The notes under the pieces: model-generated | Told to the model about the DNA's origin: nothing | Seen by the model: the letters and a program-made list of their open reading frames with translations, nothing else | Database searches by the model: none | Program-made: the position numbers and the translations under genes | Assembly (NCBI RefSeq): GCF_963921235.1 | Contig: NC_086108.1 | Location: forward strand, 30,010,001 to 30,074,000 | Length of the DNA stretch: 64,000 bases | Reading direction: 5' to 3' | Source of the DNA: Mobula hypostoma | Lineage: Eukaryota | Shown here: positions 1 through 64,000 of the stretch, piece by piece | How positions within the stretch are numbered: the stretch's first letter is position 1 | Layout: each line of letters opens with the position of its first letter

Positions 1-261
1 AATCTTTCCACTGTAGGTCCCATAGTCTGAAATGTTATCTGTTTGTTCACCGTAGATAATACCTAACCAATGAAGTGTTAGCAATGCTTTCTGTCATTAA
101 GAATAAAGGCCAATGAGAATTTAATCAAATGCATGCATTTTACTACTTAATCTCTTTCTGAGTACATTATTGTGATATAGCCTCTATCTATATTCCATAT
201 TCTAGAGTTTAGTTTCCAATTTTATAATTGCAAATCAACATGTTATAACTGGTTACATTTT

Positions 262-630
262 TCGTAGGGGTGTGATTAGTAGAGCTGCTACTTACCAGCT
301 CCAGCCACTCCTGTTTGATCATGATATCTGGTGGACTCTGTGTGGTTTGTCCATGGGTTTCCTCTGGGTGTTCTGGTCCTAAGGACATGTTGGCTGACAG
401 GCTAAATGGTCACTGTAAACTTCCCCTAGTGTGCAGGAGGTGAGTGATAGAATGTGGGGACAATTATGGGAATATGGGGCAAATAAATAGAAATGGGATT
501 TGTGTAGGACTGGTAAATTGTGTTTGGTTAGCACATTTGCCTGAAGAACATGTTTGATTTATATTAGTATAAAGTGTTTGGTTAGTAGGGGGACCCATCT
601 GCCTGATGGACCCGTTTCTATGCTGTCTCT
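262..630 (+). mobile_element. Decayed tRNA-derived SINE (HE1-like)
   Basis: Degenerate tRNA-like head, 'tgggtttcctctgggtgttctgg' core and 'ggtcactgtaaacttcccctagtgtg' block shared with copies at 2906, 29390 and 30905; CR1-like tail 'gggacccgtttctatgctgt'. Confidence 0.55.
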
Positions 631-1141
631 TTAATTTCATGAAGCAATCTTAGCCTTTTTGTATTAAATATTGCCCTAAAATGAAGTCATTTAAATATTT
701 AAGATTTTGAAAATCAGGAACAGTGAGACAAAGATGCCAGTTTCTCATCCATGTGAATCTGTTTCAATAAAACCAGAGAAATGTCCTCAAATTAATAACC
801 TAACTAAACTGTGGGAATAAGCACCTTTCCAAAGTATCAACTATTTCTCAGGAGGCTGTTAACTCAAATGAATAGTTGATTTGTTAAGATGGAGACCCTT
901 CCACTAGATAAAGTTATGTTGCTCCAGATTCCAGCATCTGAGGTCTCCTTTTGGAGGACATGATTTCTCTCTAGGTGACCTGTGTCCAGGCTGGACATAC
1001 AAATGAGTATTTGGGGCATCAGTGGGATGAATTTGCAAGCTGCTAAAAAAATTAAAGTGTCATTTATGATCCTGCTATTAAATTCGAAAAGACTTGGAGG
1101 CCATTTATTCAACACTTCCATATGATGTAATTTGACCTTTT

Positions 1142-1520
1142 CCAAAACTATTCTATTACTTTCAAATATATGGAGAGAGGAGCGGAGTTAATGACGCTAA
1201 TGGTCCTATTTGACGTAACATAACAGCCCATGTCTTTTTCTTTTCTTAGTTTAGTTGCCTAGTATTGTTTAGTTTAGTTTTTCTGGGGGGGTATTTTGGT
1301 TTTTTTTTTCTTTTTTTTCAATGCTACTTCTACATTTTTTTCTTATATTATTTTCGTATTCTTATTTTGTAAGATTTTGGGAGGTTTAATATCAGTGTGT
1401 TAACTGAGTTTATATTTTTATATGCTAATCACTAATAATGTAATCCCAATAGCTTTGTATTAATATTATGTTATGTTTAACGTTTTGATATCAATAAAAA
1501 GATTGGAAAAGAAAGAAAGA
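1142..1520 (+). mobile_element. Probable 3' end of a non-LTR retrotransposon (L1/Tx1-like 3' UTR)
   Basis: T-rich UTR-like tract ending in AATAAA plus a (GAAA)n tail; no coding motif seen. Confidence 0.3.
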
Positions 1521-1863
1521 CTTTACAAGCTGCTGCTAGCATTTCTTGCCACGTGAGAACTTGGTTTGCAGTAACATTGCGTCTTGCAGAGAAATGTTTG
1601 AGTCAAACATGATATTTTAATTACCCCCAATACCCTTTGTTGGTCTTTGTTATTGTATTGCCAACTTCCAACTTTCAAATTATGGAGTTATAAACAGTTT
1701 GGGGAACAGAACTCTGCATAACTTGGAGGGCCTACATTCACTTGAGGTCCCATGGATTGAAATATATCAAAATACAGCGCGTACAGGCTAATTATCCTCC
1801 ATGTTTAAGGTGATCATGATACCAAATGAAACTAATCCTGCCCACCTGAACATGGATTTGTGT

Positions 1864-1875
1864 ATTTATTTATTT

Positions 1876-1913
<38 letters not shown>
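1864..1913. repeat. Compound microsatellite (TATT)n(TGAT)n, probably the tail of the adjacent SINE
   Basis: Directly visible. Confidence 0.9.
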
Positions 1914-2140
1914 AGACATACAGCACAGAATAGGCTCTTCTTACTCTTCAAGCTGTGCCGTCCAGCAATCCCTCGATTTAACCCTAGCCTAAACATGGGA
2001 AAACTTTCAATGATTAATTACCCTACCAACCGGTACATCTTTGAACTGTGGGAGGAAACCGGAGCACCCGGAGGAAACACATGCTATCACAGAGAGAGAG
2101 TACAAACTCCTTACAGACAGTGGCAGGAATTGAACCTGCA
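1914..2140 (-). mobile_element. tRNA-derived SINE (HE1-like)
   Basis: Reverse complement has B box 'ggttcaattcc' and 'ctgtaaggagtttgtac...tttcctccgggtgctccggtttcctccca', matching the copy at 2906-3168. Confidence 0.75.
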
Positions 2141-2151
2141 TCATTAGTTAC

Positions 2152-2447
2152 TCTCACAGTATGCTGGAGGAACTCAGCAGGTCGGGCAGCATCCGTGGAA
2201 ACGATGAGTCGACATTTCGGGCCGGAACACTTCGTCAGGACTGAAGAGGGAAGGGGCAGAGACCCTATAAAGAAGGTGGGGAAGGGTCGGAAGGAGAAGG
2301 CCTTTATAGGGTCTCTGCCCCTTTCTTCTTCAGTCCTGATGAAGGGTTCCGGCCCGAAACGTCGACTCATCGTTTCCACGGATGCTGCCCAACCTGCTGA
2401 GTTCCTCCAGCGTGTTGTGAGTGTTGCTTTGATCCCAGCATCTGCAG
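2152..2447. mobile_element. Inverted (tail-out) pair of Penelope-type 3' tails
   Basis: ~2152-2271 is the reverse complement of ~2303-2421; same family as the tail following the GIY-YIG ORF at 3962-4503. Confidence 0.85.
2332..2367 (+). ncRNA. Minimal type-I hammerhead ribozyme motif, intact core
   Basis: AGTC-CTGATGA-A-GGG(TTCCGG)CCC-GAAA-C-GTC-GACT: helix I AGTC/GACT, core CUGAUGA and GAAA, helix II GGG/CCC, palindromic helix III ACGU, GUC cleavage triplet. Confidence 0.75.
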
Positions 2448-2519
2448 GTTATTTTGTCATTATTTATTGTAAGCTGTTGTGCTGGCCACTACACTACCAT
2501 GCCATCTACATCCCTCTAA

Positions 2520-3500
2520 TCATGTGTGCATGTTCATTGATCTGTCTGGATGAATCTTATATATTGTTAACGTATCTGATTCTATTAGCTTCCCTAGCAG
2601 GACATTCCAAGCATCTATCATTCAGCTTTTCTTAAGAAAATTACTTGCCTTACAAAATTTTTAACTTCCCCCCTCATCTTGAAACTATGCCCTTCAGTAC
2701 TGGTCATTTCTACCCTGAGTTAAAGATCCATCTACCCTGTCTATTGCCTTTTGTATACTTCGGTCATGTAGCCCCTCAGTCACTAATGCACCACAGAAAG
2801 TTTTCTAACTTCTCCATATAGCTAATACACTGCAAATTAGGCAACAATCTAGTGAACGTCTTCTGCCCTCTCTCCAAAGTCTTCACATCCTTAGTGTGGT
2901 GACCAGGCTGCACGGTAGTGTAGTGGTTAGCACAACGCTTTACAGTATCAGTGACCCGGGTTCAATTCCCTCCGCTGCCTGTAAGGAGTCTGTACGTTCT
3001 CCCTGTGACTGCGTGGGTTTCCTCCCACAGCTGAAAGACATACTGGTTGGCTAGTTAATTGGTCATCGTCAATTGTCCCATGATCAGATAAGATTAAATT
3101 GAGGATTGCAGGGTGGCATGATTCAAAGGGCTGGAAGGGCCTATTCCATGCTGTATCTCAACAACTAAATGAAGAACTGTACACAATACTCCAAATATGG
3201 CCTAACCAACTTTTTGTACAGCTACAACATCACTTGCCAACTTTTATATTCAGCACTCTGACTAAAGAATCCAAACATGCTGTACATAACTTTTTCCACC
3301 CTATCGATCTATTTTGCCACTTACAGGGAGCTCTGGACTTGCACCCCAATATCCCTTGACACATCAATTCTCTAAAGGATCAGGCCCTTAACAGTATACT
3401 CTTGAATTTAACCACCCAAGTGCCATTCCTCATACCTGTCCAACTTGGTCTTTATCTGCCATTTCTGCACTCAAATTTCCAATTGATCTATATTTTTTCA
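2520..3500 (-). mobile_element. Old CR1 LINE 3' fragment, interrupted by a SINE
   Basis: Reverse complement contains 'LVRPYLEYCVQF' and 'LKGIVSR'-type CR1 ORF2 C-terminal remnants. Confidence 0.6.
2906..3168 (+). mobile_element. tRNA-derived SINE (HE1-like), well preserved
   Basis: A box 'tagtgtagtgg', B box 'ggttcaattcc', CR1-like tail 'ggaagggcctattccatgctgtatctc'. Confidence 0.8.
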
Positions 3501-3681
3501 TGTCTTTCATGTCAAAGTTACAAGTCATACCACTTACGTTCTCATTCATATCATTATGTACAATGGCTTCCGGTTAATTGGGCAAACAACAGGAATTCTG
3601 CAGAGGCTGGAAATTCAAGCAACAAGCATCAAAGTTGCTGGTGAACGCAGCAGGCCAAGCAGCATCTGTAGGAAGAGGTGC

Positions 3682-3717
3682 AGTCGACGTTTCAGGCCGA
3701 GACCCTTCGTCAGGACT
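3682..3717 (-). ncRNA. Minimal type-I hammerhead ribozyme motif, intact core
   Basis: Reverse complement: AGTC-CTGACGA-A-GGG(TCTCGG)CCT-GAAA-C-GTC-GACT. Confidence 0.72.
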
Positions 3718-4403
3718 AACTGAAGGAAGAGTGAGTAAGGGATTTGAAAGTTGGAGGGGGAGGGGGAGATCCAAAATGATAGGAGAAGACAGGAGGGGGA
3801 GGGATGGAGCCAAGAGCTGGACAGGTGATTGGCAAAAGGGGATACGAGAGGATCATGGGACAGGAGGCCCAGGGAGAAAGAAAAGGTGGGGGGGACCCAG
3901 AGGATGGGCAAGAGGTATACTCAGAGGGACAGAGGGAGAAAAAGGAGAGCGAGAGAAAGAATGCCCATTCCCGTTCTGACGTGTCTATCCACAGCCTCCT
4001 CTACTGTAAAGATGAAGCCACACTCAGGTTGGAGGAACAACACCTTATATTCCGTCTGGGTAGCCTCCAACCTGATGGCATGAACATCGACTTCTCTAAC
4101 TTCCGCTAAGGCCCCACCTCCCCCTCGTACCCCATCTGTTACTCATTTTTGTGCACGCATTCTTTCTCTCACTCTCCTTTTTCTCCCTCTGTCTCTCTGA
4201 ATATACCTTTTGCCCATCCTCTGGGTCCCCCCCCACTTGTCTTTCTTCCCAGACCTCCTGTCCCATGATCCTCTCGTATCCCCTTTTGCCTATCACCTGT
4301 CCAGCTCTTGGCTCTATCCCTCCCCCTCCTGTCTTCTCCTATCATTTTGGATCTCCCCCTCCCCCTCCAACTTTCAAATCCCTTACTCACTCTTCCTTCA
4401 GTT

Positions 4404-4439
4404 AGTTCTGACGAAGGGTCTCGGCCTGAAACGTCGACT
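4404..4439 (+). ncRNA. Minimal type-I hammerhead ribozyme motif, intact core
   Basis: AGTT-CTGACGA-A-GGG(TCTCGG)CCT-GAAA-C-GTC-GACT, with a G-U pair in helix I. Confidence 0.7.
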
Positions 4440-5941
4440 GCACCTCTTCCTACAGATGCTGCTTGGCCTGCTGCGTTCACCAGCAACTTTGATGTGTGTT
4501 GCAGTTAATTGGGCTATGGGTTGATCAGGGCAGCCACTTATTTGGGACAACTCTTAAAGAACAAATACTAAATGAAAAAATAGCCCAGATTCCCTTCTTT
4601 ATTTGGGACACCACGCCACTTAATTGGGGCAGAAGATTGTTGCTGAAGTTTTTGATTAGTGTCAATCATGTGCACTTGTGTGACTGCTAAACATTACAGT
4701 GCTTAGAGCAAACAGTTTTTAAATAGCATCAATTGCATGTATTTTGCGTTCAAAAAGCAGAGATTTTTGTCACTGATAGTTGGCAAGAAATAAGCAGTAA
4801 GACAATTCAGAACTGTTTCACTCATTGTGGTTTCCAGCATTTGGGCTTAGAGATGCCAAATATGACCAGGCATGAAAATAAAACCATTTCACTACTTCAA
4901 CAAGTTAGGAAATATGAAGAATTTGAAAGTATTAACAATCATCTTGAATATTACAATGAAACTGAAGATTTGGAGGATGCAATCATCGAAAGCATTGTAT
5001 GACGACAGTCCATTGTCTGCACTAGGTGTCTACACTGATTTTATTCATTTACAGTCAATCAAAAGAATGTGGCAGCATAAACTGAGGTTGAATTTCTCCA
5101 TCAATAACTACTGATAACTGCAGTTTTATAGTAATGTAGTAGTATTGTTAGTGTTCTAATTTGTTCTGTATTTCATTTTAATAGATAATTTGTTCCTCAG
5201 TTAAAAGGTAGTTTAACCATTTCCAAACTTTGGCTCATTGGGGCAGTCGCTTAATTGGATCAAAATGTACTGCTCCAGATATGTCTCAATTAACTGGAAG
5301 GCACTGTATTACAAAAAAAAAGAGGTCCCAACACTGATGGTAGCAGAACACCACTGATCATAGACCTCTGGTCAGAAAAATACCTCTGCTCTACTGCCTC
5401 TATTTTCATTGACCAAAATGATTTTTACCAACTCATCAAGACCCCCATGTACCTTAATCTTCTGGTCCACCTTACCATGAAGGATCTTTAGAAATTCTTT
5501 ACTAGAACCATAAATGTGGATGAAGTGGCATATTTGAAGTACTCTCCATGGGTTTCAGTAATACATTTGACATAGCACCATGTGACAGATTGGCAAGAGA
5601 AAATAAAGTTCATGGAGCTAAGGGGAGTAATTGGATTAAAATAGCCTCTGCAAATTTTTTGCAATTGGAGGGCTTTGTGCTGTAAAGTTGCACAGAATTC
5701 AGGTCTGCTTCATACATGATGTATATAAACAAATAAGCAGTTTGCAAGGGATGTCATCATTAAGATGCTTGTTAATTGATTCCAGAACTGGTAGTGTGGT
5801 GACTATGGGGAAACCCATTTCTCAGTTCATGCAGATCAATTAACTGGTTAGATGTCTTTAATATGGCAAATCTAATTCATTCCTTTTAGGAAAGTTAAGC
5901 AAGCTGAGGGAATACTTGACATGTAAGATATGGGGTAACTT

Positions 5942-6820
5942 GACTTCTGGTCAAGATGGTACCTGCGTATAATGCTCCTTCAGTCGACATTTTCTGAATA
6001 GATCATGAAACCATATATTTCAATTCTTTTATGTCTTTGGCATTTGCTTTTTGTCTTGAATGCAATTCTGGAATGTTTGGAGCCTGTGATTTGCAGTTAG
6101 GAGATCGTTTGAGTGTTTCAGCACTCTAGTCTCCGAGGGGATTCTGGATGTCAGAGGCAGCATGTGGGAACTTCATGGTGGGAAGGCTATAAGCCGATGT
6201 TCGACGCCATTTTCCCAATTAAAGTTTCCATTATTCACTGATTAAAGTGATGAGGGACATTGAAATGCCAGCTGCCTGCCTTTTTATCACTGGTGGATCA
6301 CTTTGCTGCCAGAGAGGGGAGACTGGCTTTATATTGCTGGTGAGATCGCTCTGCTACAGAGAGGGGAGACTACCTTTTTATCACTGGTGAGATTGCTCTG
6401 CTCCAGAGAGGGGAGACTGCCTTGTATCACTGATAAGATTGCTTTGCTACGGAGAGCGAGAATGTTGCTCAGGCTTTCTGCATTTTGGATCTGGATTTGG
6501 ACTGTGGACCTTTGTTCAGTCTAATGGTTTTTTTGTATTCTGTTTTTTGCCCGACCTTTCTCGTTTCTTTGTGTGCGGAGAGGGGGATTAGGGGTGGGAT
6601 CAATGTGCCTGTTCCGTTTTTGTTTGTTTTTTTGTGTGGGGAGGGGGATTTGGGGGTGGGGTCAATGTGCCCGTTCCGTTTTTGTTTGTTTTTTTGTGTG
6701 GGGAGGGGGATTAGGGGGTTGATGATCACGCTGCCATTCTTTTCTTCCTTGGTTTTGTGGCTATCTGGAGAAGATGAATGTCAGAGTTGTATACTTTGAC
6801 AATAAATAGACCTTTGAACA
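5942..6820 (+). mobile_element. Non-coding non-LTR-type element with internal tandem repeats; same family as 46660-47618
   Basis: 5' 'gacttctggtcaagatggtacc' shared with the reverse complement of 47580-47618; ~48-bp repeats at 6290-6450, ~60-bp repeats at 6575-6720; 'aataaatagacctttgaac' tail. Confidence 0.6.
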
Positions 6821-8104
6821 TAAATCTCGAAAGGGAACAGGACTAGTGGATAAGGCAATAAGGCAAATGGGAAGTTTGCTTTTATTAGCCAAGGCATGGA
6901 AGGCATGAACAGGTACATCATACCAGAACCATGTAAAGTGCTCCTCAGATTACAGATGGATACATTTCCTGGCACCACACCAGGTTGGGGGATACTGTGA
7001 CACTAAAGAAGATGCAGTGATCGTATGAGGAGCTTGCTAGAACTGGGGTATTATTTTGAGAAGAGATCAGCTAGTCAGCACTAACATTATTTGTATTTCT
7101 ACAAATAATCAGAGGTTCACAATTCAACTGGGATATAAAGCAAATTCAACTTTTAGACTCTCTGAACAATTGTAATGTTAATGTTCTGTTTTACTGTAAG
7201 AATTTTTGATATAACCTTTCTCTGCTTTGGCATTAGTCTGAGTGCACTAAGATTGACTTTAATCTCCTTTCTCTTTCTATCAGATATTTAGCAGAAAAGA
7301 ATAACAAGAATAGCTCTTCATCCCCTCACTCTTCCTTGCTCTTTATCTGAAGATTAAGATCTGAGCTAATGTTGCCCAACAGCCAGTTAATGTTATCCAC
7401 TGTTCTCAGATGGGGTCTCAGTTTGCTGAGGATGGGAAAAATTGCAATGGAATAGCTTTTGGCTCATGGAGGAGCATTTTTCCCAAGTCAAGAGATTAGG
7501 AGTTCAAGCCCCACTCCAGAGGTCTGGACAGGAAATCTAGGCTGACAGTTGATTATCACACTGTAGGAGTGGTACAAGGCCAACGTTTCAATGAGGTGTT
7601 AAGTCTAGACTACTTCTACTTACTTGGCTTTAGAGATTCCATGTCAGTACAGCACAAGAGCACAAGAGTTCTCCTTAGTATTCCTTTCAATATTAACCCT
7701 TCAACAACCCTCCTGTTATTCTTATGTTGTTCCTGAGGACACTTGTTACATGAAAGTTACTGGATGTATTTCCTGCATTGCAACAGTAATTAAATTAAAA
7801 TAGGACTTTGTGATGGCCTGACATTGTGAAAAGCCCAATATCAATATTTCATTAAGATTATTCCCATCTGTCCAGATGAAAGGTCAATTTTCCACTTCCC
7901 TTCTCTGATGCTACCTGACCCATTAAGTTTCTTCAGCAGTTTTTTATATGTATATTTCTCCAGGTTCCAGCACTCATTTTTGTCCCTACTCTTATTGCCT
8001 ACAAAAGATTCAACCAGCTTTGCTCACCATTTTATAACATCCCATGCAGAGAAACACGCCCTTTGGCCCACTAAGTTCTCACCAGCCATGAACTACTCAT
8101 TTAC

Positions 8105-8790
8105 CTAAGACCATAAAACTTAGGAGCAGAATTAGGCCATTCAGTCCATCATGGCAGTTTATTTTCAACCCCAGAGAGCCTGCTTTCTCCCTGTAACCTT
8201 TGACACTGTTACTAGTCAAGAACTTATCAACCTCCACTTTAAATGCATCAAATGACTTGGCCTCCACAGCTGTCTGTGGCAATGAACTGCACACATTCAC
8301 CATCCTCTGGCTTAAGAAATTACTCTTTTCTGTAGGGGCATCTTTCTATTCTGAGGCAGTACCCTCTGGTCCTAGACTCTCCCACTATTGTAAACATCCT
8401 CTCCATGTCCACTCTATCTAGAACAAAAGAAAATTTGCAGATGCTAGAAATAGAAGCAACACGCACAAAATGCTGGAGGAACTCAGCAGGCCAGGCAGCA
8501 TCTATGGAAAAGAGTACAGTTGATGTTTCGGACCGAGACCCTTCAGCAGGACAAGCACGAAACGTCAACTGTACTCTTTTCCATAGATGTTTCCTGGCCT
8601 GCTGAGCTCCTCCACTCTATCGAGGCCTTTCAGTATTTGGTAGGCTTCAATGAGATTCCTCTTTATTCTTCTAAACTCCAGCAAGTACAGAACCAGAGCG
8701 AGCCAACACTTCTCATACATTAGCCTTTTCATTACTGGGATCAAAACCTCCTCAGAATCCTTTGCACATCCTTTCAGATATGGGGCCCAA
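8105..8790 (-). mobile_element. CR1 LINE 3' fragment carrying a Penelope-tail insertion
   Basis: 'LIEAYQILKGLDRV' (8565-8825) continues as 'DRVDMERMFTIVGESRTRG' (8320-8420) across the insert. Confidence 0.8.
8422..8610. mobile_element. Short inverted pair of Penelope-type tails with degenerate hammerhead motifs
   Basis: TSD TCCACTCTATC (8408-8418 and 8611-8621); left arm on minus strand, right arm on plus. Confidence 0.75.
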
Positions 8791-10112
8791 AACTCTATAT
8801 TAATATACATTTTTAATCTCCTCACTGCCTGATCATCTCCCCCAAGATTCTATCACTTGCCTACATACAGGGGAAATATACAAAGGCCAATTAACCTACC
8901 AACCCACACATTGTTACAATGTTGGAGAAAACTTGTGGTCACAGGGAGAAATCCACAAATGGAACCAGAGGTCAAAATTGAATCTGGGTTGCTGGAGCTA
9001 TGAAGGGCTGGCTCTGCTAGCTAATCTGGTCTGCTCTTCATTTAGTGAGTTGTGCAGATATCTTCACATTTACAATCCCCCCCCCCCCCCCACCACCCAT
9101 ACTAATTATTGGAACTGCTGTAACTTCCCAACACCCTGTCCAGACTCCATAAGTTCACCTCTGGACATGAAGTCAGACCCTTCCCTCTCCAAATGCTCCA
9201 GTTTAGTTACCTGTGCTGTCGCCAAGGAAGCTCATAGAAATCACTGAGGCACCACTATGTTGCTTTCTACTTCAAGGCACAGATGATGGTGACAGCTGGA
9301 GGAAATTTAGCAAGTTTCAAAGTCAGACTTTTGCTATCAGCCATTTTGGCACAATTAAACAAGATTTATTTTCTTTTTGTGGTTGTAATTCTTTGTTATG
9401 TCTATCATAATACATTCTCTTTTTTAACTTCATATTTACACATCGTTACTTTCTCTATGATGTCATACAGTCCTAAATCAGGCTTATCCTTGACTTTAGA
9501 AATTTCTCAATACTCCTGACTGCAGAACTGACCACTGTTGCTATGAATCCAACTGTTTCCATTGCGGTTGTGGTTAGACAGCTGCTTCCCTTACAGGCTT
9601 AAGTTCCTGTTGAATTGGAGAAATCGCATTCACAACAAGTCCATAAATCTGTTAGGCATTTTGATTAACATTTCTTTTAAATATCTATGATTAATGATGG
9701 AAACCACAAATTGTTGCATGCAATGTCTGTAAATTCCCTCTGTATCATTATTTAGTCAGGATTGTAAATTAGATGGGGCTGCCAGCAAAACATTCCTCAA
9801 CCATGATGAACATTATTCAACTTAAAGATGGCTGAGACAACAATATTGTAAAGGTCATAACACAAAAGTATACAAACAGAATATATGCAGTTTGATAGGC
9901 AGAGCAATTGTGGATAAAATTAAATCTTGGTACTGTAAGTATGAAGTGAAGCACATTGGGAGGGCAAATAATGGTAGGATATACATAAGAACACTACATT
10001 CGACACTAGGGAATACTACGCAACAGAGGATTGCAAGTCCAAGGATTCGTAAAGGTGGTAGCACAAAGAGCTAAGGTGTGAAGTGGGCAAACAGGGAACT
10101 TTATTAGTTGAC

Positions 10113-11555
10113 CAAAATTCAAAGTTCAAAGTAAATTTTGTTATCAAAGTACAAATATGTCACCATATACAACACTGAGATTCATTTTCCTGCGGACATA
10201 CACAGCAATTCTATAGCAGTATCTGTAACAGGATCAATGAAAGATCAACCAGAATGCAGTAGACAACTTATTGTGCAAATGCAGATATAAGCAAATAGCA
10301 ATAAATAACAAGAACATGGGATGATGAGATAAGAGTCCTTAAAGTGAGATCATTGGTTGTGGGAAACATCTCAATGATGGGACAAATGAGTGTAGTTATC
10401 CCTTTTCATTCAAGAGCCTGATGGTTGAGGGGTAACAACTGTTCTTGAACCTGGTGATGCAAGTGTTAAAGCTCTTGTACCTTCTACCTGATGGCAGCAG
10501 TGAAAATGGAGCATGGCCTGGGTGGTGGGGATCTCTGATGATGGATGGTGCTTTCCTATGACAGCATTTCATGCAGGTGTGCTCAATAGTTGGGCGGGAT
10601 TTACCTGTGATGTACTGGGCTGGGCCAAATCCATTCATTTTGTAGGATTTTCTGTTCAAAGGCATTGGCGCTTCCATACCAGGCTGTGATGCAACCAGTC
10701 AACACACTCTGCACTATACAGATATGGAGGTTTGTCAAAGTTTTTGATGTCATGCCGTCTCTTCACAGACTCCTAAGGAAGTAGAGTTGCTGCCGTGCTT
10801 TCTTCACAATTGCACTTATGTGCTAGGTTCAGGACAGATCCTTGGAAATCGTGAACTCAGGAATTTAAAGTTACTAACCCTCTCCACCTCTGATCGTCTG
10901 ATGAGGACTGGCTCATGGATCCCTGGTTTCCTTCTCCTGGTCTACAATCAGTTCCTTGGTCTTGCTGATATTGAATGAGATGTTGCTGTTATGACACCAC
11001 TCAGCCAAATTTTCAATCTCCCTCCTCTCTGCTGATTCATCACCACCTTTGATTCGGTCTACAACAGTGGCGTCATCAGCAATCTTGAATATGGCACTGG
11101 AGCTGTGCTTGGCCACACAGTTACAGGTGTAAAGCGAGTAGAGCAGAGGACTAAGCCCACAGTCCTGTGGTGTACCTGTGCTCATGGGGATCATGGATGA
11201 GAAGTTGTTGCCGATCTGAACTGACTGGGATCTGCAAGTGAGGAAAGCCATGATCTAATTACACAAGAGGGAATTGAGTGAGACCGAGGTCTTGGAGCTT
11301 ATTGATTAGTTTTGAAGGGATGGTGGTATTGAATGCTGAGCTGTAATCGATAAAAGGGTTGCTGATGTGTGCATCTTTGCTGCCCAGTTGTTCCAGGATT
11401 GAGTGAAGAGCCAATGAGATGGCATCAGCTGTGGACCTGTATCTATGGTAGGCAAATTGGAGTCGCCTCTCAAACAGAAGCTGATATGATTCATCACAGA
11501 CTCTCAAAACAGTTCTTCACTGTGGATGTAAGTGCAACTGGGCCACAGTCATGTT
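10113..11555 (-). mobile_element. Rex1/Babar-like LINE, RT and 3' end, decayed
   Basis: 'QFAY..RSTADAIS', 'FIDYSSAFNT', '[17 protein letters not shown]', 'KIADDATVV', 'LLPSGRRY'; (TTTGAAC)n tail. Confidence 0.82.
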
Positions 11556-12999
11556 GATGTGCATAAGATCAGAAAGACTGTGGCATGACTTGATAACCCA
11601 TTTGTTAGGATACTGCATATGGTTCTGTTCATCATGCTACAGAAAGGACATAATTTCTCTGGAAGGGATGCAGAAAAGATTCACCAGAAAATTGCCTGGC
11701 ATAGAGCATTTTCATTAAGGGAAGCCCGAGGGGGACCTGTTACAGGTATACAAAATTGAGGAGCTTGGATAGCAAGCAGCATTTTTCCTTACTAAAGATG
11801 TTTGCAACCAGAGAGCATTGGATTAGCATAAGTAATAAAAGGTTTAAAGGGGTTCTAAGGAAGAATGTTTTCACCAGAGGGTTGTTGGAACGTTGAACTC
11901 ACTGCCTGAGAGGGTGGTAGAGAAGGTACAGTATACACACAGAATTTTAGTACCTAGATGAGACTTTAACCAAGGCATTGAAGGCTCCAAACCAAGTGGT
12001 TTTACTAGGAACAGTATGGTGGGCTGGTGAGCTGGAGGTTCTATTTCTGTTCTGTATGCCTCTAGTACTAAATTTGTGATATCCTTGCAGATTGAAAAGT
12101 GAACTAAACAGGTTTTCATTTTTAATGTTTTACTGTTTAGAGATACAGCACAATAACATGCCCTTCTACCCCTCTGAATCCACACTGTCCAATGACGTAC
12201 CTGTGACCAATTAGCCTACTAACCCATACATCCTGTAGGCACTCTGGCTTCTTTCCTCTTCCTTTCCAGTCCTGATGAAGGGTCTCAGCTCAAAACATCG
12301 TCTGCTTATTCATTTGCATAGATTCTGCCTTACCTTCTCAGTTCCTCTAGCATTTTATATGTGTTACTCTGGATTTTGAGCATCTGAGGAATCTCTTGTG
12401 TTTTCAGTAAAGGAACTTGTTTTTTTTCTCACATTCTCATCAATTCCTCTTTGATTCTGTTTGACCCTTAGCCAATTAATAAGAGCCAATCAATCTCCCA
12501 GAACATCACAAGGATATGGAAAAAAACAACAACAACAGTGGAAACTTATTGAGTCACAGGGAGAATATGCAAACTCCTTGTAGCACAGGAGGTCAGGGTA
12601 GATTCTGTAGTACTGAAGCTATGAGGCAGCAACAATAACTGTTGACCTAACACGCAGACCAATGCTGATGAGTAGCAATTACTGGCAAACACTTTCTTGG
12701 GCCTCAAAGCTTAATTTTAAAATTCATCACTTTGGACGCTAATTGGTGTTTAACTATTTTTTATTTTGTTTTTATTCTTTTACCTTTCATATTTGATTAG
12801 ATCCTCTAAAATCTTTATTTTGCTTTCTCCAAGTGACATAAATTTAACTTAGCAACTTTTATGTGTGTTGCTTGAAATTCCAGCATCTGCAGATTTCCTC
12901 GTGTTTGCATTTTTAAATTTAACTTAGAATGGTTGGTTTTCACTCTGCATGTCTCAATGAGGATTGGCTGTTCATGCAAGTTGCTGGACCCATGCAAAT

Positions 13000-14030
13000 G
13001 ACACTCTAGTTGATCAGAAAACCAATGTCAGAAAGTCTTTGCCCAAAAAGGTCTGGGTTATTACACAACACCCCATCTAAGATAACCTTTCCCCAAATAG
13101 GCTCAAGCACAAGCTGCTCTAAACACCATCTTCTAGGCATTCAAGAAATTCCCTCTCTTGCGATCTGACACCAATCTGATTTTCCCAATCCCCTTGCATA
13201 TTGAAGTCCCTCATTACAATTGTACCATTACCTTTATTACATGCCTTTTCCAGCTCCCTTTGCAATCTTAACCCCACATATTGACTACTATACCCACATA
13301 TTGACTACTATATGGAGGCCTATATATGATTCCTATAATGGTGTTTTCACCCTTGCAGATTCTTAAATTTAAAGGCATCCGTTAGTCTTGCGAGACCACG
13401 GATCTGCGCTTGGAAAGTCTTCACTCTCCAGGGCGCAGGCCTGGGCAAGGTTGTATGGAAGACCACCAGTTGTCCATGCTGCAAGTCTCCCCTCTCCATG
13501 ACACCAATGTTGTTCAAGGGAAGGGCATTAGGACCCATACAGCTTTGGCACCAGTGTCATTGCAGAGCAATGTGTGATTAAGTGCCTTGCTCAAGGACAC
13601 AACACCTTGCCTCGGCTGGGGCTCGAACTCACGACCTTCAGGTTGCTAGCCCAATGCCTTAACCATTTGGCCACGTGGATTCTTAACTCCACCCACAAAG
13701 ATTCAATATTCTCTGACCCTGTCACCTCTTTCTAAAGACGTAATTCCACCTCATACCAGCAGAACCAGAGCCTTCCCACCTGTCTTTTTGATACAAAGTA
13801 TATCCTTTGATGTTACGCTCTCAACTATGGCCGCCTTTCAGCCATGACTCCGTTATGCCCACAATGTCATATTGACCAACCTCTAACTGTGCCACAAGTT
13901 CATCTATCTTATTCTGAGTGATACACACATTTAAATACAGCACCTTTAATGCTGCATCCTTTGCCCTTTTGAATTTTGCCTCTGTAGTACAGTTTAACTC
14001 TTTATTCTGTCTGCATTTGTACCTTTTCAT
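13000..14030 (-). mobile_element. CR1 LINE apurinic endonuclease fragment
   Basis: 'LKVLYLNVCITQNKIDELVAQLEVGQYDIVGITESWL'; GDFN motif near 13200. Confidence 0.8.
13367..13677 (-). mobile_element. tRNA-derived SINE, second family (same as 56176-56488)
   Basis: 9-bp TSD GATTCTTAA (13358-13366 and 13678-13686); A box 'tggccaaatgg', B box 'gttcgagcc'; 3' end 'ctcgcaagactaacggatgcc'. Confidence 0.88.
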
Positions 14031-14579
14031 ATACGAATTGTAATTTATTTGTTGATTTTTTTCCTATATTTATCATGTATTGAATTGTACCGTTGCCGCT
14101 AAGTTAACACATTTCATGACATATGCTGGTGATATTAAACCTCATTCTGATTCTGAATGCAATGCAATGACATCATTAATGACTAGTAATTAAAGTTTGT
14201 ATTTCAAACTTTATCGATATAAAGTCCCCCTCAAGGGTCCAGTGATCACAATATCAATAAAGTTGGATATAAAAATTGAAAGTGTTTGATTTCAATTTGA
14301 AACTAGGATTCCAAGCTTGAATAAAGTAAATTAAGAAGATGAGTGAACTGGTTACAGTAGATTGAGAGTTGCATTAACAGGAATGAAATAATAAATACTT
14401 AACAGATGCATTATAAACAAGTGAAATAGTAGCAAGAGTAAACATAGTCTAGCTATGGCTGCCATGAGAAGATAACAAATGAGAAAAGACATAATATTAT
14501 CAGAAACAAAACAGGCTCACAAGAATTTCAGAATTCAACAAAACAGGACCAAGGCACTGAGAAGGAATATTAAATTAAA

Positions 14580-15090
14580 CAAATGAGAATCCTAAAAAAG
14601 AGATAAAAAATTTTTGTAACAATGAATAAAGGAAAAGATTATCTAGAAGTAACATTAAGTTCCATATGATCCAAAAATCTTTTCCACAAAACTAACGTTG
14701 GAAAATATAACCCAACTGTTTATAAAGGGAGGGAGAGAGAGAGAGAAAATGGAACAATAGTTTAATATTAATGGTAGAGAAAACTGTGGAATCTGTATTT
14801 TGAATTGGTTACAAGGGATGGGGAAATAAAAGGACTGGGCTGAGTCAACACTGATTTACAAAAGGAAAAACGTATTTGCTAGCCTGCTTTTGAGATTGTA
14901 ACTATCAGCATAGATAAGATGAATCAGTTGATGTTTATTCTGACTTTCAGAAGGCTCCACAAGAGATTATTAACCAATGTTAGAGTGGGAATAATTTAAT
15001 GGCATGGATTAATGGTTAATGAATGTACAGAAAACAAAATAGGAAGTTAAAGGGATGGTTTTCAGGTTGGGAGAATATTGATGAATAGGG
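14580..15090 (+). mobile_element. Very old CR1 RT fragment, probably continuing at ~17990-18900
   Basis: 'SQH*FTKGK', 'VDVYSDFQKA' remnants. Confidence 0.5.
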
Positions 15091-15093
15091 TGT

Positions 15094-17296
15094 CTATAAG
15101 ACCATAAGACATAGGAGCAGAATTAAGCTATTCAACCCATCAAGACTGCTCCACCATTCCATCATGGCTGCTCCCAGATCCCACTCAACGTCATACATCT
15201 GCTGTCTCACCATATCCTTTGAAGTTCTGACCAATGAGGAAACTTCCACCTTAAATATACCAATGGACGTGGCCTCTACCACATTCTGTGGCAGAGCATT
15301 CCACAGATTTACTATTCTCTGGCAAAAAAAAACTTCCTTAGCTCTGTTCTAAAGGGTTGCTCCCTCAATTTTGAGGCTGTGCCCTCCTGTTCCGGATACC
15401 CCCACCAGAGGAAACTTCCCCTCCACATCCATCCTATCTAGTCCTTTCAACATTCGGTAGATTTCAATGAGGTCCTCCTACATTCTTCTAAATTCCAGTG
15501 AGTACAGGCCCGAAGCAGCCAAATGCTCCTCATACATCAACCCCTTCATTTCCAGACTCATCCTTGTGAACCTCCTTTGGACTCTCCAATTACAACACAT
15601 CCTTTCTGAGATATAGGGTGCAAAACTCTTGACAGTACTCGAAGTGCAGCCTGACTAGTGTCTTATAAAGGCTCAGCATTATCTCTTTGCTGTTATATTT
15701 TATTCCCCTTGAAATAAATGCCAGCATTGCATTTACCTTCTTTCCCACACACTTAACCTGTAAATTAACCTTCTGGGAATCTTGCATGAGGACTCCTAGG
15801 TCCCTTTGTCTCTCCGATGTTTCGATAATATTGTTCCTTCCACCAAAATGCATTATCATACATTTCCCAACACTGTATTCCATCTGCCATCTTTTCCCCT
15901 TTCTTCCAATTTGTCTAAATCCTGATGCAATTGCATTGCTTCCTCAGCACTACCTACCCCTCCACCTATCTTTGTATCATCTGCAAACTTTGCCACAAAG
16001 TCATCAATTCCATTATTCAAATCATTGACAAACAATGTGAAAAGCAGCAGTCTCAATACTGACCCCTGAGAAACACCACCAGGCACCGGCAGCCAACCAG
16101 AAAATGCTCCTTTTATTCGGGCTCGCTGCTTCCTGCCTGTCAGCCATTCCGCTATCCATCCCAGTACCCTTCCTGCAACGCCAAAGAATCTTATCTTGCT
16201 AAGCAGCCTCATGTGTGGCACCCTATCAAACACCTTCTGAAACCCATCTAAATGACATCCACTGCCTCTTCTTGTTACTTTGTCCACCCTGCTTGTTACT
16301 TCCTTGGAGAACTCTAACAGGTTCGTCAGGCAGATTTCCCTTTACAGAAACCATGCTGACTCTGACTTATTTTGTCATTAGTCTACAAGTACCTCAAAAC
16401 CTCATTCTTAGTAATAGACTCCAACACTTTCCCAACCACTGAGGTTAGGCTAACTGGCTTACATTTTCCTTCCATTTGCCTTCCTCCCTTCTTAAAGAGT
16501 GGAGTGACATTTGCAATCTTCCAGTCCTCCATGACCATGCCAGAATCAAGTGATTCATGAAAGATCATGACCAATGCATCTTGTATCTCTTCAGCAACCT
16601 CTCTCAGGACTCTGGGAGGTAGTCAATCTGACCCAGGTGATTTATCCACGTTAAGACCTTTGAGTTTGCCTAGCACATTTTCCTTTGTATTAGCAATGGC
16701 ACTCACTCCTGTTCCCAGACATTCATGGACCTCTGACACACTGCTAGTGTCTTCCACGATGAAGATAGATGCAAAGTATTTATTCAGTTCATCTGCTATT
16801 TCATTGTCCCCTATTACTACCTCACCAGCATCATTTTCCATTGGTCTAATATCAACTCTCACTTCCCGTTTACTCTTTATATAACTGAAAAACTTCTGGT
16901 ATCCTGCTTTATATTATTGGCTAGTCTGCCCTCATATTATAGCTTTCTTAGCTGCTTTTTGTTGGATTTAAAAAACTTCCCTGTGATCAAACTTCTCATT
17001 CACTTTTGCTACCTTATATGCACTTTCCTTGGCTTTTATGCAGTCCTTAATTTCCTTTGTCAGCCACAGTTGCCTACCCCTGCCATTTGATAACTTCTTC
17101 TTTTGGACATATCTATCCTGCACCTTGTAAGCTATTCCCAGAAACTTCAGCCATCTCTGCTCTGCTGTCATCCCCACCATTATCCACCACCAATCCACCT
17201 GGGCAAGCTCTTCTCTCATGCTCCTGTAATTCCCTTTATTCCACTGTGATACTGATTATAACGAGTTATGCTTCTTCCTCTCAAATTGTAGTATGT
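15094..17296 (-). mobile_element. CR1 LINE ORF2 (linker, RT, 3' end), frameshifted
   Basis: 'KSPGSD', 'WKIANVTPLFKKG', 'GVSQGSVL', 'KFADDTK', 'LVRLHFEYC'; (TCTTATG)-type tail at ~15094-15112. Confidence 0.9.
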
Positions 17297-17317
17297 CATG
17301 GTGTTAGATGTAGGATC

Positions 17318-17935
17318 CCCATTACCTGAACAGATACTGGTGACTTTTTACCACTGCACCATAGAGAGCATCTTAACATATTGCATCTCTGTGTGGTATC
17401 TCAGTTGTACAGCAGCTGATAGGACAGCACTTCAACAAGTCATCTCTAGCGCACAAAAGATCATTGGGACATGGCTCCCAGCCCTGGAGGACACCTACAG
17501 CTCTCGCTGTCTAAGGGAAGCTACAAGCATCTGTAAGGACAATACACACCCATGCAATCATCTGTTTGAACTTCTTCCATCTGGCAGACGTTATAAGAGT
17601 TTCTATTCCCGCAATTCTAGACAGAAGAATAGCTTTTTCCCCAGAGCTATAATTGCTCTGAACCAATCAGTCAAGCATCATCCATAAATTTGTTATATTG
17701 CTAGTTTTAATACTGGTTTTATGGCTGTCATGCATCTGAGTTGTGCTTTTGTGCTGCTGGACATTGCTTGTACTGGCTGGTTACTTGATTTTATTTATTG
17801 TTTATTTATTTTATGTGTTGTTTTATAGCATTGAGTATGAGAGTTGCAAACTCATTTTCACTGTATTGGTGCGTGACACCAATGACTATAAAGATGCAAT
17901 GACAATAAAGATATTTCATTTCATTTCATATTAAA
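17318..17935 (+). mobile_element. Rex1/Babar-like LINE 3' fragment
   Basis: 'FYHCTIESILTYCISVWY...LLPSGRRY...NSFFPRAI'; (CATTT)n tail. Confidence 0.82.
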
Positions 17936-17989
17936 CTAAAATCTGTATCACTGTTTTAGATTAGGTGTAATTTGTGCAAGTTACTAATG

Positions 17990-18900
17990 AAAAACCTCCA
18001 GATGTCAATGAAGACTGTGAGGAGAATGCAGAGAAGCCAAGTATGTTATGTAAGGAATGAGGCATCCTCTTTGCTGGGGAAAAAATAAAAAAGGTGGGGT
18101 ACATTTCAAACAAGGATAGCATAAAAGTTATGGGTCTTCAGAGTGACCTGGGTATCCTTGTATGTTCAGCTATATCATGCAGTTAGAATGGCTTTTCAAT
18201 GTCTTTGTCTTTATTGCACAAAAATCTATGTGCAGGAGCAGAGCTGGTCTTCTCCACTTATTGAGAGACCTGGTGAGACTGCAACAGGATTGTTGTGTAC
18301 AAGACTGTTCCACAAACAGAAAGGAAAATATAGTTGGCATGGGGAACAGCAAAATTGAACTGGATTTAATGGAAATTTGAAAATTTGGTGAAAGGCTATG
18401 ATTTTGTAAATGGCTTGGTTAGGCAGATGATTGCTTAACTGGATGGTAGGTTTTCTATCAGGAGATAGTTAGTAGACAAGGTCTTTGGTTTATTGGAAAG
18501 AACAGATCTTATTGAAAAGTACAAAATTATTACAGACCTTGACAGGTTAATGCAAAGTTGATGTTTCAACCCAGCTGTGTCTTCCAGAACCAAGGGATCA
18601 GAATCTCAGAATAATTGGTCTGCCACTCAGAATGGAAATGTGGAGAAATTTCTTCACTCAGAGGGCAACGAATCTCTGCTGTTCTCTTCCCAGCAGCCTC
18701 TAGAGCAAGGATTCCCAACCTTTTTATGCCACTAACTGAGGGGTCAATGGATCCTAAGTGGAGAAACACTGCTATAGAGGATCAGTTACTGAGTATACCG
18801 AAGATAAAATTTAGTAGATTTTTGAATGTTAAGGGACTCAAAGGACATGGGGTTAGTGCAGAAAAATGGTGTTGACATGCAGTAAGTTATGTTATTATTG
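17990..18900 (+). mobile_element. Very old CR1 3' fragment
   Basis: 'DLIEKYKIITDLDRLM', 'NFFTQR' remnants. Confidence 0.55.
18706..18771. mobile_element. 66-bp hAT/Charlie-type MITE remnant
   Basis: Ends 'caaggattcccaacc' and 'ggagaaacactg'; near-perfect 8-bp TSD CTCTAGAG / CTATAGAG. Confidence 0.6.
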
Positions 18901-20074
18901 AGTGGTGTAGCATTCCTGAGGGGCAGGATAGTCAACACCTGCAATTTGTTATATCCTTACCACAATGCTGTACATTCCTATTTACACCTTGTTCAAATGT
19001 TCTTACACAACCTTGTACAGAATAAGGCTGCTATTTTAAATTTATGCCAGCACATACAAGTTGACTGATAGACTTAAGTTAATTTCTTTTATCCGTAAGA
19101 GTGCTGCAGGAATCAGAAAATCCCCATCAGCTGTGGTGCTGTTTGATGCCAAGCCAACGATAGGAATTTACCATTGAAATCAGCAAAATAGGCTGTCTTG
19201 TTCCAGGGTAGTTCTCGTCAGCTTTGTCAGCACTTCTGCTGGGACGTGTCTGACACACAATGTTTAAATGGGAACCAGGGTGATGTTTATGTAACTTCTG
19301 GCTGCTGCTGGCAACCCAGATACAAACAATGACAACATCAGTGAGCTGTCACAAGCAGAGGAGCTGACTTGACTTTAAATTTTCCAAACGATATATTTTC
19401 ACTAAACAAGTATTAACTCTTGTATAAGTCTCAAACACCATCATAATATGCTTCTCGGGTTTATCAAGGAATTGCCAGGTATTTCCCAGCTTAGTTATCC
19501 TGCTTACTTGATCGATATGCTTGACAACTTTCACTTCTGCACATTATGCGGTCTGAGAAAGACATCATCTGCAGCTGACAGTGATATTTCTAAATTAGTA
19601 TTTATAGGAAAAGATGAATTTCCTAAAATGAGTTCTGGGGCAGTACTGCAAGCCAAAGCCACTAGTACAATAGAAACCATAGAAACCATAGAACATTACA
19701 GCACAGAAACAGGCCTTTTGTCCCTTCTTGGCTGTGCCGAACCATTTTTCTGCCTAGTCCCACTGACCTGCACCTGGACCATATTCCTCCATAAACATAT
19801 TTCATTAACTTATTACTGGTAATATTTTGTTCTGTGTGCTGTACGTGATATATATTTGTTTTATGGTCCAGAGGAACATCGTTTCATTTGGTTGTATATA
19901 TGTACAGTCAGATGACAATAAACTTGAACTGAAATGGTTTTGTACCTGAAGGCTGCAGATGCCAAAGTCCACAGATGCTTAACTTCCCCTCCAATTGTAC
20001 TGGTATTGTACAGTACTAGTTAGTATTATACTATACAATACTAGTACAATTGGATGATACTAGTACTATACAAT

Positions 20075-21230
20075 AGCATGCTAGCTACCACTCAATAGCC
20101 AGTAACCGGTCCCATATATTCATCAATGTTGACGTGATGTTTGCAGGTAGCCACCTCCCTGATCATGGTCCAGTCTGTGCTTTTGGAATAGTCTTGCAGT
20201 GCTGAGGTGGCACCTTCTGGCCAGGTCCTGATCTCCCTGTAGACTGGTTTGACCTATTTAACCAGCGGTCTCTGTGCAGAGATTAGCAAAATGGATATGT
20301 GGTCTGAGTATCCGAGGTGAGTATGGTGGTGGGGGGCAGCATTGTAGGCTCCACAATCATTGGGATAAATCAGGCCTAACCCATTCTCTGATTGCAAAGT
20401 GGACACGCTGGTAGAACTTTCGTAAGACTGTTTTGAAATTAGCGTGATTGAAGTCACCAGAAGAAACGAAGAAACCATCATGGTGAGCGGCTTTGAGGTC
20501 ATTGATAGATCCTAGCGATCCTGCACTGTTTCCCCAACACTAGCACTGGGAGGGCTGTAAATTGCAAACATCACAATGGCAGTGAACTCCCTTGGTAAGT
20601 AGATGGGTCTGCACTTCACCATTAAAAACTATTTGCAGTATCCAGTGGGCTGTTACTACCTAGACATTCACACTCCAGTGCTTATTGATGTACACGTACA
20701 GATTTCCTCTGCGGGTCCTACCAGAGGCCGCTGCATTTCTGTCCACCCAAAAGGAGATTAAGCCTTCTGGCTGCATGGCTGAGTTAGGGCAGTGCCCTGG
20801 AACCACATTTCTGTCAGGACAAGTATGCAGCAGTTCATCATCTCCAGCTGGTTCAAACATAGGTGCATGTAATCCATCTTATTTTCCAGTGATTGGACAT
20901 TAGTGAGTAGAATTGTTGGGCGCATGGACCTGCAGGCATCTGCCTTAATTCTCACTCAAATACCAGGGTGCTTAATGTGCTTTTGATGTACACTTCCCCA
21001 ACTAGCTATAGTAGGCTGCGGCACAGAGCAAGGGCGCATTAGGCCGTAACTGCACAGCACCTGCACTATTTCACTCGCTAGCAATGTATACTTGCGGAAT
21101 TCAGTGCTCTTTATGATCAACGATGTATTTCTATCATAGAAAAGACAAACAGGACAAGAAATTTTACCATTGATTGGAGTCAGAGGGGCCACTGCGACCG
21201 TGCGTTCCTCCATCTTCTGACAGTATCCTT
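20075..21230 (-). mobile_element. Rex1/Babar-like LINE 5' part (endonuclease), decayed
   Basis: 'PTILLTNVQSLENKMD', 'CILVLTEMW', 'CRPIYLPREF', 'HLGYSDHISILLI'. Confidence 0.75.
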
Positions 21231-21469
21231 TGATCACTGAGGACAGTTTCTTTGTCCTCAGTTTCAGCAATATCAGAACCAGGAAAGAATAAAATTTAAA
21301 ACTTGGGAACACATAAGCTTAGGAGGGATAATGGTTCCTAATGCAACTCCTTTGCTTGCTTCTTCAGAAACAGCTCAATTTCCACCTTTAATTGTACAGA
21401 AGGGATGGGTTGAACCTTAACAGACGGGGGACCAGCATTCTGCAGGCAGGTTTGCCACTGCAACATGGG

Positions 21470-24204
21470 TGTGTTTAAACTAAGTAGCAGGGGGGAGGGG
21501 ACGAACTGGAAATATAAGAATGGAGTTAAAGGGAAAGAGAGAATAAGAAAAGTTAAGAAAGACAACAGAATTAACGGGGCAGAAAGCTCAGGAAGGGATT
21601 GGAGAGTATGGCCAAGTGCAATAGGAATCGATGTGAAAGGTGAGGGGAGTAAAAGTATTACTTTAAAAGGATTAAAAGTATTATATATGAATGCACGGAG
21701 TGTAAGAAATAAAGTGGATGAGCTTGAGGCTCAGTTGGACATTGGCAAGTATGATGTTGTGGGAATAACAGAGACATGGCTGCAAGAGGACCAGGGCTGG
21801 GAAATGAATATTTAAGAATATACATCCTATCGAAAGGACAGACAGGTTGGCAGAGGGGGTGGGGTGGCTCTGTTGGTGAGGAATGAAATTCAGTCACTTG
21901 CGAGGGGGAACATAGAATCAGGAGATGTAGAGTCAGTATGGATAGAACTGAGAAACTGTAAGGGCAAAAAGACCCTGATGGCAGTTATCTACAGGCCCCC
22001 AAAGAGTAGCCTGGATATAGGGTGCAAGTTAAATCAAGAGTTAAAATTGGCATGTCACAAAGGTAATACTACGGTTGTTATGGGGGATTTCAACATGCAG
22101 GTAGACTGGGAAAATCAGGTTGGTACTGGACTCCAAGAAAGGGAATTTGTGGAATGCCTCAGAGATGGATTCTTAGAGCATCTTGTATTAGAGCCTACCA
22201 GGGAGAAGGCAATTCCGGATTTAGTGTTGTGTAATGAGCCAGATTTGATCAGGGAACTCGAGGTAAAGGAGCCATTAGAAGGTAGTGACCATAATATGAT
22301 AAGCTTTAATCTACAATTTGAGAGGGAGAAGGGAAGATCGGAAGTGTCAGTATTACAGTTGAATAAAGGGGACTACGGACCCATGAGGGAGGAGCTGGCC
22401 AAAGTTGACTGGAAGGATACCCTAGCAGGGATGACAGTGGAACAACAATGGCAGGTATTTCTGGGAATAATACAGAAGGTGCAGGATCAGTTCATTCCAA
22501 AGAGGAAGAAAGATTCTAAGGGGAGTAAGGGGCAACTGTGGATGACAAGGGAAGCCAAGGACAGTATAAAAATAAAAGAGAGGAAGTATAACATAGCAAG
22601 GATGAGTGGAAAGCCAGAGGATTGGGAGAATTTTAAGGAGCAACAGAAGATAACTAAAAAGGCAATACGGGGGGAAAAGATAAGGTACAAAGGTAAGCTA
22701 GCCAAGAATATGAAGGAGGATAGTAAAAGCTTCTTTAGGTTTGTGAAGAGGAAAAAAATTAGTTAAGACCAAAGTTGGGCCCTTGAAGACAGAAACGGGT
22801 GAAATTATTATGGGGAACAAGGAAATGGCAGACAAGCTGAACAGGTACTTCACTAGGGAAGACACAAACAATCTCCCAGATGTAATAGTGGCCAGAGGAC
22901 CTAGGGTAACAGAGGAACTGAAGGAAATTTGCATCAGGCAGAAAATGGTGTTGGGTAAACTGATGGGACTGGAGGCTGATAAATCCCCAGGGCCTGATGG
23001 TCTGCATCCCAGGGTACTTAAGAAGGTGGCTCTAGAAATCGTGAACACATTGGGAATCATTTTCCAATGTTCTATAGATTCAGGATCAGTTCCTGCGAAT
23101 TGGAGGGTAGCTAATGTTATCCCACTTTTTAAGAAAGGAGGGAGAGAGAAAACAGGCAATTATAGACCAGTTAGTCTGACATCAGTGGTGGGGAAGATGC
23201 TGGAATCAATTATAAAAGATGAAATAGCGGCATATTTGGATAGCAGTGGCAGGATAGATCCGAGTCAGCATGGATTTACGAAGGGGAAATCATGCTTGAC
23301 TAATCATCTGGAATTTTTTGAGAATGTAACTATAGAAATGGACATGGGAAAGCCAGTGGATGTAGTGTACCTGGACTTTCAGAAAGCTTTTGATAAGGTC
23401 CCACATAGGAGGTTAGTGTGCAAAATTAGAGCAAATGGTATTGGGGTAGGGTACTGACATGGATAGAAAATTGGTTGGCAGACAGGAAACAAAGAGTAGG
23501 GATTAATGGGTCCTTTTCAGAATGGCAGGCAGTGACTAGTGGGGTACCGCAAGGCTCGGTGCTGGGACCGCAGCTATTTACAATATACATTAATGATTTA
23601 AATGAAGGGATTAAAAGTAACATTAGCAAATTTGCAGATGACACAAAGCTGGGTGGCAGTGTGAAATGTGAGGAGGATGTTATGAGAATGCTGGGTGACT
23701 TGGACAGGTTGGGTGAGTGGGCAGATGCAGTTTAATGTGGATAAATGTGAGGTTATCCACTTTGGTGGCAAGAACAGGAAGGCAGATTACTATCTGAATG
23801 GTGTCAAGTTAGGAAAAGGGGAAGTACAATGAGATCTAGGTGTCCTTGTTCATCAGTCACTGAAAGTAAGCATGCGGGTACAGCAGGCAGTGAAGAAAGC
23901 TAATGGCATGTTGGCCTTCATAACAAGGGGAGTTGAATATAGGAGCAAAGAGGTCCTTCTGCGGTTGTACAGGGCCATGGTGAGACCACACCTGGAGTAT
24001 TGTGTACAGTTTCGTTCTCCAAATTTGAGGAAGGACATTCTAGCTATTGAGGGAGTGCAGCGTAGGTTCACGAAGTTAATTCCCAGGATGGCGGGACTGT
24101 CATATGTTGAAAGGTTGGAGCGGCTGGGTTTGTATACACTGGAATTTAGAAGGATGAGAGGGGATCTGCTTGAAACATATAAGATTATTAAGGGATTGGA
24201 CAGG
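21470..24204 (+). mobile_element. CR1 LINE ORF2, nearly complete (endonuclease + RT); 5' part, upstream of the LTR insertion
   Basis: 'YMNARS', 'GITETWL', 'GDFN', 'SDHN', 'KSPGPDG', 'YRPVSLTS', 'YLDFQKAFD', 'GVPQGSVLGP', 'FADDTK'; a few stops and frameshifts. Confidence 0.95.
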
Positions 24205-25063
24205 TGTGACGAGAATACACATAAAATTAAGATGTTTGCTGGCCTGGGTTAGCATCAGTGACATCAGCAAGTGGTCTGCCACCTGCCCTCAGGGGAAGGA
24301 GAGATAAGGAACAATGGAGTAGCGTCTGGAGATGTGTAATGAAGGGACGTGGGAGAGAGAGAGCTGTCTGGAGCGGCTCCCCCCCTTTGAACCCTGAACT
24401 GTTTGAAGTGATGGACAGGCGATACCCCAGCAGGGGGATAAAAAGGGACAGGTTCGCTAAGACAGACACACACGCCACCCGAGGTAACGAGACCCTGGAA
24501 GCGGTGCGCCTCTCACGAGTGGGTGAGAAGTATCAGACAACGACCAGGGTGGAAAGGTACGATCAGCGGGAACCCGGTGTGTGTCCGCCCTTGCCTGGGT
24601 GCCGGGTTCACTGCAGAGGATCGACCGCATCTGGAGGAGGGGGTCACAGTCGGTGACCTCAGGTGACATCACCAAGGACCCGCCCAAAAGCTGCTTGTGA
24701 GCCATCTCGCCGGTCTGTGAGTGAAGCAGTGTTCTGAATGATCAGTTGTTCCTGTTCTATCTCTCTCTTCCCCCACGTTGTCCATCGCCATGGCAACGAT
24801 TACTGCGAACTGAACTGGACTGAACTTTGAGTCATTTTGAAATTTGGTCATTTACCCCTAGACAACGATAGAGCTTGATTGATGCTGTTATCTTAATTCT
24901 GTGCACATGTGTGTTTATCATCGCTGAACTGTTGCATTTATTATCCTTTCAATTACTGTGTTGCTTGTTTCTTTAATAAAACTTCCTTAGTTCTAGTACT
25001 CCAGACTCCAACCGAGTGATCCATTTCTGCTGGTTTGGCAACCCAGTTACGGGGTACGTAACA
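24205..25063 (+). repeat. 5' LTR (859 bp)
   Basis: TGTGACGAG...CGTAACA; TATA-like GATAAAAA at 24437; AATAAA at 24975. Confidence 0.96.
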
Positions 25064-25067
25064 TAAG

Positions 25068-25086
25068 TGGGGTTCTCGTCCGCGAT
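25068..25086 (+). promoter_or_regulatory. Primer-binding site resembling tRNA-Pro (imperfect)
   Basis: TGGGGTTCTCGTCCGCGAT compared with the canonical Pro PBS TGGGGGCTCGTCCGGGAT; 4 nt after the LTR end. Confidence 0.75.
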
Positions 25087-25162
25087 TTTGAACGCTAAAT
25101 TTGGGACGGAGTAAATTGATTGGGTCAAAATTCCTGAAAGAAAGAAAAGACAAACAGCAGAA

Positions 25163-27946
25163 ATGGAGGTTGAGGAATTTATAAAGGCGCCGACCTTGGA
25201 GGCATTAGAGGATGCCAGGAAATCGGAATTGATAGCTGTGGCCAAACGGTTGAATCTTGCTAAGGTGAAGCCGACAATGAGGAGAGCAGAGATACACAGA
25301 GCTATTGTAGAGCACTATGTATCTAAAGGTGTGTTTCCCCAAGGTGAGCTGGGGGTGGTGTCTATTGAAAAACCTGCTGGAGACGCGGTACAGGTACAGC
25401 TTGAAAAACTGAGACTCGAGCACGAGTTCCGGGTACGGCAGTTAGAACACGAAGAGAAAGAGAGGGACAGACAGTTGAAGAGAGAGGAGAAACAGAGGGA
25501 AAGGGAATTCGAATTGGAGAAGTTAAGGTTAAGGGCAGAGCAGGGGCTTGTGCCGAACCAAGGTGGAGGGTTCCAGGCAACCCAGGAGGTTAGGCTGGTT
25601 CCCCCATTTGACGATACCGACGTGGATCGGTACTTTCTCCACTTCGAAAAAGTGGCTATAAGTCAGGACTGGCCGAGGGATAAGTGGGTTGTTTTACTTC
25701 AGAGTGTACTGAAAGGGAAGGCCCAAGAGGCTTACTCAGCTTTGTCCGCGGAAGATGCCCAGAGGTATGAGGTGGTGAAAGAGGCCATCCTCAGGATTTA
25801 TGAGTTGGTCCCGGAGGCATACCGGCAGAGGTTCCGGAATGCGAGGAAGCAGTGGGACCGCACGTATTTGGAGTTTGCTCGTGAGATGCAAACCTATTGT
25901 GAGCGTTGGTGCGCCTCGAAGCGGGTAGAGGGGGATTATGACAGACTGCTACAACTGATCCTGATTGAGCAGTTTAAAGGTTGTTTCCCTGAGGGTATGA
26001 GACCCTACCTCGATGAAAAAGAGGCAGCCACGTTTGCCGCAACTGCTAAGTTAGCGGATGAGTATGCGTTGACGCATAAAATGAAGTTTGCCCCGAGTAA
26101 AGGCTACCAGAAGGGTAGTCAGGACGGCGGGGAGAGTCCGCCGGAAAAGTCAGAAAGTAAGCCGGGGACTAGTGAAAAGGATAAGGTAGACCGGGAGCAG
26201 TCTGGTAGGAAGTCTCCTGGGGTCGTCTGTTATAATTGTGGGAAAGCCGGACACTTTGCGTCCAGGTGCTTTGCCCCAAGGAAGGAGACGGGGAAAGGAA
26301 AAGCGGAAATTTGGAATGGCTGTATCGAGCTGTTAAACGAACCGCTAGGGAAGGACAGGTCTGAAAAAGTCCAGGAAGGGCGCGAGAGGTTTATCTCGGC
26401 CGGACTGGTGTCAGTGAAGGAGAGGTTAAAACCAGTTCCAGTGCGGATCTGGAGAGACACGGGAGCGTGTCAGTCATTGATATTGAAGAGTGTATTAGAG
26501 TTTAGCTCAGAGACCCAGACTGGGGAGGTAGAGGTCAAAGGTGTTGGGAAAGGGACAGAGTCAGTCCCTTTGCACCAGATACATTTACAGAGTAACCTGG
26601 TCTCTGGACTAGTCACGATCGGGGTGAGGTCCGAATTACCGATGAAAGACGTGGAAGTCTTGCTCGGTAATGACATCGCCGGGGGAATCGTGTTCCCAGT
26701 CGTGAGATTGACGGGTCAGCCTGCCAGCATGGAGGCCCCGCCCGCGATGGTAAATTTAGCTGAAACATTTCTGCCAACCTTGTATGAGACAGGGTGTAGT
26801 GAGATAAGAGGTAGTGAGGGAGCTGGGACGGACGTAGCAGTAGCCAGGAAAGAATTTGTGCAGACGCAGGAGCGAGACGAGGGGCTGATGGTTTTTGCCG
26901 AGACCGCTCTCTCTGACACAGCCTTGACAAGCTACTGTGCGGAGGAGGAAGTGCTAAGGAAGAAAGGGAAATCAAGGACAGTATCCGCAGATGAGGAGTG
27001 GGGGGTGGTGCAAAAGAGTTATGGGGATGAGGTTTTTAACATGGCCCACGAGGTACCCCCCGGTGGACATTTTGCGGTGCTGGAGGAAACAGTTGGTGGA
27101 ATCATGAAAGAGATTTACCGGCTGCCCAGGGGGAAAAATGTTATTGATCATGACCGACGCGGACTGAGACGGTCACCGGCTTTTGATATGCTAACAAACC
27201 TAGTCGGTGTTAGCGTGGAAATCAATGAAGCTAGGGGCCCCCTGATAAGAGGAAAAAGCCATTTTGAAAAGATTAGGATGGGATCGGTCAGATGGGAGAA
27301 GGCTATTGTTTTGGCCAGGTCTACTGATAAGGTCTCTCCCTTAATCCCCGAACAAAGCGAATCTTTAGAAGGAGTAATTAAACGACTCGCACTCATGTGT
27401 TTGATTGTCCCGAGGAAATACAAAGAACTGGGACGTTGGGTGATTGTGGTTACAATAGGGCAGCCAAGTAAACAACACCCATATTTTTTGAGTAATGCAG
27501 TGACTAAAGGGCTGATGAACACAGAGGTGTGTATTGGCAATTTAATACGGCTGTCTGAAGCCAGTTTGATAGTGAACCTTGAAAAAAATGAATTCGGCCA
27601 CACGAGGGTCACTTACCTGGGAATTGTGGTGACACAGGAGCAGCTGGCAGCAATGCAAGCTACAGTGCAGACTATCGCTGACCTCCCAACCCCGACAGAC
27701 AAGAGGGCCCTCAGAAGGCTCTTGGAGATGGTGGGGTACTGCAGGAAGTTTTGCAATAACTCTGCGGTCAATACCCGTCCCCCTCCTACTAAGCCCTTGC
27801 GAGAGAAAACTGAGTCGGAATGGGACGACCCTTGTTATTGTGGTCCGGGAAAAAGCCAAATGAGAGGTTACATTGATCGCAATTCATCAGTGTTTTTGGC
27901 CACTATGAAGTTTGCTGAGTTGGAGCCTGGTCTAAGGGATTATTAA
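25163..27946 (+). CDS. gag-pol: 927-aa Gag (SCAN-like capsid, CCHC knuckle)-protease polyprotein fused to degenerate IN/RT/RNase H remnants
   Basis: 'YFLHFEKVA..W', 'YRQRFR...LILIEQF' capsid; CYNCGKAGHFASRC at 26228-26269; RDTGA at 26453-26467 and 'VLLGND'; IN 'AHEVPPGGHF' at ~27044-27073; RT 'KQHPY', 'EVCIGN' in place of YxDD, 'VTYLG', 'LRRLLEMVGYCRKF'. Confidence 0.9.
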   Translation: MEVEEFIKAPTLEALEDARKSELIAVAKRLNLAKVKPTMRRAEIHRAIVEHYVSKGVFPQGELGVVSIEKPAGDAVQVQLEKLRLEHEFRVRQLEHEEKERDRQLKREEKQREREFELEKLRLRAEQGLVPNQGGGFQATQEVRLVPPFDDTDVDRYFLHFEKVAISQDWPRDKWVVLLQSVLKGKAQEAYSALSAEDAQRYEVVKEAILRIYELVPEAYRQRFRNARKQWDRTYLEFAREMQTYCERWCASKRVEGDYDRLLQLILIEQFKGCFPEGMRPYLDEKEAATFAATAKLADEYALTHKMKFAPSKGYQKGSQDGGESPPEKSESKPGTSEKDKVDREQSGRKSPGVVCYNCGKAGHFASRCFAPRKETGKGKAEIWNGCIELLNEPLGKDRSEKVQEGRERFISAGLVSVKERLKPVPVRIWRDTGACQSLILKSVLEFSSETQTGEVEVKGVGKGTESVPLHQIHLQSNLVSGLVTIGVRSELPMKDVEVLLGNDIAGGIVFPVVRLTGQPASMEAPPAMVNLAETFLPTLYETGCSEIRGSEGAGTDVAVARKEFVQTQERDEGLMVFAETALSDTALTSYCAEEEVLRKKGKSRTVSADEEWGVVQKSYGDEVFNMAHEVPPGGHFAVLEETVGGIMKEIYRLPRGKNVIDHDRRGLRRSPAFDMLTNLVGVSVEINEARGPLIRGKSHFEKIRMGSVRWEKAIVLARSTDKVSPLIPEQSESLEGVIKRLALMCLIVPRKYKELGRWVIVVTIGQPSKQHPYFLSNAVTKGLMNTEVCIGNLIRLSEASLIVNLEKNEFGHTRVTYLGIVVTQEQLAAMQATVQTIADLPTPTDKRALRRLLEMVGYCRKFCNNSAVNTRPPPTKPLREKTESEWDDPCYCGPGKSQMRGYIDRNSSVFLATMKFAELEPGLRDY

Positions 27947-28107
27947 TAACACGTGTAAAAGGAACAGAAAATGTGATGACTGTCTGTCAAGGTGTTGACA
28001 GCTTCAAACTCGCTGTGTTTGCCAAATAGCTGATAAAGATGTATATTTGTGTATGTATCAAATAATGTATTCATGTTTGTAATTTTTACCTCCCGGTAAA
28101 AATCCTT

Positions 28108-28120
28108 AAAAGGGGGGAAG
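28108..28120 (+). promoter_or_regulatory. Polypurine tract
   Basis: AAAAGGGGGGAAG directly abutting the 3' LTR. Confidence 0.9.
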
Positions 28121-28988
28121 TGTGACGAGAATACACATAAAATTAAGATGTTTGCTGGCCTGGGTTAGCATCAGTGACATCAGCAAGTGGTCTGCCACCT
28201 GCCCTCAGGGGAAGGAGAGATAAGGAACAATGGAGCAGCGTCTGGAGATGTGTAATGAAGGGACGTGGGAGAGAGAGAGCTGTCTGGAGCGGCTCCCCCC
28301 CCCCTTTGAACCCTGAACTGTTTGAAGTGATGGACAGGCGATACCCCAGCAGGGGGATAAAAAGGGACAGGTTCGCTAAGACAGACACACACGCCACCCG
28401 AGGTAACGAGACCCTGGAAGCGGTGCGCCTCTCACGAGTGGGTGAGAAGTATCAGACAACGACCAGGGTGGAAAGGTACGATCAGCAGGAACCCGGTGTG
28501 TGTCCACCCTCGCTTGGGTGCCGGGTTCACTGCAGAGGATCGACCGCATCTGGAGGAGGGGTCACAGTCGGTGACCTCAGGTGACATCACCAAGGACCCG
28601 CCCAAAATCTGCTTGTGAGCCATCTCGCCGGTCTGTGAGTGAAGCTGTGCTGAATGATCAGTTGTTCCTGTTCTCTCTGTCTCTCTTCCCCCACCTTGTC
28701 CATCGCCATGGCAACGATTACTGCGAACTGAACTACAAACTGGACTGAACTTTGAGTCATTTTGAAATTTGGTCATTTACCCCTAGACAACGATAGAGCT
28801 TGATTGATGCTGTTATCTTAATTCTGTGCACATGTGTGTTTATCATTGCTGAACTGTTGCATTTATTATCCTTTCGATTACTGTGTTGCTTGTTTCTTTA
28901 ATAAAACTTCCTTAGTTCTAGTACTCCAGACTCCAACCGAGTGATCCATTTCTGCTGGTTTGGCAACCCAGTTACGGGGTACGTAACA
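28121..28988 (+). repeat. 3' LTR (868 bp)
   Basis: Near-identical to the 5' LTR (about a dozen substitutions and several small indels by eye); AATAAA at 28900. Confidence 0.96.
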
Positions 28989-29339
28989 CAGGCTAGAGGC
29001 AGGAAACATGTTCCCAATGTTGGGGGAGTCCACAACCAGAGGCCACAGTTTAAGAATAAGGGGTAGACAATCTAGAACGGAGTTGAGGAAAAACTTCTTC
29101 ACCCAGAGAGTTGTGGATCTGTGGATTGCTCTTCCTCAGAAGGCAGTGGAGACCAATTCTCTGGATTCTTTCAAGAAAGAGTTAGATAGAGCTCTTAAAG
29201 ATAGCGGAGTGAAGGGATATGGGGAGAAGGCAGGAAAAGGGTACTGATTGTGGATGATCAGCCATGATCACAGTGAATGGTGGTGCTGGCTCGAAGGGCT
29301 GAATGGCCTACTCCTGCACCTATTGTCTATTGTCTATTG
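28989..29339 (+). mobile_element. CR1 LINE 3' end, continuation of 21470-24204
   Basis: Removing the LTR element and one CAGG restores 'YKIIKGLDRLEAGNMFPMLGESTTRGHSL'; (CTATTGT)n tail. Confidence 0.95.
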
Positions 29340-29389
29340 CTTTGTTTCTCTTTCACTCTCATCGAACTTTCCGATCCAAGATCTCTTCC

Positions 29390-29725
29390 AGAGGGCAGCA
29401 GAATAATGAAGCTGGGAGAACTACAGCCTCAAAGCCCCTGTGACCCTGGTACAATCGTGACATCGCATGCAGTCTTTGTGGGGTTTGCATGTTATCCCTG
29501 TGATTACATGGGTTTCCTTCACATTCCAGAGAGGGATGAGTTGGGTGTGCTAAGTGGCCACTGTAAATTGCCGCTAGAGAATGAGAAAGTGGTAGAGTCT
29601 TGGGGAAGGGGTTGACAGGAATGTGTGAAAATAAAATGGGTTAGGGTAGGATGAGTGCAAATGGGTGTTTGATGGTTGTCATGTACTGGGTAGAGTAAGG
29701 AGCTTATTTCACTGCTGTATGACTC
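29390..29725 (+). mobile_element. Decayed HE1-like SINE
   Basis: 'ggccactgtaaattgcc' block and CR1-like tail. Confidence 0.5.
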
Positions 29726-29874
29726 TAATACACTTCAGCAGCTCTGCATTTGACGTAAAGTACCAGAGGATGTCCTAAGATTTTACAAGAACCCCACAAA
29801 TGCAAAGCTACTTTTTTCTTATTCATTATTAATTCTCAAATTCCTTAAAACTTCTTTAGCCTTCATTTTTTTTA

Positions 29875-30235
29875 ATTCAGATACAGCACAGAATTGGCCC
29901 TTCCATCCCTTCAAGTTACGCTGCCCAGCAATCTGCCGATATAATCCTAGCCCAGTCACAGGATTTCCAGTGACCAACCTGTTTGTGTTTGGTCTGTGGG
30001 AGGAAACCAGAGGGAGGATTCCATCCCTTCAAGCTATACCACCCAGCAATCTGCTGATATAATCCTAACCTAATCACAGGATTACCAGTAACCAACTGTG
30101 GGAGGAAACCAGAGCATTCGGAGGAAATCCACACACTCACAGGGAGGACATACAAACTCCTTACAGGCAGCGTCAGGAATTGAACCCTGGTCACCTGTAC
30201 TATTAAGCATTGTGTTAACCACTACACTACCATGT
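29875..30235 (-). mobile_element. HE1-like SINE with an internal ~115-bp tandem duplication
   Basis: Head at 30170-30235; 29901-30010 repeated at 30019-30112. Confidence 0.72.
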
Positions 30236-30904
30236 TGCTCCTCTCTTGTGTCTTTAGTCTTCTCGAGATATAAGCTACAGAACATGAGTTTGCTCTGTGT
30301 CTCAGAGATATTCTATTTATTCTTTGAGCATTTATCTAATTTGATTTCAAGTAGGAAACAGTTTTTATTGGTTAATTTGAATTTCAGAGTAATAGTTTCC
30401 ATTTCTGAAGGCAGTCTGTTTTAAAAGAAAAAGAAAATAAATCATGATGTTGTCTTAAGGAAAATTTGGTTCTGACCAAAAATAAAAGCCAGTAGGATAT
30501 TGGTATCATTTTCAGATTTACTCAAATGTCCGTCTCATTACAACAAATTATCCTTCCTCCTCATTAAAATGAATCATTTCAGAACATCTGGTTTCCATTC
30601 AACCAAAAATGGATACTGAGTACTTTTCCTTTTGATGTCATTGAGACAGAAAATGAAGAAGTAGAGTGAAATTTTAACAGATTAGCATTATTTTTTGCAG
30701 GATAGGGAGTTAAATCATGTGGTATCTCTTTGGTAAAAGCCCTGTGGTAAATCCAGAAAGGTTAATATCCTCTGGAAGAGACAAGCATACCGTGTGGTCA
30801 GTTTGCAGTCTCGTGACAGGATTTTCATCCTTATCATCTCTCTCCCCCTCTCTTTTGTTTCTGAGGTCTTTTTAACATCAGCAGCCAGAGTTGAGGTTAT
30901 GGAT

Positions 30905-31225
30905 GGGGTTAGTGTTCCACTAGTGTAGCTAATAAAATCGCTGCTTCAGCATTTGGAGACCAAGATCCCGACCTAGGGTACTGTTTTTGAAGAGTTTGCA
31001 TGCTTTCCCTCTGACCTAGGTGCTCTGGTTTCCTCTTGCATTCAAAACGTGTGAGTGTTGGTGGGTTAGTTGGCCACTGTAAGTAGCCCATTAGTGTGTA
31101 GATGAGTGCTAACATCTGGGGAAATTATAGGAATAATGATACAAGATTAATGTGGGATTAGTGTAAGTACATGGTTGATGTTTGGTTTTGTTTTGATGCT
31201 GATCTGTATTCCTCTATGGCTCTTG
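30905..31225 (+). mobile_element. Decayed HE1-like SINE
   Basis: 'ggtgctctggtttcctc', 'ttggccactgtaagtagccc'. Confidence 0.55.
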
Positions 31226-31436
31226 TCTCATTACAATCCATCCAGTTCATTGCTGCACAGACAGCTACCAGTTCCTCACATTTACCCCTGAAGGTATCGT
31301 GGTGCCAACAATAGAGTTGAAAGAAAGGCCTTGCCTTAAAACATCCTGAAGCATTTCACTGCCAATTAATTCTAATGAGCTGTGGCCACTGTTGCAGTGA
31401 AGAAATAGGCAACAGCCGTGTGCAAGGAAACCACCA

Positions 31437-31618
31437 GCACATACAAAATGCTGGAGGACCTCAGCAGGTCAGGCAGCGTCCATGGAAATGAACAACATTT
31501 GACGTTTCAGGCCGAGACCCTTCTTCAGACCTGAAACGGAAGTGGGGGAGAGGGAGGTGCTGGAATAAAAAGGGTGGGGAAGGGGAAGAAGGATAGCCAG
31601 AAGGTGATAGGTGAAGCA
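31437..31618 (-). mobile_element. Penelope-type tail with hammerhead core (CTGAAGA...GAAACGTC) and decayed helix I
   Basis: Reverse complement of 31500-31533: caggtctgaagaagggtctcggcctgaaacgtca. Confidence 0.7.
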
Positions 31619-32629
31619 TGTTTCACCATCAATTTTTTTTATCAGGACTGGACTTTCTTGTGATATTGACTAAGGGATAAATGTTGACCGGGGGTATGGG
31701 GCTCGTGGAGGAAAACAGTTCTTAAGTGATAACTTCTACCTTGATCTTACTGAATGGAGGACCAGATATGAGGGTGAAATACTTTCGTCTTTAAAAATTA
31801 CATTTGGGACCTTGGATTTGTACATTCTGTTACACAGACAAATATCGGAAGTGCTTTGAATAAGAGGTTAGAATAAGGCTGAAGCGAATCCTAGCTGGGA
31901 GTTTCTGTCTTCTGTGAACCTTTGCCAGTCAGCTGAAATAGGATATCCTGAATTTTGACCGTAAATTTTGATGTCACAATAATTTGTGAATGGTTTTGAA
32001 AACCCACAAGTTTTAGTTGCTCTACGTAACTTTTGAATGGGTACTCAATAAACAATCATATCAACTTGCTTTTAAGGACGGATATAGCATGCTAATGAAA
32101 CAAAATATTAAACACTAAGCCATGTGAACTAACAAAGGTAGGAGATTCTACAGATGCTGGAAATACAGAGCAACACAAAACGTTGAAGGAACTCGGCAGA
32201 TCTGGCAGCTTCCATGGAGGGGAATAAACTGTTGATATTTCTGGCTGAGACTCCATCAGGATTTGTGTGTATTGCCATGTGAAATAATGAGTCATGTTAT
32301 ATTAGATCCAGACCACATGTAGAAGTCACTTCTCAATAGATGTCTGTGTTTGTATTTATCCACTACAACTGCATGGTTCTCTGAGTCAACCCTGGTGAGC
32401 CGGTGAGTGGAGATGAGGCTGCAAAGGGTGGAAATGATCACTACAGACGGTCCTAATGGCCGCTCGACAGCTCGATTCCAGAGCCCTTTCCCTGTCTTAA
32501 ACAAATGACCAAAGCCATTTAGAAAGCTGATATAAATATTAATAAAAGTTTAAATAGTTAAAAATAAATTCACTTAAAAGTACATTCAACTATGTGGGTT
32601 AGTTATTACATTAATAATAATAAATGTAA

Positions 32630-33408
32630 GTTAGTTGAGTGGTGTCACAATAACAACCTTGCACTCAACATTATCAAGACCAAATAGCTGACATGTGGAC
32701 TTCAGGAAGGGTAAGACGAGGGAACACAAACCAATCCTTACAGTAGAGAGAGTGAGCTATTTCAAGTTCCTTGGTGTCAATATCTTTGAGGACCTAACCT
32801 GGATGCAACATATTGATGCAGCTATAAAGGAGGCAAGACAGCGCTATATTCCATTAAGAGTTTGAGGAGCTTTGGTTTGTCAACCAAATCTCTCAAAAAT
32901 TTCTACCAATGTACCATGGAGAGCATTCTGGCTGGCTGCAGCACTGTCTGGTATGAGTGGGCTACTGCACAAGGTGGAAGTAAGTCACAGAAACTTGTGA
33001 GGTTAGTCAGCTCCATCATGGATTCTAGCCTCCGTAGTATCCAAGACATCTTCGAGGACCGGTGCCATTGGAAGGTGGTGTTGGTCACTTAGGATCCCCA
33101 CAACTCAGGACATGCCCCCTTCTCATTGCTGCTATCAGGAAGGAGGTACAGAAGTCTGAAGGCACACACTGAGTGATTCAGGAACAGCTTCTTCTCCTCT
33201 GCCATCCAATTTCTAAATGGACATTGAACCCATGAACACTACCTCACTACTTTATTTCTTTTTTTTCCACTACTTAGTTTAACTTAACTATTTAATAGAC
33301 ATATGATAAATACATGTATATATATGTGTATTTCATTGTACTGCTGCTATAAATTTTAAAAAATTCCCAACATATGCCGGTGATATTAAACGTGATTTTG
33401 ATTCTGAT
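32630..33408 (+). mobile_element. Rex1/Babar-like LINE 3' fragment
   Basis: 'WCHNNNLALNIIKTK', 'FKFLGV', 'FYQCTMESIL', 'LLLSGRRY'; (GATTCT)n tail. Confidence 0.8.
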
Positions 33409-34081
33409 TGTAGATTATTTAAAAGAGCAATTTAAAAAGCTGGGCAATTTGCTTTTTTTTAATGAATGCCTCCAGCTACTTTCAAATGAGTGGGGCCTGC
33501 ACTAGATGTACCAGTCAAAGCCAGTTTAAAGCTGAGGAGCAAGGTATAATGTGCGTTTGACCCCTGGTCTCGACAATCAGTATTTGGATAAAAATGCAAT
33601 AAACATTTTGTCTCAATTTTGAACTATCAACCCCATTTTAAGGAGAATAATAATCACTCTGAATTCGAAAACAATCAATAAATATATCCAACCACTGATT
33701 CTGCTGATCACCAAAGAAGTTCCGACCAGTTATTGGAATATGTAAACTCTCAGTTATAGAAGTTTTTCTGAGTATTTCCCATTTATGAATAAACCTGTAC
33801 AAATAAGCAACACACACAAAATGTTGGAGGCCAGGCAGCACCTAGGAAAAGAGTTGACATTTCAGGCTGAGATCCTTCATTGGGACTGGATAAATAAGCC
33901 AGCTGACAAATGAAATTGCCAATTTGGAAATACTTGTAGCGCAAATTTAAAGGACTTGTGTAAAATGCTGCTGAAAAAGTGGGACTTGGTGCTGCTGGTT
34001 TTCCTTTCTACTTGTCACTTTGCCCTCTGTTTTTCTTTAGTTTCTAACTCAGAAAAATGATCTTTTAGTAACATTTAGAAT

Positions 34082-34628
34082 ATACTCAAAGACCATATTA
34101 TTAAGTACATTTTGTGCCTAAAAAAGTGACCACAGAGTGTATGTTGGTGGTCTTCTGCTGCTGTAGCCCATCCACTTCAAGGTTTGATGTGCTGTACATT
34201 CAGAGATCTTTCTGGAAACCCCGGTTATTTGAGTTACTGTCAGCTTGAACCAGTCTGGCCATTCATCCCTGACTTCTCTCATTAACAAGGCCTCCGCCTA
34301 GAGAACTGCTGCTCACTGGATGTTTTTTTTTTGTTATTTGCACAATTCTCTGTAAACTCTAGAGACTGTTGTGTATGAAAGTCCTAGGAGATCAGCAGTG
34401 CCTGAGATACTCAAACCACCCTGTCTGGCACCACCAATCATTCTATGGTCAAAGTCACTTAGATCACATTTCTTCCCCATTCTGATGTTTGGTCTGAACA
34501 ATAACTGAGCCTCTTGACCATGTCTGAATATTAGAATGTATTGAGTTGCCACCTCCTAATTGTCTAATTAAATATCCGTATTAACGAGCAGCTATACAGC
34601 TGTATCTAATAAATCACCACTGAGTGTA
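34082..34628 (-). mobile_element. Internally deleted Tc1-like transposon
   Basis: N-terminal HTH 'MGKKCDLSDFDHRMIGGARQGGLSISGTADLLGLSYTTVSRVYRE'; degenerate CACTCA-type TIRs with TA flanks. Confidence 0.75.
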
Positions 34629-35269
34629 TATCCAAATTATACATTTATTTTAAATTTTACTTTTACATTTTATTTTGTTGAGATAGAGCGGTGAATAGAC
34701 CCGCCTGGCCCTTTGAGATGTGCCACCCAGCAACTCCCAATTTAATCCTAGGACAACTTGCAATGACCAATTAACCACTAATGGACTATGGGAGGAAACT
34801 AGAGCACCCAGAGAAAATTCACACATTGCAAAACACAGCCAATTTCTAGCTCCAGATATGTAACATTCTGAAAGTGCTCCTTGTGATTGGTTACTATGTG
34901 TTCACATATTGTTTGCACTAGAGTTAATGCTTTTTAGATCACCAAAGCCAGAACGATTGACCAACTATGCTGGTGAGCTTACACTCATTGTGTCAGTTCA
35001 AGATGGCCTCCACTGCAACTATGTGGCTTAGATATAACAGGGTGCATTGCTAGTCTACATCAGGAAAGCCAATGTTTACCATGTATCTGCAAGCACTCCT
35101 TCCATGTAAAGGAAGATCATGTGCTTGGCAATAGAGAGTTGTAGGCATCTGTGGAAGCAGTGCCTTTTACGATTCATCACTTTCTTTTTGTGCGCTACAG
35201 CCCAATGAGCCATCAGATTGCCTAGAGGGAGAGAGAGCTTAAACGAAGCAAACGGGGGCAGTCTGCAGA

Positions 35270-38200
35270 TTTGTGCACCACGGTTCCCAATGAGCAATGG
35301 CAGTTGGTAAGGTCCAGTACAAATAAGTTAACTTAAAGCAGTGTGTGCATTTTGTGAGTGGGTGAGTGTTGGATTTAAGGCTTTGGATCATCGAGGTTGC
35401 CAAGCAGGATAGTGGAATGCTTTGCCTGTAGGATGTGGGAAATCAGGGAAACGTCCAGTATTCAGGAAACCTTCAAGAAACGCATTCAGCTGTAGTTTCT
35501 AACAGACTGATTTAAGGAGTTGGAGATGGAACTGGATGAGCTCCAGTTCATTAGAGAGGTTGAGGAATTGATGGACAGGACATACAGGGAGATAGTTACA
35601 CCTGCCTGCATGTAGGGCACATATAAGTAAGTGACTGTCAGGAGGGGTAAAGGGGTTAGGTAGACAGTGCAGAGAACCTCTTTGGCTGTTCCCTTCAACA
35701 ACAGGTATACAGCTTAGGATATTGCTGGGAAGATGATCTTGCAGAAGAAAGCAGCAGCAGTCAGGTCTCTGGCACTAGTCTGGCGCTGTGGCTTAGAAGG
35801 GAATGGGGGAGAAGAGGTGAGCTGTGGTGATAAGGAACTTGTTGGTTCAGGGAACAGAAAGGAGGTTCTGTGGATGAGAATGAGATTCCCAGATGGTCCC
35901 AGGGTCAGGGATATCTCAGTTTGAGTCCTTAGCGTTCTAGAGTAGGAGGGTGGGCAGCCAGAGATCGTGGTCCACTTCAGTATCAATGACATGGGTAGGA
36001 TGAGTGAGGAGGTCCTGTAAAGTGAGTTCAGGGATTTAGGTGCTAAGTTAAAGGACAGGACATCCAGGGTTGCTGCCCATACAATGTGCTAGTGACGCTA
36101 GAAATAGGAAGATCATACAGATTAATATGTGGCTAAGGCGTTAGAGCAGGAGGAAGGGCTTCAGATTTTTGGATCATTGGGCTCTCTTCCAGGAAAGACA
36201 GGACCTGTCTCGAAGGGATGGTTTACACCTGAACTGGAGGGGGACTGATAGCATAGTAGGAAGGTTGCTAGTGCTGCACGGGGTGGGGGAGTTAAATTAG
36301 ACTGTTGCAGGGGGATGGGAACCAGAGCACCAGAATAGACAGTGGAGTGATTGTGGAGAAAGATGTTAAGCCTTCATACAAGGTCAGGAATCAAAAAGTT
36401 GAGCATGGTAGGAGTAATGTTCTGAGCAGCGTATATTTGAATGAAACAGTATTGTCGGTATGACGGATGGGCGTAAGGCATAAATCAGCACATGGAGTTA
36501 TGACACTAGCCATTAGTGAGACATGGTTGTGGGAGAGTTAGGGACAGGCAGCTTAGTGATCCAGCGTTCTGTTGTTTTAGATTTGATAGAGCGCGAGGTT
36601 TATAGGTGGAGTATTGGCATTACTAGTCAGGGAAAACGTTATGCCAGTGCACAGACAGAACAGAATGGAGAGCGCTTCCACTGAGGCTTTACGTGTGGAA
36701 CTGAGGAATAAGAAAGGTATGACAATGCTAACAAGATTATATAATAGACCATCCAATGGTCCATTGAACTTAGAGGAGGAAATTTGTGGAGAGATCGCAG
36801 ACTGTTGGAAGAAACAGGCTGTGATAGTCGATGATTTTAGCTTTCCACATATTGACTAGGACTCCCAAAGGGACTGGATGTGAAGGAGTTTGTTAAATGC
36901 GTTCAGGCAAGTTTCTTTAATTAGTACGTAAAGTCCCATCTAGAGAGAGTGCAATACTAGATCTCCTAATAGGAAATGAGACAGGGTAGGTGACAGAGGT
37001 TTGTAGGGGAACACTTTGCATCTAGTGATCATAATGCCATTAGTTTCATGGTAGCTATGGAAAAGGATGGGTCTGGTCTTTGGGTTGAGATTCCAATCTG
37101 GAGAAAGGCCAATTTTAATGATTTCAGAATGGATCTGTCAAGTGTGGATTGGGACAAAGGTGTACTTGGTCAGTGGGAGATCTTTTAAAGTGAAATTTTG
37201 AGAATACAGTGTTTGTATGTTCCTGTCAGAATAAAGGGCAAGGAAAAAAGGTTGATGGAACTTTGGTTTTCAAAAGATATTGAGGCTCTGGCTAACGAAA
37301 AGAAGGAGGTACATAGGCAGTATAGGCAGGCAGAAACAAATGGAATGCATGAGAAGTATAAAGAACACTCAAGAAAGAAATCAGGAGGGCTAAAAGAAGG
37401 CATGAGGTTGCCCTAGCAGACAAGGTGAAGAAGAATCCTAAGGTCTTCTACATGTATATTAAGAGCAAAAGGATAGAAAGGGGCAAAATTGGTCCTCTGG
37501 AAGATCAAAGTGATCATGTAAGAGTAGAGCCAAAAAAGATGGGGGAGATTTTAAATGGGTTGTTTGCATCTGTATTTACTTGGGAGATGGACACAGAGTC
37601 TATAGATGAGAGGCAAAGCAGCAATGAGGACATCGACCCCATAAAGATTACAGAGGAGGAGGTGTTTGCTGTCTTGAGGCAGATTAGGGTGGATAAATTC
37701 CCAGGGCCTGCCTATTTGGACTTTATCAAAGCCTTTGACAATGTCCCACATGAGAGGTTGGTCAAGAAGGTTTATTCGCTTGGCATTCAAGATGAGGTAA
37801 TAAATTGGATTACACATCAGCTTCACAGAAGAAGCTCATGAGTGGTCATAGATGTAGATTGTTGCCTCTCTGACTGGAAGCCTGTAACTAGTGGTGAGCC
37901 GCAGGGCTTGGTGAGACTACAACTAGAGGGCATAGGTTAAGGGTGAAAAATGAAATGTTTAAGGGAAATAATGAGGGGGAACTTCTTCACTCAGAGGGTG
38001 GTGAGAGTACGGAATGAGCTGCCAGCAGGGGTGGTGGATGAAGAGTGGCTTTCATCATTGAAGAGAAATTTGGATAGGTACATGGATGGGAGGGGTCTGG
38101 CGTACTATGGTCCAGATGCAGATCGATGGGAACGAGGCACATTCGACTAGATGGGCCAAAGGTCCTGTTTCTGTGCTGTCGTGTTCAATGATTCTATGAC
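35270..38200 (+). mobile_element. Old CR1 LINE with ORF1 (zinc finger/esterase) and deleted ORF2 remnants
   Basis: 'ECFACRMWE', 'VVHFSINDMG', 'DGLHLN' ORF1 remnants; 'DDFSFPHID', 'YLDFIKAFDNVPH', 'NFFTQRVV'. Confidence 0.82.
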
Positions 38201-38309
38201 TTCCAGAAGAATTATAGGGGAATAAAGTTAAGGTCAGTTTGCATTATAACCTCATGTTACATATTGTCCTAATGGCTGCATCAGACATTGAGAGTAGATC
38301 AATCAAAAT

Positions 38310-39400
38310 GATTTAATGTCATTTCAAGAACACAAGTGTAAAGGAGAATGAAATAATTGTTACTCAAGCTCTGATGCAGAACCGAAAAACAGTAAGATAA
38401 AGAACTCAAAAATAATTTAAAAACATGAAATATAAACACATTTATATTTAGGATAGCTTATATAGGTAGTTAAGATAACTTATATACATAGATTGATATG
38501 TATGTCCATAAAGTGATCATATTTCTTTGTTCATAGGCACAGGTTTGTCAGTGCAGAAGGCGACTGACATGAAATGATAAAGTAGTGGTAGTTGGGGGTG
38601 TGAAGGAGTGTGTTAGTGGATGGAGGTGCTGATCAGCCTTACTGCTTGGGGAAAGTAGCTGTTTTTGAGTCTTGTGGCTTGGATGTTTCATAGCCTCCTC
38701 CTTAATGGGAGTGGGACAAACAGTCCATGAACAGGGTGGATTGGATCTTTAATGATGTTACTGGCCCTATACTGGCACATTTCTGAATATATGTTCTTGC
38801 GGCTGGTGTCAGTGATGCATTGGGCAGTTTTGACTACCCATTGTAGAACCTTTCTGTCTGCAGCAGTGCAGTTTCCGTAACATGCAGTGACGCAGCTCGT
38901 TAGGACGCTCTCTACTGTGCATCTGTAGAATGACGTGAGATCTCTTCAGTCTCCTCAGAAAACAGAGGTATTGGTGAGTTTTCCTGATTATGTAGAATGC
39001 GTTCTCGGACCATGAGAGGCTGTGTGAGATATGCACTCCCACGAGTTTGAAACTGCTTGCCGTTTCCACAGCTGTACAACAGATGTAAAGAGGGGTGTGA
39101 GTTCTCCCGAAGTTGATCACCATCTCCTTTTTCTTGCTGACACCAAACCTCAGGCTCTTCCACCTCCTCTCTGTAGGCTGTCTCCTTACTGTTGGTGATG
39201 AGACCCACCGTTGTCCAGTATCAGCAAACTTGACAATGTGATTACTTGGATGTTTGGTCATGCAGTCATGTGTGAGCAGAATGTACAGCAGTAGGCTCAG
39301 CACACTGCCCTGGGGGACACCCATGTTGAGGATGATGGGGAGGGAGAAGCGATTGTGCATCCTGACTAAATGAGGTCTGTTTGTTAGGATGTTTAACACC
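38310..39400 (-). mobile_element. Rex1/Babar-like LINE RT/3' fragment
   Basis: 'GVPQGSVLSLLLYILLTHDC...VKFAD', 'ETAYREEV'. Confidence 0.8.
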
Positions 39401-40350
39401 TAGTTGAACAGTGATGTACTTAGACCAAAAAGTCGCAGTTTGTTCCCACAATCTATCTTCTCATTTTCACAGACTCTTCATCTCATGTTCTCAATATTTA
39501 TTTCTTCTTCTTATTATTATTATTCTCTTTTTGTATTTGTGCAATTTGTTGTCTTTTGCCATTGGTTGGTTGTCCGACCTGTTGGGTGTGGTCTTTCATT
39601 GATTCTACTGTGTTTTTTGGATTTAATGTGTATGTTTGCTAGAAAATGAATCTCAGGGTTGTTTTTGGTGACATATATAGTAAGTACTTCAATAATAAAT
39701 TTACTTTGAACTTTACGGGGGTTGACTGTGCAGTCTTTCTCACATCTGCTGCTGTTACAGACAGTGGCTGCTTACCTGGGTGGGGAATTGTTTTTGTGGC
39801 TCATGTTATGTTGTATACCTTGGAGTGCGCATAAAAGTTATTTTGAGCATCAGAGAGGGAGGTATCACTGGCACAGTTGATGCTGTTTCTCCTTGCGTAG
39901 TCAGTAATACTCCTGATGCTCAGCCACATAAGCTGGAGATCATTATCAGACAGGTGTGCCTGAACTTTTTGTATCTATGTAGTCCTTGCCCTCTTGAAGC
40001 CTTATACGAGATTTCTCCTGATTAGTTTGTGACTTTGACCCTAGAAGATAAATAGATTATTGGTTGCACAATTACCTTTTGAGTTCAGTTCGTCAGCATT
40101 CTCAGAACTAGTCCCATGTTTCACATTAAGCAATAGTATCATGGCAGGGCATCTTAGATTAATTCTTTATAAACTCGGTCCATTGCTTCTGTTTATAAGG
40201 AATCCTCTGTCTGAAGTCTTCTCACATGGTTTCTCTGAGAGTTGTTCTGTCACCAGACCTGAAAGCAATATCCTGGGCTTTTAGTAGGGAACACACCTCT
40301 GTATTCAGCCATGGCTTCTCGCTGGGCTGTGAGATGACTGTTCTTTAGGT

Positions 40351-41112
40351 CAGGGGTCCCCAACCTTTTCTGCACCACGGACCGGTTTAATATTGACAAT
40401 ATTCTTGCGGACCGGCTGACTGGGGGGTGGGGGGGGTGTTCAAGCAGGGTTAAACTCACCTCAACATGTCTTTTACAGTTAGAGTTGCCAACTTTCTCAC
40501 TCCCAAATAAGGGACAAAAGTAGCAGTCAAATCCCGGGACACTTTACCCCGGTTAAGACTACCATGACCATGAAGCCTTGCGTGGGCACCTGTGTGCACA
40601 TGCGTGACGTGCGCAAGTGATGCACACATGGGCGCACATCCCGATTTTTTTCCCCCACAAATCGGTTTTGACTTCATCTTCCCGACTATACTGTACATAC
40701 ATTATTTCTACTTTATATAGGCTTTGTATTTATCATATCATTCCTGCTTTTGCTATATGTTAGTGTTGTTTATTTTCAGCTTTATGTGCTATTTGGTATG
40801 ATTTGTTAGGTTATTTTTTGGGTTTGCGAATGCTCAAAAAATTTTCCCATATAAATTAATGGTAATTGTTTCTTCGCTTCACGCCATTTCGGCACGAAAG
40901 GTTTCATAGGACGCTCTACCTTGGTGGGGGAAATAAGGGACAAACCATTTAGCCCAATATACGGGATGTCCTGGCAAATACGGGACAGTTGGCAACCCTA
41001 TGTTCAAGTTCAACAGTGCGTGACAGGGAATTAGGAAAGGTGCAGCTGACTCATATTGTTTCCTCACAGCCTGGTAGCACATGCTTTGCGGCCCGGTGGT
41101 TGGGGACCACTG
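40351..41112. mobile_element. hAT/Charlie-type MITE containing a second hAT MITE, which contains a Tigger-derived fragment
   Basis: Outer TIRs caggggtccccaacc / ggttggggaccactg with 8-bp TSD CTTTAGGT (40343-40350 and 41113-41120); inner element 40445-41000 with 8-bp TSD TGTTCAAG; 40690-40925 matches the 3' part of the Tigger at 51159-54221. Confidence 0.85.
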
Positions 41113-41434
41113 CTTTAGGTATCAATGTTGTCTACACACTTACTGAGATAGCCAATGACAGATAAAGCATATTCCTCGAGATCTACATTTTCTCCATTTG
41201 TTGCAGCTTCCTTCCACATCTGCTAGATGGTCCATTCAGAACAGTCTTGTAGCATAGAGATGGCCTCATTAGTCCATACAGTGATGATCCTCTTGACTGG
41301 TTTCTCCATTTTCAGCCGCAGTCGATATGCTGGGATTAATATTATGGAGATGTGGTCAGACAGGCCAAGATGAGGGCATGGGATGGCTTTGTATGTACCA
41401 TGTCTGTTTGTATTAACATGGTCCAGAAATCGTT

Positions 41435-41648
41435 AACAAAGTTTTTTTACACAGAGCGGTGAGTACGTGGAATCTCCTGCTAGGGATGGTGGTAGAGACA
41501 GATGCATTAGGGCCATTTAAGAAACTCTTAGATAGGCACATGGATGATAGAAAGATGGAGAGTTAGATTGATTCTAGAGTGAGTTAAATGGTCAGCACAA
41601 CATCATGGAGTAAAGGGCCTGTACCATGCTACACTGTTCTATGTTTTA
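41435..41648 (+). mobile_element. CR1 extreme 3' fragment
   Basis: 'FFTQ...WNLL', 'FKKLLDRHMD', tail 'gggcctgtaccatgctacactgttctatg'. Confidence 0.65.
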
Positions 41649-41780
41649 AATAGTCTGGGACACATCTGAGTGACTGCTAGCTGGGAGCTGTAGGTCGAAA
41701 ACCGCTTTGCTTCTGCCAAATGTTAATGCCATTGCCAGCATCACCTCATCAACTACCATGTGAGAAGTCTTTAAACAGTG

Positions 41781-41824
41781 AATTCCTTATAAACTATAAC
41801 AATGGACCTAGTTTATAAGGAATT
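41781..41824. repeat. Perfect 16-bp inverted repeat with 12-nt spacer
   Basis: AATTCCTTATAAACTA-taacaatggacc-TAGTTTATAAGGAATT. Confidence 0.9.
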
Positions 41825-42557
41825 AATCTAAGATGGTCTGCCATAATGCTATTGCTTAATGTGAAACATGGGACTAGCTCTGAGAATGCTGATGGACTGA
41901 ACTTAAAAGGTAATTTTGCAAGTTATTTGTCTTCTTGGGTCAAAGTCACAAACTAATCAGTGTGAAGCCTGTTAAAGATAAAGAGAGCTTCAATTTACAT
42001 AGATCTTAGATGCCCAGAAGATTCCACAAAGAGCATAGAACTGCCCAGTCAGTTAATGCATGACCGGTGATTGTGTTTGAGTCAAGGTGGTGAGGTCGTC
42101 GTCATTGTAGTCATTGTGAAAGCAGCAAGTGGTGGTGCAATCACATTACCATCTCATCCTCTAACATTGCAGGGTCTCATACTGGGTTCTGGACTAAAAT
42201 GCTGAAATGAGACTTGAGGTTGTCAGCTCGTACTAAAAACAGAAGCTCTTTGACCAGTAACCCTTAGCTACTCAGCATATTTTTCTAAAGAAATTGCAGA
42301 GGAAAGGAGGATTGACAGTAAGAAGGAAGTAAAGGGAATTAAGTTCAGAGCATTCACAAGGAGATTCCAATCCACTCCTTCATGAGGATAGGCAGGCTGA
42401 TACTGAGAGATTCAGGAGGATTGATGAAGTGTATTCATAAGGATACCAAATTTCACAAAAACATTCCTAAATTGTTTTCCCATTAACTAAAGCCAAATAG
42501 GAACCTTTGGTCAGTGGTGTAAACCTCTTCCCCTGCCATCCAGTAAAATTGCTGAAA

Positions 42558-43635
42558 AAAGAGAAAATCTGCAGATGCTGGAAATCCAAGCAACACACAC
42601 AAGATGCTGGAGAAACTCAGCAGGCCAGGCAGCATCTATGGAAAAGAGTACTGTGGACATTTTGGGCTGAGACCCTTCAGCAGGATTAGAGAAGAAAAAA
42701 TGAGTCGATTTGAAACGTGGAGGGAGGGGAGTTAGAAACACAAGATGATAGGTGAAAGCGGGAAGTGGAGGGTGAAGTAAAGAGCTGGGAAGTTGATTGG
42801 TGAAAGAGATACAGGGCAGGAGAAGGGGGAGTCTCATAGGAGAGAACAGAAGGCCATGGAAGAAAGAAGAGGGGATGGAGTACCAGAGGGGGGCAACGGC
42901 TAGGCAGGAAGATGAGGTGGGAGAAGGAAAAGGGGATGGGGAATGGTGAGGGGAGGGGGTGGAGAGGCCATTACCGGAAGTTCAAGAAATTGATGTTCAT
43001 GCTATCAGGTTGGAGGCTATCCAAGCGGAATATAAGGTTTCTCCAACCTGAGGGTGGCCTCGTCGCAATGGGAATGGAAAGTGGAATTAAAATGGGTGGC
43101 TGCTGGGAGATCCCACTTTTTCTGGCAGACAGAGTGTAGGTGCTCAGCGAAGCGGTCTCCCAATCTAAGTCGGGTCTCACCAATATACAGGAGGCCAAAT
43201 TGGGAGCACTGGGCACAGTATATGACCCCAATAGACTCACAGGTGAAGTGTCACCTCACATGGAAGGACTGTTTGGGGCCCTGAAATGTAGTGAGGGAGG
43301 AGGTGTAGGGGCAGGTGTAGCACTTGTTCTGCTTGCAAGGGAAGTGCCAGGAGGGAGATCAGTGGGGAGGGATGAACGGATAAGGGAGTCGCGTAGGGAG
43401 CGATCCCTGCAGAAAGGAGAAAATGTGGGGGGGGGTGGAGGGAAAGACTTTCTTGGTGGTGGGATCCTGATACAGATGGCGGATGTTACGGAGAATTATA
43501 TGCTGGACACGCAGGCTGGTGGGGTGGTGTGTGAGGACAAGAGGAACCCTATCCCTGGTAGGGTGGCGGAAGGATGGGGTGAGGGCAGACGTGTGTGAAA
43601 TAGAAGAGATGCGGTTGAGGGCAGCATTGATGGTG
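42558..43635 (-). mobile_element. Penelope-like element: RT-C-terminal linker, GIY-YIG and tail, decayed
   Basis: 'RDRVPLVLTHHPTSLRVQHIILRN', 'YIGETR', 'LIFRLDSLQPDSMNINFLNF'; degenerate hammerhead at ~42652-42687. Confidence 0.85.
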
Positions 43636-44249
43636 AAACAAAATTTCGGCTTCTGTTTGTAAGGAGGTTCTAGCAAGCCTGAAGGATTCAAAGTGCATTT
43701 ATTATCGCAGTATGCTGTATGTATAAGTATACAACCCTGAGATTCTTCTTCCCACAGGCAGCCACGAAACAAAGAAAACCATGCAACCTGCTCAAAGAAA
43801 AACTTCAAACCACACCCCACGTGCAAATTAAAGAAAACGAGCAAAAAAACACAGAATATAAAGCAGAAAATCGAAGGAGTCTAGGCATATTCAGTTCAGC
43901 TCAGTTCATTTCAATCTCGTGCCTTGTCATTCATTATTGGCAGGCTGCCCCGATCAAAACTGCTCAAAACAGCAACAAGAAAGGGAGTGACCATCAACCA
44001 GAAACACATCATAACGTTAACTACAGAATCCAATCCACAAACCACTTCGATTAAACCTTGCCCCAGATAATTCTGATGTGAAATGGCTAACTATGCAGGA
44101 TCCAACTATGTTCCTTTCATTGAGTTTTTAAAATATTTCCTTCTGATGGTCATCACATCCTAAAATACCGAAAAATAATCAAATTCTAGTTTTTGCTCAT
44201 GCTTTGTGTTCTAGGCCAACAGCTCCTGGAATAATGCATTAATGAGCAG

Positions 44250-44635
44250 AGACAGGTAGATACTTTATTGATCCCAAAGGAAATTACAGTGCCGGGGTAC
44301 CATTACAAGTGCACAGGTATAAATATTGGTAGAGAAGTAGAAAGAATAAAAATTAAGTCACAGTCTAACGGTGGTGGGGGGGGGGGGGAGGTCAACACTT
44401 CCCTGCCTATAGGTTGACTCATTATAGAGCCTAAAGGCCGAGGGTAAGAATGACCTCACATAGCGCTCTTTGGAGCAACGCAGTTGTCTTAGACTATTAT
44501 TAAAAGTGCTCCTCTGTTCAGCCAAGGTGGCGTGCAGAGGGTGAGCAACATTGTCCAGAATTGCTAGGGTTTTCTGTAGGGTCCTTTGTTCTACCACAGC
44601 CTCCAGTGTGTCCAGTTTGACACCTATAACAGCCT
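44250..44635 (-). mobile_element. Rex1/L2-like LINE 3' fragment
   Basis: 'ILDNVAHPLH...RYVRSFLPSAFRLYN'; 'gggatcaataaagta' tail. Confidence 0.7.
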
Positions 44636-46659
44636 GTATGAGGGAAGGAATGAATTGCAAACTACAGGAAAATAAGTAGAATGGGACTTATGGAAGTACT
44701 GGGATGTAATACTGGCAGCTGCTACTAGTTTGATGGATAGAAAGCCTCTGTGGTGTTGTAAGTATAAGGCGTTAACAGATATTATGTATTAAAACACAAC
44801 ATTTTTTGCTTTACTAACGATGTTGACACCTCTTCAATCTTTGGGAAGATTTCTGCATGCAGCTTGCCCTATGGAAAAGATAGATTCCCCAACCACCAAT
44901 AGGAATCTCAGAAAATCCTATGATGTGTCTTCAGTCATCCCAATTCAGTGGTCTTGATTGAAAAATGGATTTAATGTCATATAATTTGATGTTATAAAAT
45001 GTTACAGGTTTTGAGAAGGTAGGTGCAGAGATGATGTTCCTTCTGGCTATAGGTTCTGAAAGTCACAGACTTCCAGAAAGTCAGATACAAACTGTTACCT
45101 TGTGTAGTCATTCTGGAGAGAGAGAGAGATCTATAGATTTTTAGAATTAAGGGAATAATGCTGTGAAAAAGAGCTGAGCTAGGAAATTAATTATGTTCTT
45201 ACTGTAATGGAACAAGCAGAAGAGGCTTTCTCCTGCTTAGATTTCTAATATTCTTCAGTTCCAGATCACTAGTAAACATTCTGGCATCAGTCTTCTCTAG
45301 TCACTGTGAAAACACAGGCTATGCTGTACAATAGGATGAACACTATAATCAGCACTAAAAGATATGATTTCAGGCCTGGAAAAGATATGAACGCTCCTAT
45401 TTTCTTTCGTTCTGCTGTTCAATGCAAGTGCAGTTGCACTTTTAAAGATTTAGCGATTAGCTGTATTTGTCACATGTACGTTGCAACACACAGTGAAATG
45501 TGTCATTTTGCGTCAATGACCAGCACAGTCTGAGGATTGTGCTGGGGACAGCTCACAAGTGTCGGCATGCTTCTGGTGCCAATATAGCAGACTCATAACT
45601 TACTAAACCTAACCACCCGTCTTTTGAATGTGGGAGGGAATCGGAGCGGCTGGATGAAATCCAGGGAAAATGTAGAAACTCCTTACAGACAATGAATCAA
45701 ACCTGCAGGGAATTAAACACTGATCAGTGATTGCTGCCATTGTAAAACAATTGCACTAATCGTTAAGCCACCAAGCCGCCCGTTTGGAGTGAAGTCATCC
45801 ACTCTTCTAGTCTGCATGGGCTTGTACTGTTGAGCTTCCTAAAGCTTGACATGAAGTGCTACCACCCACTCAGTTCACGCTGATATTTTTACCTTGCTCA
45901 CATCTCTTCCAGCAACCATTGCTAGACCTGTGCCATAATATAAATTAAAATTTTGCCTTAGTTAGCTTGCTCCATCCAGATCTGAGCATGAGACATTCAG
46001 AAGAACTTTAGAACAGAAGAGAAGAGGAATGTCTCACGGAAACGGAGGGATGAGATGGACTGGAGAAGGTGCAGGCAGGGGTAGTTGTTCAGTGCTTACG
46101 TGGCTAAGTGGAGAATTCATGTGAAGAGTTTAAAATCATGAAAAGATCGATACAGTGAGAAGAAAATGTTTCCAGTGGCTGATGGAAGTAGAAGCAAAGG
46201 GCACACGACAAAAGAACCACAGGCACCAAAGAGGATAAATATGTTTTACACAGTCACAGTGTCCAACACTAATATCACTTGGTCAATAATATTGACCAAG
46301 CTCCCATTGGCAAGACAGATTCCCACAACAACGATTGCACTTCACACAATGTACTTCATTGTCTTTGGATTGTCCTGAGGCATGAAATGTGCTTTAAATG
46401 CAAGTATTTTGTTCTTCTTCATGTAGCTGTGTAATGAGTTATGGCAACAACATACAAACATATCAAAGCAAACACAAGCTGAAGTAGCATCAAAGGGAAA
46501 TAGGTGACATGGCCTGACAGCACTCCATTCAAACAAAGACTAAGTTTGATGTTAAAGATAAAAAGGTATATTGGAGTCAATGACAATTTTCTATAACTGA
46601 CATTTACAAGTTCTGATGTGTTGACCCTTGGTTTTATTGCAATGTATAATAGATAAAAA

Positions 46660-47618
46660 AAGGTTCAAAGGTTCATTTATTATCAATGCATGTATTCATA
46701 TAGAACTCTGAAATTTGTATTTCTTCAGATCGCCACATAACAAAGAAAGAACATGAAAGCCATTCAGAGAGAAACATCAAACCCATCCCCCTCCTGTACA
46801 AGAAAGAACAGCATCGCAATAATCAACCCCCAAAACCCCCTCCCCCACACAAAGCAGAACAAGAACATTGACCCACCCAATAAAACAACCCCTCCTCTCG
46901 CACAAAGCAGAACAAGAACATTGACCCACCCAATAAAATAACCCCTTCCCCGCACAAAAAACTAACAGAACATATACCCTTAAACGCCCTCCCTTCACAG
47001 AACAAAACAGAATAGGAACGGGCAATATAAAAAAGTAAGAGCTGTAAGTCTGAAAAAGTCCTCAGTTCATAAATGCAACAGTCCAATCCGTAAACACAGA
47101 ACCATGACACTATCCTATGATGTCACCGACATTCATCGTCAGAGAGAGACACCACACGAGGCAGAGAGGCCTACCTGCCTGCCACAGCGAGCCACACAGC
47201 GATAGGCCGCTAGCTGACTGCAGACTCCTTCTCTAGCAATGATCAAAAGGAAGACAGTTGGCACTGAAACTCTCGCTCATTCACCTCAATGTCTCAGTCT
47301 TCCTCGACACTTTAATCAGAGATTAATACACACTTTAAATGGCAAAATGGAGTCAAACATCAGCTTGCACTGTCTCAAAGTTTCTTTGCACTGAGGCTGT
47401 CTGAGTATGCGCTCACTTCCCAGAATCTTCTTGGAGCCAGTAAAGCACTGGATCACTCAAGTGATCTCTAAACCATAAATCACAGGCTCTAATTGTCCCA
47501 GAAACATATTTAAGGTGAATAACAGAGGTAGAAGTAGTAAGAAAGCTATTTTCATTTGCTGTCTGGTAGATGTCGATGGAGGGAGCATTTTATGCTGGTG
47601 CTATCTTGACCAGAAGTC
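46660..47618 (-). mobile_element. Non-coding non-LTR-type element, same family as 5942-6820
   Basis: Shared 5' end; internal ~52-bp tandem repeat at 46847-46955; 'aataaatgaacctttgaacc' tail. Confidence 0.6.
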
Positions 47619-47619
47619 C

Positions 47620-48125
47620 TTGATAAGGTAGGTCCTTAATGATAGATGCTGTTTTCCTGTGACAACAGTTGGTGTAGATATGCTCAATGGTGGGGAAGGC
47701 TTTACCTGTGATGGGCTGGGCTGTATTCTCTACTTTTGGTAGGCTTTACTGTTTAAGGGCATTGGTGTTCCATACCAAGCCATGATGCTACCAGTCAATA
47801 TATTCTCCATTACACATCTATTGAAGTTGGTCAAAGTTTGAGATCTCTTCATAAACTTCTCAGGAAGTAGAGGTGCTGCCGTGATTTCTTCGTAATGGAT
47901 TTATGTGCTGGACCCAGGACGTATCCTCTGAAATGATAACAACAAGGGGTTTAAAGTTGCTAACTCTCTCCACCTTTGATCCCCTGAAGATGACTGGCTC
48001 ATGGACCTCGGTGTCCTTTTTCTGAAGTCGATAATTAAACGTGAGATTGTTGTTGTGGCACTACTCAGCTAGATTTTCAGTTTCCTCCGATATGCTGATT
48101 CATTCCAATCTTTGATTTGGCCTAC
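47620..48125 (-). mobile_element. Rex1/Babar-like LINE fragment
   Basis: Homologous to 10540-11060 ('FKPLVVIISED', 'IENILTGSIMAWYG'). Confidence 0.7.
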
Positions 48126-48989
48126 CAAATAGCCTATATTATAGCACCTTCATTATCTTTATTCCCCTCTAGCAACCACATTTGTCTTAGTTCTTCATCT
48201 CCTTTCCATTTATTCTCTTCTACCTTGCTTCTCGTCAAAGACATTCTCTTTTGTAGTTTGCCTTTCTCAACCCTGTCTCTATACTTGCTTAAGGCCCGTT
48301 ATATCCCTAACATCTTCTAATTTAATTTAAATGTGGCAGACCCAAATCATTAATATAGCCATTCCTCTGCAGACCTGTACATTGCAGGAAGATGGACAAC
48401 TTGTAAAAGCAAGATGTTACGATTGATGTCTTGCGAGGTTATAAACCTGTGTGCCACTCAGACCAAGCAGATGCCTAAAGATATCTAACTGCCTTACTGC
48501 CAGTGTAAAAACACGCTTAAAATACTGCTTGCATTCACAGCACATTTAGGCTCTGCTAAGAGCCATTGAAAAAAGCTAGCACGAGCTTTATTTAAATGTG
48601 TCTTTTGTTTTTCTCTGGCTGTATGTGTAATTATATTCTAGTGAGTAGGAAGTACAGGCATAATATCTAAGTGCTGGTTTACTGCACCATCACCGTACAC
48701 TTTCTTGCTATGAAAATCCATGTAACTATTGCTATATGCTTTAGAGAATGGCACAGCGATTTAAAAGTCCACTACTTATAGGAAACATGGCACAATCAGT
48801 CTTCCACACAACTGCTCATCCACAAGCTCTAGTCAGGCAAGAATAAATTTGCTCTGTGTGTCACACTTTGAGCCCTGAAAGAAAGGTTATAGTGGTTTGT
48901 CATAGTGCCAGAGTAGGGCTTCCTTGGGAATCAATTTGCTCATTTCTATAGGGACAAGTAGACCAACACGATCCATTTTGAATGTCTAA

Positions 48990-49632
48990 GGAGGAGGTGG
49001 AGAAGATGGCGACGCGACGCAGGTGAATGATATCTATAATCTGTCAAGTAGCGGACTGTGCACAATTCTGATTTGATGGAGACAGATGTGAGAGTACGGA
49101 GGAACATCTGGAGAAACTTCTGAAATGCCCGCTTCACTGCTGCTGCTACTGTGTGGTAACCGGAATCTCCGGAGCAGAAGGCCCCGAATCCCTGGCTTTG
49201 CTTGTTTCAGTGGCCAGGGCTAGGTCGAAGGCGCTCGGCAGAGGACGGCGCGCTGGAGGCTGTATCGGAGGGGTTGGTCGGAGGCTCAAAGTTTTCGAAT
49301 GGACGGACTCGGTATCAGCTGTGGTCAGCTGCTTCCAAGGCATTGGCAGTTATCGGTGCCTTGGAAGTTTATGGCGGGGAGTTTCTCCCTTTTGTCGCCT
49401 GCTATCGGGGACTTGGGAGTCGATCAGGCCTTAAGACTTTTTTTTATTGTGCTCATGGTCTGTTCAAATTATGGTATTGTTTTGCACTGCTGTAGCTATA
49501 TGTTATAATTATGTGTTTCTGTCAGTGTTAGCCTTTGGTTTGTCCTGTTTTCTGTGGTATCACTCTGGAGGAACATTGTATCATTTCTTAATGCATGTAT
49601 GCATTTCTAAATGACAATAAAAGAGGACTGAG
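48990..49632 (+). mobile_element. CpG-retaining non-autonomous element with a Rex1-type tail
   Basis: 5' 'gagaagatggcgacg'; 'aatgacaataaa...(CTAAT)n' tail like 56067-56100; no coding motif. Confidence 0.5.
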
Positions 49633-49757
49633 TGTTCTCATAATCTAATCTAATAAAAACAGATGATGAAATGGGGGTCTACTGCTGTGAAGGTGTGGAA
49701 TAAAAGGGAAATAGTTTCTTATAATCCACTCTTCAATCTTGGAGAATTAGAGGGAAA

Positions 49758-50050
49758 ATGCACCTCACCAAGCAAACAGGGGTGCAAGTCACCAAGACAG
49801 AAAGCATCCAGCAAGCAACCAGCGAGTACAACAGCCTGCAAGCGTAGCCCTACAATGAATATAAAGAAGACTTGCCATCATTGACCGAACACTGTCGCTC
49901 TGAGGAAAGCACAACATGACATGAAATCCAACAAATCTATTTCCATTGGTTGGAGCGGGAATTTGCTCAGGACCTCAAGGGAGCTCTGCATTCCCACTGC
50001 CTGCCCACCAAGACCTACCTGGTGATGCTCTTTGAAGTCACCAACCCAGG
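49758..50050 (+). pseudogene. H3: Highly decayed histone H3 pseudogene
   Basis: MHLTKQTG/(+1)/CKSPRQKASSKQPASTTACKRSPTMNIKKTCHH*PNTVALRKAQHDMKS...LEREFAQDLKGAL...TYLVMLFEVTN is colinear with H3 MARTKQTARKS...PGTVALREIRRYQKS...LVREIAQDFKTDL...AYLVGLFEDTN. Confidence 0.85.
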
Positions 50051-51404
50051 GGTGCAGTGCTGCCGGAGCTCAGCGGAGAACCACTCCAGCATCTCTGTAA
50101 AAAAAAGTCAAAATAAACAAGCGGGGAATTTAACAGCGGCCGCATATTAAATTGAGGGAGTTTTACGGAAGCGGGGGTTGGGGAGAGGGGGTGGTGGCTG
50201 GTGGGGAAAATACCACTAATAACATTAGGATATTTGATCGTTTTTGGTGAAATCCTGGAGCTGTGACTGTTTTTTATTTAGGTATTTGTGAAATTCATCC
50301 TCACTCGACCCATTGTTTTCCCAGCATACCCTGCTGTAGCCTCCTGCCATTTTACAGATCCTCAGTCTCTCTCCAGCCAAGGGATGACTGTACACGAGCG
50401 TGAGCATTCTTCCGCTCTTTCCAACGGGTACCATTGGATTCCAGGTTGGAGCTATATTAAGCAAGGAATAAATATCAAAACCTAAGGTTAAAAGTCAAAA
50501 ATAATGAATGCAAAATTCACTGCTCGCTTATCTTCGGCCTGATTTTGATGAAATATTCAAGGTAATCATCCAAAGTCCTCTTCTACACCTGGATAAAGTG
50601 AATTTAGTTTTTTTTTTCACAAGCCAAATGGGAAAAAAATATTTCTAGACTATAAGCTAGTTTTACATCATTTCAACTATCATTAGTAGCGGATCAACCC
50701 CTTGGCCGAGCTCCACCAACTATAGTTGATTGGACAGAGGTCCTTTTTCTCTTAGTGTTGATAGGAAAAAGAATAATTTAGTGAGGCAATGAACGAGACG
50801 AAACTCATTTTTCAATCTTCCAAATGGTTCCTCTCCTCCCATTAACATTTGTCACTTCCAAAATACGATATTTTTTATTCGTATAGATACGATAATAAAT
50901 TATGTAAAGATTCAAGCTTCTTTAGCTTTTTATATATTTAAAGACTAAACAGGGTCTGTATTGGTCTGACCACGTAATACCCGACGTGGGAGGATATTGT
51001 GAGTATCGACACTCACAGGTACACTTCCTGTCCAACCATTTCCGTGAGAGAAATGGTACGAGGCAGAGTTGCCAACCTACCGCTTTTGTTACTAATATTC
51101 AGCAATATTCGTGGCTTTAGCAATAGTTTATTAGACATTCTTTTTTCACACTTGATTACAGGTGTCTCCCGCTTTTCGAATGTCCGCTTTACGAAACCTC
51201 ACTGTTGCGAAAGACCTACATTAGTTACCTGTTTTCACTAACAGAAGGTGTTTTCACTGTTACGAAAAAAAGCAGCGCGTGATAAATAGGCAGCGCAGGA
51301 AGAAAAAAGCAGCGTGCGCCCTGAGCAGCCGCTCTCCCCCGGATTCGGAATGGCATTCTTCCCGGTATTGCTTAAACACGTGCTTGTGAGCAGCCGTTAG
51401 CAAG

Positions 51405-52034
51405 ATGAGCTCTAAGGTATTGGAAAAGCCTGAAAGAGTTTGTAAGGGTGTTATACTTAGCATAAAACTAGACATAATTAAGCATTTCGATTGTGGTGAA
51501 CCAAGTAAGGAGAACGTGAGTTTGCTTGTGGAAGTTGACGAAGATGATATTGAAGAGGTTTTGGCATCTCATGACCAAGAACTGATAGATGAAGGGCTGA
51601 TGCAATTGGAAGAAGAAAGGATAACAATCAAAACCGAATGCAGTAGCAAACGGACCGAAAGTGAAGTCGTCCAGGAACTGAACGTGAAGCAGCTGCGTAA
51701 GATTTTCTCTGCAATGATAAAGTACGGCTTTAATTTTGAAAGGGTATGTCGGTTTAGGGTATATTTGCAGGATGGTTTGAGTGCTTACAAAGAACTGTAT
51801 GATCTAAAAATGTGCGAGGCTAAGCAGTCAAGCAAGCCTTCCACATCAGCCACAGCAGACGACGAACCTCGACCTTCGACATCGGGGCAGGCAGACATAG
51901 AAGAAGATGACCTGCCTGCCCTGATGGAAACAGATGACACCCCAATGTCCCGCCACCCCCACCCCCGGGCCACGGACAGATACCGATTCACGGAGAATGA
52001 AGCGGTAGCCGGGACGCACCCAGCACATCGTTAA
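51405..52034 (+). pseudogene. 209-aa in-frame fusion of Tigger transposase N- and C-termini, no DDE domain
   Basis: 'KGVILSIKLDIIKHF' (start of psq-type HTH) joined to 'EVDEDDIEEVLASHDQELIDEGLMQLEEE' (acidic C-terminal region). Confidence 0.7.
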
Positions 52035-53526
52035 GAAAAAAGCTGAAACAAACAAGCTAATTAATTAGGTGCTGCCTGGCACGTAAATGTCGGCCCAGAT
52101 CAGAGGCGGTTGCCGATTGCGTTGCCTCAGATTTGGGCCGACATTTACGTGCTGGGCGGCACCTAATTAATTAGCTTGTTTATTTCGGCTTTTTTTCTTA
52201 AAGATGTGCTGAGCGCATTCCAGCCACTGCTGTACCCCTGAATTCTTCGTGGATCAGTATCGGTCAGCGGCCTGGAGAGTGGGGGCCACTGCACCACCCC
52301 AACCTCCAACGACTCAGCCTAACACACCATCATCATGTGCTCGATGTCTTCCCAATTCCCGTAAGTGATACTACACTGTACATACATTATTTCTACTTTA
52401 TATCAGCTGTGTATTTTTAGGTGTTATTTGGTATGATTTGGCAGCTTCATAGCTTACAGGTTACTGGAGAGCACTTGCGCCGTGTTTTTGCCGTTGGCGC
52501 TTGCACCGTGTTTCTGCCGAGAGCGCTTGCGTGACATTTTCGCTACGGAGAACAGTGCAGCAATGATTGTGGAGAAGTATTTCTACTTTATATAGGCTGT
52601 GTATTTATCATATCATTCCTGCTTTTACTATATGTTAGTGTTATTTTAGGTTTTACGTGTTATTTGGCTTGATTTGGTAGGTTATTTTTGGGTCTGCGAA
52701 CGCTCACAAACTTTTCGCATATAAATTAATGGTAATTGCTTCTTCGCTTTAGAAACATAGAAACATAGAAAATAGGGGCAGGAGTAGGACATTCAGCCCT
52801 TGAGCCTGCACCGCCATTCAGTATGATCATGGCTGATCATCCAACTCAGAACCCTGTACCACCCTTCCCTCCATACCCCCTGATCCCTTTAGCCACAAGG
52901 GCCATATCTAACTCCCTCTTAAATATAGCCAATGAACTGGCCTCAACTGTTTCCTGTGGCAGAGAATTCCACAGATTCACCACTCTCTGTGTGAAGAAGT
53001 TTTTCCTAATCTTGGTCCTAAAAGGCTTCCTCTTTATCCTCAAACTGTGACCCCTCGTTCTGGACTTCCCCAACATCGGGAACAATCTTTCTGCATCTAG
53101 CCTGTCCAATCCCTTTAGGATTTTATACGTTTCAATCAGATCCTCCCTCAATCTTCTAAATTCCAACGAGTATAAGCCTAGTTCATCCAGTCTTTCATCA
53201 TATGAAAGTCCTGCCATCCCAGGAATCAATCTGGTGAACCTTCTTCGTACTCCTTCCATGGAAAGGATGTCTTTCCTCAGATTAGGAGACCAAAACTGCA
53301 CACAATACTCCAGGTGTGGTCTCACCAAGGCCTTGTACAACTGCAGTAGTACCTCCCTGCTCCTGTACTTGAATCCTCTTACTATAAATGCCAGCATACC
53401 ATTCGCCTTTTTCACCGCCTGCTGTACCTGCATGCCCACTTTCAATGACTGGTGTATAATGACACCCAGGTCTCGTTGCACCTCCCCTTTTCCTAATCGG
53501 CCAGCATTCAGATAATAATCTGTTTT

Positions 53527-54055
53527 AGCAACACACATCAAAGTTGCCGGTGAATGCAGCAGGCCAGGCAGCATCTCTAGGAAGAGGTACAGTCGACGTT
53601 TCAGGCCGAGACCCTTCGTCAGGACTAACTGAAGGAAGAGTGAGCAAGAGATTTGAAAGTTGGAGGGGGAGGGGGAGATCCAACATGATAGGAGAAGACA
53701 GGAGGGGGAGGGATGGAGCCAAGAGCTGGACAGGTGATTGGCAAAAGGGATACGAGAGGATCATGGGACAGGAGGTCCTGGAAGAAAGACAAGGGGTGGG
53801 GGGAACCCAGAGGATGGGCAAGGGGTATATTCAGAGGGACAGAGGGAGAAAAAGGAGAGTGAGAGAAAGAATGTGTGTATAAAAATAAATAACAGATGGG
53901 GTACGAGGGGGAGGTGGGGCATTAGTAGAAGTTAGAGAAGTCGACGTTCATGTTATCAGGTTGGAGGCTACCCAGACGGAATATAAGGTGTTGTTCCTCT
54001 AACCTGAGTGTGGCTTCATCTTTACAGTAGGGGAGGCCGTGGATAGTCATGTCAG
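53527..54055 (-). mobile_element. Penelope-like 3' fragment (GIY-YIG C-terminus + tail) inside the CR1
   Basis: Closely similar to 3976-4502. Confidence 0.88.
53591..53626 (-). ncRNA. Minimal type-I hammerhead ribozyme motif, intact core
   Basis: Reverse complement: AGTC-CTGACGA-A-GGG(TCTCGG)CCT-GAAA-C-GTC-GACT. Confidence 0.72.
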
Positions 54056-54605
54056 TTCTCTAGCAGTTTCCCCACCACCGATGTTAGGCCAACCGGTCTA
54101 TAATTCCCTGGTTTTTCTCTCCCTCCTTTTTTAAAAAGTGGGGTTACATTAGCTTTACGACATTCCGACTTACGAACCGTTTCATAGGAACGCTCTACTT
54201 TCGGATGGCGGGGGAAACCTGTACTTGGTTCCAATTTAGGTGGCTAAAAGTGTAAAAAGCTTATTTGCTTTATTTCTGTTATTTTTATACCTGCTTAGGA
54301 ACACTGTTAAGTGCTGCGGGCCCTGCTGTCTGCTCTGACTCAGTCGTATTAGCAGGCTACACCTGTGATGGTCCGTGGATTACTCGCTAATACAAAAGTA
54401 AACTTTTCCTCACTAACAACCCTATGGCTTCTAAGCAAACAATGTTAACTTCTTTCTTTCGTAAACAAGCTGAGGAGTGTAACAAGAATAACGTACAAGA
54501 GACTGATAACAGTAAAAGTGTTTTGCCTCCTTCTAGTTCAGATTTTCTAACTGGGTCCAAATGCAGTTCTGAAAGTAAAGTGCTTTGAGAGACTAGTTCC
54601 ATCAC

Positions 54606-56100
54606 ATCTGAAATCCTGTCTGCCCACTACCCTGGACCCCCGTCAATTTGCCTACCACACCAACAGGTCAACAGAGGACGCCATCTCCACGGCACTTCAC
54701 TCTGCCCTGACCCACCTGGACAGCCCCAACTCTTACGTCAGAATGCTGTTCATTGACTTTAGTTTGGCATTCAATAGTCATAGTTATAGTCATAGTCATA
54801 CTTTATTGATCCCAGGGGAAATTGGTTTTCGTTACAGTTGCACCATAAATAATAAATAGTAATAGAATCATGAATAGTTAGATAGTAATATGTAAATTAT
54901 GCCAGTAAATTATGAAATAAGTCCAGGACCAGCCTATTGGCTCAGGGTGTCTGACCCTCCAAGGGAGGAGTTGTAAAGTTTGATGGCAATACCGTGAAAT
55001 CCTCCAAGCTGATTGCCAAACTTCGCCAGCTTAATATCAGCTCATCCCTCTGCAATTGGACCTTGGACTTTCTAACTAACAGACCCCAATCTGTTAAATT
55101 AGACAACCTCTCCTCCATTCTCACACTGAATACTAATGCACCTCAAGGCTGTGTGCTGAGCCCTCTTCTGTATTCCCTTTTCACCTATGACTGCGTTGCT
55201 ATACATGGTTCTAACTCCATAATCAAGTTCGCAGATGACACTACGGTGTTTGTCCTGATCAGAGGGGATGACGAGATGGCCTACAGGGACGAGGTCCAGC
55301 ACCTGGCCACGTGGTGCGCCGATAACAGCCTGGCCTTTAACACCCAGAAGACCAGGGAGATTATTGTGGACTTCAGACATGCTAGGAGCCACACTCATGT
55401 CCCCATCTACATCAATGGAGTTGTAGTGGAGTGTGTATCAAGCTTCAAATTCCTTGGTGTCCACATTTCTGATGATCTCACCTGGTCCCTGAACTCCTCC
55501 ATCCTGATCAAAAAGGCGCAACAGTGCCTTTACTTCCTGTGGAGCATCAAGAAAGCTCACCTTTGACCCAGGATACTGACGGACTTTTACCGCTGTACCA
55601 CTGGGAGCATACTCACCAACTGCATCTCAGTGTGGTATGGCAATTGTCCCATATCAGACCACAAAGCACTCCAGCGTGTGATGAAAACTGCCCAGCGGAT
55701 TATCGGCAGCCAATTGCCCACCATTGAGAACATCTACCATAAATGCTGCCTGGGCAGGGCGAAAAGCATTATCAGGGATGCATCTCACCTTTTACGCTCC
55801 TACCATGCGGTAGGTGCTACAAGAGCCTCCGCTTCCACACCAGCAGGCTCAGGAAGAGCTTCTTCTCTGAGGCTGTGACCCTGTTGAACCTCACATCACA
55901 GCACTAAGCAGTATTGCACCCATATTGGACTGTCTCAGTACTTTTATATTTGTATGCTGTAGCACTTACTTTTTATTCGCAGTTATTTTGTAAATAACAT
56001 TATTCTTTTGCACTTCTGGTCAGATGCTAATTGCATTTCATTGGCTTTGTATCTGTATTCGGCACAATGACAATAAAGTTGAATCTAATCTAATCTAATT
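54606..56100 (+). mobile_element. Rex1/Babar-like LINE (RT to 3' end) with a small antisense LINE-tail insertion at ~54776-54990
   Basis: 'RSTEDAIS', '[16 protein letters not shown]', 'KFADDTTV', 'FKFLGV'; (CTAAT)n tail. Confidence 0.87.
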
Positions 56101-56175
56101 AATATGAAAAGAAAATTTTCCAGCATATCAAGCAGATAAATGGCAAATTTTCTGTTCTCATTGATGAATCAACAA

Positions 56176-56488
56176 AAAGGCATCCGTTAGTCTTGCGAGA
56201 CCATGGATCTGCGCCTGGAAAGTCTTCACTCTCCAGGGTGCAGGCCTGGGTAAGGTTGTATGGAAGATCAGCAGGTGCCCATGCTGCAAGTCTCCCTTCT
56301 CCATGACACCAATGTTGTCCAAGGGAAGGGCATTAGGACCCATACAGCTTGGCACCAGTGTCGTCGCAGAGCAATGTGTGATTAAGTGCCTTGCTCAAGG
56401 ACGCAACACGTTCCCTCGGCTGGGGCTTGAACTCACGACCTTCAGGTCACTAGTCCAATGCCTTAACCACTTGGCCATGTGCCCACAC
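56176..56488 (-). mobile_element. tRNA-derived SINE (same family as 13367-13677)
   Basis: 11-bp TSD TGAATCAACAA (56165-56175 and 56489-56499); A box 'tggccaagtgg', B box 'gttcaagcc'. Confidence 0.9.
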
Positions 56489-58255
56489 TGAATCAACAAG
56501 CCTAAGCATTAAGACTGTCCTAATAGTTTATTTGAAATGTGAAAGTGATGAGGAAGGTGACCCCATTTTTTATTTTTAGATCTAATTGAACTGCCTGATC
56601 AGAAAGCTGCAACTATTGCTCAGCATCTAATGAACTGTCTCAATAACCATGAGTTTGATGACTCTTACCTGAAACAGAACCTTGTAGCATTTGCTAGTGA
56701 TGGGGTGAGCATAATGCTTGGTGTCAAATCTGGTGTTGCTACAATTCTCAAGGAACATTACCCTGATGTGATAATTTGGCACTGTCTTAATAACTGATTA
56801 GAACTTGCAGTAGGTGATTTAGTGAGAGAAGTTCATGGAATAAATCATTTTCAATCATTTATGGATAAATTGTACTCTGTTTACAGTAGATCACCTCTAA
56901 ATCAAAAGGAACTGTCTGAATGCACCTGTCAACTAGAAGAACAAATTTGCAAAATAGGCCGTGTTCTGGGCACCAGGTGGGTAGCTAGTTTGTTTCGAAC
57001 AATTTCACCAGTGTGGCAAAATTATGAAGCACTGTGTTTTCATTTTGAAAAAGCAATGAAGGATGAAACAAGATCTGGGAGTGACAGAAAAACCTATGAA
57101 GGTCTGTTGAAAAGACTCTCTTCAGAACAGTTTCTATTGGACTTAGCTCTAACGTATGACACTTGGTTTACTGTCAGAGTGTTTACAGAAACGCACTACT
57201 ATGATTGTTTATGCAGACAAACTGATCCAAACGGAGCATAAGATCACTGCATGGACTGAAAGAGCAACCTGGTACAAAAACTCTAGAAGCTCAAGAGGCA
57301 GTTGGAAAGGGAAAGTTTGGAGAAATTACCTTAACAAGCAACAACAAAATTGTCTTCATTAATTATCTACAGTTTATTAATAGTCTTATAAACAATTTTC
57401 AGCACCGTATGTTCACGGCAACATCCTTGAAAGGTTCTCAAACTTCTAAACCTCAAAGTATGTATAAATCCCTGCTAAATGAAATGTGTGTCCTTGATAA
57501 AGATAACTGGCCTACTGAAATATCGCCTAATTATGGAGAAGCTGCAATATCATCTCTCTGTAAGAGGTTTAAGCTTTCTTCTTCCACTGTAATAAATGCC
57601 TTCAGAGATTATGTAGAGGATCGTGGATGCCATATCCCCCAAGATTTGCGCCCATTACTGAGCTGTTCACAAGTTATTCCTATAGTACTGCTGAGTGTGA
57701 GAGAGGATTCAGTCACACGAACTTGATAATAACAACAACACGCTCAAGGATTCTCATAGATCATGTAGAGCATTTATGTTTGTTAAACCACACGGACCTC
57801 CTTTTGCTCAGTGGAACCCTGAGCCGTAAGTCACATCATGGTGCGGTATCACAGATCAGCAGATGACACCAGGACAAGAGTTGCTTCAGACCCCCGAATA
57901 CATATTACGCCTGAACCTTTGTGGAAATTATTGTGAAACTTCTCATTGGTGGCATTTGGTTAGTAGTTAATTACTTTTAAATCGGTAAAATACATGATCA
58001 CCGTCTTTTTCTTTACTTGCTTGATAATTATATTTTATGATAACTAGTGAGTTCAACCATGCAATACTTTGTCATATTATTAAATTATGTGTTTTATTGT
58101 ACCAGTTATACACTGAAATGTAGTGATAGGCTATAATTTTGTTAATGTCTTAACTCTCACCATATTTCTGTGGATTTCTGGAATTCATATATTTCTTTCA
58201 TCTTGGTTTAGTGCTTGACATTATAAGAAGCCCTATTCATATATATATATATATA

Positions 58256-58346
58256 TCACACCCAATTTGTGTACCTGCTCATTACTTGAATGGGGCAAGG
58301 AAGTTGCCCAGTACATGAAATGGGCAGGTACACAAACTGGGTGTGA
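58256..58346. mobile_element. ~90-bp palindromic MITE next to (TA)n
   Basis: tcacacccaatttgtgtacctgctcatt / aatgggcaggtacacaaactgggtgtga (2 mismatches); inner gggcaa/ttgccc. Confidence 0.7.
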
Positions 58347-58350
58347 CATA

Positions 58351-58552
58351 CAAGGGGTGATTGATAAGTTCGTGGCCTAAGGTGGAAGGAGTCAATTTTT
58401 TAGAAAATCTAGCAATTTTCAACTATCTGAAACAGAAATACCACAAAAGTTATTAACTTCAAACTTTCTGCATAATCACTCAGAATTGAACTGCATGTGC
58501 ATGTAACAAGAGCTGTATAACTGTAGGCCACGAACTTATCAATCACCCCTCG
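58351..58552. mobile_element. 202-bp mariner-type MITE
   Basis: 29-bp TIRs with 1 mismatch (cAaggggtgattgataagttcgtggccta); TA flanks at 58349-58350 and 58553-58554. Confidence 0.88.
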
Positions 58553-59034
58553 TACAGCTCCAACACCTAAAATATTGGCACTGCAACCCTGCACCAACCT
58601 GTGTTCCCTTCATGCCATGTAGGTCACCATGCCCAAAGACATGCAGATGCCCCACTGCCTGTGTGAACATGCTTAAAACCCTTACTCACTGACAACAAAG
58701 GCTTTTTCAGAGCTATTGAGAAGAGTTATGAGCAACTTTATTCCACATGGGTACTTTGTCTTCTTTTTTTGTTCACTGTATTTTGTGATTTTCTATGCAT
58801 ATTTATAATTTAGTAAGTGTGAAGTGCATGAGTGATAACTTCTTCAGTGCCAGTCAATTCACTGCACCATCCCTGTAACCCTGTTTTGTTTTGATGTTAT
58901 CTTGATTTTCAACATATAATTCTGCTCGTGAGTAAAAACTGCACGCATAATATCTAGTTCAGCCATATTTAATGGCACAATCACCATACACTTTGATACT
59001 ATTAAAATCCACAAAACTATGGGTGTACAACTGA

Positions 59035-60070
59035 GGCTACGTCCACACTACACCGGATAATTTTGAAACCGAGGCTTTTTCTCTTCGTTTTGACTCTCTG
59101 TCCACACTAAAACGGCGTTTTCATCCCCCGAAAACGGAGATTTTTGGAAATGGTCTCCAGAGTGAATAAATCTGAAAACGCCTAATATCCGTCGCAGTGT
59201 GTACGGGGTAACCGGAGCTTTTTAAAACCGCTGTCATGACATGCCGGAACAGATGGCGGCAGCCCAACATTTCATTGTTTTCTTCTTATTATTATTATTA
59301 CTACTTTATTGTCGCCAAGCAATTGATACTAGAGCGTACGATCATCACAGTGATATCTGATTCTGCGCTTCGCAGAACCTAACAATTTTAGAACAGACGG
59401 CAATGAGACTGAAGCCAGAAGAGTTAGAAATGTACCCACCAAATACTTTGACCCATAGCTTACTGAATAAATAAGTATACTCACTTTGCCCTGTTTTCTG
59501 TCCTTGCTTGTATGAAGGTGGTTTACCTATTTAAGCAAGTACTTCTCTGACAATAGATGTGTAACAGCCTAATGTAACATTGTATGGAAATACAAGATAA
59601 CACTGATGCAGATATGTTTATACATTTAACAAGGTGCTTTATTAATGCAACAGAGTTAGTCAATTTTTCAATGTTCGTCGTCAGCCAGGTCATACTGTCC
59701 GTGAACTTCCTGTCAGTTGCTTCCATACGGTCCAGAAGGTCTTGGCCTGAAACATCGACTGTACCTCTTCCTAGAGATGCTGCCTGGCCTGCTGCATTCA
59801 CCAGCAACTTTGATTGTGTTGCTTGAATTTCCAGCATCTGCAGAATTTCTCGTGTTTTCGCTCCAGTATTTGTTTTTTTTAGTTTTAAGTCCTCCTGCAC
59901 AAGAGCCAAGAGCAATTCTTTTTAAGTTTTTCTACTCTGTAACTGGACAAATGCGCACTAAGTATACTGTTTCTTCGCTTGTTTTCTGTGTGACCTGCGC
60001 GTGCCCAGTAGAGGAGATTCGCCCAAATATCCGTGTTAGTATGGACAGAGATATTTTGAAAAACGCTTTA
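59035..60070. mobile_element. PIF/Harbinger-like non-autonomous element, right end truncated, containing a Penelope tail at ~59736-59858
   Basis: 'ggctacgtccacacta' terminus, repeated 'tccacacta' and 'gaaaacg' subterminal motifs, partial inverse 'tagtatggaca' near 60040. Confidence 0.55.
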
Positions 60071-60084
60071 TGATCCACACACAC

Positions 60085-60740
60085 TGTTGTGTCGCGGTGA
60101 GGAAGTAAAGGATCAAGTTGAAGAGGGAGGCAGGTTTTGGAGTTTGTTGATGAAAACTGATGGAATGATTGTGCTGAACACTGAGATGTAATCAATAAAC
60201 AGCAGCTTGACACAGGTATTGCTATTATCCAGGTGATCGAAGGCCAAGTGGAAAGCCAATGAGATTACATCCACTCTGCCCCTAATTTCTTGGAAGTTGG
60301 TGAAGATTCAGCATGTCATTTAAAACATTGACTTCTGTAGATGCACAGTCAAGAGTATACTGACAGGATGCATCACCATCTGGTATGGGAGCACCAGTGC
60401 TCTTGTACGGAAAATCCTACAAAAAGTAACGGATACGACCCAGCCCATCATGGGTAAAGCCCTCGTCACAACTGAGCACAGCTGTCACAGAAAAGCAGCA
60501 GCTATCTTCAAGGGACCCCACCATCCAGATCATGCTTTCTTCTCACTGCTGCCATCAGGAAGGATGCAAAGGAGCCTTGGATCTTAATCTACCAAGGTCA
60601 GGAGAAGTTGCTACCCTTCAACCACCAGGCTCCTAAACCAGACTGGTAACTTCACTCACTCCAACACTGAACTGTTTTCACAGCCTATGGGATCACTTTC
60701 AAGATCTCTACATCTCATGTTCTCAAAGTTATTTATTTAT
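60085..60740. mobile_element. Rex1/Babar fragments in both orientations; 3' UTR resumes at ~61870-62075
   Basis: Minus strand 'LFIDYISVFSTIIPS'; plus strand 'VKSILTGCITIWYG', 'SLLPSGR'. Confidence 0.7.
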
Positions 60741-60764
60741 TATTATGTATTGTTACAATTTACT

Positions 60765-61860
60765 TATTCTCAGCTCAAGCTGGTAAAACTTGAGGTGCGG
60801 GCATAACCAAGCACACTCATTTCTCAATCGCTAGGAACTTTCAGACTACTATAGCAGTGTTCAGTATTGTGGCTTTCTGAAAAGTTACATAGATATTGCT
60901 GTGTAGCCCTAATTGTTTAATGCTATTTTGTGGTGCCTTTGGGATGATGTCAGTTGTAGATATTACTATCGGGACAATGTATAGCTTGTTCATGTTCCAT
61001 AGTCAAATCGATTTCTTCTTTTAATTCAGCATATTTCTAGTGTTTGTCAGAAATTGATTTCTGTAAGTTATGCGTGTTTGGAATGGCAATATCCATTAAA
61101 TAAGTTGTTCTTGCTTGTTTATTCTGGATTATTATATCCAGATGGTTATTATGGATTGTCCTGTCTGTAATAACTGATCAGTCATAATATAATTTGTGGT
61201 ATTCTGACACTAAAGCTGGATTAGGCCTGTATTTAAAGTAAGGCGTAATTTCATTTATGAGTTTGTATTTTAAAACAAGATTTTACTGAACGATGTTTGC
61301 CACTTGATTGTGCCTGTGCAGGCAATAAGAACGTGTTAAACTGCTGCAGGGCTCTGTAACGTGTCAGATTGTTTCTGGTTTTTCTCAGCTTTTTCTACAT
61401 TTACCATCTTGAATTTGTTGGTCTTTTGTTATGTATTTTTGCTGATTTTTTTTTTGTGTTCACCACCTGGTCCTGTATTACCACAAGGAACCCTTTTGTT
61501 TCTGGGAAGAAGTTTCCAACTCTTAAGACAGAAGTTCGACAGTTCCTCGTGGATATCTAGTGTGCTCAGATCATGGGGTTGTCTTCTATGGAGGGTGATG
61601 CTCTTCTATTGGTTAACTTGTTCCTCAATAACAATAATGTCTTTATTTTTCTGGGTTGTGGTCTCACTTAAGTTTAGTGTGTATGTTTCTTATCAGAATT
61701 GCATATGCTTGTGTGGAGTGCTGAATCCTGTTTTCATTGATGGAAGTATGTCTTCAGAAGGTCTATCTGACTGTTGTGTAGATCTTTAGTGTCTGTTATT
61801 CCTCTTCCCACTTCTGTCCTGGTGTTAATCTAAGCGCATTCGAAAGTACATAATGTTTTC
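60765..61860 (-). mobile_element. R4/Dong-like non-LTR retrotransposon fragment with restriction-like endonuclease
   Basis: Reverse complement gives 'HRHNQVANIV', 'TIHNNHLDIII', 'YLMDIAIP', 'KYAELK'; 3' end lies in a TAA/TTA-rich tract. Confidence 0.7.
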
Positions 61861-64000
61861 TGGAATTTGTCATTTCTGCTCGTGTTTTTTTCTTTCTGTA
61901 TTTGCACAATTTGTTGTCTTTTGTACATAGGTTTGTTTGTCTATGTACAGTTTTTTTTATTGATTCCATTGTATTTCTTTGTATTCACTGTCAATGCCCA
62001 CAAGAAAATGAATCTCAGGGTAGTATATGATGGCATATATGTGCTTCAACAATAAATTTACTTTCAACTTTCAATAAAGGCCATTTTAAGAGCCACTAAA
62101 AAGAGCTATGACCATTATTATCACACCTGAGTGTTTGGTCTTTTTATGTGTCATTGTGGTTCAGTGAGTACAATGTGTGTACGTCATTTCTGTTTCTGTG
62201 CCATTTTATTGCACAGTTACAGTATACCTTAATGCTATTAAAATCCAGGTAACTATAGGAATATTTTTTAAAATAGTACGGTGATTTAAAAGTGATCTAA
62301 CACTTAGTAGGAAATTTATTTTGATATAAGTGCAAAATAGTCTGGGCCACTTGTACTGAGACTGTGGCCCCTGTACAACTGGAACAGAAGGAAAGGGCCC
62401 TGCCTACAACCGGTGCTCTCAGCAGCCTGCAGTGTTCCCCAGGCATGGAGGAGAGAAGAATACTCACTGCTAATGACCACGCACTGTGGCTCTGATGGAA
62501 ACTCTGCACCACAAGAAATCTATCCAGCAACTTCTTTGTAAATCTTCCTGAACTCAGTGCGAGGGAAAATATAAACAAAAGCATAAGCAAGAACAAACTT
62601 AAAACCCTTCCATAACTTAGCCTAACAAAAGCTCCTTTAAGAGCCATTGGAAACAGCTACTGTATGATCAGCTTTATTTCACATGAATGTTTTGTCTTTA
62701 CTTTTATCTTTGTGTATCTCATTATTTTTCATTTTTAATCGCAATCTCGTGAACAGCTGTTACTGTGTCAATACAATCTCAGTTCCATTTTCCTACACTG
62801 TCGCTAAACTGCTGCCATTAAAATTCCCATTGCAAAAGGAATAACTTGCAGGCTAGTGAGACTTCACTGGTGGGTCTCTCTGAGGACCCCGATGCATGTT
62901 ACCCACCCCAGGTGAGTCAAAGCCCCCAAAGACATCCAGGTAACATCCAGGAAGATGGCATTCAGGTGGACGAGAGGAAACTAAAATGGCCTGCAAGTGT
63001 ATTCCAGCCATGGAGATGTGAAGAAGACTCACCACCATTGACCAAGCACTGTGGCTCTGAGGGAAAATTTGGCATGACAAGAAATCCATCCAGCTGCTAT
63101 TCCACACATATTCCGTCACACTGAGTGGGAGATCACTCAGGGCTTCAAAGGAGACCTGTGCTCCCACAATTCTCCCCATCATGGACCTGCAGGCCAGTGA
63201 GACTTTCATAGTGACACTCTGTTGTGATGGTGTTGGGTTTGCTGTCCGTAAAGTTCTAATCTCAGATGAAGATCTTAAGCCCTGTCTGATATAGGTAGCT
63301 ATGGGCGCCCTCCCTAAAAGGAGGTTTCCATGGCAAGTTTAGCTGCCAATGCCCACTATTGTAGCATTGGGTCTCCCTCCCTACCAAGGAGGAGTTTCTT
63401 CCAGTTAACAAAGTAGTTTAAACACTGTTCATTTATTTTTAGTGATACACATCCAAATTTAGATAAAATTCTTAAAACACATTAAAATCTCACGGAGGAT
63501 TTCTATCTTGTAAAATACTTTGAAATTATAATCAATGTCTGAAACACAAAAGTTTTCTAAAACACAGGTGGAATTCCTATAATTCCTAAAAAGGTATACG
63601 TAGGAATAACAGATGAACGAGTTGTCAGAACTCAAAGGCAAACAAATGGATTCTAGTCATCACATCTTTGTCATTCTTCTTGCTGTTCCTTGACCATTCC
63701 GAACAAGGCTGACTGCTCTTTAATATTTATATATATTTTTTGCTACTTGGTGACTTCACCTGCATATGATGTTTTTCAGTTACATTCATCAGGGCAGGTT
63801 AATACATTGTTTAATGAATCTGAAGTGGACCTCGTTGTTGTCTCTTGATTAAATAATTGGACAATGAGGACCTTATTGTTCACTCATTTACAACAAGAGG
63901 CTGAGCAAAGAATATTGGTTGGAAGTTAAACTTCTTCAAAAGCAACCCTTTGAACCCTGGAAGAGTCAACTGCTGTGTTAGAAAGCTGAGCTTGGCAAAA

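Follow-up and report, generated by a model that had tools for sequence, protein, structure and literature searches.

The recurrent 36-base motif in the window (the whole 64-kb stretch of DNA analysed) is a minimal type-I hammerhead sequence of the already described Penelope-like element (PLE) type. We consider it highly probable that it belongs to the terminal repeat (pLTR) at the 3′ end of a PLE with an endonuclease, and that the copies here are passive, 5′-truncated products of this element, for the most part incapable, by prediction, of RNA cleavage. The system is ordinary in kind (Cervera and De la Pena 2014); only its density, four intact motifs in 64 kb, is unusual.

The hammerhead motif and its probable parent element

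A strict minimal-hammerhead descriptor, which required both core boxes, a helix II of at least 3 bp, a 15.2-16.2 pair, UH and a 4-bp helix I, returned precisely the four intact cores listed in the original prediction, at 2332-2367(+), 3682-3717(-), 4404-4439(+) and 53591-53626(-), and none besides; on 200 dinucleotide shuffles it gave a mean of 0.005 and a maximum of one locus. The four loci read AGT(C/T)-CTGA(T/C)GA-A-GGG(6 nt)CC(C/T)-GAAA-C-G-T-C-GACT, matching the published consensus CUGANGAH-G..C-GAAAN-palindrome-NUH (PMC4209133, supplement 2 part 2), and the predicted cut after GUC at 2363 had been placed correctly. The extra nucleotide between 9 and 10.1 is A in all four, as it is in related loci, and the palindromic 15.2-16.2 helix III, which has no loop, is A-C-G-U in each. 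The 10.1-11.1 pair is G-C at 2332 and G-U at 3682, 4404 and 53591, and the 4404 motif has a U-G pair at 2.1-1.1. U11.1 dominates the ray family, with about 80% in three of four runs and 71% in the fourth by summed depth, which was not taken as copy number; helix II is only 4 bp long, often with two G-U pairs.

With a single intact copy as query, 13 matches were obtained in the window at E<=0.007, and a profile built from the copies found its best match on the reversed window at only E 0.57. All 12 copies originally listed are present, and the eight eroded ones are genuine members of one repeat. An Rfam search of the window returned nine matches at E<=1 with no hammerhead family among them; the Hammerhead_1 model expects a helix III, and the motif here is loop-less. 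The Rfam microRNA matches at 2222-2352 merely reflect inverted arms. A covariance model misses the copies at 32230 and 59736; its match at 18554-18593(-) (E 0.009) was dropped because on inspection it had neither CUGANGA nor a tail, and those at 2290-2339(-) (E 0.12) and 11493-11526(-) (E 0.62) were dropped as weak. A degenerate motif scan of metagenome contigs gave no match.

The hammerheads terminate, on the 3′ side, a PLE that has an endonuclease and a zinc linker of the Neptune/Nematis type; in three insertions of the window they lie on the sense strand about 290-300 nt downstream of the endonuclease stop. The endonuclease remnant (P0001) has a CX4CXXC linker followed by GIY-YIG, with cysteines between GIY and YIG, and the three linker cysteines (C-X4-C-X2-C) are invariant across 18 aligned proteins. 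Its Pfam GIY-YIG match is weak (E 0.011, below the cut-off), and it aligns to relatives with reverse transcriptase (RT) and endonuclease; the closest named proteins, at 77-83% identity, are from Mobula and Hypanus rays. A CX2-5CXXC linker ahead of the endonuclease is a trait of the Neptune clade shared with Nematis. Relatives of full length, 45-52% identical to the ray protein P0002, combine DKG and a telomerase-like RT with an endonuclease at the C-terminus; the window copies have no RT. The autonomous parent element is only inferred, because a weak search among proteins of 740-2110 aa found no full-length ray ORF. One weak GIY-YIG locus (L001) from a viral-contig scan was set aside.

Conservation of the hammerhead fold is supported by related PLEs at about 40-55% protein identity, which keep an identical core shortly after the endonuclease with compensatory changes in helix I. 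Across 14 aligned motifs, six of eight pairs vary on both sides and pairing is seen in 93.8% of cells, compared with 21-42% after sliding, a covariation that is partly circular and non-independent, since the descriptor that picked the rows itself required pairing and one subfamily supplies many of the related loci. A pairing-free search lessens this circularity without removing it: among the 39 of 80 related loci with sufficient downstream DNA, exact core boxes occur in 18, all 87-166 nt past the endonuclease, and in these helix I positions pair in 91% of cells and helix II positions in 96%. The U-A pair at 2.1-1.1 in the 31497 copy was excluded from covariation, as CpG decay and chance could have produced it. 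The expectation that the motif would be better conserved than its flanks was borne out (identity between subfamilies A and B of 0.87 in the motif versus 0.55, 0.56 and 0.70); the downstream tail block, at 0.70, is itself fairly conserved. Part of the conservation at the motif region may reflect protein binding or coding, as in other PLEs the hammerhead region overlaps the ORF start (PMC11167929, PMC3846280).

Copies in the window and their origin

The 12 motifs stem from about 10 insertion events. A subfamily B insertion at 2151..2456, devoid of coding DNA, has inverted 5′-truncated arms (2150-2272 / 2302-2424, 92% complementary), a tail restricted to the + arm and a 10-bp duplication at 2141 and 2457 that, with one mismatch, is borderline versus chance; it holds an eroded hammerhead (2207..2242, -; helix II mismatch, 15.2 C>T) and the intact 2332..2367(+). 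The subfamily A insertion at 3584..4503 has longer inverted arms (3619-3964 / 4157-4502; 346 nt, 95%), a tail restricted to the - arm and an exact 11-bp target-site duplication (3573-3583 and 4504-4514). It contains the intact motif 3682..3717(-), with a predicted cut between 3686/3685, the last 46 codons and stop of the PLE GIY-YIG endonuclease (3969..4109, +; 78% identity to P0003, E 6e-25) and, about 300 nt past that stop, the intact motif 4404..4439(+), with a predicted cut after 4435. A short insertion with inverted arms at 8422..8610 (14-bp duplication, one mismatch) carries an eroded motif at 8518-8553(-), earlier given as 8517-8552, and a partial motif at 8558-8614(+) that had not been listed.

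Truncated PLE ends lie at 12255..12410(+), with an eroded motif at 12268-12303 (G12>A, 16.2 G>A), and at 31398..31620(-), where the motif occupies 31497-31532(-) rather than 31500-31533 and retains both core boxes with a broken helix I. Two short ends follow, one at 32133..32273(-) with a heavily eroded motif (~32228-32261), a tiny inverted tail scrap and a 14-bp duplication with one mismatch, the other at 33805..33889(-), which begins about 2 nt ahead of helix I of its eroded motif (33852-33887). The longest remnant, 42556..43640(-), comprises the RT-endonuclease linker, the CX4CXXC zinc linker, GIY-YIG with stops and frameshifts, the 3′ UTR, an eroded motif with a broken core (42652-42687, -) and the tail. 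A solo subfamily A insertion within a CR1-type LINE fragment (53528..54055, -) retains the endonuclease C-terminus and holds the sole intact motif outside an inverted pair (53591..53626, -; predicted cut between 53595/53594). The tailed copy at 59736..59860(+) belongs to the repeat, but the motif claimed at 59736-59760 is truncated internally and has no CUGANGA. Tail-only scraps absent from the earlier list occur at 12859..12915(+), without a hammerhead, and, weakly, at 7866-7942. The statement that most copies have no coding sequence holds for the copies overall but not for the intact motifs, three of four of which lie in insertions retaining endonuclease-coding DNA.

Duplications of 11-14 bp at three insertions exceed those of all 300 random boxes (random maximum 10 matches); at five of the ten insertions examined, no convincing duplication was found. 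The combination of 5′ truncation, inverted copy, one-sided tail and target-site duplication is the published signature of truncated autonomous PLE copies (PMC8557442, PMC3846280), and the window copies, with variable 5′ starts, duplications, inverted arms and one-sided tails, are likely passive 5′-truncated insertion products of an endonuclease-bearing PLE. Several begin near helix I (8554, 33889, ~32261), which could mark a favoured short form.

We propose that in the full-length parent two motifs in tandem pLTRs would associate by pairing at the ACGU palindrome and by swapping helix I strands, and that the element's protein would likely be needed for the fold and for the cut after GUC, trimming a tandem precursor RNA. 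Reverse transcription would begin just downstream of the motif, at the tail, so that the hammerhead would be copied first in every insertion, however short, which would explain the high density. After insertion the motif would decay, largely through CpG changes, and in inverted pairs an antisense arm would be transcribed ahead of the sense motif on either strand, giving the predicted lock in a long duplex.

Abundance, predicted folding and alternative readings

That the motif is very abundant is supported by sequencing-run contigs, and we estimate 17-160 intact motifs per Mb. Loose contig ends accumulate at both motif borders (540 contigs at 3681 and 591 at 3717 in run X1). Contigs from runs presumed to be RNA also contain the repeat; because its parts cannot be ranked by contig depth, RNA/DNA depth differences around the cut site were ignored.

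The original prediction had the motif spread by short non-autonomous derivatives, and dispersed copies might form a family that replicates independently in the manner of SINEs or retrozymes, with the hammerhead serving to generate its RNA. Seven of about 10 insertions are without coding DNA, several copies begin within a few bases of helix I, the low consensus agreement of the loose ends at 3717 (0.39) fits mixed flanks, and tandem retrozymes are reported from one chondrichthyan genome (bioRxiv 2026.07.22.740005). Such a family is nevertheless improbable here: the 5′ starts are scattered over about 1 kb, from within the motif to about 960 nt upstream, no arm of the window insertions begins at the predicted cut site, none of the 10 tandem-repeat rows of the window overlaps a motif, no internal promoter or tRNA head was seen ahead of copies in the sequence read, and at least four subfamilies contribute. 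A rather unlikely reading is that the motif is kept for its structure, which would bind protein or serve in priming, and that its catalysis is vestigial even within the parent element itself. Hammerhead mutants of an anole PLE showed no drop in in vitro insertion (PMC11167929), Naiad PLEs thrive without canonical hammerheads (PMC8557442), and the dominant ray form combines a weak G-U at 10.1-11.1 with a short helix II. However, no catalytic core letter varies among the 14 aligned motifs, whereas paired changes are free to occur in helix I; several published rows also have U11.1, and the anole motif does cleave in the presence of protein (PMC11167929).

It is very improbable, in our judgement, that the dispersed motifs that are intact cleave intronic or read-through transcripts of the host at a host-relevant level, whether in trans or as cis dimers of same-strand neighbours, and the original suggestion that host transcripts are cleaved is doubtful at best. 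In its favour are the density given above, the occurrence of the repeat in presumed RNA runs, the reported expansion of PLEs in whale shark introns (bioRxiv 443036), and the intact motifs 2332 and 4404, which share a strand 2 kb apart. Each of these two is, however, preceded by its own antisense arm, and three of the four intact motifs, all in inverted pairs, are predicted to be buried in RNA duplexes of 123-346 bp (123 bp for 2332), with P(helix I) and P(helix II) in context predicted at 0.00 for each of the two motifs in either long inverted pair. By folding energies, which leave out tertiary contacts, magnesium and proteins, the double-hammerhead conformer lies 11-22 kcal/mol above competing dimers, and the monomer folds no better than shuffles. 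For the solo motif 53591, misfolding with the sequence upstream of it is predicted; no intact partner lies on its strand within 49 kb, and the nearest copy on that strand, 42652, is core-broken. Eight of the 12 copies are decayed, as expected without selection. Among 150 frames, of which 149 came from the 228 unmasked ones of 50-99 aa and one was longer, no host exon was found, the only match being to a transposase HTH, and eight longer frames searched for host genes gave a gag-type match only. Published activity is low or protein-dependent: PLE hammerheads are weak and active only as dimers (PMC4209133), cleavage can be protein-assisted and RNA-seq ends were absent at the cleavage site (PMC11167929), and one of nine frog dimers was cleaved (bioRxiv 2026.07.22.740005). 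The copies at these loci, likely passive and truncated, are for the most part not expected to be capable of cleaving host RNA.

In kind, these findings add little, as PLE hammerheads, the dimer logic and the insertion anatomy are already published. Their value lies in the numbers: tens of thousands or more mixed-age copies in one vertebrate genome permit tests that low-copy systems cannot, such as the purging of intact same-strand motifs from introns, insertion starts that record the cut site, and core constraint between subfamilies, all of which are relevant to the still open in vivo function of PLE hammerheads. In addition, double-stranded RNA is predicted to arise in large amounts from the inverted arms. 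As a speculation to which we attach little probability, rays might carry the largest vertebrate hammerhead load (10^4-10^5 or more intact), tolerated by the host through the inverted-arm lock, with the motif held in long A-to-I-edited double-stranded RNA like that of inverted Alus, and unlocked solo motifs would cut transcripts upon expression of the element protein, for example in the germline.

Comparison with known systems

Animal non-LTR retrozymes (bioRxiv 2026.07.22.740005) are likewise PLE-derived non-coding DNA with a type-I hammerhead, but they form head-to-tail tandem units, whereas the copies here are dispersed or head-to-head inverted; as such tandem units are absent, we rejected a retrozyme identity. 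The anole Poseidon element PAc (Frangieh et al. 2024, PMC11167929) resembles the copies here in its AT-rich targets and in a hammerhead placed immediately ahead of the tail at which reverse transcription begins; it belongs to another PLE clade, Penelope/Poseidon having no zinc linker, and its cleavage with protein is shown, whereas cleavage here is putative. Canonical PLEs with a C-terminal endonuclease, of Neptune/Nematis type (PMC8557442, PMC3846280), have in common with the window copies the CX2-5CXXC linker ahead of GIY-YIG, two cysteines between GIY and YIG, 5′ truncation, an inverted 5′ copy, a one-sided tail of 30-40 bp and duplications of about 10 bp. The window copies differ in having no full-length ORF and no direct pLTR tandem, and in targets that are not (TA)n microsatellites.

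The closest parallel is with the minimal hammerheads of metazoan PLE pLTRs (PMC4209133), in whose supplement text cartilaginous fish are absent from the files searched (all but one). Both are type I, with CUGANGA and GAAA boxes, the extra base between 9 and 10.1, a palindromic 15.2-16.2 without a loop, a short helix I and a U-rich upstream region, and both occur mostly as dispersed single motifs from truncated elements, with opposite-strand pairs 100-700 bp apart. Helix II measures 5-8 bp in most published families versus 4 bp here, and the extrapolated load is well above the 4,000 of coelacanth and the 9,000 of Xenopus.

Hammerhead motifs and their carrier element

The intact hammerhead motifs at 2332-2367(+), 3682-3717(-), 4404-4439(+) and 53591-53626(-) have exactly the positions and sequence of the original prediction, and they are the sole matches in 64 kb to a descriptor that demands both core boxes, three or more base pairs in helix II, pairing at 15.2-16.2, a UH site and helix I paired at four positions. 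Dinucleotide shuffles of the window (n = 200) gave a mean of 0.005 matches and a maximum of 1. The eight further copies described as eroded all belong to the same repeat, although three coordinates were slightly off and the 59736 copy lacks CUGANGA. With one copy as query, 13 matches were found in the window at E ≤ 0.007, and a profile built from 12 copies gave 13 at E ≤ 3e-13, partly by construction; in the reversed window, the best match of this profile reached only E 0.57. An Rfam scan of the window returned nine matches at E ≤ 1, none of them to a hammerhead family. The dominant subfamily carries U at position 11.1 (window 3694), and its closing pair is therefore weaker than the common G-C; in each of four runs, C makes up 19-29% of the summed depth there. 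At about 31632-31650(-), just upstream of the 31398-31620 copy, a second short motif start, made up of the helix I strand and some of the core, leads into a run of A.

The remnant of a Penelope-like element (PLE) at 42556-43640(-) retains the RT-EN linker, C-X4-C-X2-C and the GIY-YIG core across stops and frameshifts, and two cysteines lie in the stretch from GIY to YIG; the Pfam GIY-YIG match to its protein (E 0.011) is below the cut-off. Among named proteins, the closest are predicted ones from Mobula hypostoma (83%) and Hypanus sabinus (75-77%), followed by the whale shark (57%), which makes a ray the likely source of the window. Longer relatives (63 proteins, at most 52% identical to the ray protein relative P0002) contain the DKG motif, an RT and a C-terminal endonuclease. 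Going by its zinc linker, the window PLE bears the marks of the Neptune or Nematis type, for which the available text of PMC8557442 gives a CX2-5CXXC linker as characteristic. Two more insertions also keep the endonuclease C-terminus (at 3969-4109 and about 53918-54055), and in all three insertions with endonuclease DNA the motif lies ~290-300 nt past the endonuclease stop on the sense strand. The original identification of the motif as a PLE hammerhead is borne out. This PLE endonuclease also occurs inside P0004, annotated in Hypanus as mucin-2 isoform X2, where it is probably an annotation artefact or an exonised insertion.

Conservation and abundance

Metagenome contigs contain 281 related loci, and in the best 80 of these the descriptor found 23 motifs versus 0.05 in shuffles. 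The motif lies downstream of the endonuclease in 11 of 39 eligible loci, several of which have an inverted upstream copy as well. A pairing-free search of these 39 loci found exact core boxes in 18, near-exact boxes in 14 more (some by chance) and none in 7; across the 18 exact-core loci, 91% of helix I cells and 96% of helix II cells are paired. Among 14 aligned motifs, interrelated and chosen partly by pairing, helix I varies (AGUC/GACU, GCU/AGC, ACA/UGU, UUC/GAA, UCAA/UUGA); both sides change in six of the eight pairs of the motif, and 93.8% of cells are paired versus 21-42% in slid controls. Within the ray family, subfamilies A (insertions 3584-4503 and 53528-54055) and B (2151-2456) share an identity of 0.87 over the 36-mer; the upstream flank reaches 0.55, the sequence directly downstream 0.56 and the tail block 0.70. 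On this comparison, set beforehand as a refuting test, the motif proved more conserved than its flanks, with the tail block not far behind. In X1, a public sequencing run, loose contig ends concentrate at the two motif borders, 3681 (540 contigs) and 3717 (591 contigs).

The proposed great abundance of the motif was upheld by a density of 62 intact motifs per Mb (4 in 64 kb; 95% interval 17-160) and by the 193,687 of 29.8 million X1 contigs that map to one 591-base element stretch, a measure of abundance and not of copy number. The four intact copies are not independent; counted as three events, they give an interval of 10-137 per Mb. If the window were typical of a genome of 3-4 Gb, there would be roughly 10^4.5 to 10^5.5 intact motifs genome-wide.

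Insertion anatomy and mode of spread

About ten insertion events account for the 12 motifs. Three events are clearly inverted pairs arranged head to head, with arms of 123 nt (92%), 346 nt (95%) and 57 nt (93%), and each carries a tail of roughly 30 nt on just one arm. Direct repeats flank whole units at 3573/4504 (11 bp, exact), 8408/8611 and 32119/32274 (each 14 bp, one mismatch), and two more events have repeats of 10 bp with one mismatch; these borders were hand-picked, and random boxes (n = 300) gave at most 10 matches, with at least 9 in seven. The other five of the ten events have no convincing flanking repeat. The 5' starts are scattered from within the motif to ~960 nt upstream, and none in the window coincides with the predicted cut site; short copies at 8554, 33889 and ~32261 start a few bases from the 5' edge of helix I. 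Such anatomy is that of truncated PLE insertions in the available text of PMC8557442 and PMC3846280, and the window contains no tandem hammerhead units. The proposed spread by short non-autonomous derivatives was not supported; no separate family of that kind is needed to account for the insertion anatomy. Among distant PLE relatives, five loci (L006, L026, L030, L041, L071) also have an inverted upstream hammerhead copy, and in two (L029, L038) a sense motif precedes the ORF, the arrangement that a 5' pLTR would give.

Neighbouring repeats include a young-looking LTR retrotransposon (24227-28600) whose long terminal repeats are almost identical and whose uninterrupted reading frame of 943 aa (25115-27946) has SCAN and zinc-knuckle domains, an almost complete CR1-type LINE broken by several frameshifts (21400-24250), a Tigger/pogo-like frame (51390-52034) and other long inverted repeats that are probably DNA transposon or MITE ends (40018-41960, 52001-52231, 58252-58554). 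Two tRNA-type SINE copies lie in inverted orientation at 1920-2502 and 2910-3090, the former interrupted by PLE insertion 2151-2456.

Predicted activity and relation to known hammerheads

Helix III is the palindrome ACGU and nothing more, so catalysis needs two motifs exchanging strands. In the folding model, whose energies leave out tertiary contacts and proteins, double hammerheads reach -7 to -16 kcal/mol versus -26 to -32 for misfolded dimers, and the monomer folds no better than shuffles. These predicted energies agree with the weak or protein-dependent activity described in the accessible text of earlier studies: inactive monomers and dimers of low activity (PMC4209133), one active frog dimer of nine (bioRxiv 2026.07.22.740005), and protein-assisted cleavage with insertion in vitro unaffected and RNA-seq ends at the site absent (PMC11167929). 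We propose that any function of the motif would lie with the full-length parent element, in tandem-pLTR RNA bound by that element's protein. Reverse transcription would begin at the tail just downstream of the motif, which would explain why even the shortest insertions copy it.

In head-to-head pairs, a transcript of either strand reaches the antisense arm ahead of the sense motif. The stretch 2140-2450 is predicted to fold as a single hairpin (-247 kcal/mol, z -27.7), and the predicted in-context probability of helices I and II is 0.00 for motifs 2207, 2332, 3682 and 4404; removing its inverted arm restores a predicted helix II probability of ~0.6 to the 2332 motif. For the solo motif 53591, pairing with the sequence upstream of it is predicted, and the closest copy on the same strand, 42652, has lost an intact core. 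A search covering 149 of the 228 unmasked reading frames of 50-99 aa, together with longer frames, found no host exons.

On 3560-4150, T>C places are commoner in contigs of two guessed-RNA runs than in DNA runs with the same species label (15/71 versus 4/76 of the places listed, Fisher p 0.006; in the second pair 9/61 versus 2/66, p 0.026), and C>T/G>A places are fewer. Read along the inverted arm's sense strand, these are A>G changes, and the excess might reflect A-to-I editing of inverted-arm duplexes. However, the opposite strand has no such A>G excess, and individuals differ between the compared runs; a different subfamily mix could also produce the excess.

The available text of PMC4209133 (Cervera and De la Pena) gives hammerhead counts of about 4,000 for coelacanth and 9,000 for Xenopus, and that of bioRxiv 443036 describes a PLE expansion in whale shark introns. 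Our literature search, with most subscription journals outside its reach, found no description of the motif in sharks or rays, and the available text of PMC6155905 holds no shark data on it. The supplements of bioRxiv 2026.07.22.740005, by its available text, include the retrozymes and PLEs of one chondrichthyan genome, and the motif in rays may already be contained there, in a supplement of PMC4209133 or in Lunse et al. The ray hammerhead is a further example of the PLE hammerheads already described.

Follow-up and report, generated by a model that had tools for sequence, protein, structure and literature searches.

A non-autonomous Gmr1-type LTR retrotransposon family in Mobula whose dead pol tail drifts in sequence within a probably selected reading frame

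Among vertebrates, MaLR and zebrafish Bhikhari are non-autonomous LTR elements whose single ORF is Gag-like; they belong to other lineages and are not known to carry a protease or colinear pol remnant. MaLR is also named as non-autonomous in the accessible text of PMC6466679. The nearest precedent for a defective element with an open gag-pol frame is mouse IAP 1Δ1, which available sections of PMC6466679 and PMC7411935 describe as a non-autonomous, deletion-derived and highly successful element, with an open gag-pol fusion ORF acting in cis and a need for Gag and Pol in trans. IAP 1Δ1 arose through a single 1.9-kb deletion in which part of gag was lost, and Gag is supplied in trans. In plants, eight sugar-beet families are described as keeping GAG/PROT together with a decayed POL domain, and are called semi-autonomous (PMC13570524, accessible part). 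Gmr1-like elements are reported to carry integrase before RT (PMC3587641, in part), and the SCAN domain is reported to derive from the Gmr1 capsid (PMC4592553, in part).

The element described here, on the forward strand of a 64-kb stretch of Mobula hypostoma DNA (the window), shares with Gmr1-like Ty3/Gypsy elements a SCAN-type capsid, a single gag-pol ORF and an integrase upstream of RT, and the LTRs, PBS-like stretch, PPT and short TSD of that group are all present. It differs in that its family is without rve, RVT_1 and an RNase H domain, and is non-autonomous. Like IAP 1Δ1 it is non-autonomous and deletion-derived with one open gag-pol fusion ORF, but IAP 1Δ1 is a betaretrovirus-like ERV, whereas the Mobula family is Ty3/Gypsy, keeps the whole of Gag-PR, lost its pol centres in many steps, and has a tail that drifts at the amino-acid level. 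The original prediction had likened the element to plant TR-GAG. That likeness stands functionally, as in TR-GAG and the beet families GAG (and protease) is kept and working enzymes are absent; however, TR-GAG proper has no pol remnant while the Mobula family has one of 402 aa, colinear, so it is not TR-GAG, and IAP 1Δ1 is the closer precedent for an in-frame gag-pol remnant. The beet families are set apart by their description, the accessible part of which makes no mention of one open frame through the remnant, of a graded series or of frame selection (PMC13570524). Our literature search turned up no account of this Mobula family, nor of selection for the frame alone in a non-autonomous LTR element; the family may have an entry in Repbase or Dfam.

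The LTRs, TSD, PBS-like stretch and purine tract named in the original prediction are all in place (Table 1). Both LTRs have TG..CA ends, and the near-identity claimed for them was borne out: the pair differs by 7 transitions and 4 transversions (11 substitutions) and by 5 indel events over 856 aligned bases (K2P 0.013). At a rate near 1e-9 per site per year, which is an assumption of our analysis, the insertion would date back a few million years. The stretch directly behind the 5′ LTR may be a tRNA-Pro PBS, which it resembles with one extra base and mismatches; no tRNA gene was found in the 64-kb window. The flanks are adjacent pieces of one LINE, which we take to be CR1, and match another CR1-type copy in the window back to back. 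Elsewhere in the window, 52795-53760 (−) is presumably another CR1-type copy, 54955-55566 (+) a LINE RT fragment of another kind, and 51390-52034 (+) holds a 214-codon open frame that we take to be a DNA-transposon remnant. Neither a second piece of the element nor a helper was found inside the 64-kb window.

Table 1. Features of the element (24205-28988, + strand) and its insertion site, in window positions.
Feature	Position	Strand	Basis or remark
Interrupted LINE (presumably CR1-type), upstream part	21816..24204	+	resumes at 28989-29250
Left TSD CAGG	24201..24204	+	flank comparison
5′ LTR, 859 bp	24205..25063	+	LTR alignment
PBS-like stretch directly 3′ of 5′ LTR	25064..25087	+	sequence inspection
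Single ORF, 927 aa (P0001): Gag-PR-dead pol tail	25163..27946	+	ORF translation
Capsid C-terminal / SCAN domain, aa 217-306	25811..26080	+	Pfam, E 8.6e-13
CCHC zinc knuckle (zf-CCHC), aa 355-369	26225..26269	+	Pfam, E 1.4e-5
Aspartic protease, about aa 408-515	26384..26707	+	alignment to full-length relatives; 25/29 conserved columns kept
Integrase N-terminal remnant, aa 561-666	26843..27160	+	HH at 629 and 636 kept
End of integrase C-terminal part, linker, RT start, aa 667-774	27161..27484	+	P0143 vs P0044; stops at second large deletion
RT palm C-half and thumb remnant, aa 775-891	27485..27835	+	CIGN replaces YxDD, then 18-aa deletion
RNase H remnant and stop, aa 892-927	27836..27946	+	few RNase H residues kept
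Polypurine tract	28108..28120	+	sequence inspection, upstream of 3′ LTR
3′ LTR, 868 bp	28121..28988	+	AATAAA at 28900
Right TSD CAGG	28989..28992	+	flank comparison

The single ORF (P0001) is stop-free, and its Gag, CCHC knuckle and DTG protease are intact, as had been claimed. The proposed HMMER-type domain check returned SCAN and zf-CCHC only from a Pfam scan of the 927-aa ORF, and no pol family. The protease DTG was placed at aa 432-434 (26456-26464) by alignment to full-length relatives. Gag is complete, and the capsid retains the majority residue at 51 of 56 conserved columns. Capsid identity to autonomous P0044 is 58%, compared with 56-62% for the autonomous-type relatives P0029, P0049 and P0040, and protease identity is 54%, compared with 48-62% for autonomous-type batoid relatives, so that both domains are as close to P0044 as the autonomous-type batoid relatives are. 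A charged coiled-coil repeat in Gag (window 25450-25490, aa ~95-115) gains or loses whole units from copy to copy, for a difference of up to about 80 aa, and its length changes are in frame in every protein seen. In a local RNA folding scan of the internal region (34 windows, 30 shuffles each), the strongest signal lay within gag at 25500-25649 (z −3.9), a candidate packaging signal, and no 150-nt window of the pol tail fell below z −2.0. An AlphaFold model of P0001 from a 20-row family alignment was uninformative (mean pLDDT 34, with capsid and protease too under 50).

The last 402 aa (aa 526-927) form, by comparison with full-length relatives, a colinear pol remnant in the Gmr1-like order IN (561-~700), RT (775-891) and RH (892-927). 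That order is intact in P0040 and P0044 (SCAN, IN, RT, RH), and the intermediate P0143, from Mobula birostris, has Integrase_H2C2 followed by RVT_1. With the junctions fixed by means of P0143, three large deletions relative to P0044 were found, of about 288, 128 and 87 aa, together with about ten small indels. The first runs from the first zinc-finger cysteine to the end of the integrase C-terminal part; the zinc-finger CxxC is gone at its junction, and the rve core with its D,D,E is absent. The second removes the RT N-half between two RM dipeptides, and the third, inside RNase H, removes most of that domain; two of the three join short repeated amino-acid pairs (RR, RM). CIGN (aa 790-793, 27530-27541) aligns with YIDD of the full-length relatives, and in a PDB search aa 794-873 weakly matched Ty3 RT (E 1e-4). 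Further small indels toward the window copy lie at about 527 (two steps), 544, 589, 615, 640, 677, 763, 869 and 916. At least 13 lineage indels 3′ of the protease are all in frame, and the frame is broken only at the extreme end, where the final ~19 codons of the ancestral sequence follow the ORF stop directly, in a different frame. Judging by these alignments, every pol catalytic centre has been lost by in-frame deletions; an intact DDE integrase, YxDD RT and RNase H, the marks of autonomy, are all missing from P0001. The residue-level reading in the original prediction (only the zinc-finger HH, no DDE, CIGN for YxDD, a few RNase H residues) agrees with the alignment to full-length relatives. 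Its colinear patchwork is right as to the order IN-RT-RH but not as a fine mosaic, since the shrinkage is mostly the three large deletions with about ten small indels. Some contigs from public reads carry further tail deletions at 26895-26941 and 27314-27364, with net losses of 42 nt (runs X1 and X9) and 45 nt (X1), each divisible by three.

Homologue searches and a cluster look-up returned Mobula proteins at 76-97% identity. Eleven of the 26 family proteins whose ends were compared, from M. hypostoma and M. birostris and on contigs of many different lengths, end at the same residue as the window ORF; five of these are open from the Gag start and six begin at an internal Met. The remaining 15 end earlier, the state of pol being known for all of these but P0007, P0010, P0026 and P0027, and most breaks are unique to one copy. 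P0004 and P0005 share an early ending at about codon 825-838, and P0006 and P0144 a break near codon 700; to judge from these shared endings, some frameshifted forms may have spread or recurred. Four public runs were mapped on 24900-28200 and gave cover in 30, 30, 30 and 29 of 30 bins, with all tail bins covered in X1, X9 and X5. Contigs leaving at the LTR 3′ end numbered 151 (X1) and 126 (X9), with 36% agreement and hence diverse flanks, contig depth not being equal to copy number. In X5 and X19, contigs among those listed run straight across the integrase junction with no gap. Three organism codes are represented among the runs, one each for X1/X5, X9 and X19, and X5 is taken as RNA by guess only. 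When the tail was searched against 1.84 billion 50%-cluster representatives, only two proteins fell below 1e-30, both Mobula family members, and these representatives gave no sign of a P0001-type tail over its length outside the family. The same junctions and the same C-terminus recur at many loci in M. hypostoma and M. birostris, so it was the degenerate form that spread, as the original prediction held, and its deletions are not unique to the window copy. We are highly confident that the defective form exists as a multi-copy, dispersed non-autonomous family. Family ORFs P0002, P0016, P0021 and P0027 are annotated as isoform X1 of host genes (MACC1, UBE2G2, PPM1Lb, PISD), which suggests intronic insertions capturing transcripts, or gene-model errors.

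The relatives form a graded series, from P0032 through P0143, P0141/P0142, P0139/P0140 and P0005 to P0001. In the RT motif, P0143 has YIGD and keeps the next 18 residues, P0141 and P0142 have CIGD without the 18, and P0139, P0140, P0005 and P0001 have CIGN. Identity of the integrase N-part to P0044 falls from 69% (P0040) to 52% (P0032), 44% (P0143), 39% (P0141), 34% (P0005) and 32% (P0001); for the RT piece it is 72% in P0040 and 50% in P0001. Trees of Gag-PR and of two tail pieces, built from the fetched relatives alone with no named Gmr1 reference element among them, are ladder-like (midpoint root; several weak forks among young copies), as would be seen for a succession of masters. The path length from the P0032 node is 0.22 for Gag-PR and 0.51 for the integrase piece, P0032's own branch being 0.14 and 0.07.

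A second Gag-PR family was seen in stingrays, in Hemitrygon akajei (P0033, P0034, P0030), in Hypanus sabinus (P0035, P0038, P0039, P0041, P0045) and in an ENA entry (P0036). After the protease, its ORF has a diverged duplicate of the Gag C-terminal region in place of pol. P0033 and P0035, from two genera, have the same kind of ending and group with P0039 and P0036 in a clade of their own that has good support. The stingray proteins may represent a non-autonomous family of independent origin whose tail is filler.

Selection on the protein was measured from read variants. The best-supported 40 of 250 variant rows, a choice made by the tool, gave a small sample of 36 classed sites in the ORF after 4 outside it were dropped; Gag-PR had 5 N:15 S compared with 13 N:3 S in the tail (Fisher p=0.002). 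Without window-private sites the contrast remained (2:9 vs 9:3, p=0.012). Rough dN/dS was 0.10-0.14 for Gag-PR and 1.3-1.8 for the tail; a test for excess silent changes in the tail gave p=0.90, in keeping with neutrality. Purifying selection acts on Gag-PR, and tail residues look neutral in the read variants.

The main rival to a frame kept for its own sake is that the tail acts as a protein with loose sequence needs, in a Gag-PR-tail fusion working in cis like IAP 1Δ1, through particle geometry or through binding of helper Gag-Pol by the RT thumb. IAP 1Δ1 is itself a precedent, as far as the accessible text of PMC6466679 goes, and the RT thumb is the best-kept piece, with its match to Ty3 RT and 26 of 39 conserved columns kept by P0001 in RT, compared with 16 of 32 in IN. 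Relative to P0143, changes at conserved columns of the RT piece stood at 31% against 48% (p=0.11), a weak and non-significant shortage that leaves room for residual protein constraint. However, conserved columns are not significantly spared in either the IN or the RT piece, the tail variants run at 13 N to 3 S, and the ending common to P0004 and P0005 removes the thumb. A protein role of this kind is unlikely, in our estimate. The suggestion in the original prediction that the tail recruits helper Pol fares poorly, as a function that depends on the tail's sequence is hard to square with a dN/dS at or above 1.

The frame itself was a different matter. The two alternative sense frames of the tail contain 32 and 33 stops, its own frame none. 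Since the split from P0143, branch lengths add up to 0.32-0.39, and a neutral simulation with the observed mutation spectrum gave 3.8 stops at 20% amino-acid change (P(none) 0.018) and 6.0 at 30% (P(none)=0.003), where none was observed. At one in three, the chance of 13 of 14 indels being in frame is about 6e-6, although some in-frame indels could be compensated frameshift pairs. Among the indels listed, non-triplet changes fall at a single site within the 1206-nt tail and at 4 sites in the 174 nt that follow the stop (p=0.001), a contrast inflated by the AT-rich, indel-prone character of the 174-nt stretch. Luck with ascertainment would explain these numbers if a few masters had chanced on in-frame deletions and the window had been chosen for its long ORF. 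The ladder-like trees do point to few masters, the database proteins are gene models and hence a sample biased to open frames, and the RR and RM repeats at two large deletions can favour in-frame joins. This reading is already strained, and improbable, in the face of at least 13 in-frame indels, of about 6 stops expected and none seen, and of an identical open end shared by older and younger subfamilies. Selection on the frame stands on the subfamily-wide indels that stay in frame, despite the tail dN/dS; we thus consider it highly likely that the reading frame is selected, more than the tail's protein sequence. The original prediction, which had the ORF under selection, is upheld for Gag-PR and for a frame open beyond chance, but not for the tail sequence. 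It had named a dN/dS near 1 and frequent stops and frameshifts in the pol remnant as evidence against itself; the tail dN/dS is indeed at or above 1, but the subfamily-wide indels are in frame.

Less probable again is selection on the host side, by which expressed Gag-PR copies would be kept as dominant-negative restriction factors or co-opted genes, with the copy number left from earlier spread. Many copies are annotated as genes or host-gene isoforms, and X5, if RNA, holds the whole stretch; against this, the copies are dispersed with young LTRs and a TSD, over half of the proteins carry breaks of their own, the pattern that decay after insertion would produce, and no single conserved locus was shown. 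A single decayed autonomous insertion, for which nothing speaks beyond the look of one copy, is refuted by a tail about 50-68% diverged from autonomous relatives vs 1.3% between the LTRs, and by identical junctions at many loci.

The account we prefer, that of a non-autonomous Gmr1-type family with Gag-PR selected and the tail kept open for an RNA-level cause, is one we hold as a whole with moderate confidence. Each copy would translate Gag-PR and package its own RNA in cis, which would explain why Gag-PR stays selected. An autonomous Gmr1-type element whose products co-assemble in the particle would supply RT, RNase H and integrase in trans. No helper was identified among the fetched relatives or in the window; P0032 (M. 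birostris) and P0029 (Hypanus) are of autonomous type but truncated gene models. Contigs of X5 leave the window sequence at 27767 and 27910, sites of small indels relative to autonomous relatives, which hints at a close, less deleted relative.

Under the preferred account, the open tail might keep the stop codon near the poly(A) site and so avoid nonsense-mediated decay (NMD). The ORF stop lies about 950 nt upstream of the AATAAA, and an early stop in this single-ORF design would lengthen the 3′ UTR from about 0.95 kb to about 2.2 kb. A long 3′ UTR after gag is reported to expose retroviral RNA to NMD when no stability element is there to protect it (PMC2925335, in part). A single-ORF Gmr1-type element would never have needed a stability element, so that a derivative with dead pol would have to translate through pol or delete it in frame. 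Early-stop and frameshift mutants would lose their RNA to NMD or a related translation-coupled control and found no subfamilies, whereas in-frame deletions and changes near the extreme end would be tolerated, and pol would shrink by a ratchet. Effects of UPF1 on L1 are described as mixed (PMC4982230, accessible part), so NMD need not simply restrict retroelements. In its strictest form, frame-only retention would mean that ~1.2 kb of dead pol was kept translatable through many successive masters purely for its reading frame, via mRNA surveillance, and the stingray filler-tail family may show the same rule independently; this we put forward tentatively, as somewhat short of probable.

The family offers a natural system that separates selection on the reading frame from selection on the protein, and a stepwise record of the origin of a Gag-keeping non-autonomous family in a vertebrate. 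In Mobula RefSeq the copies are annotated as uncharacterised genes or host-gene isoforms and Pfam detects no pol in them, so TE screens that rely on RT would overlook them. Should NMD or translation-coupled packaging be the cause, it would explain why single-ORF LTR parasites cannot stop after the protease, and would predict where stops are tolerated. What is surprising is a drifting sequence set against a guarded frame, with the intermediates preserved. If frame-only retention is true, ray genomes would hold, with all its intermediates, a datable record of mRNA surveillance steering transposon evolution.
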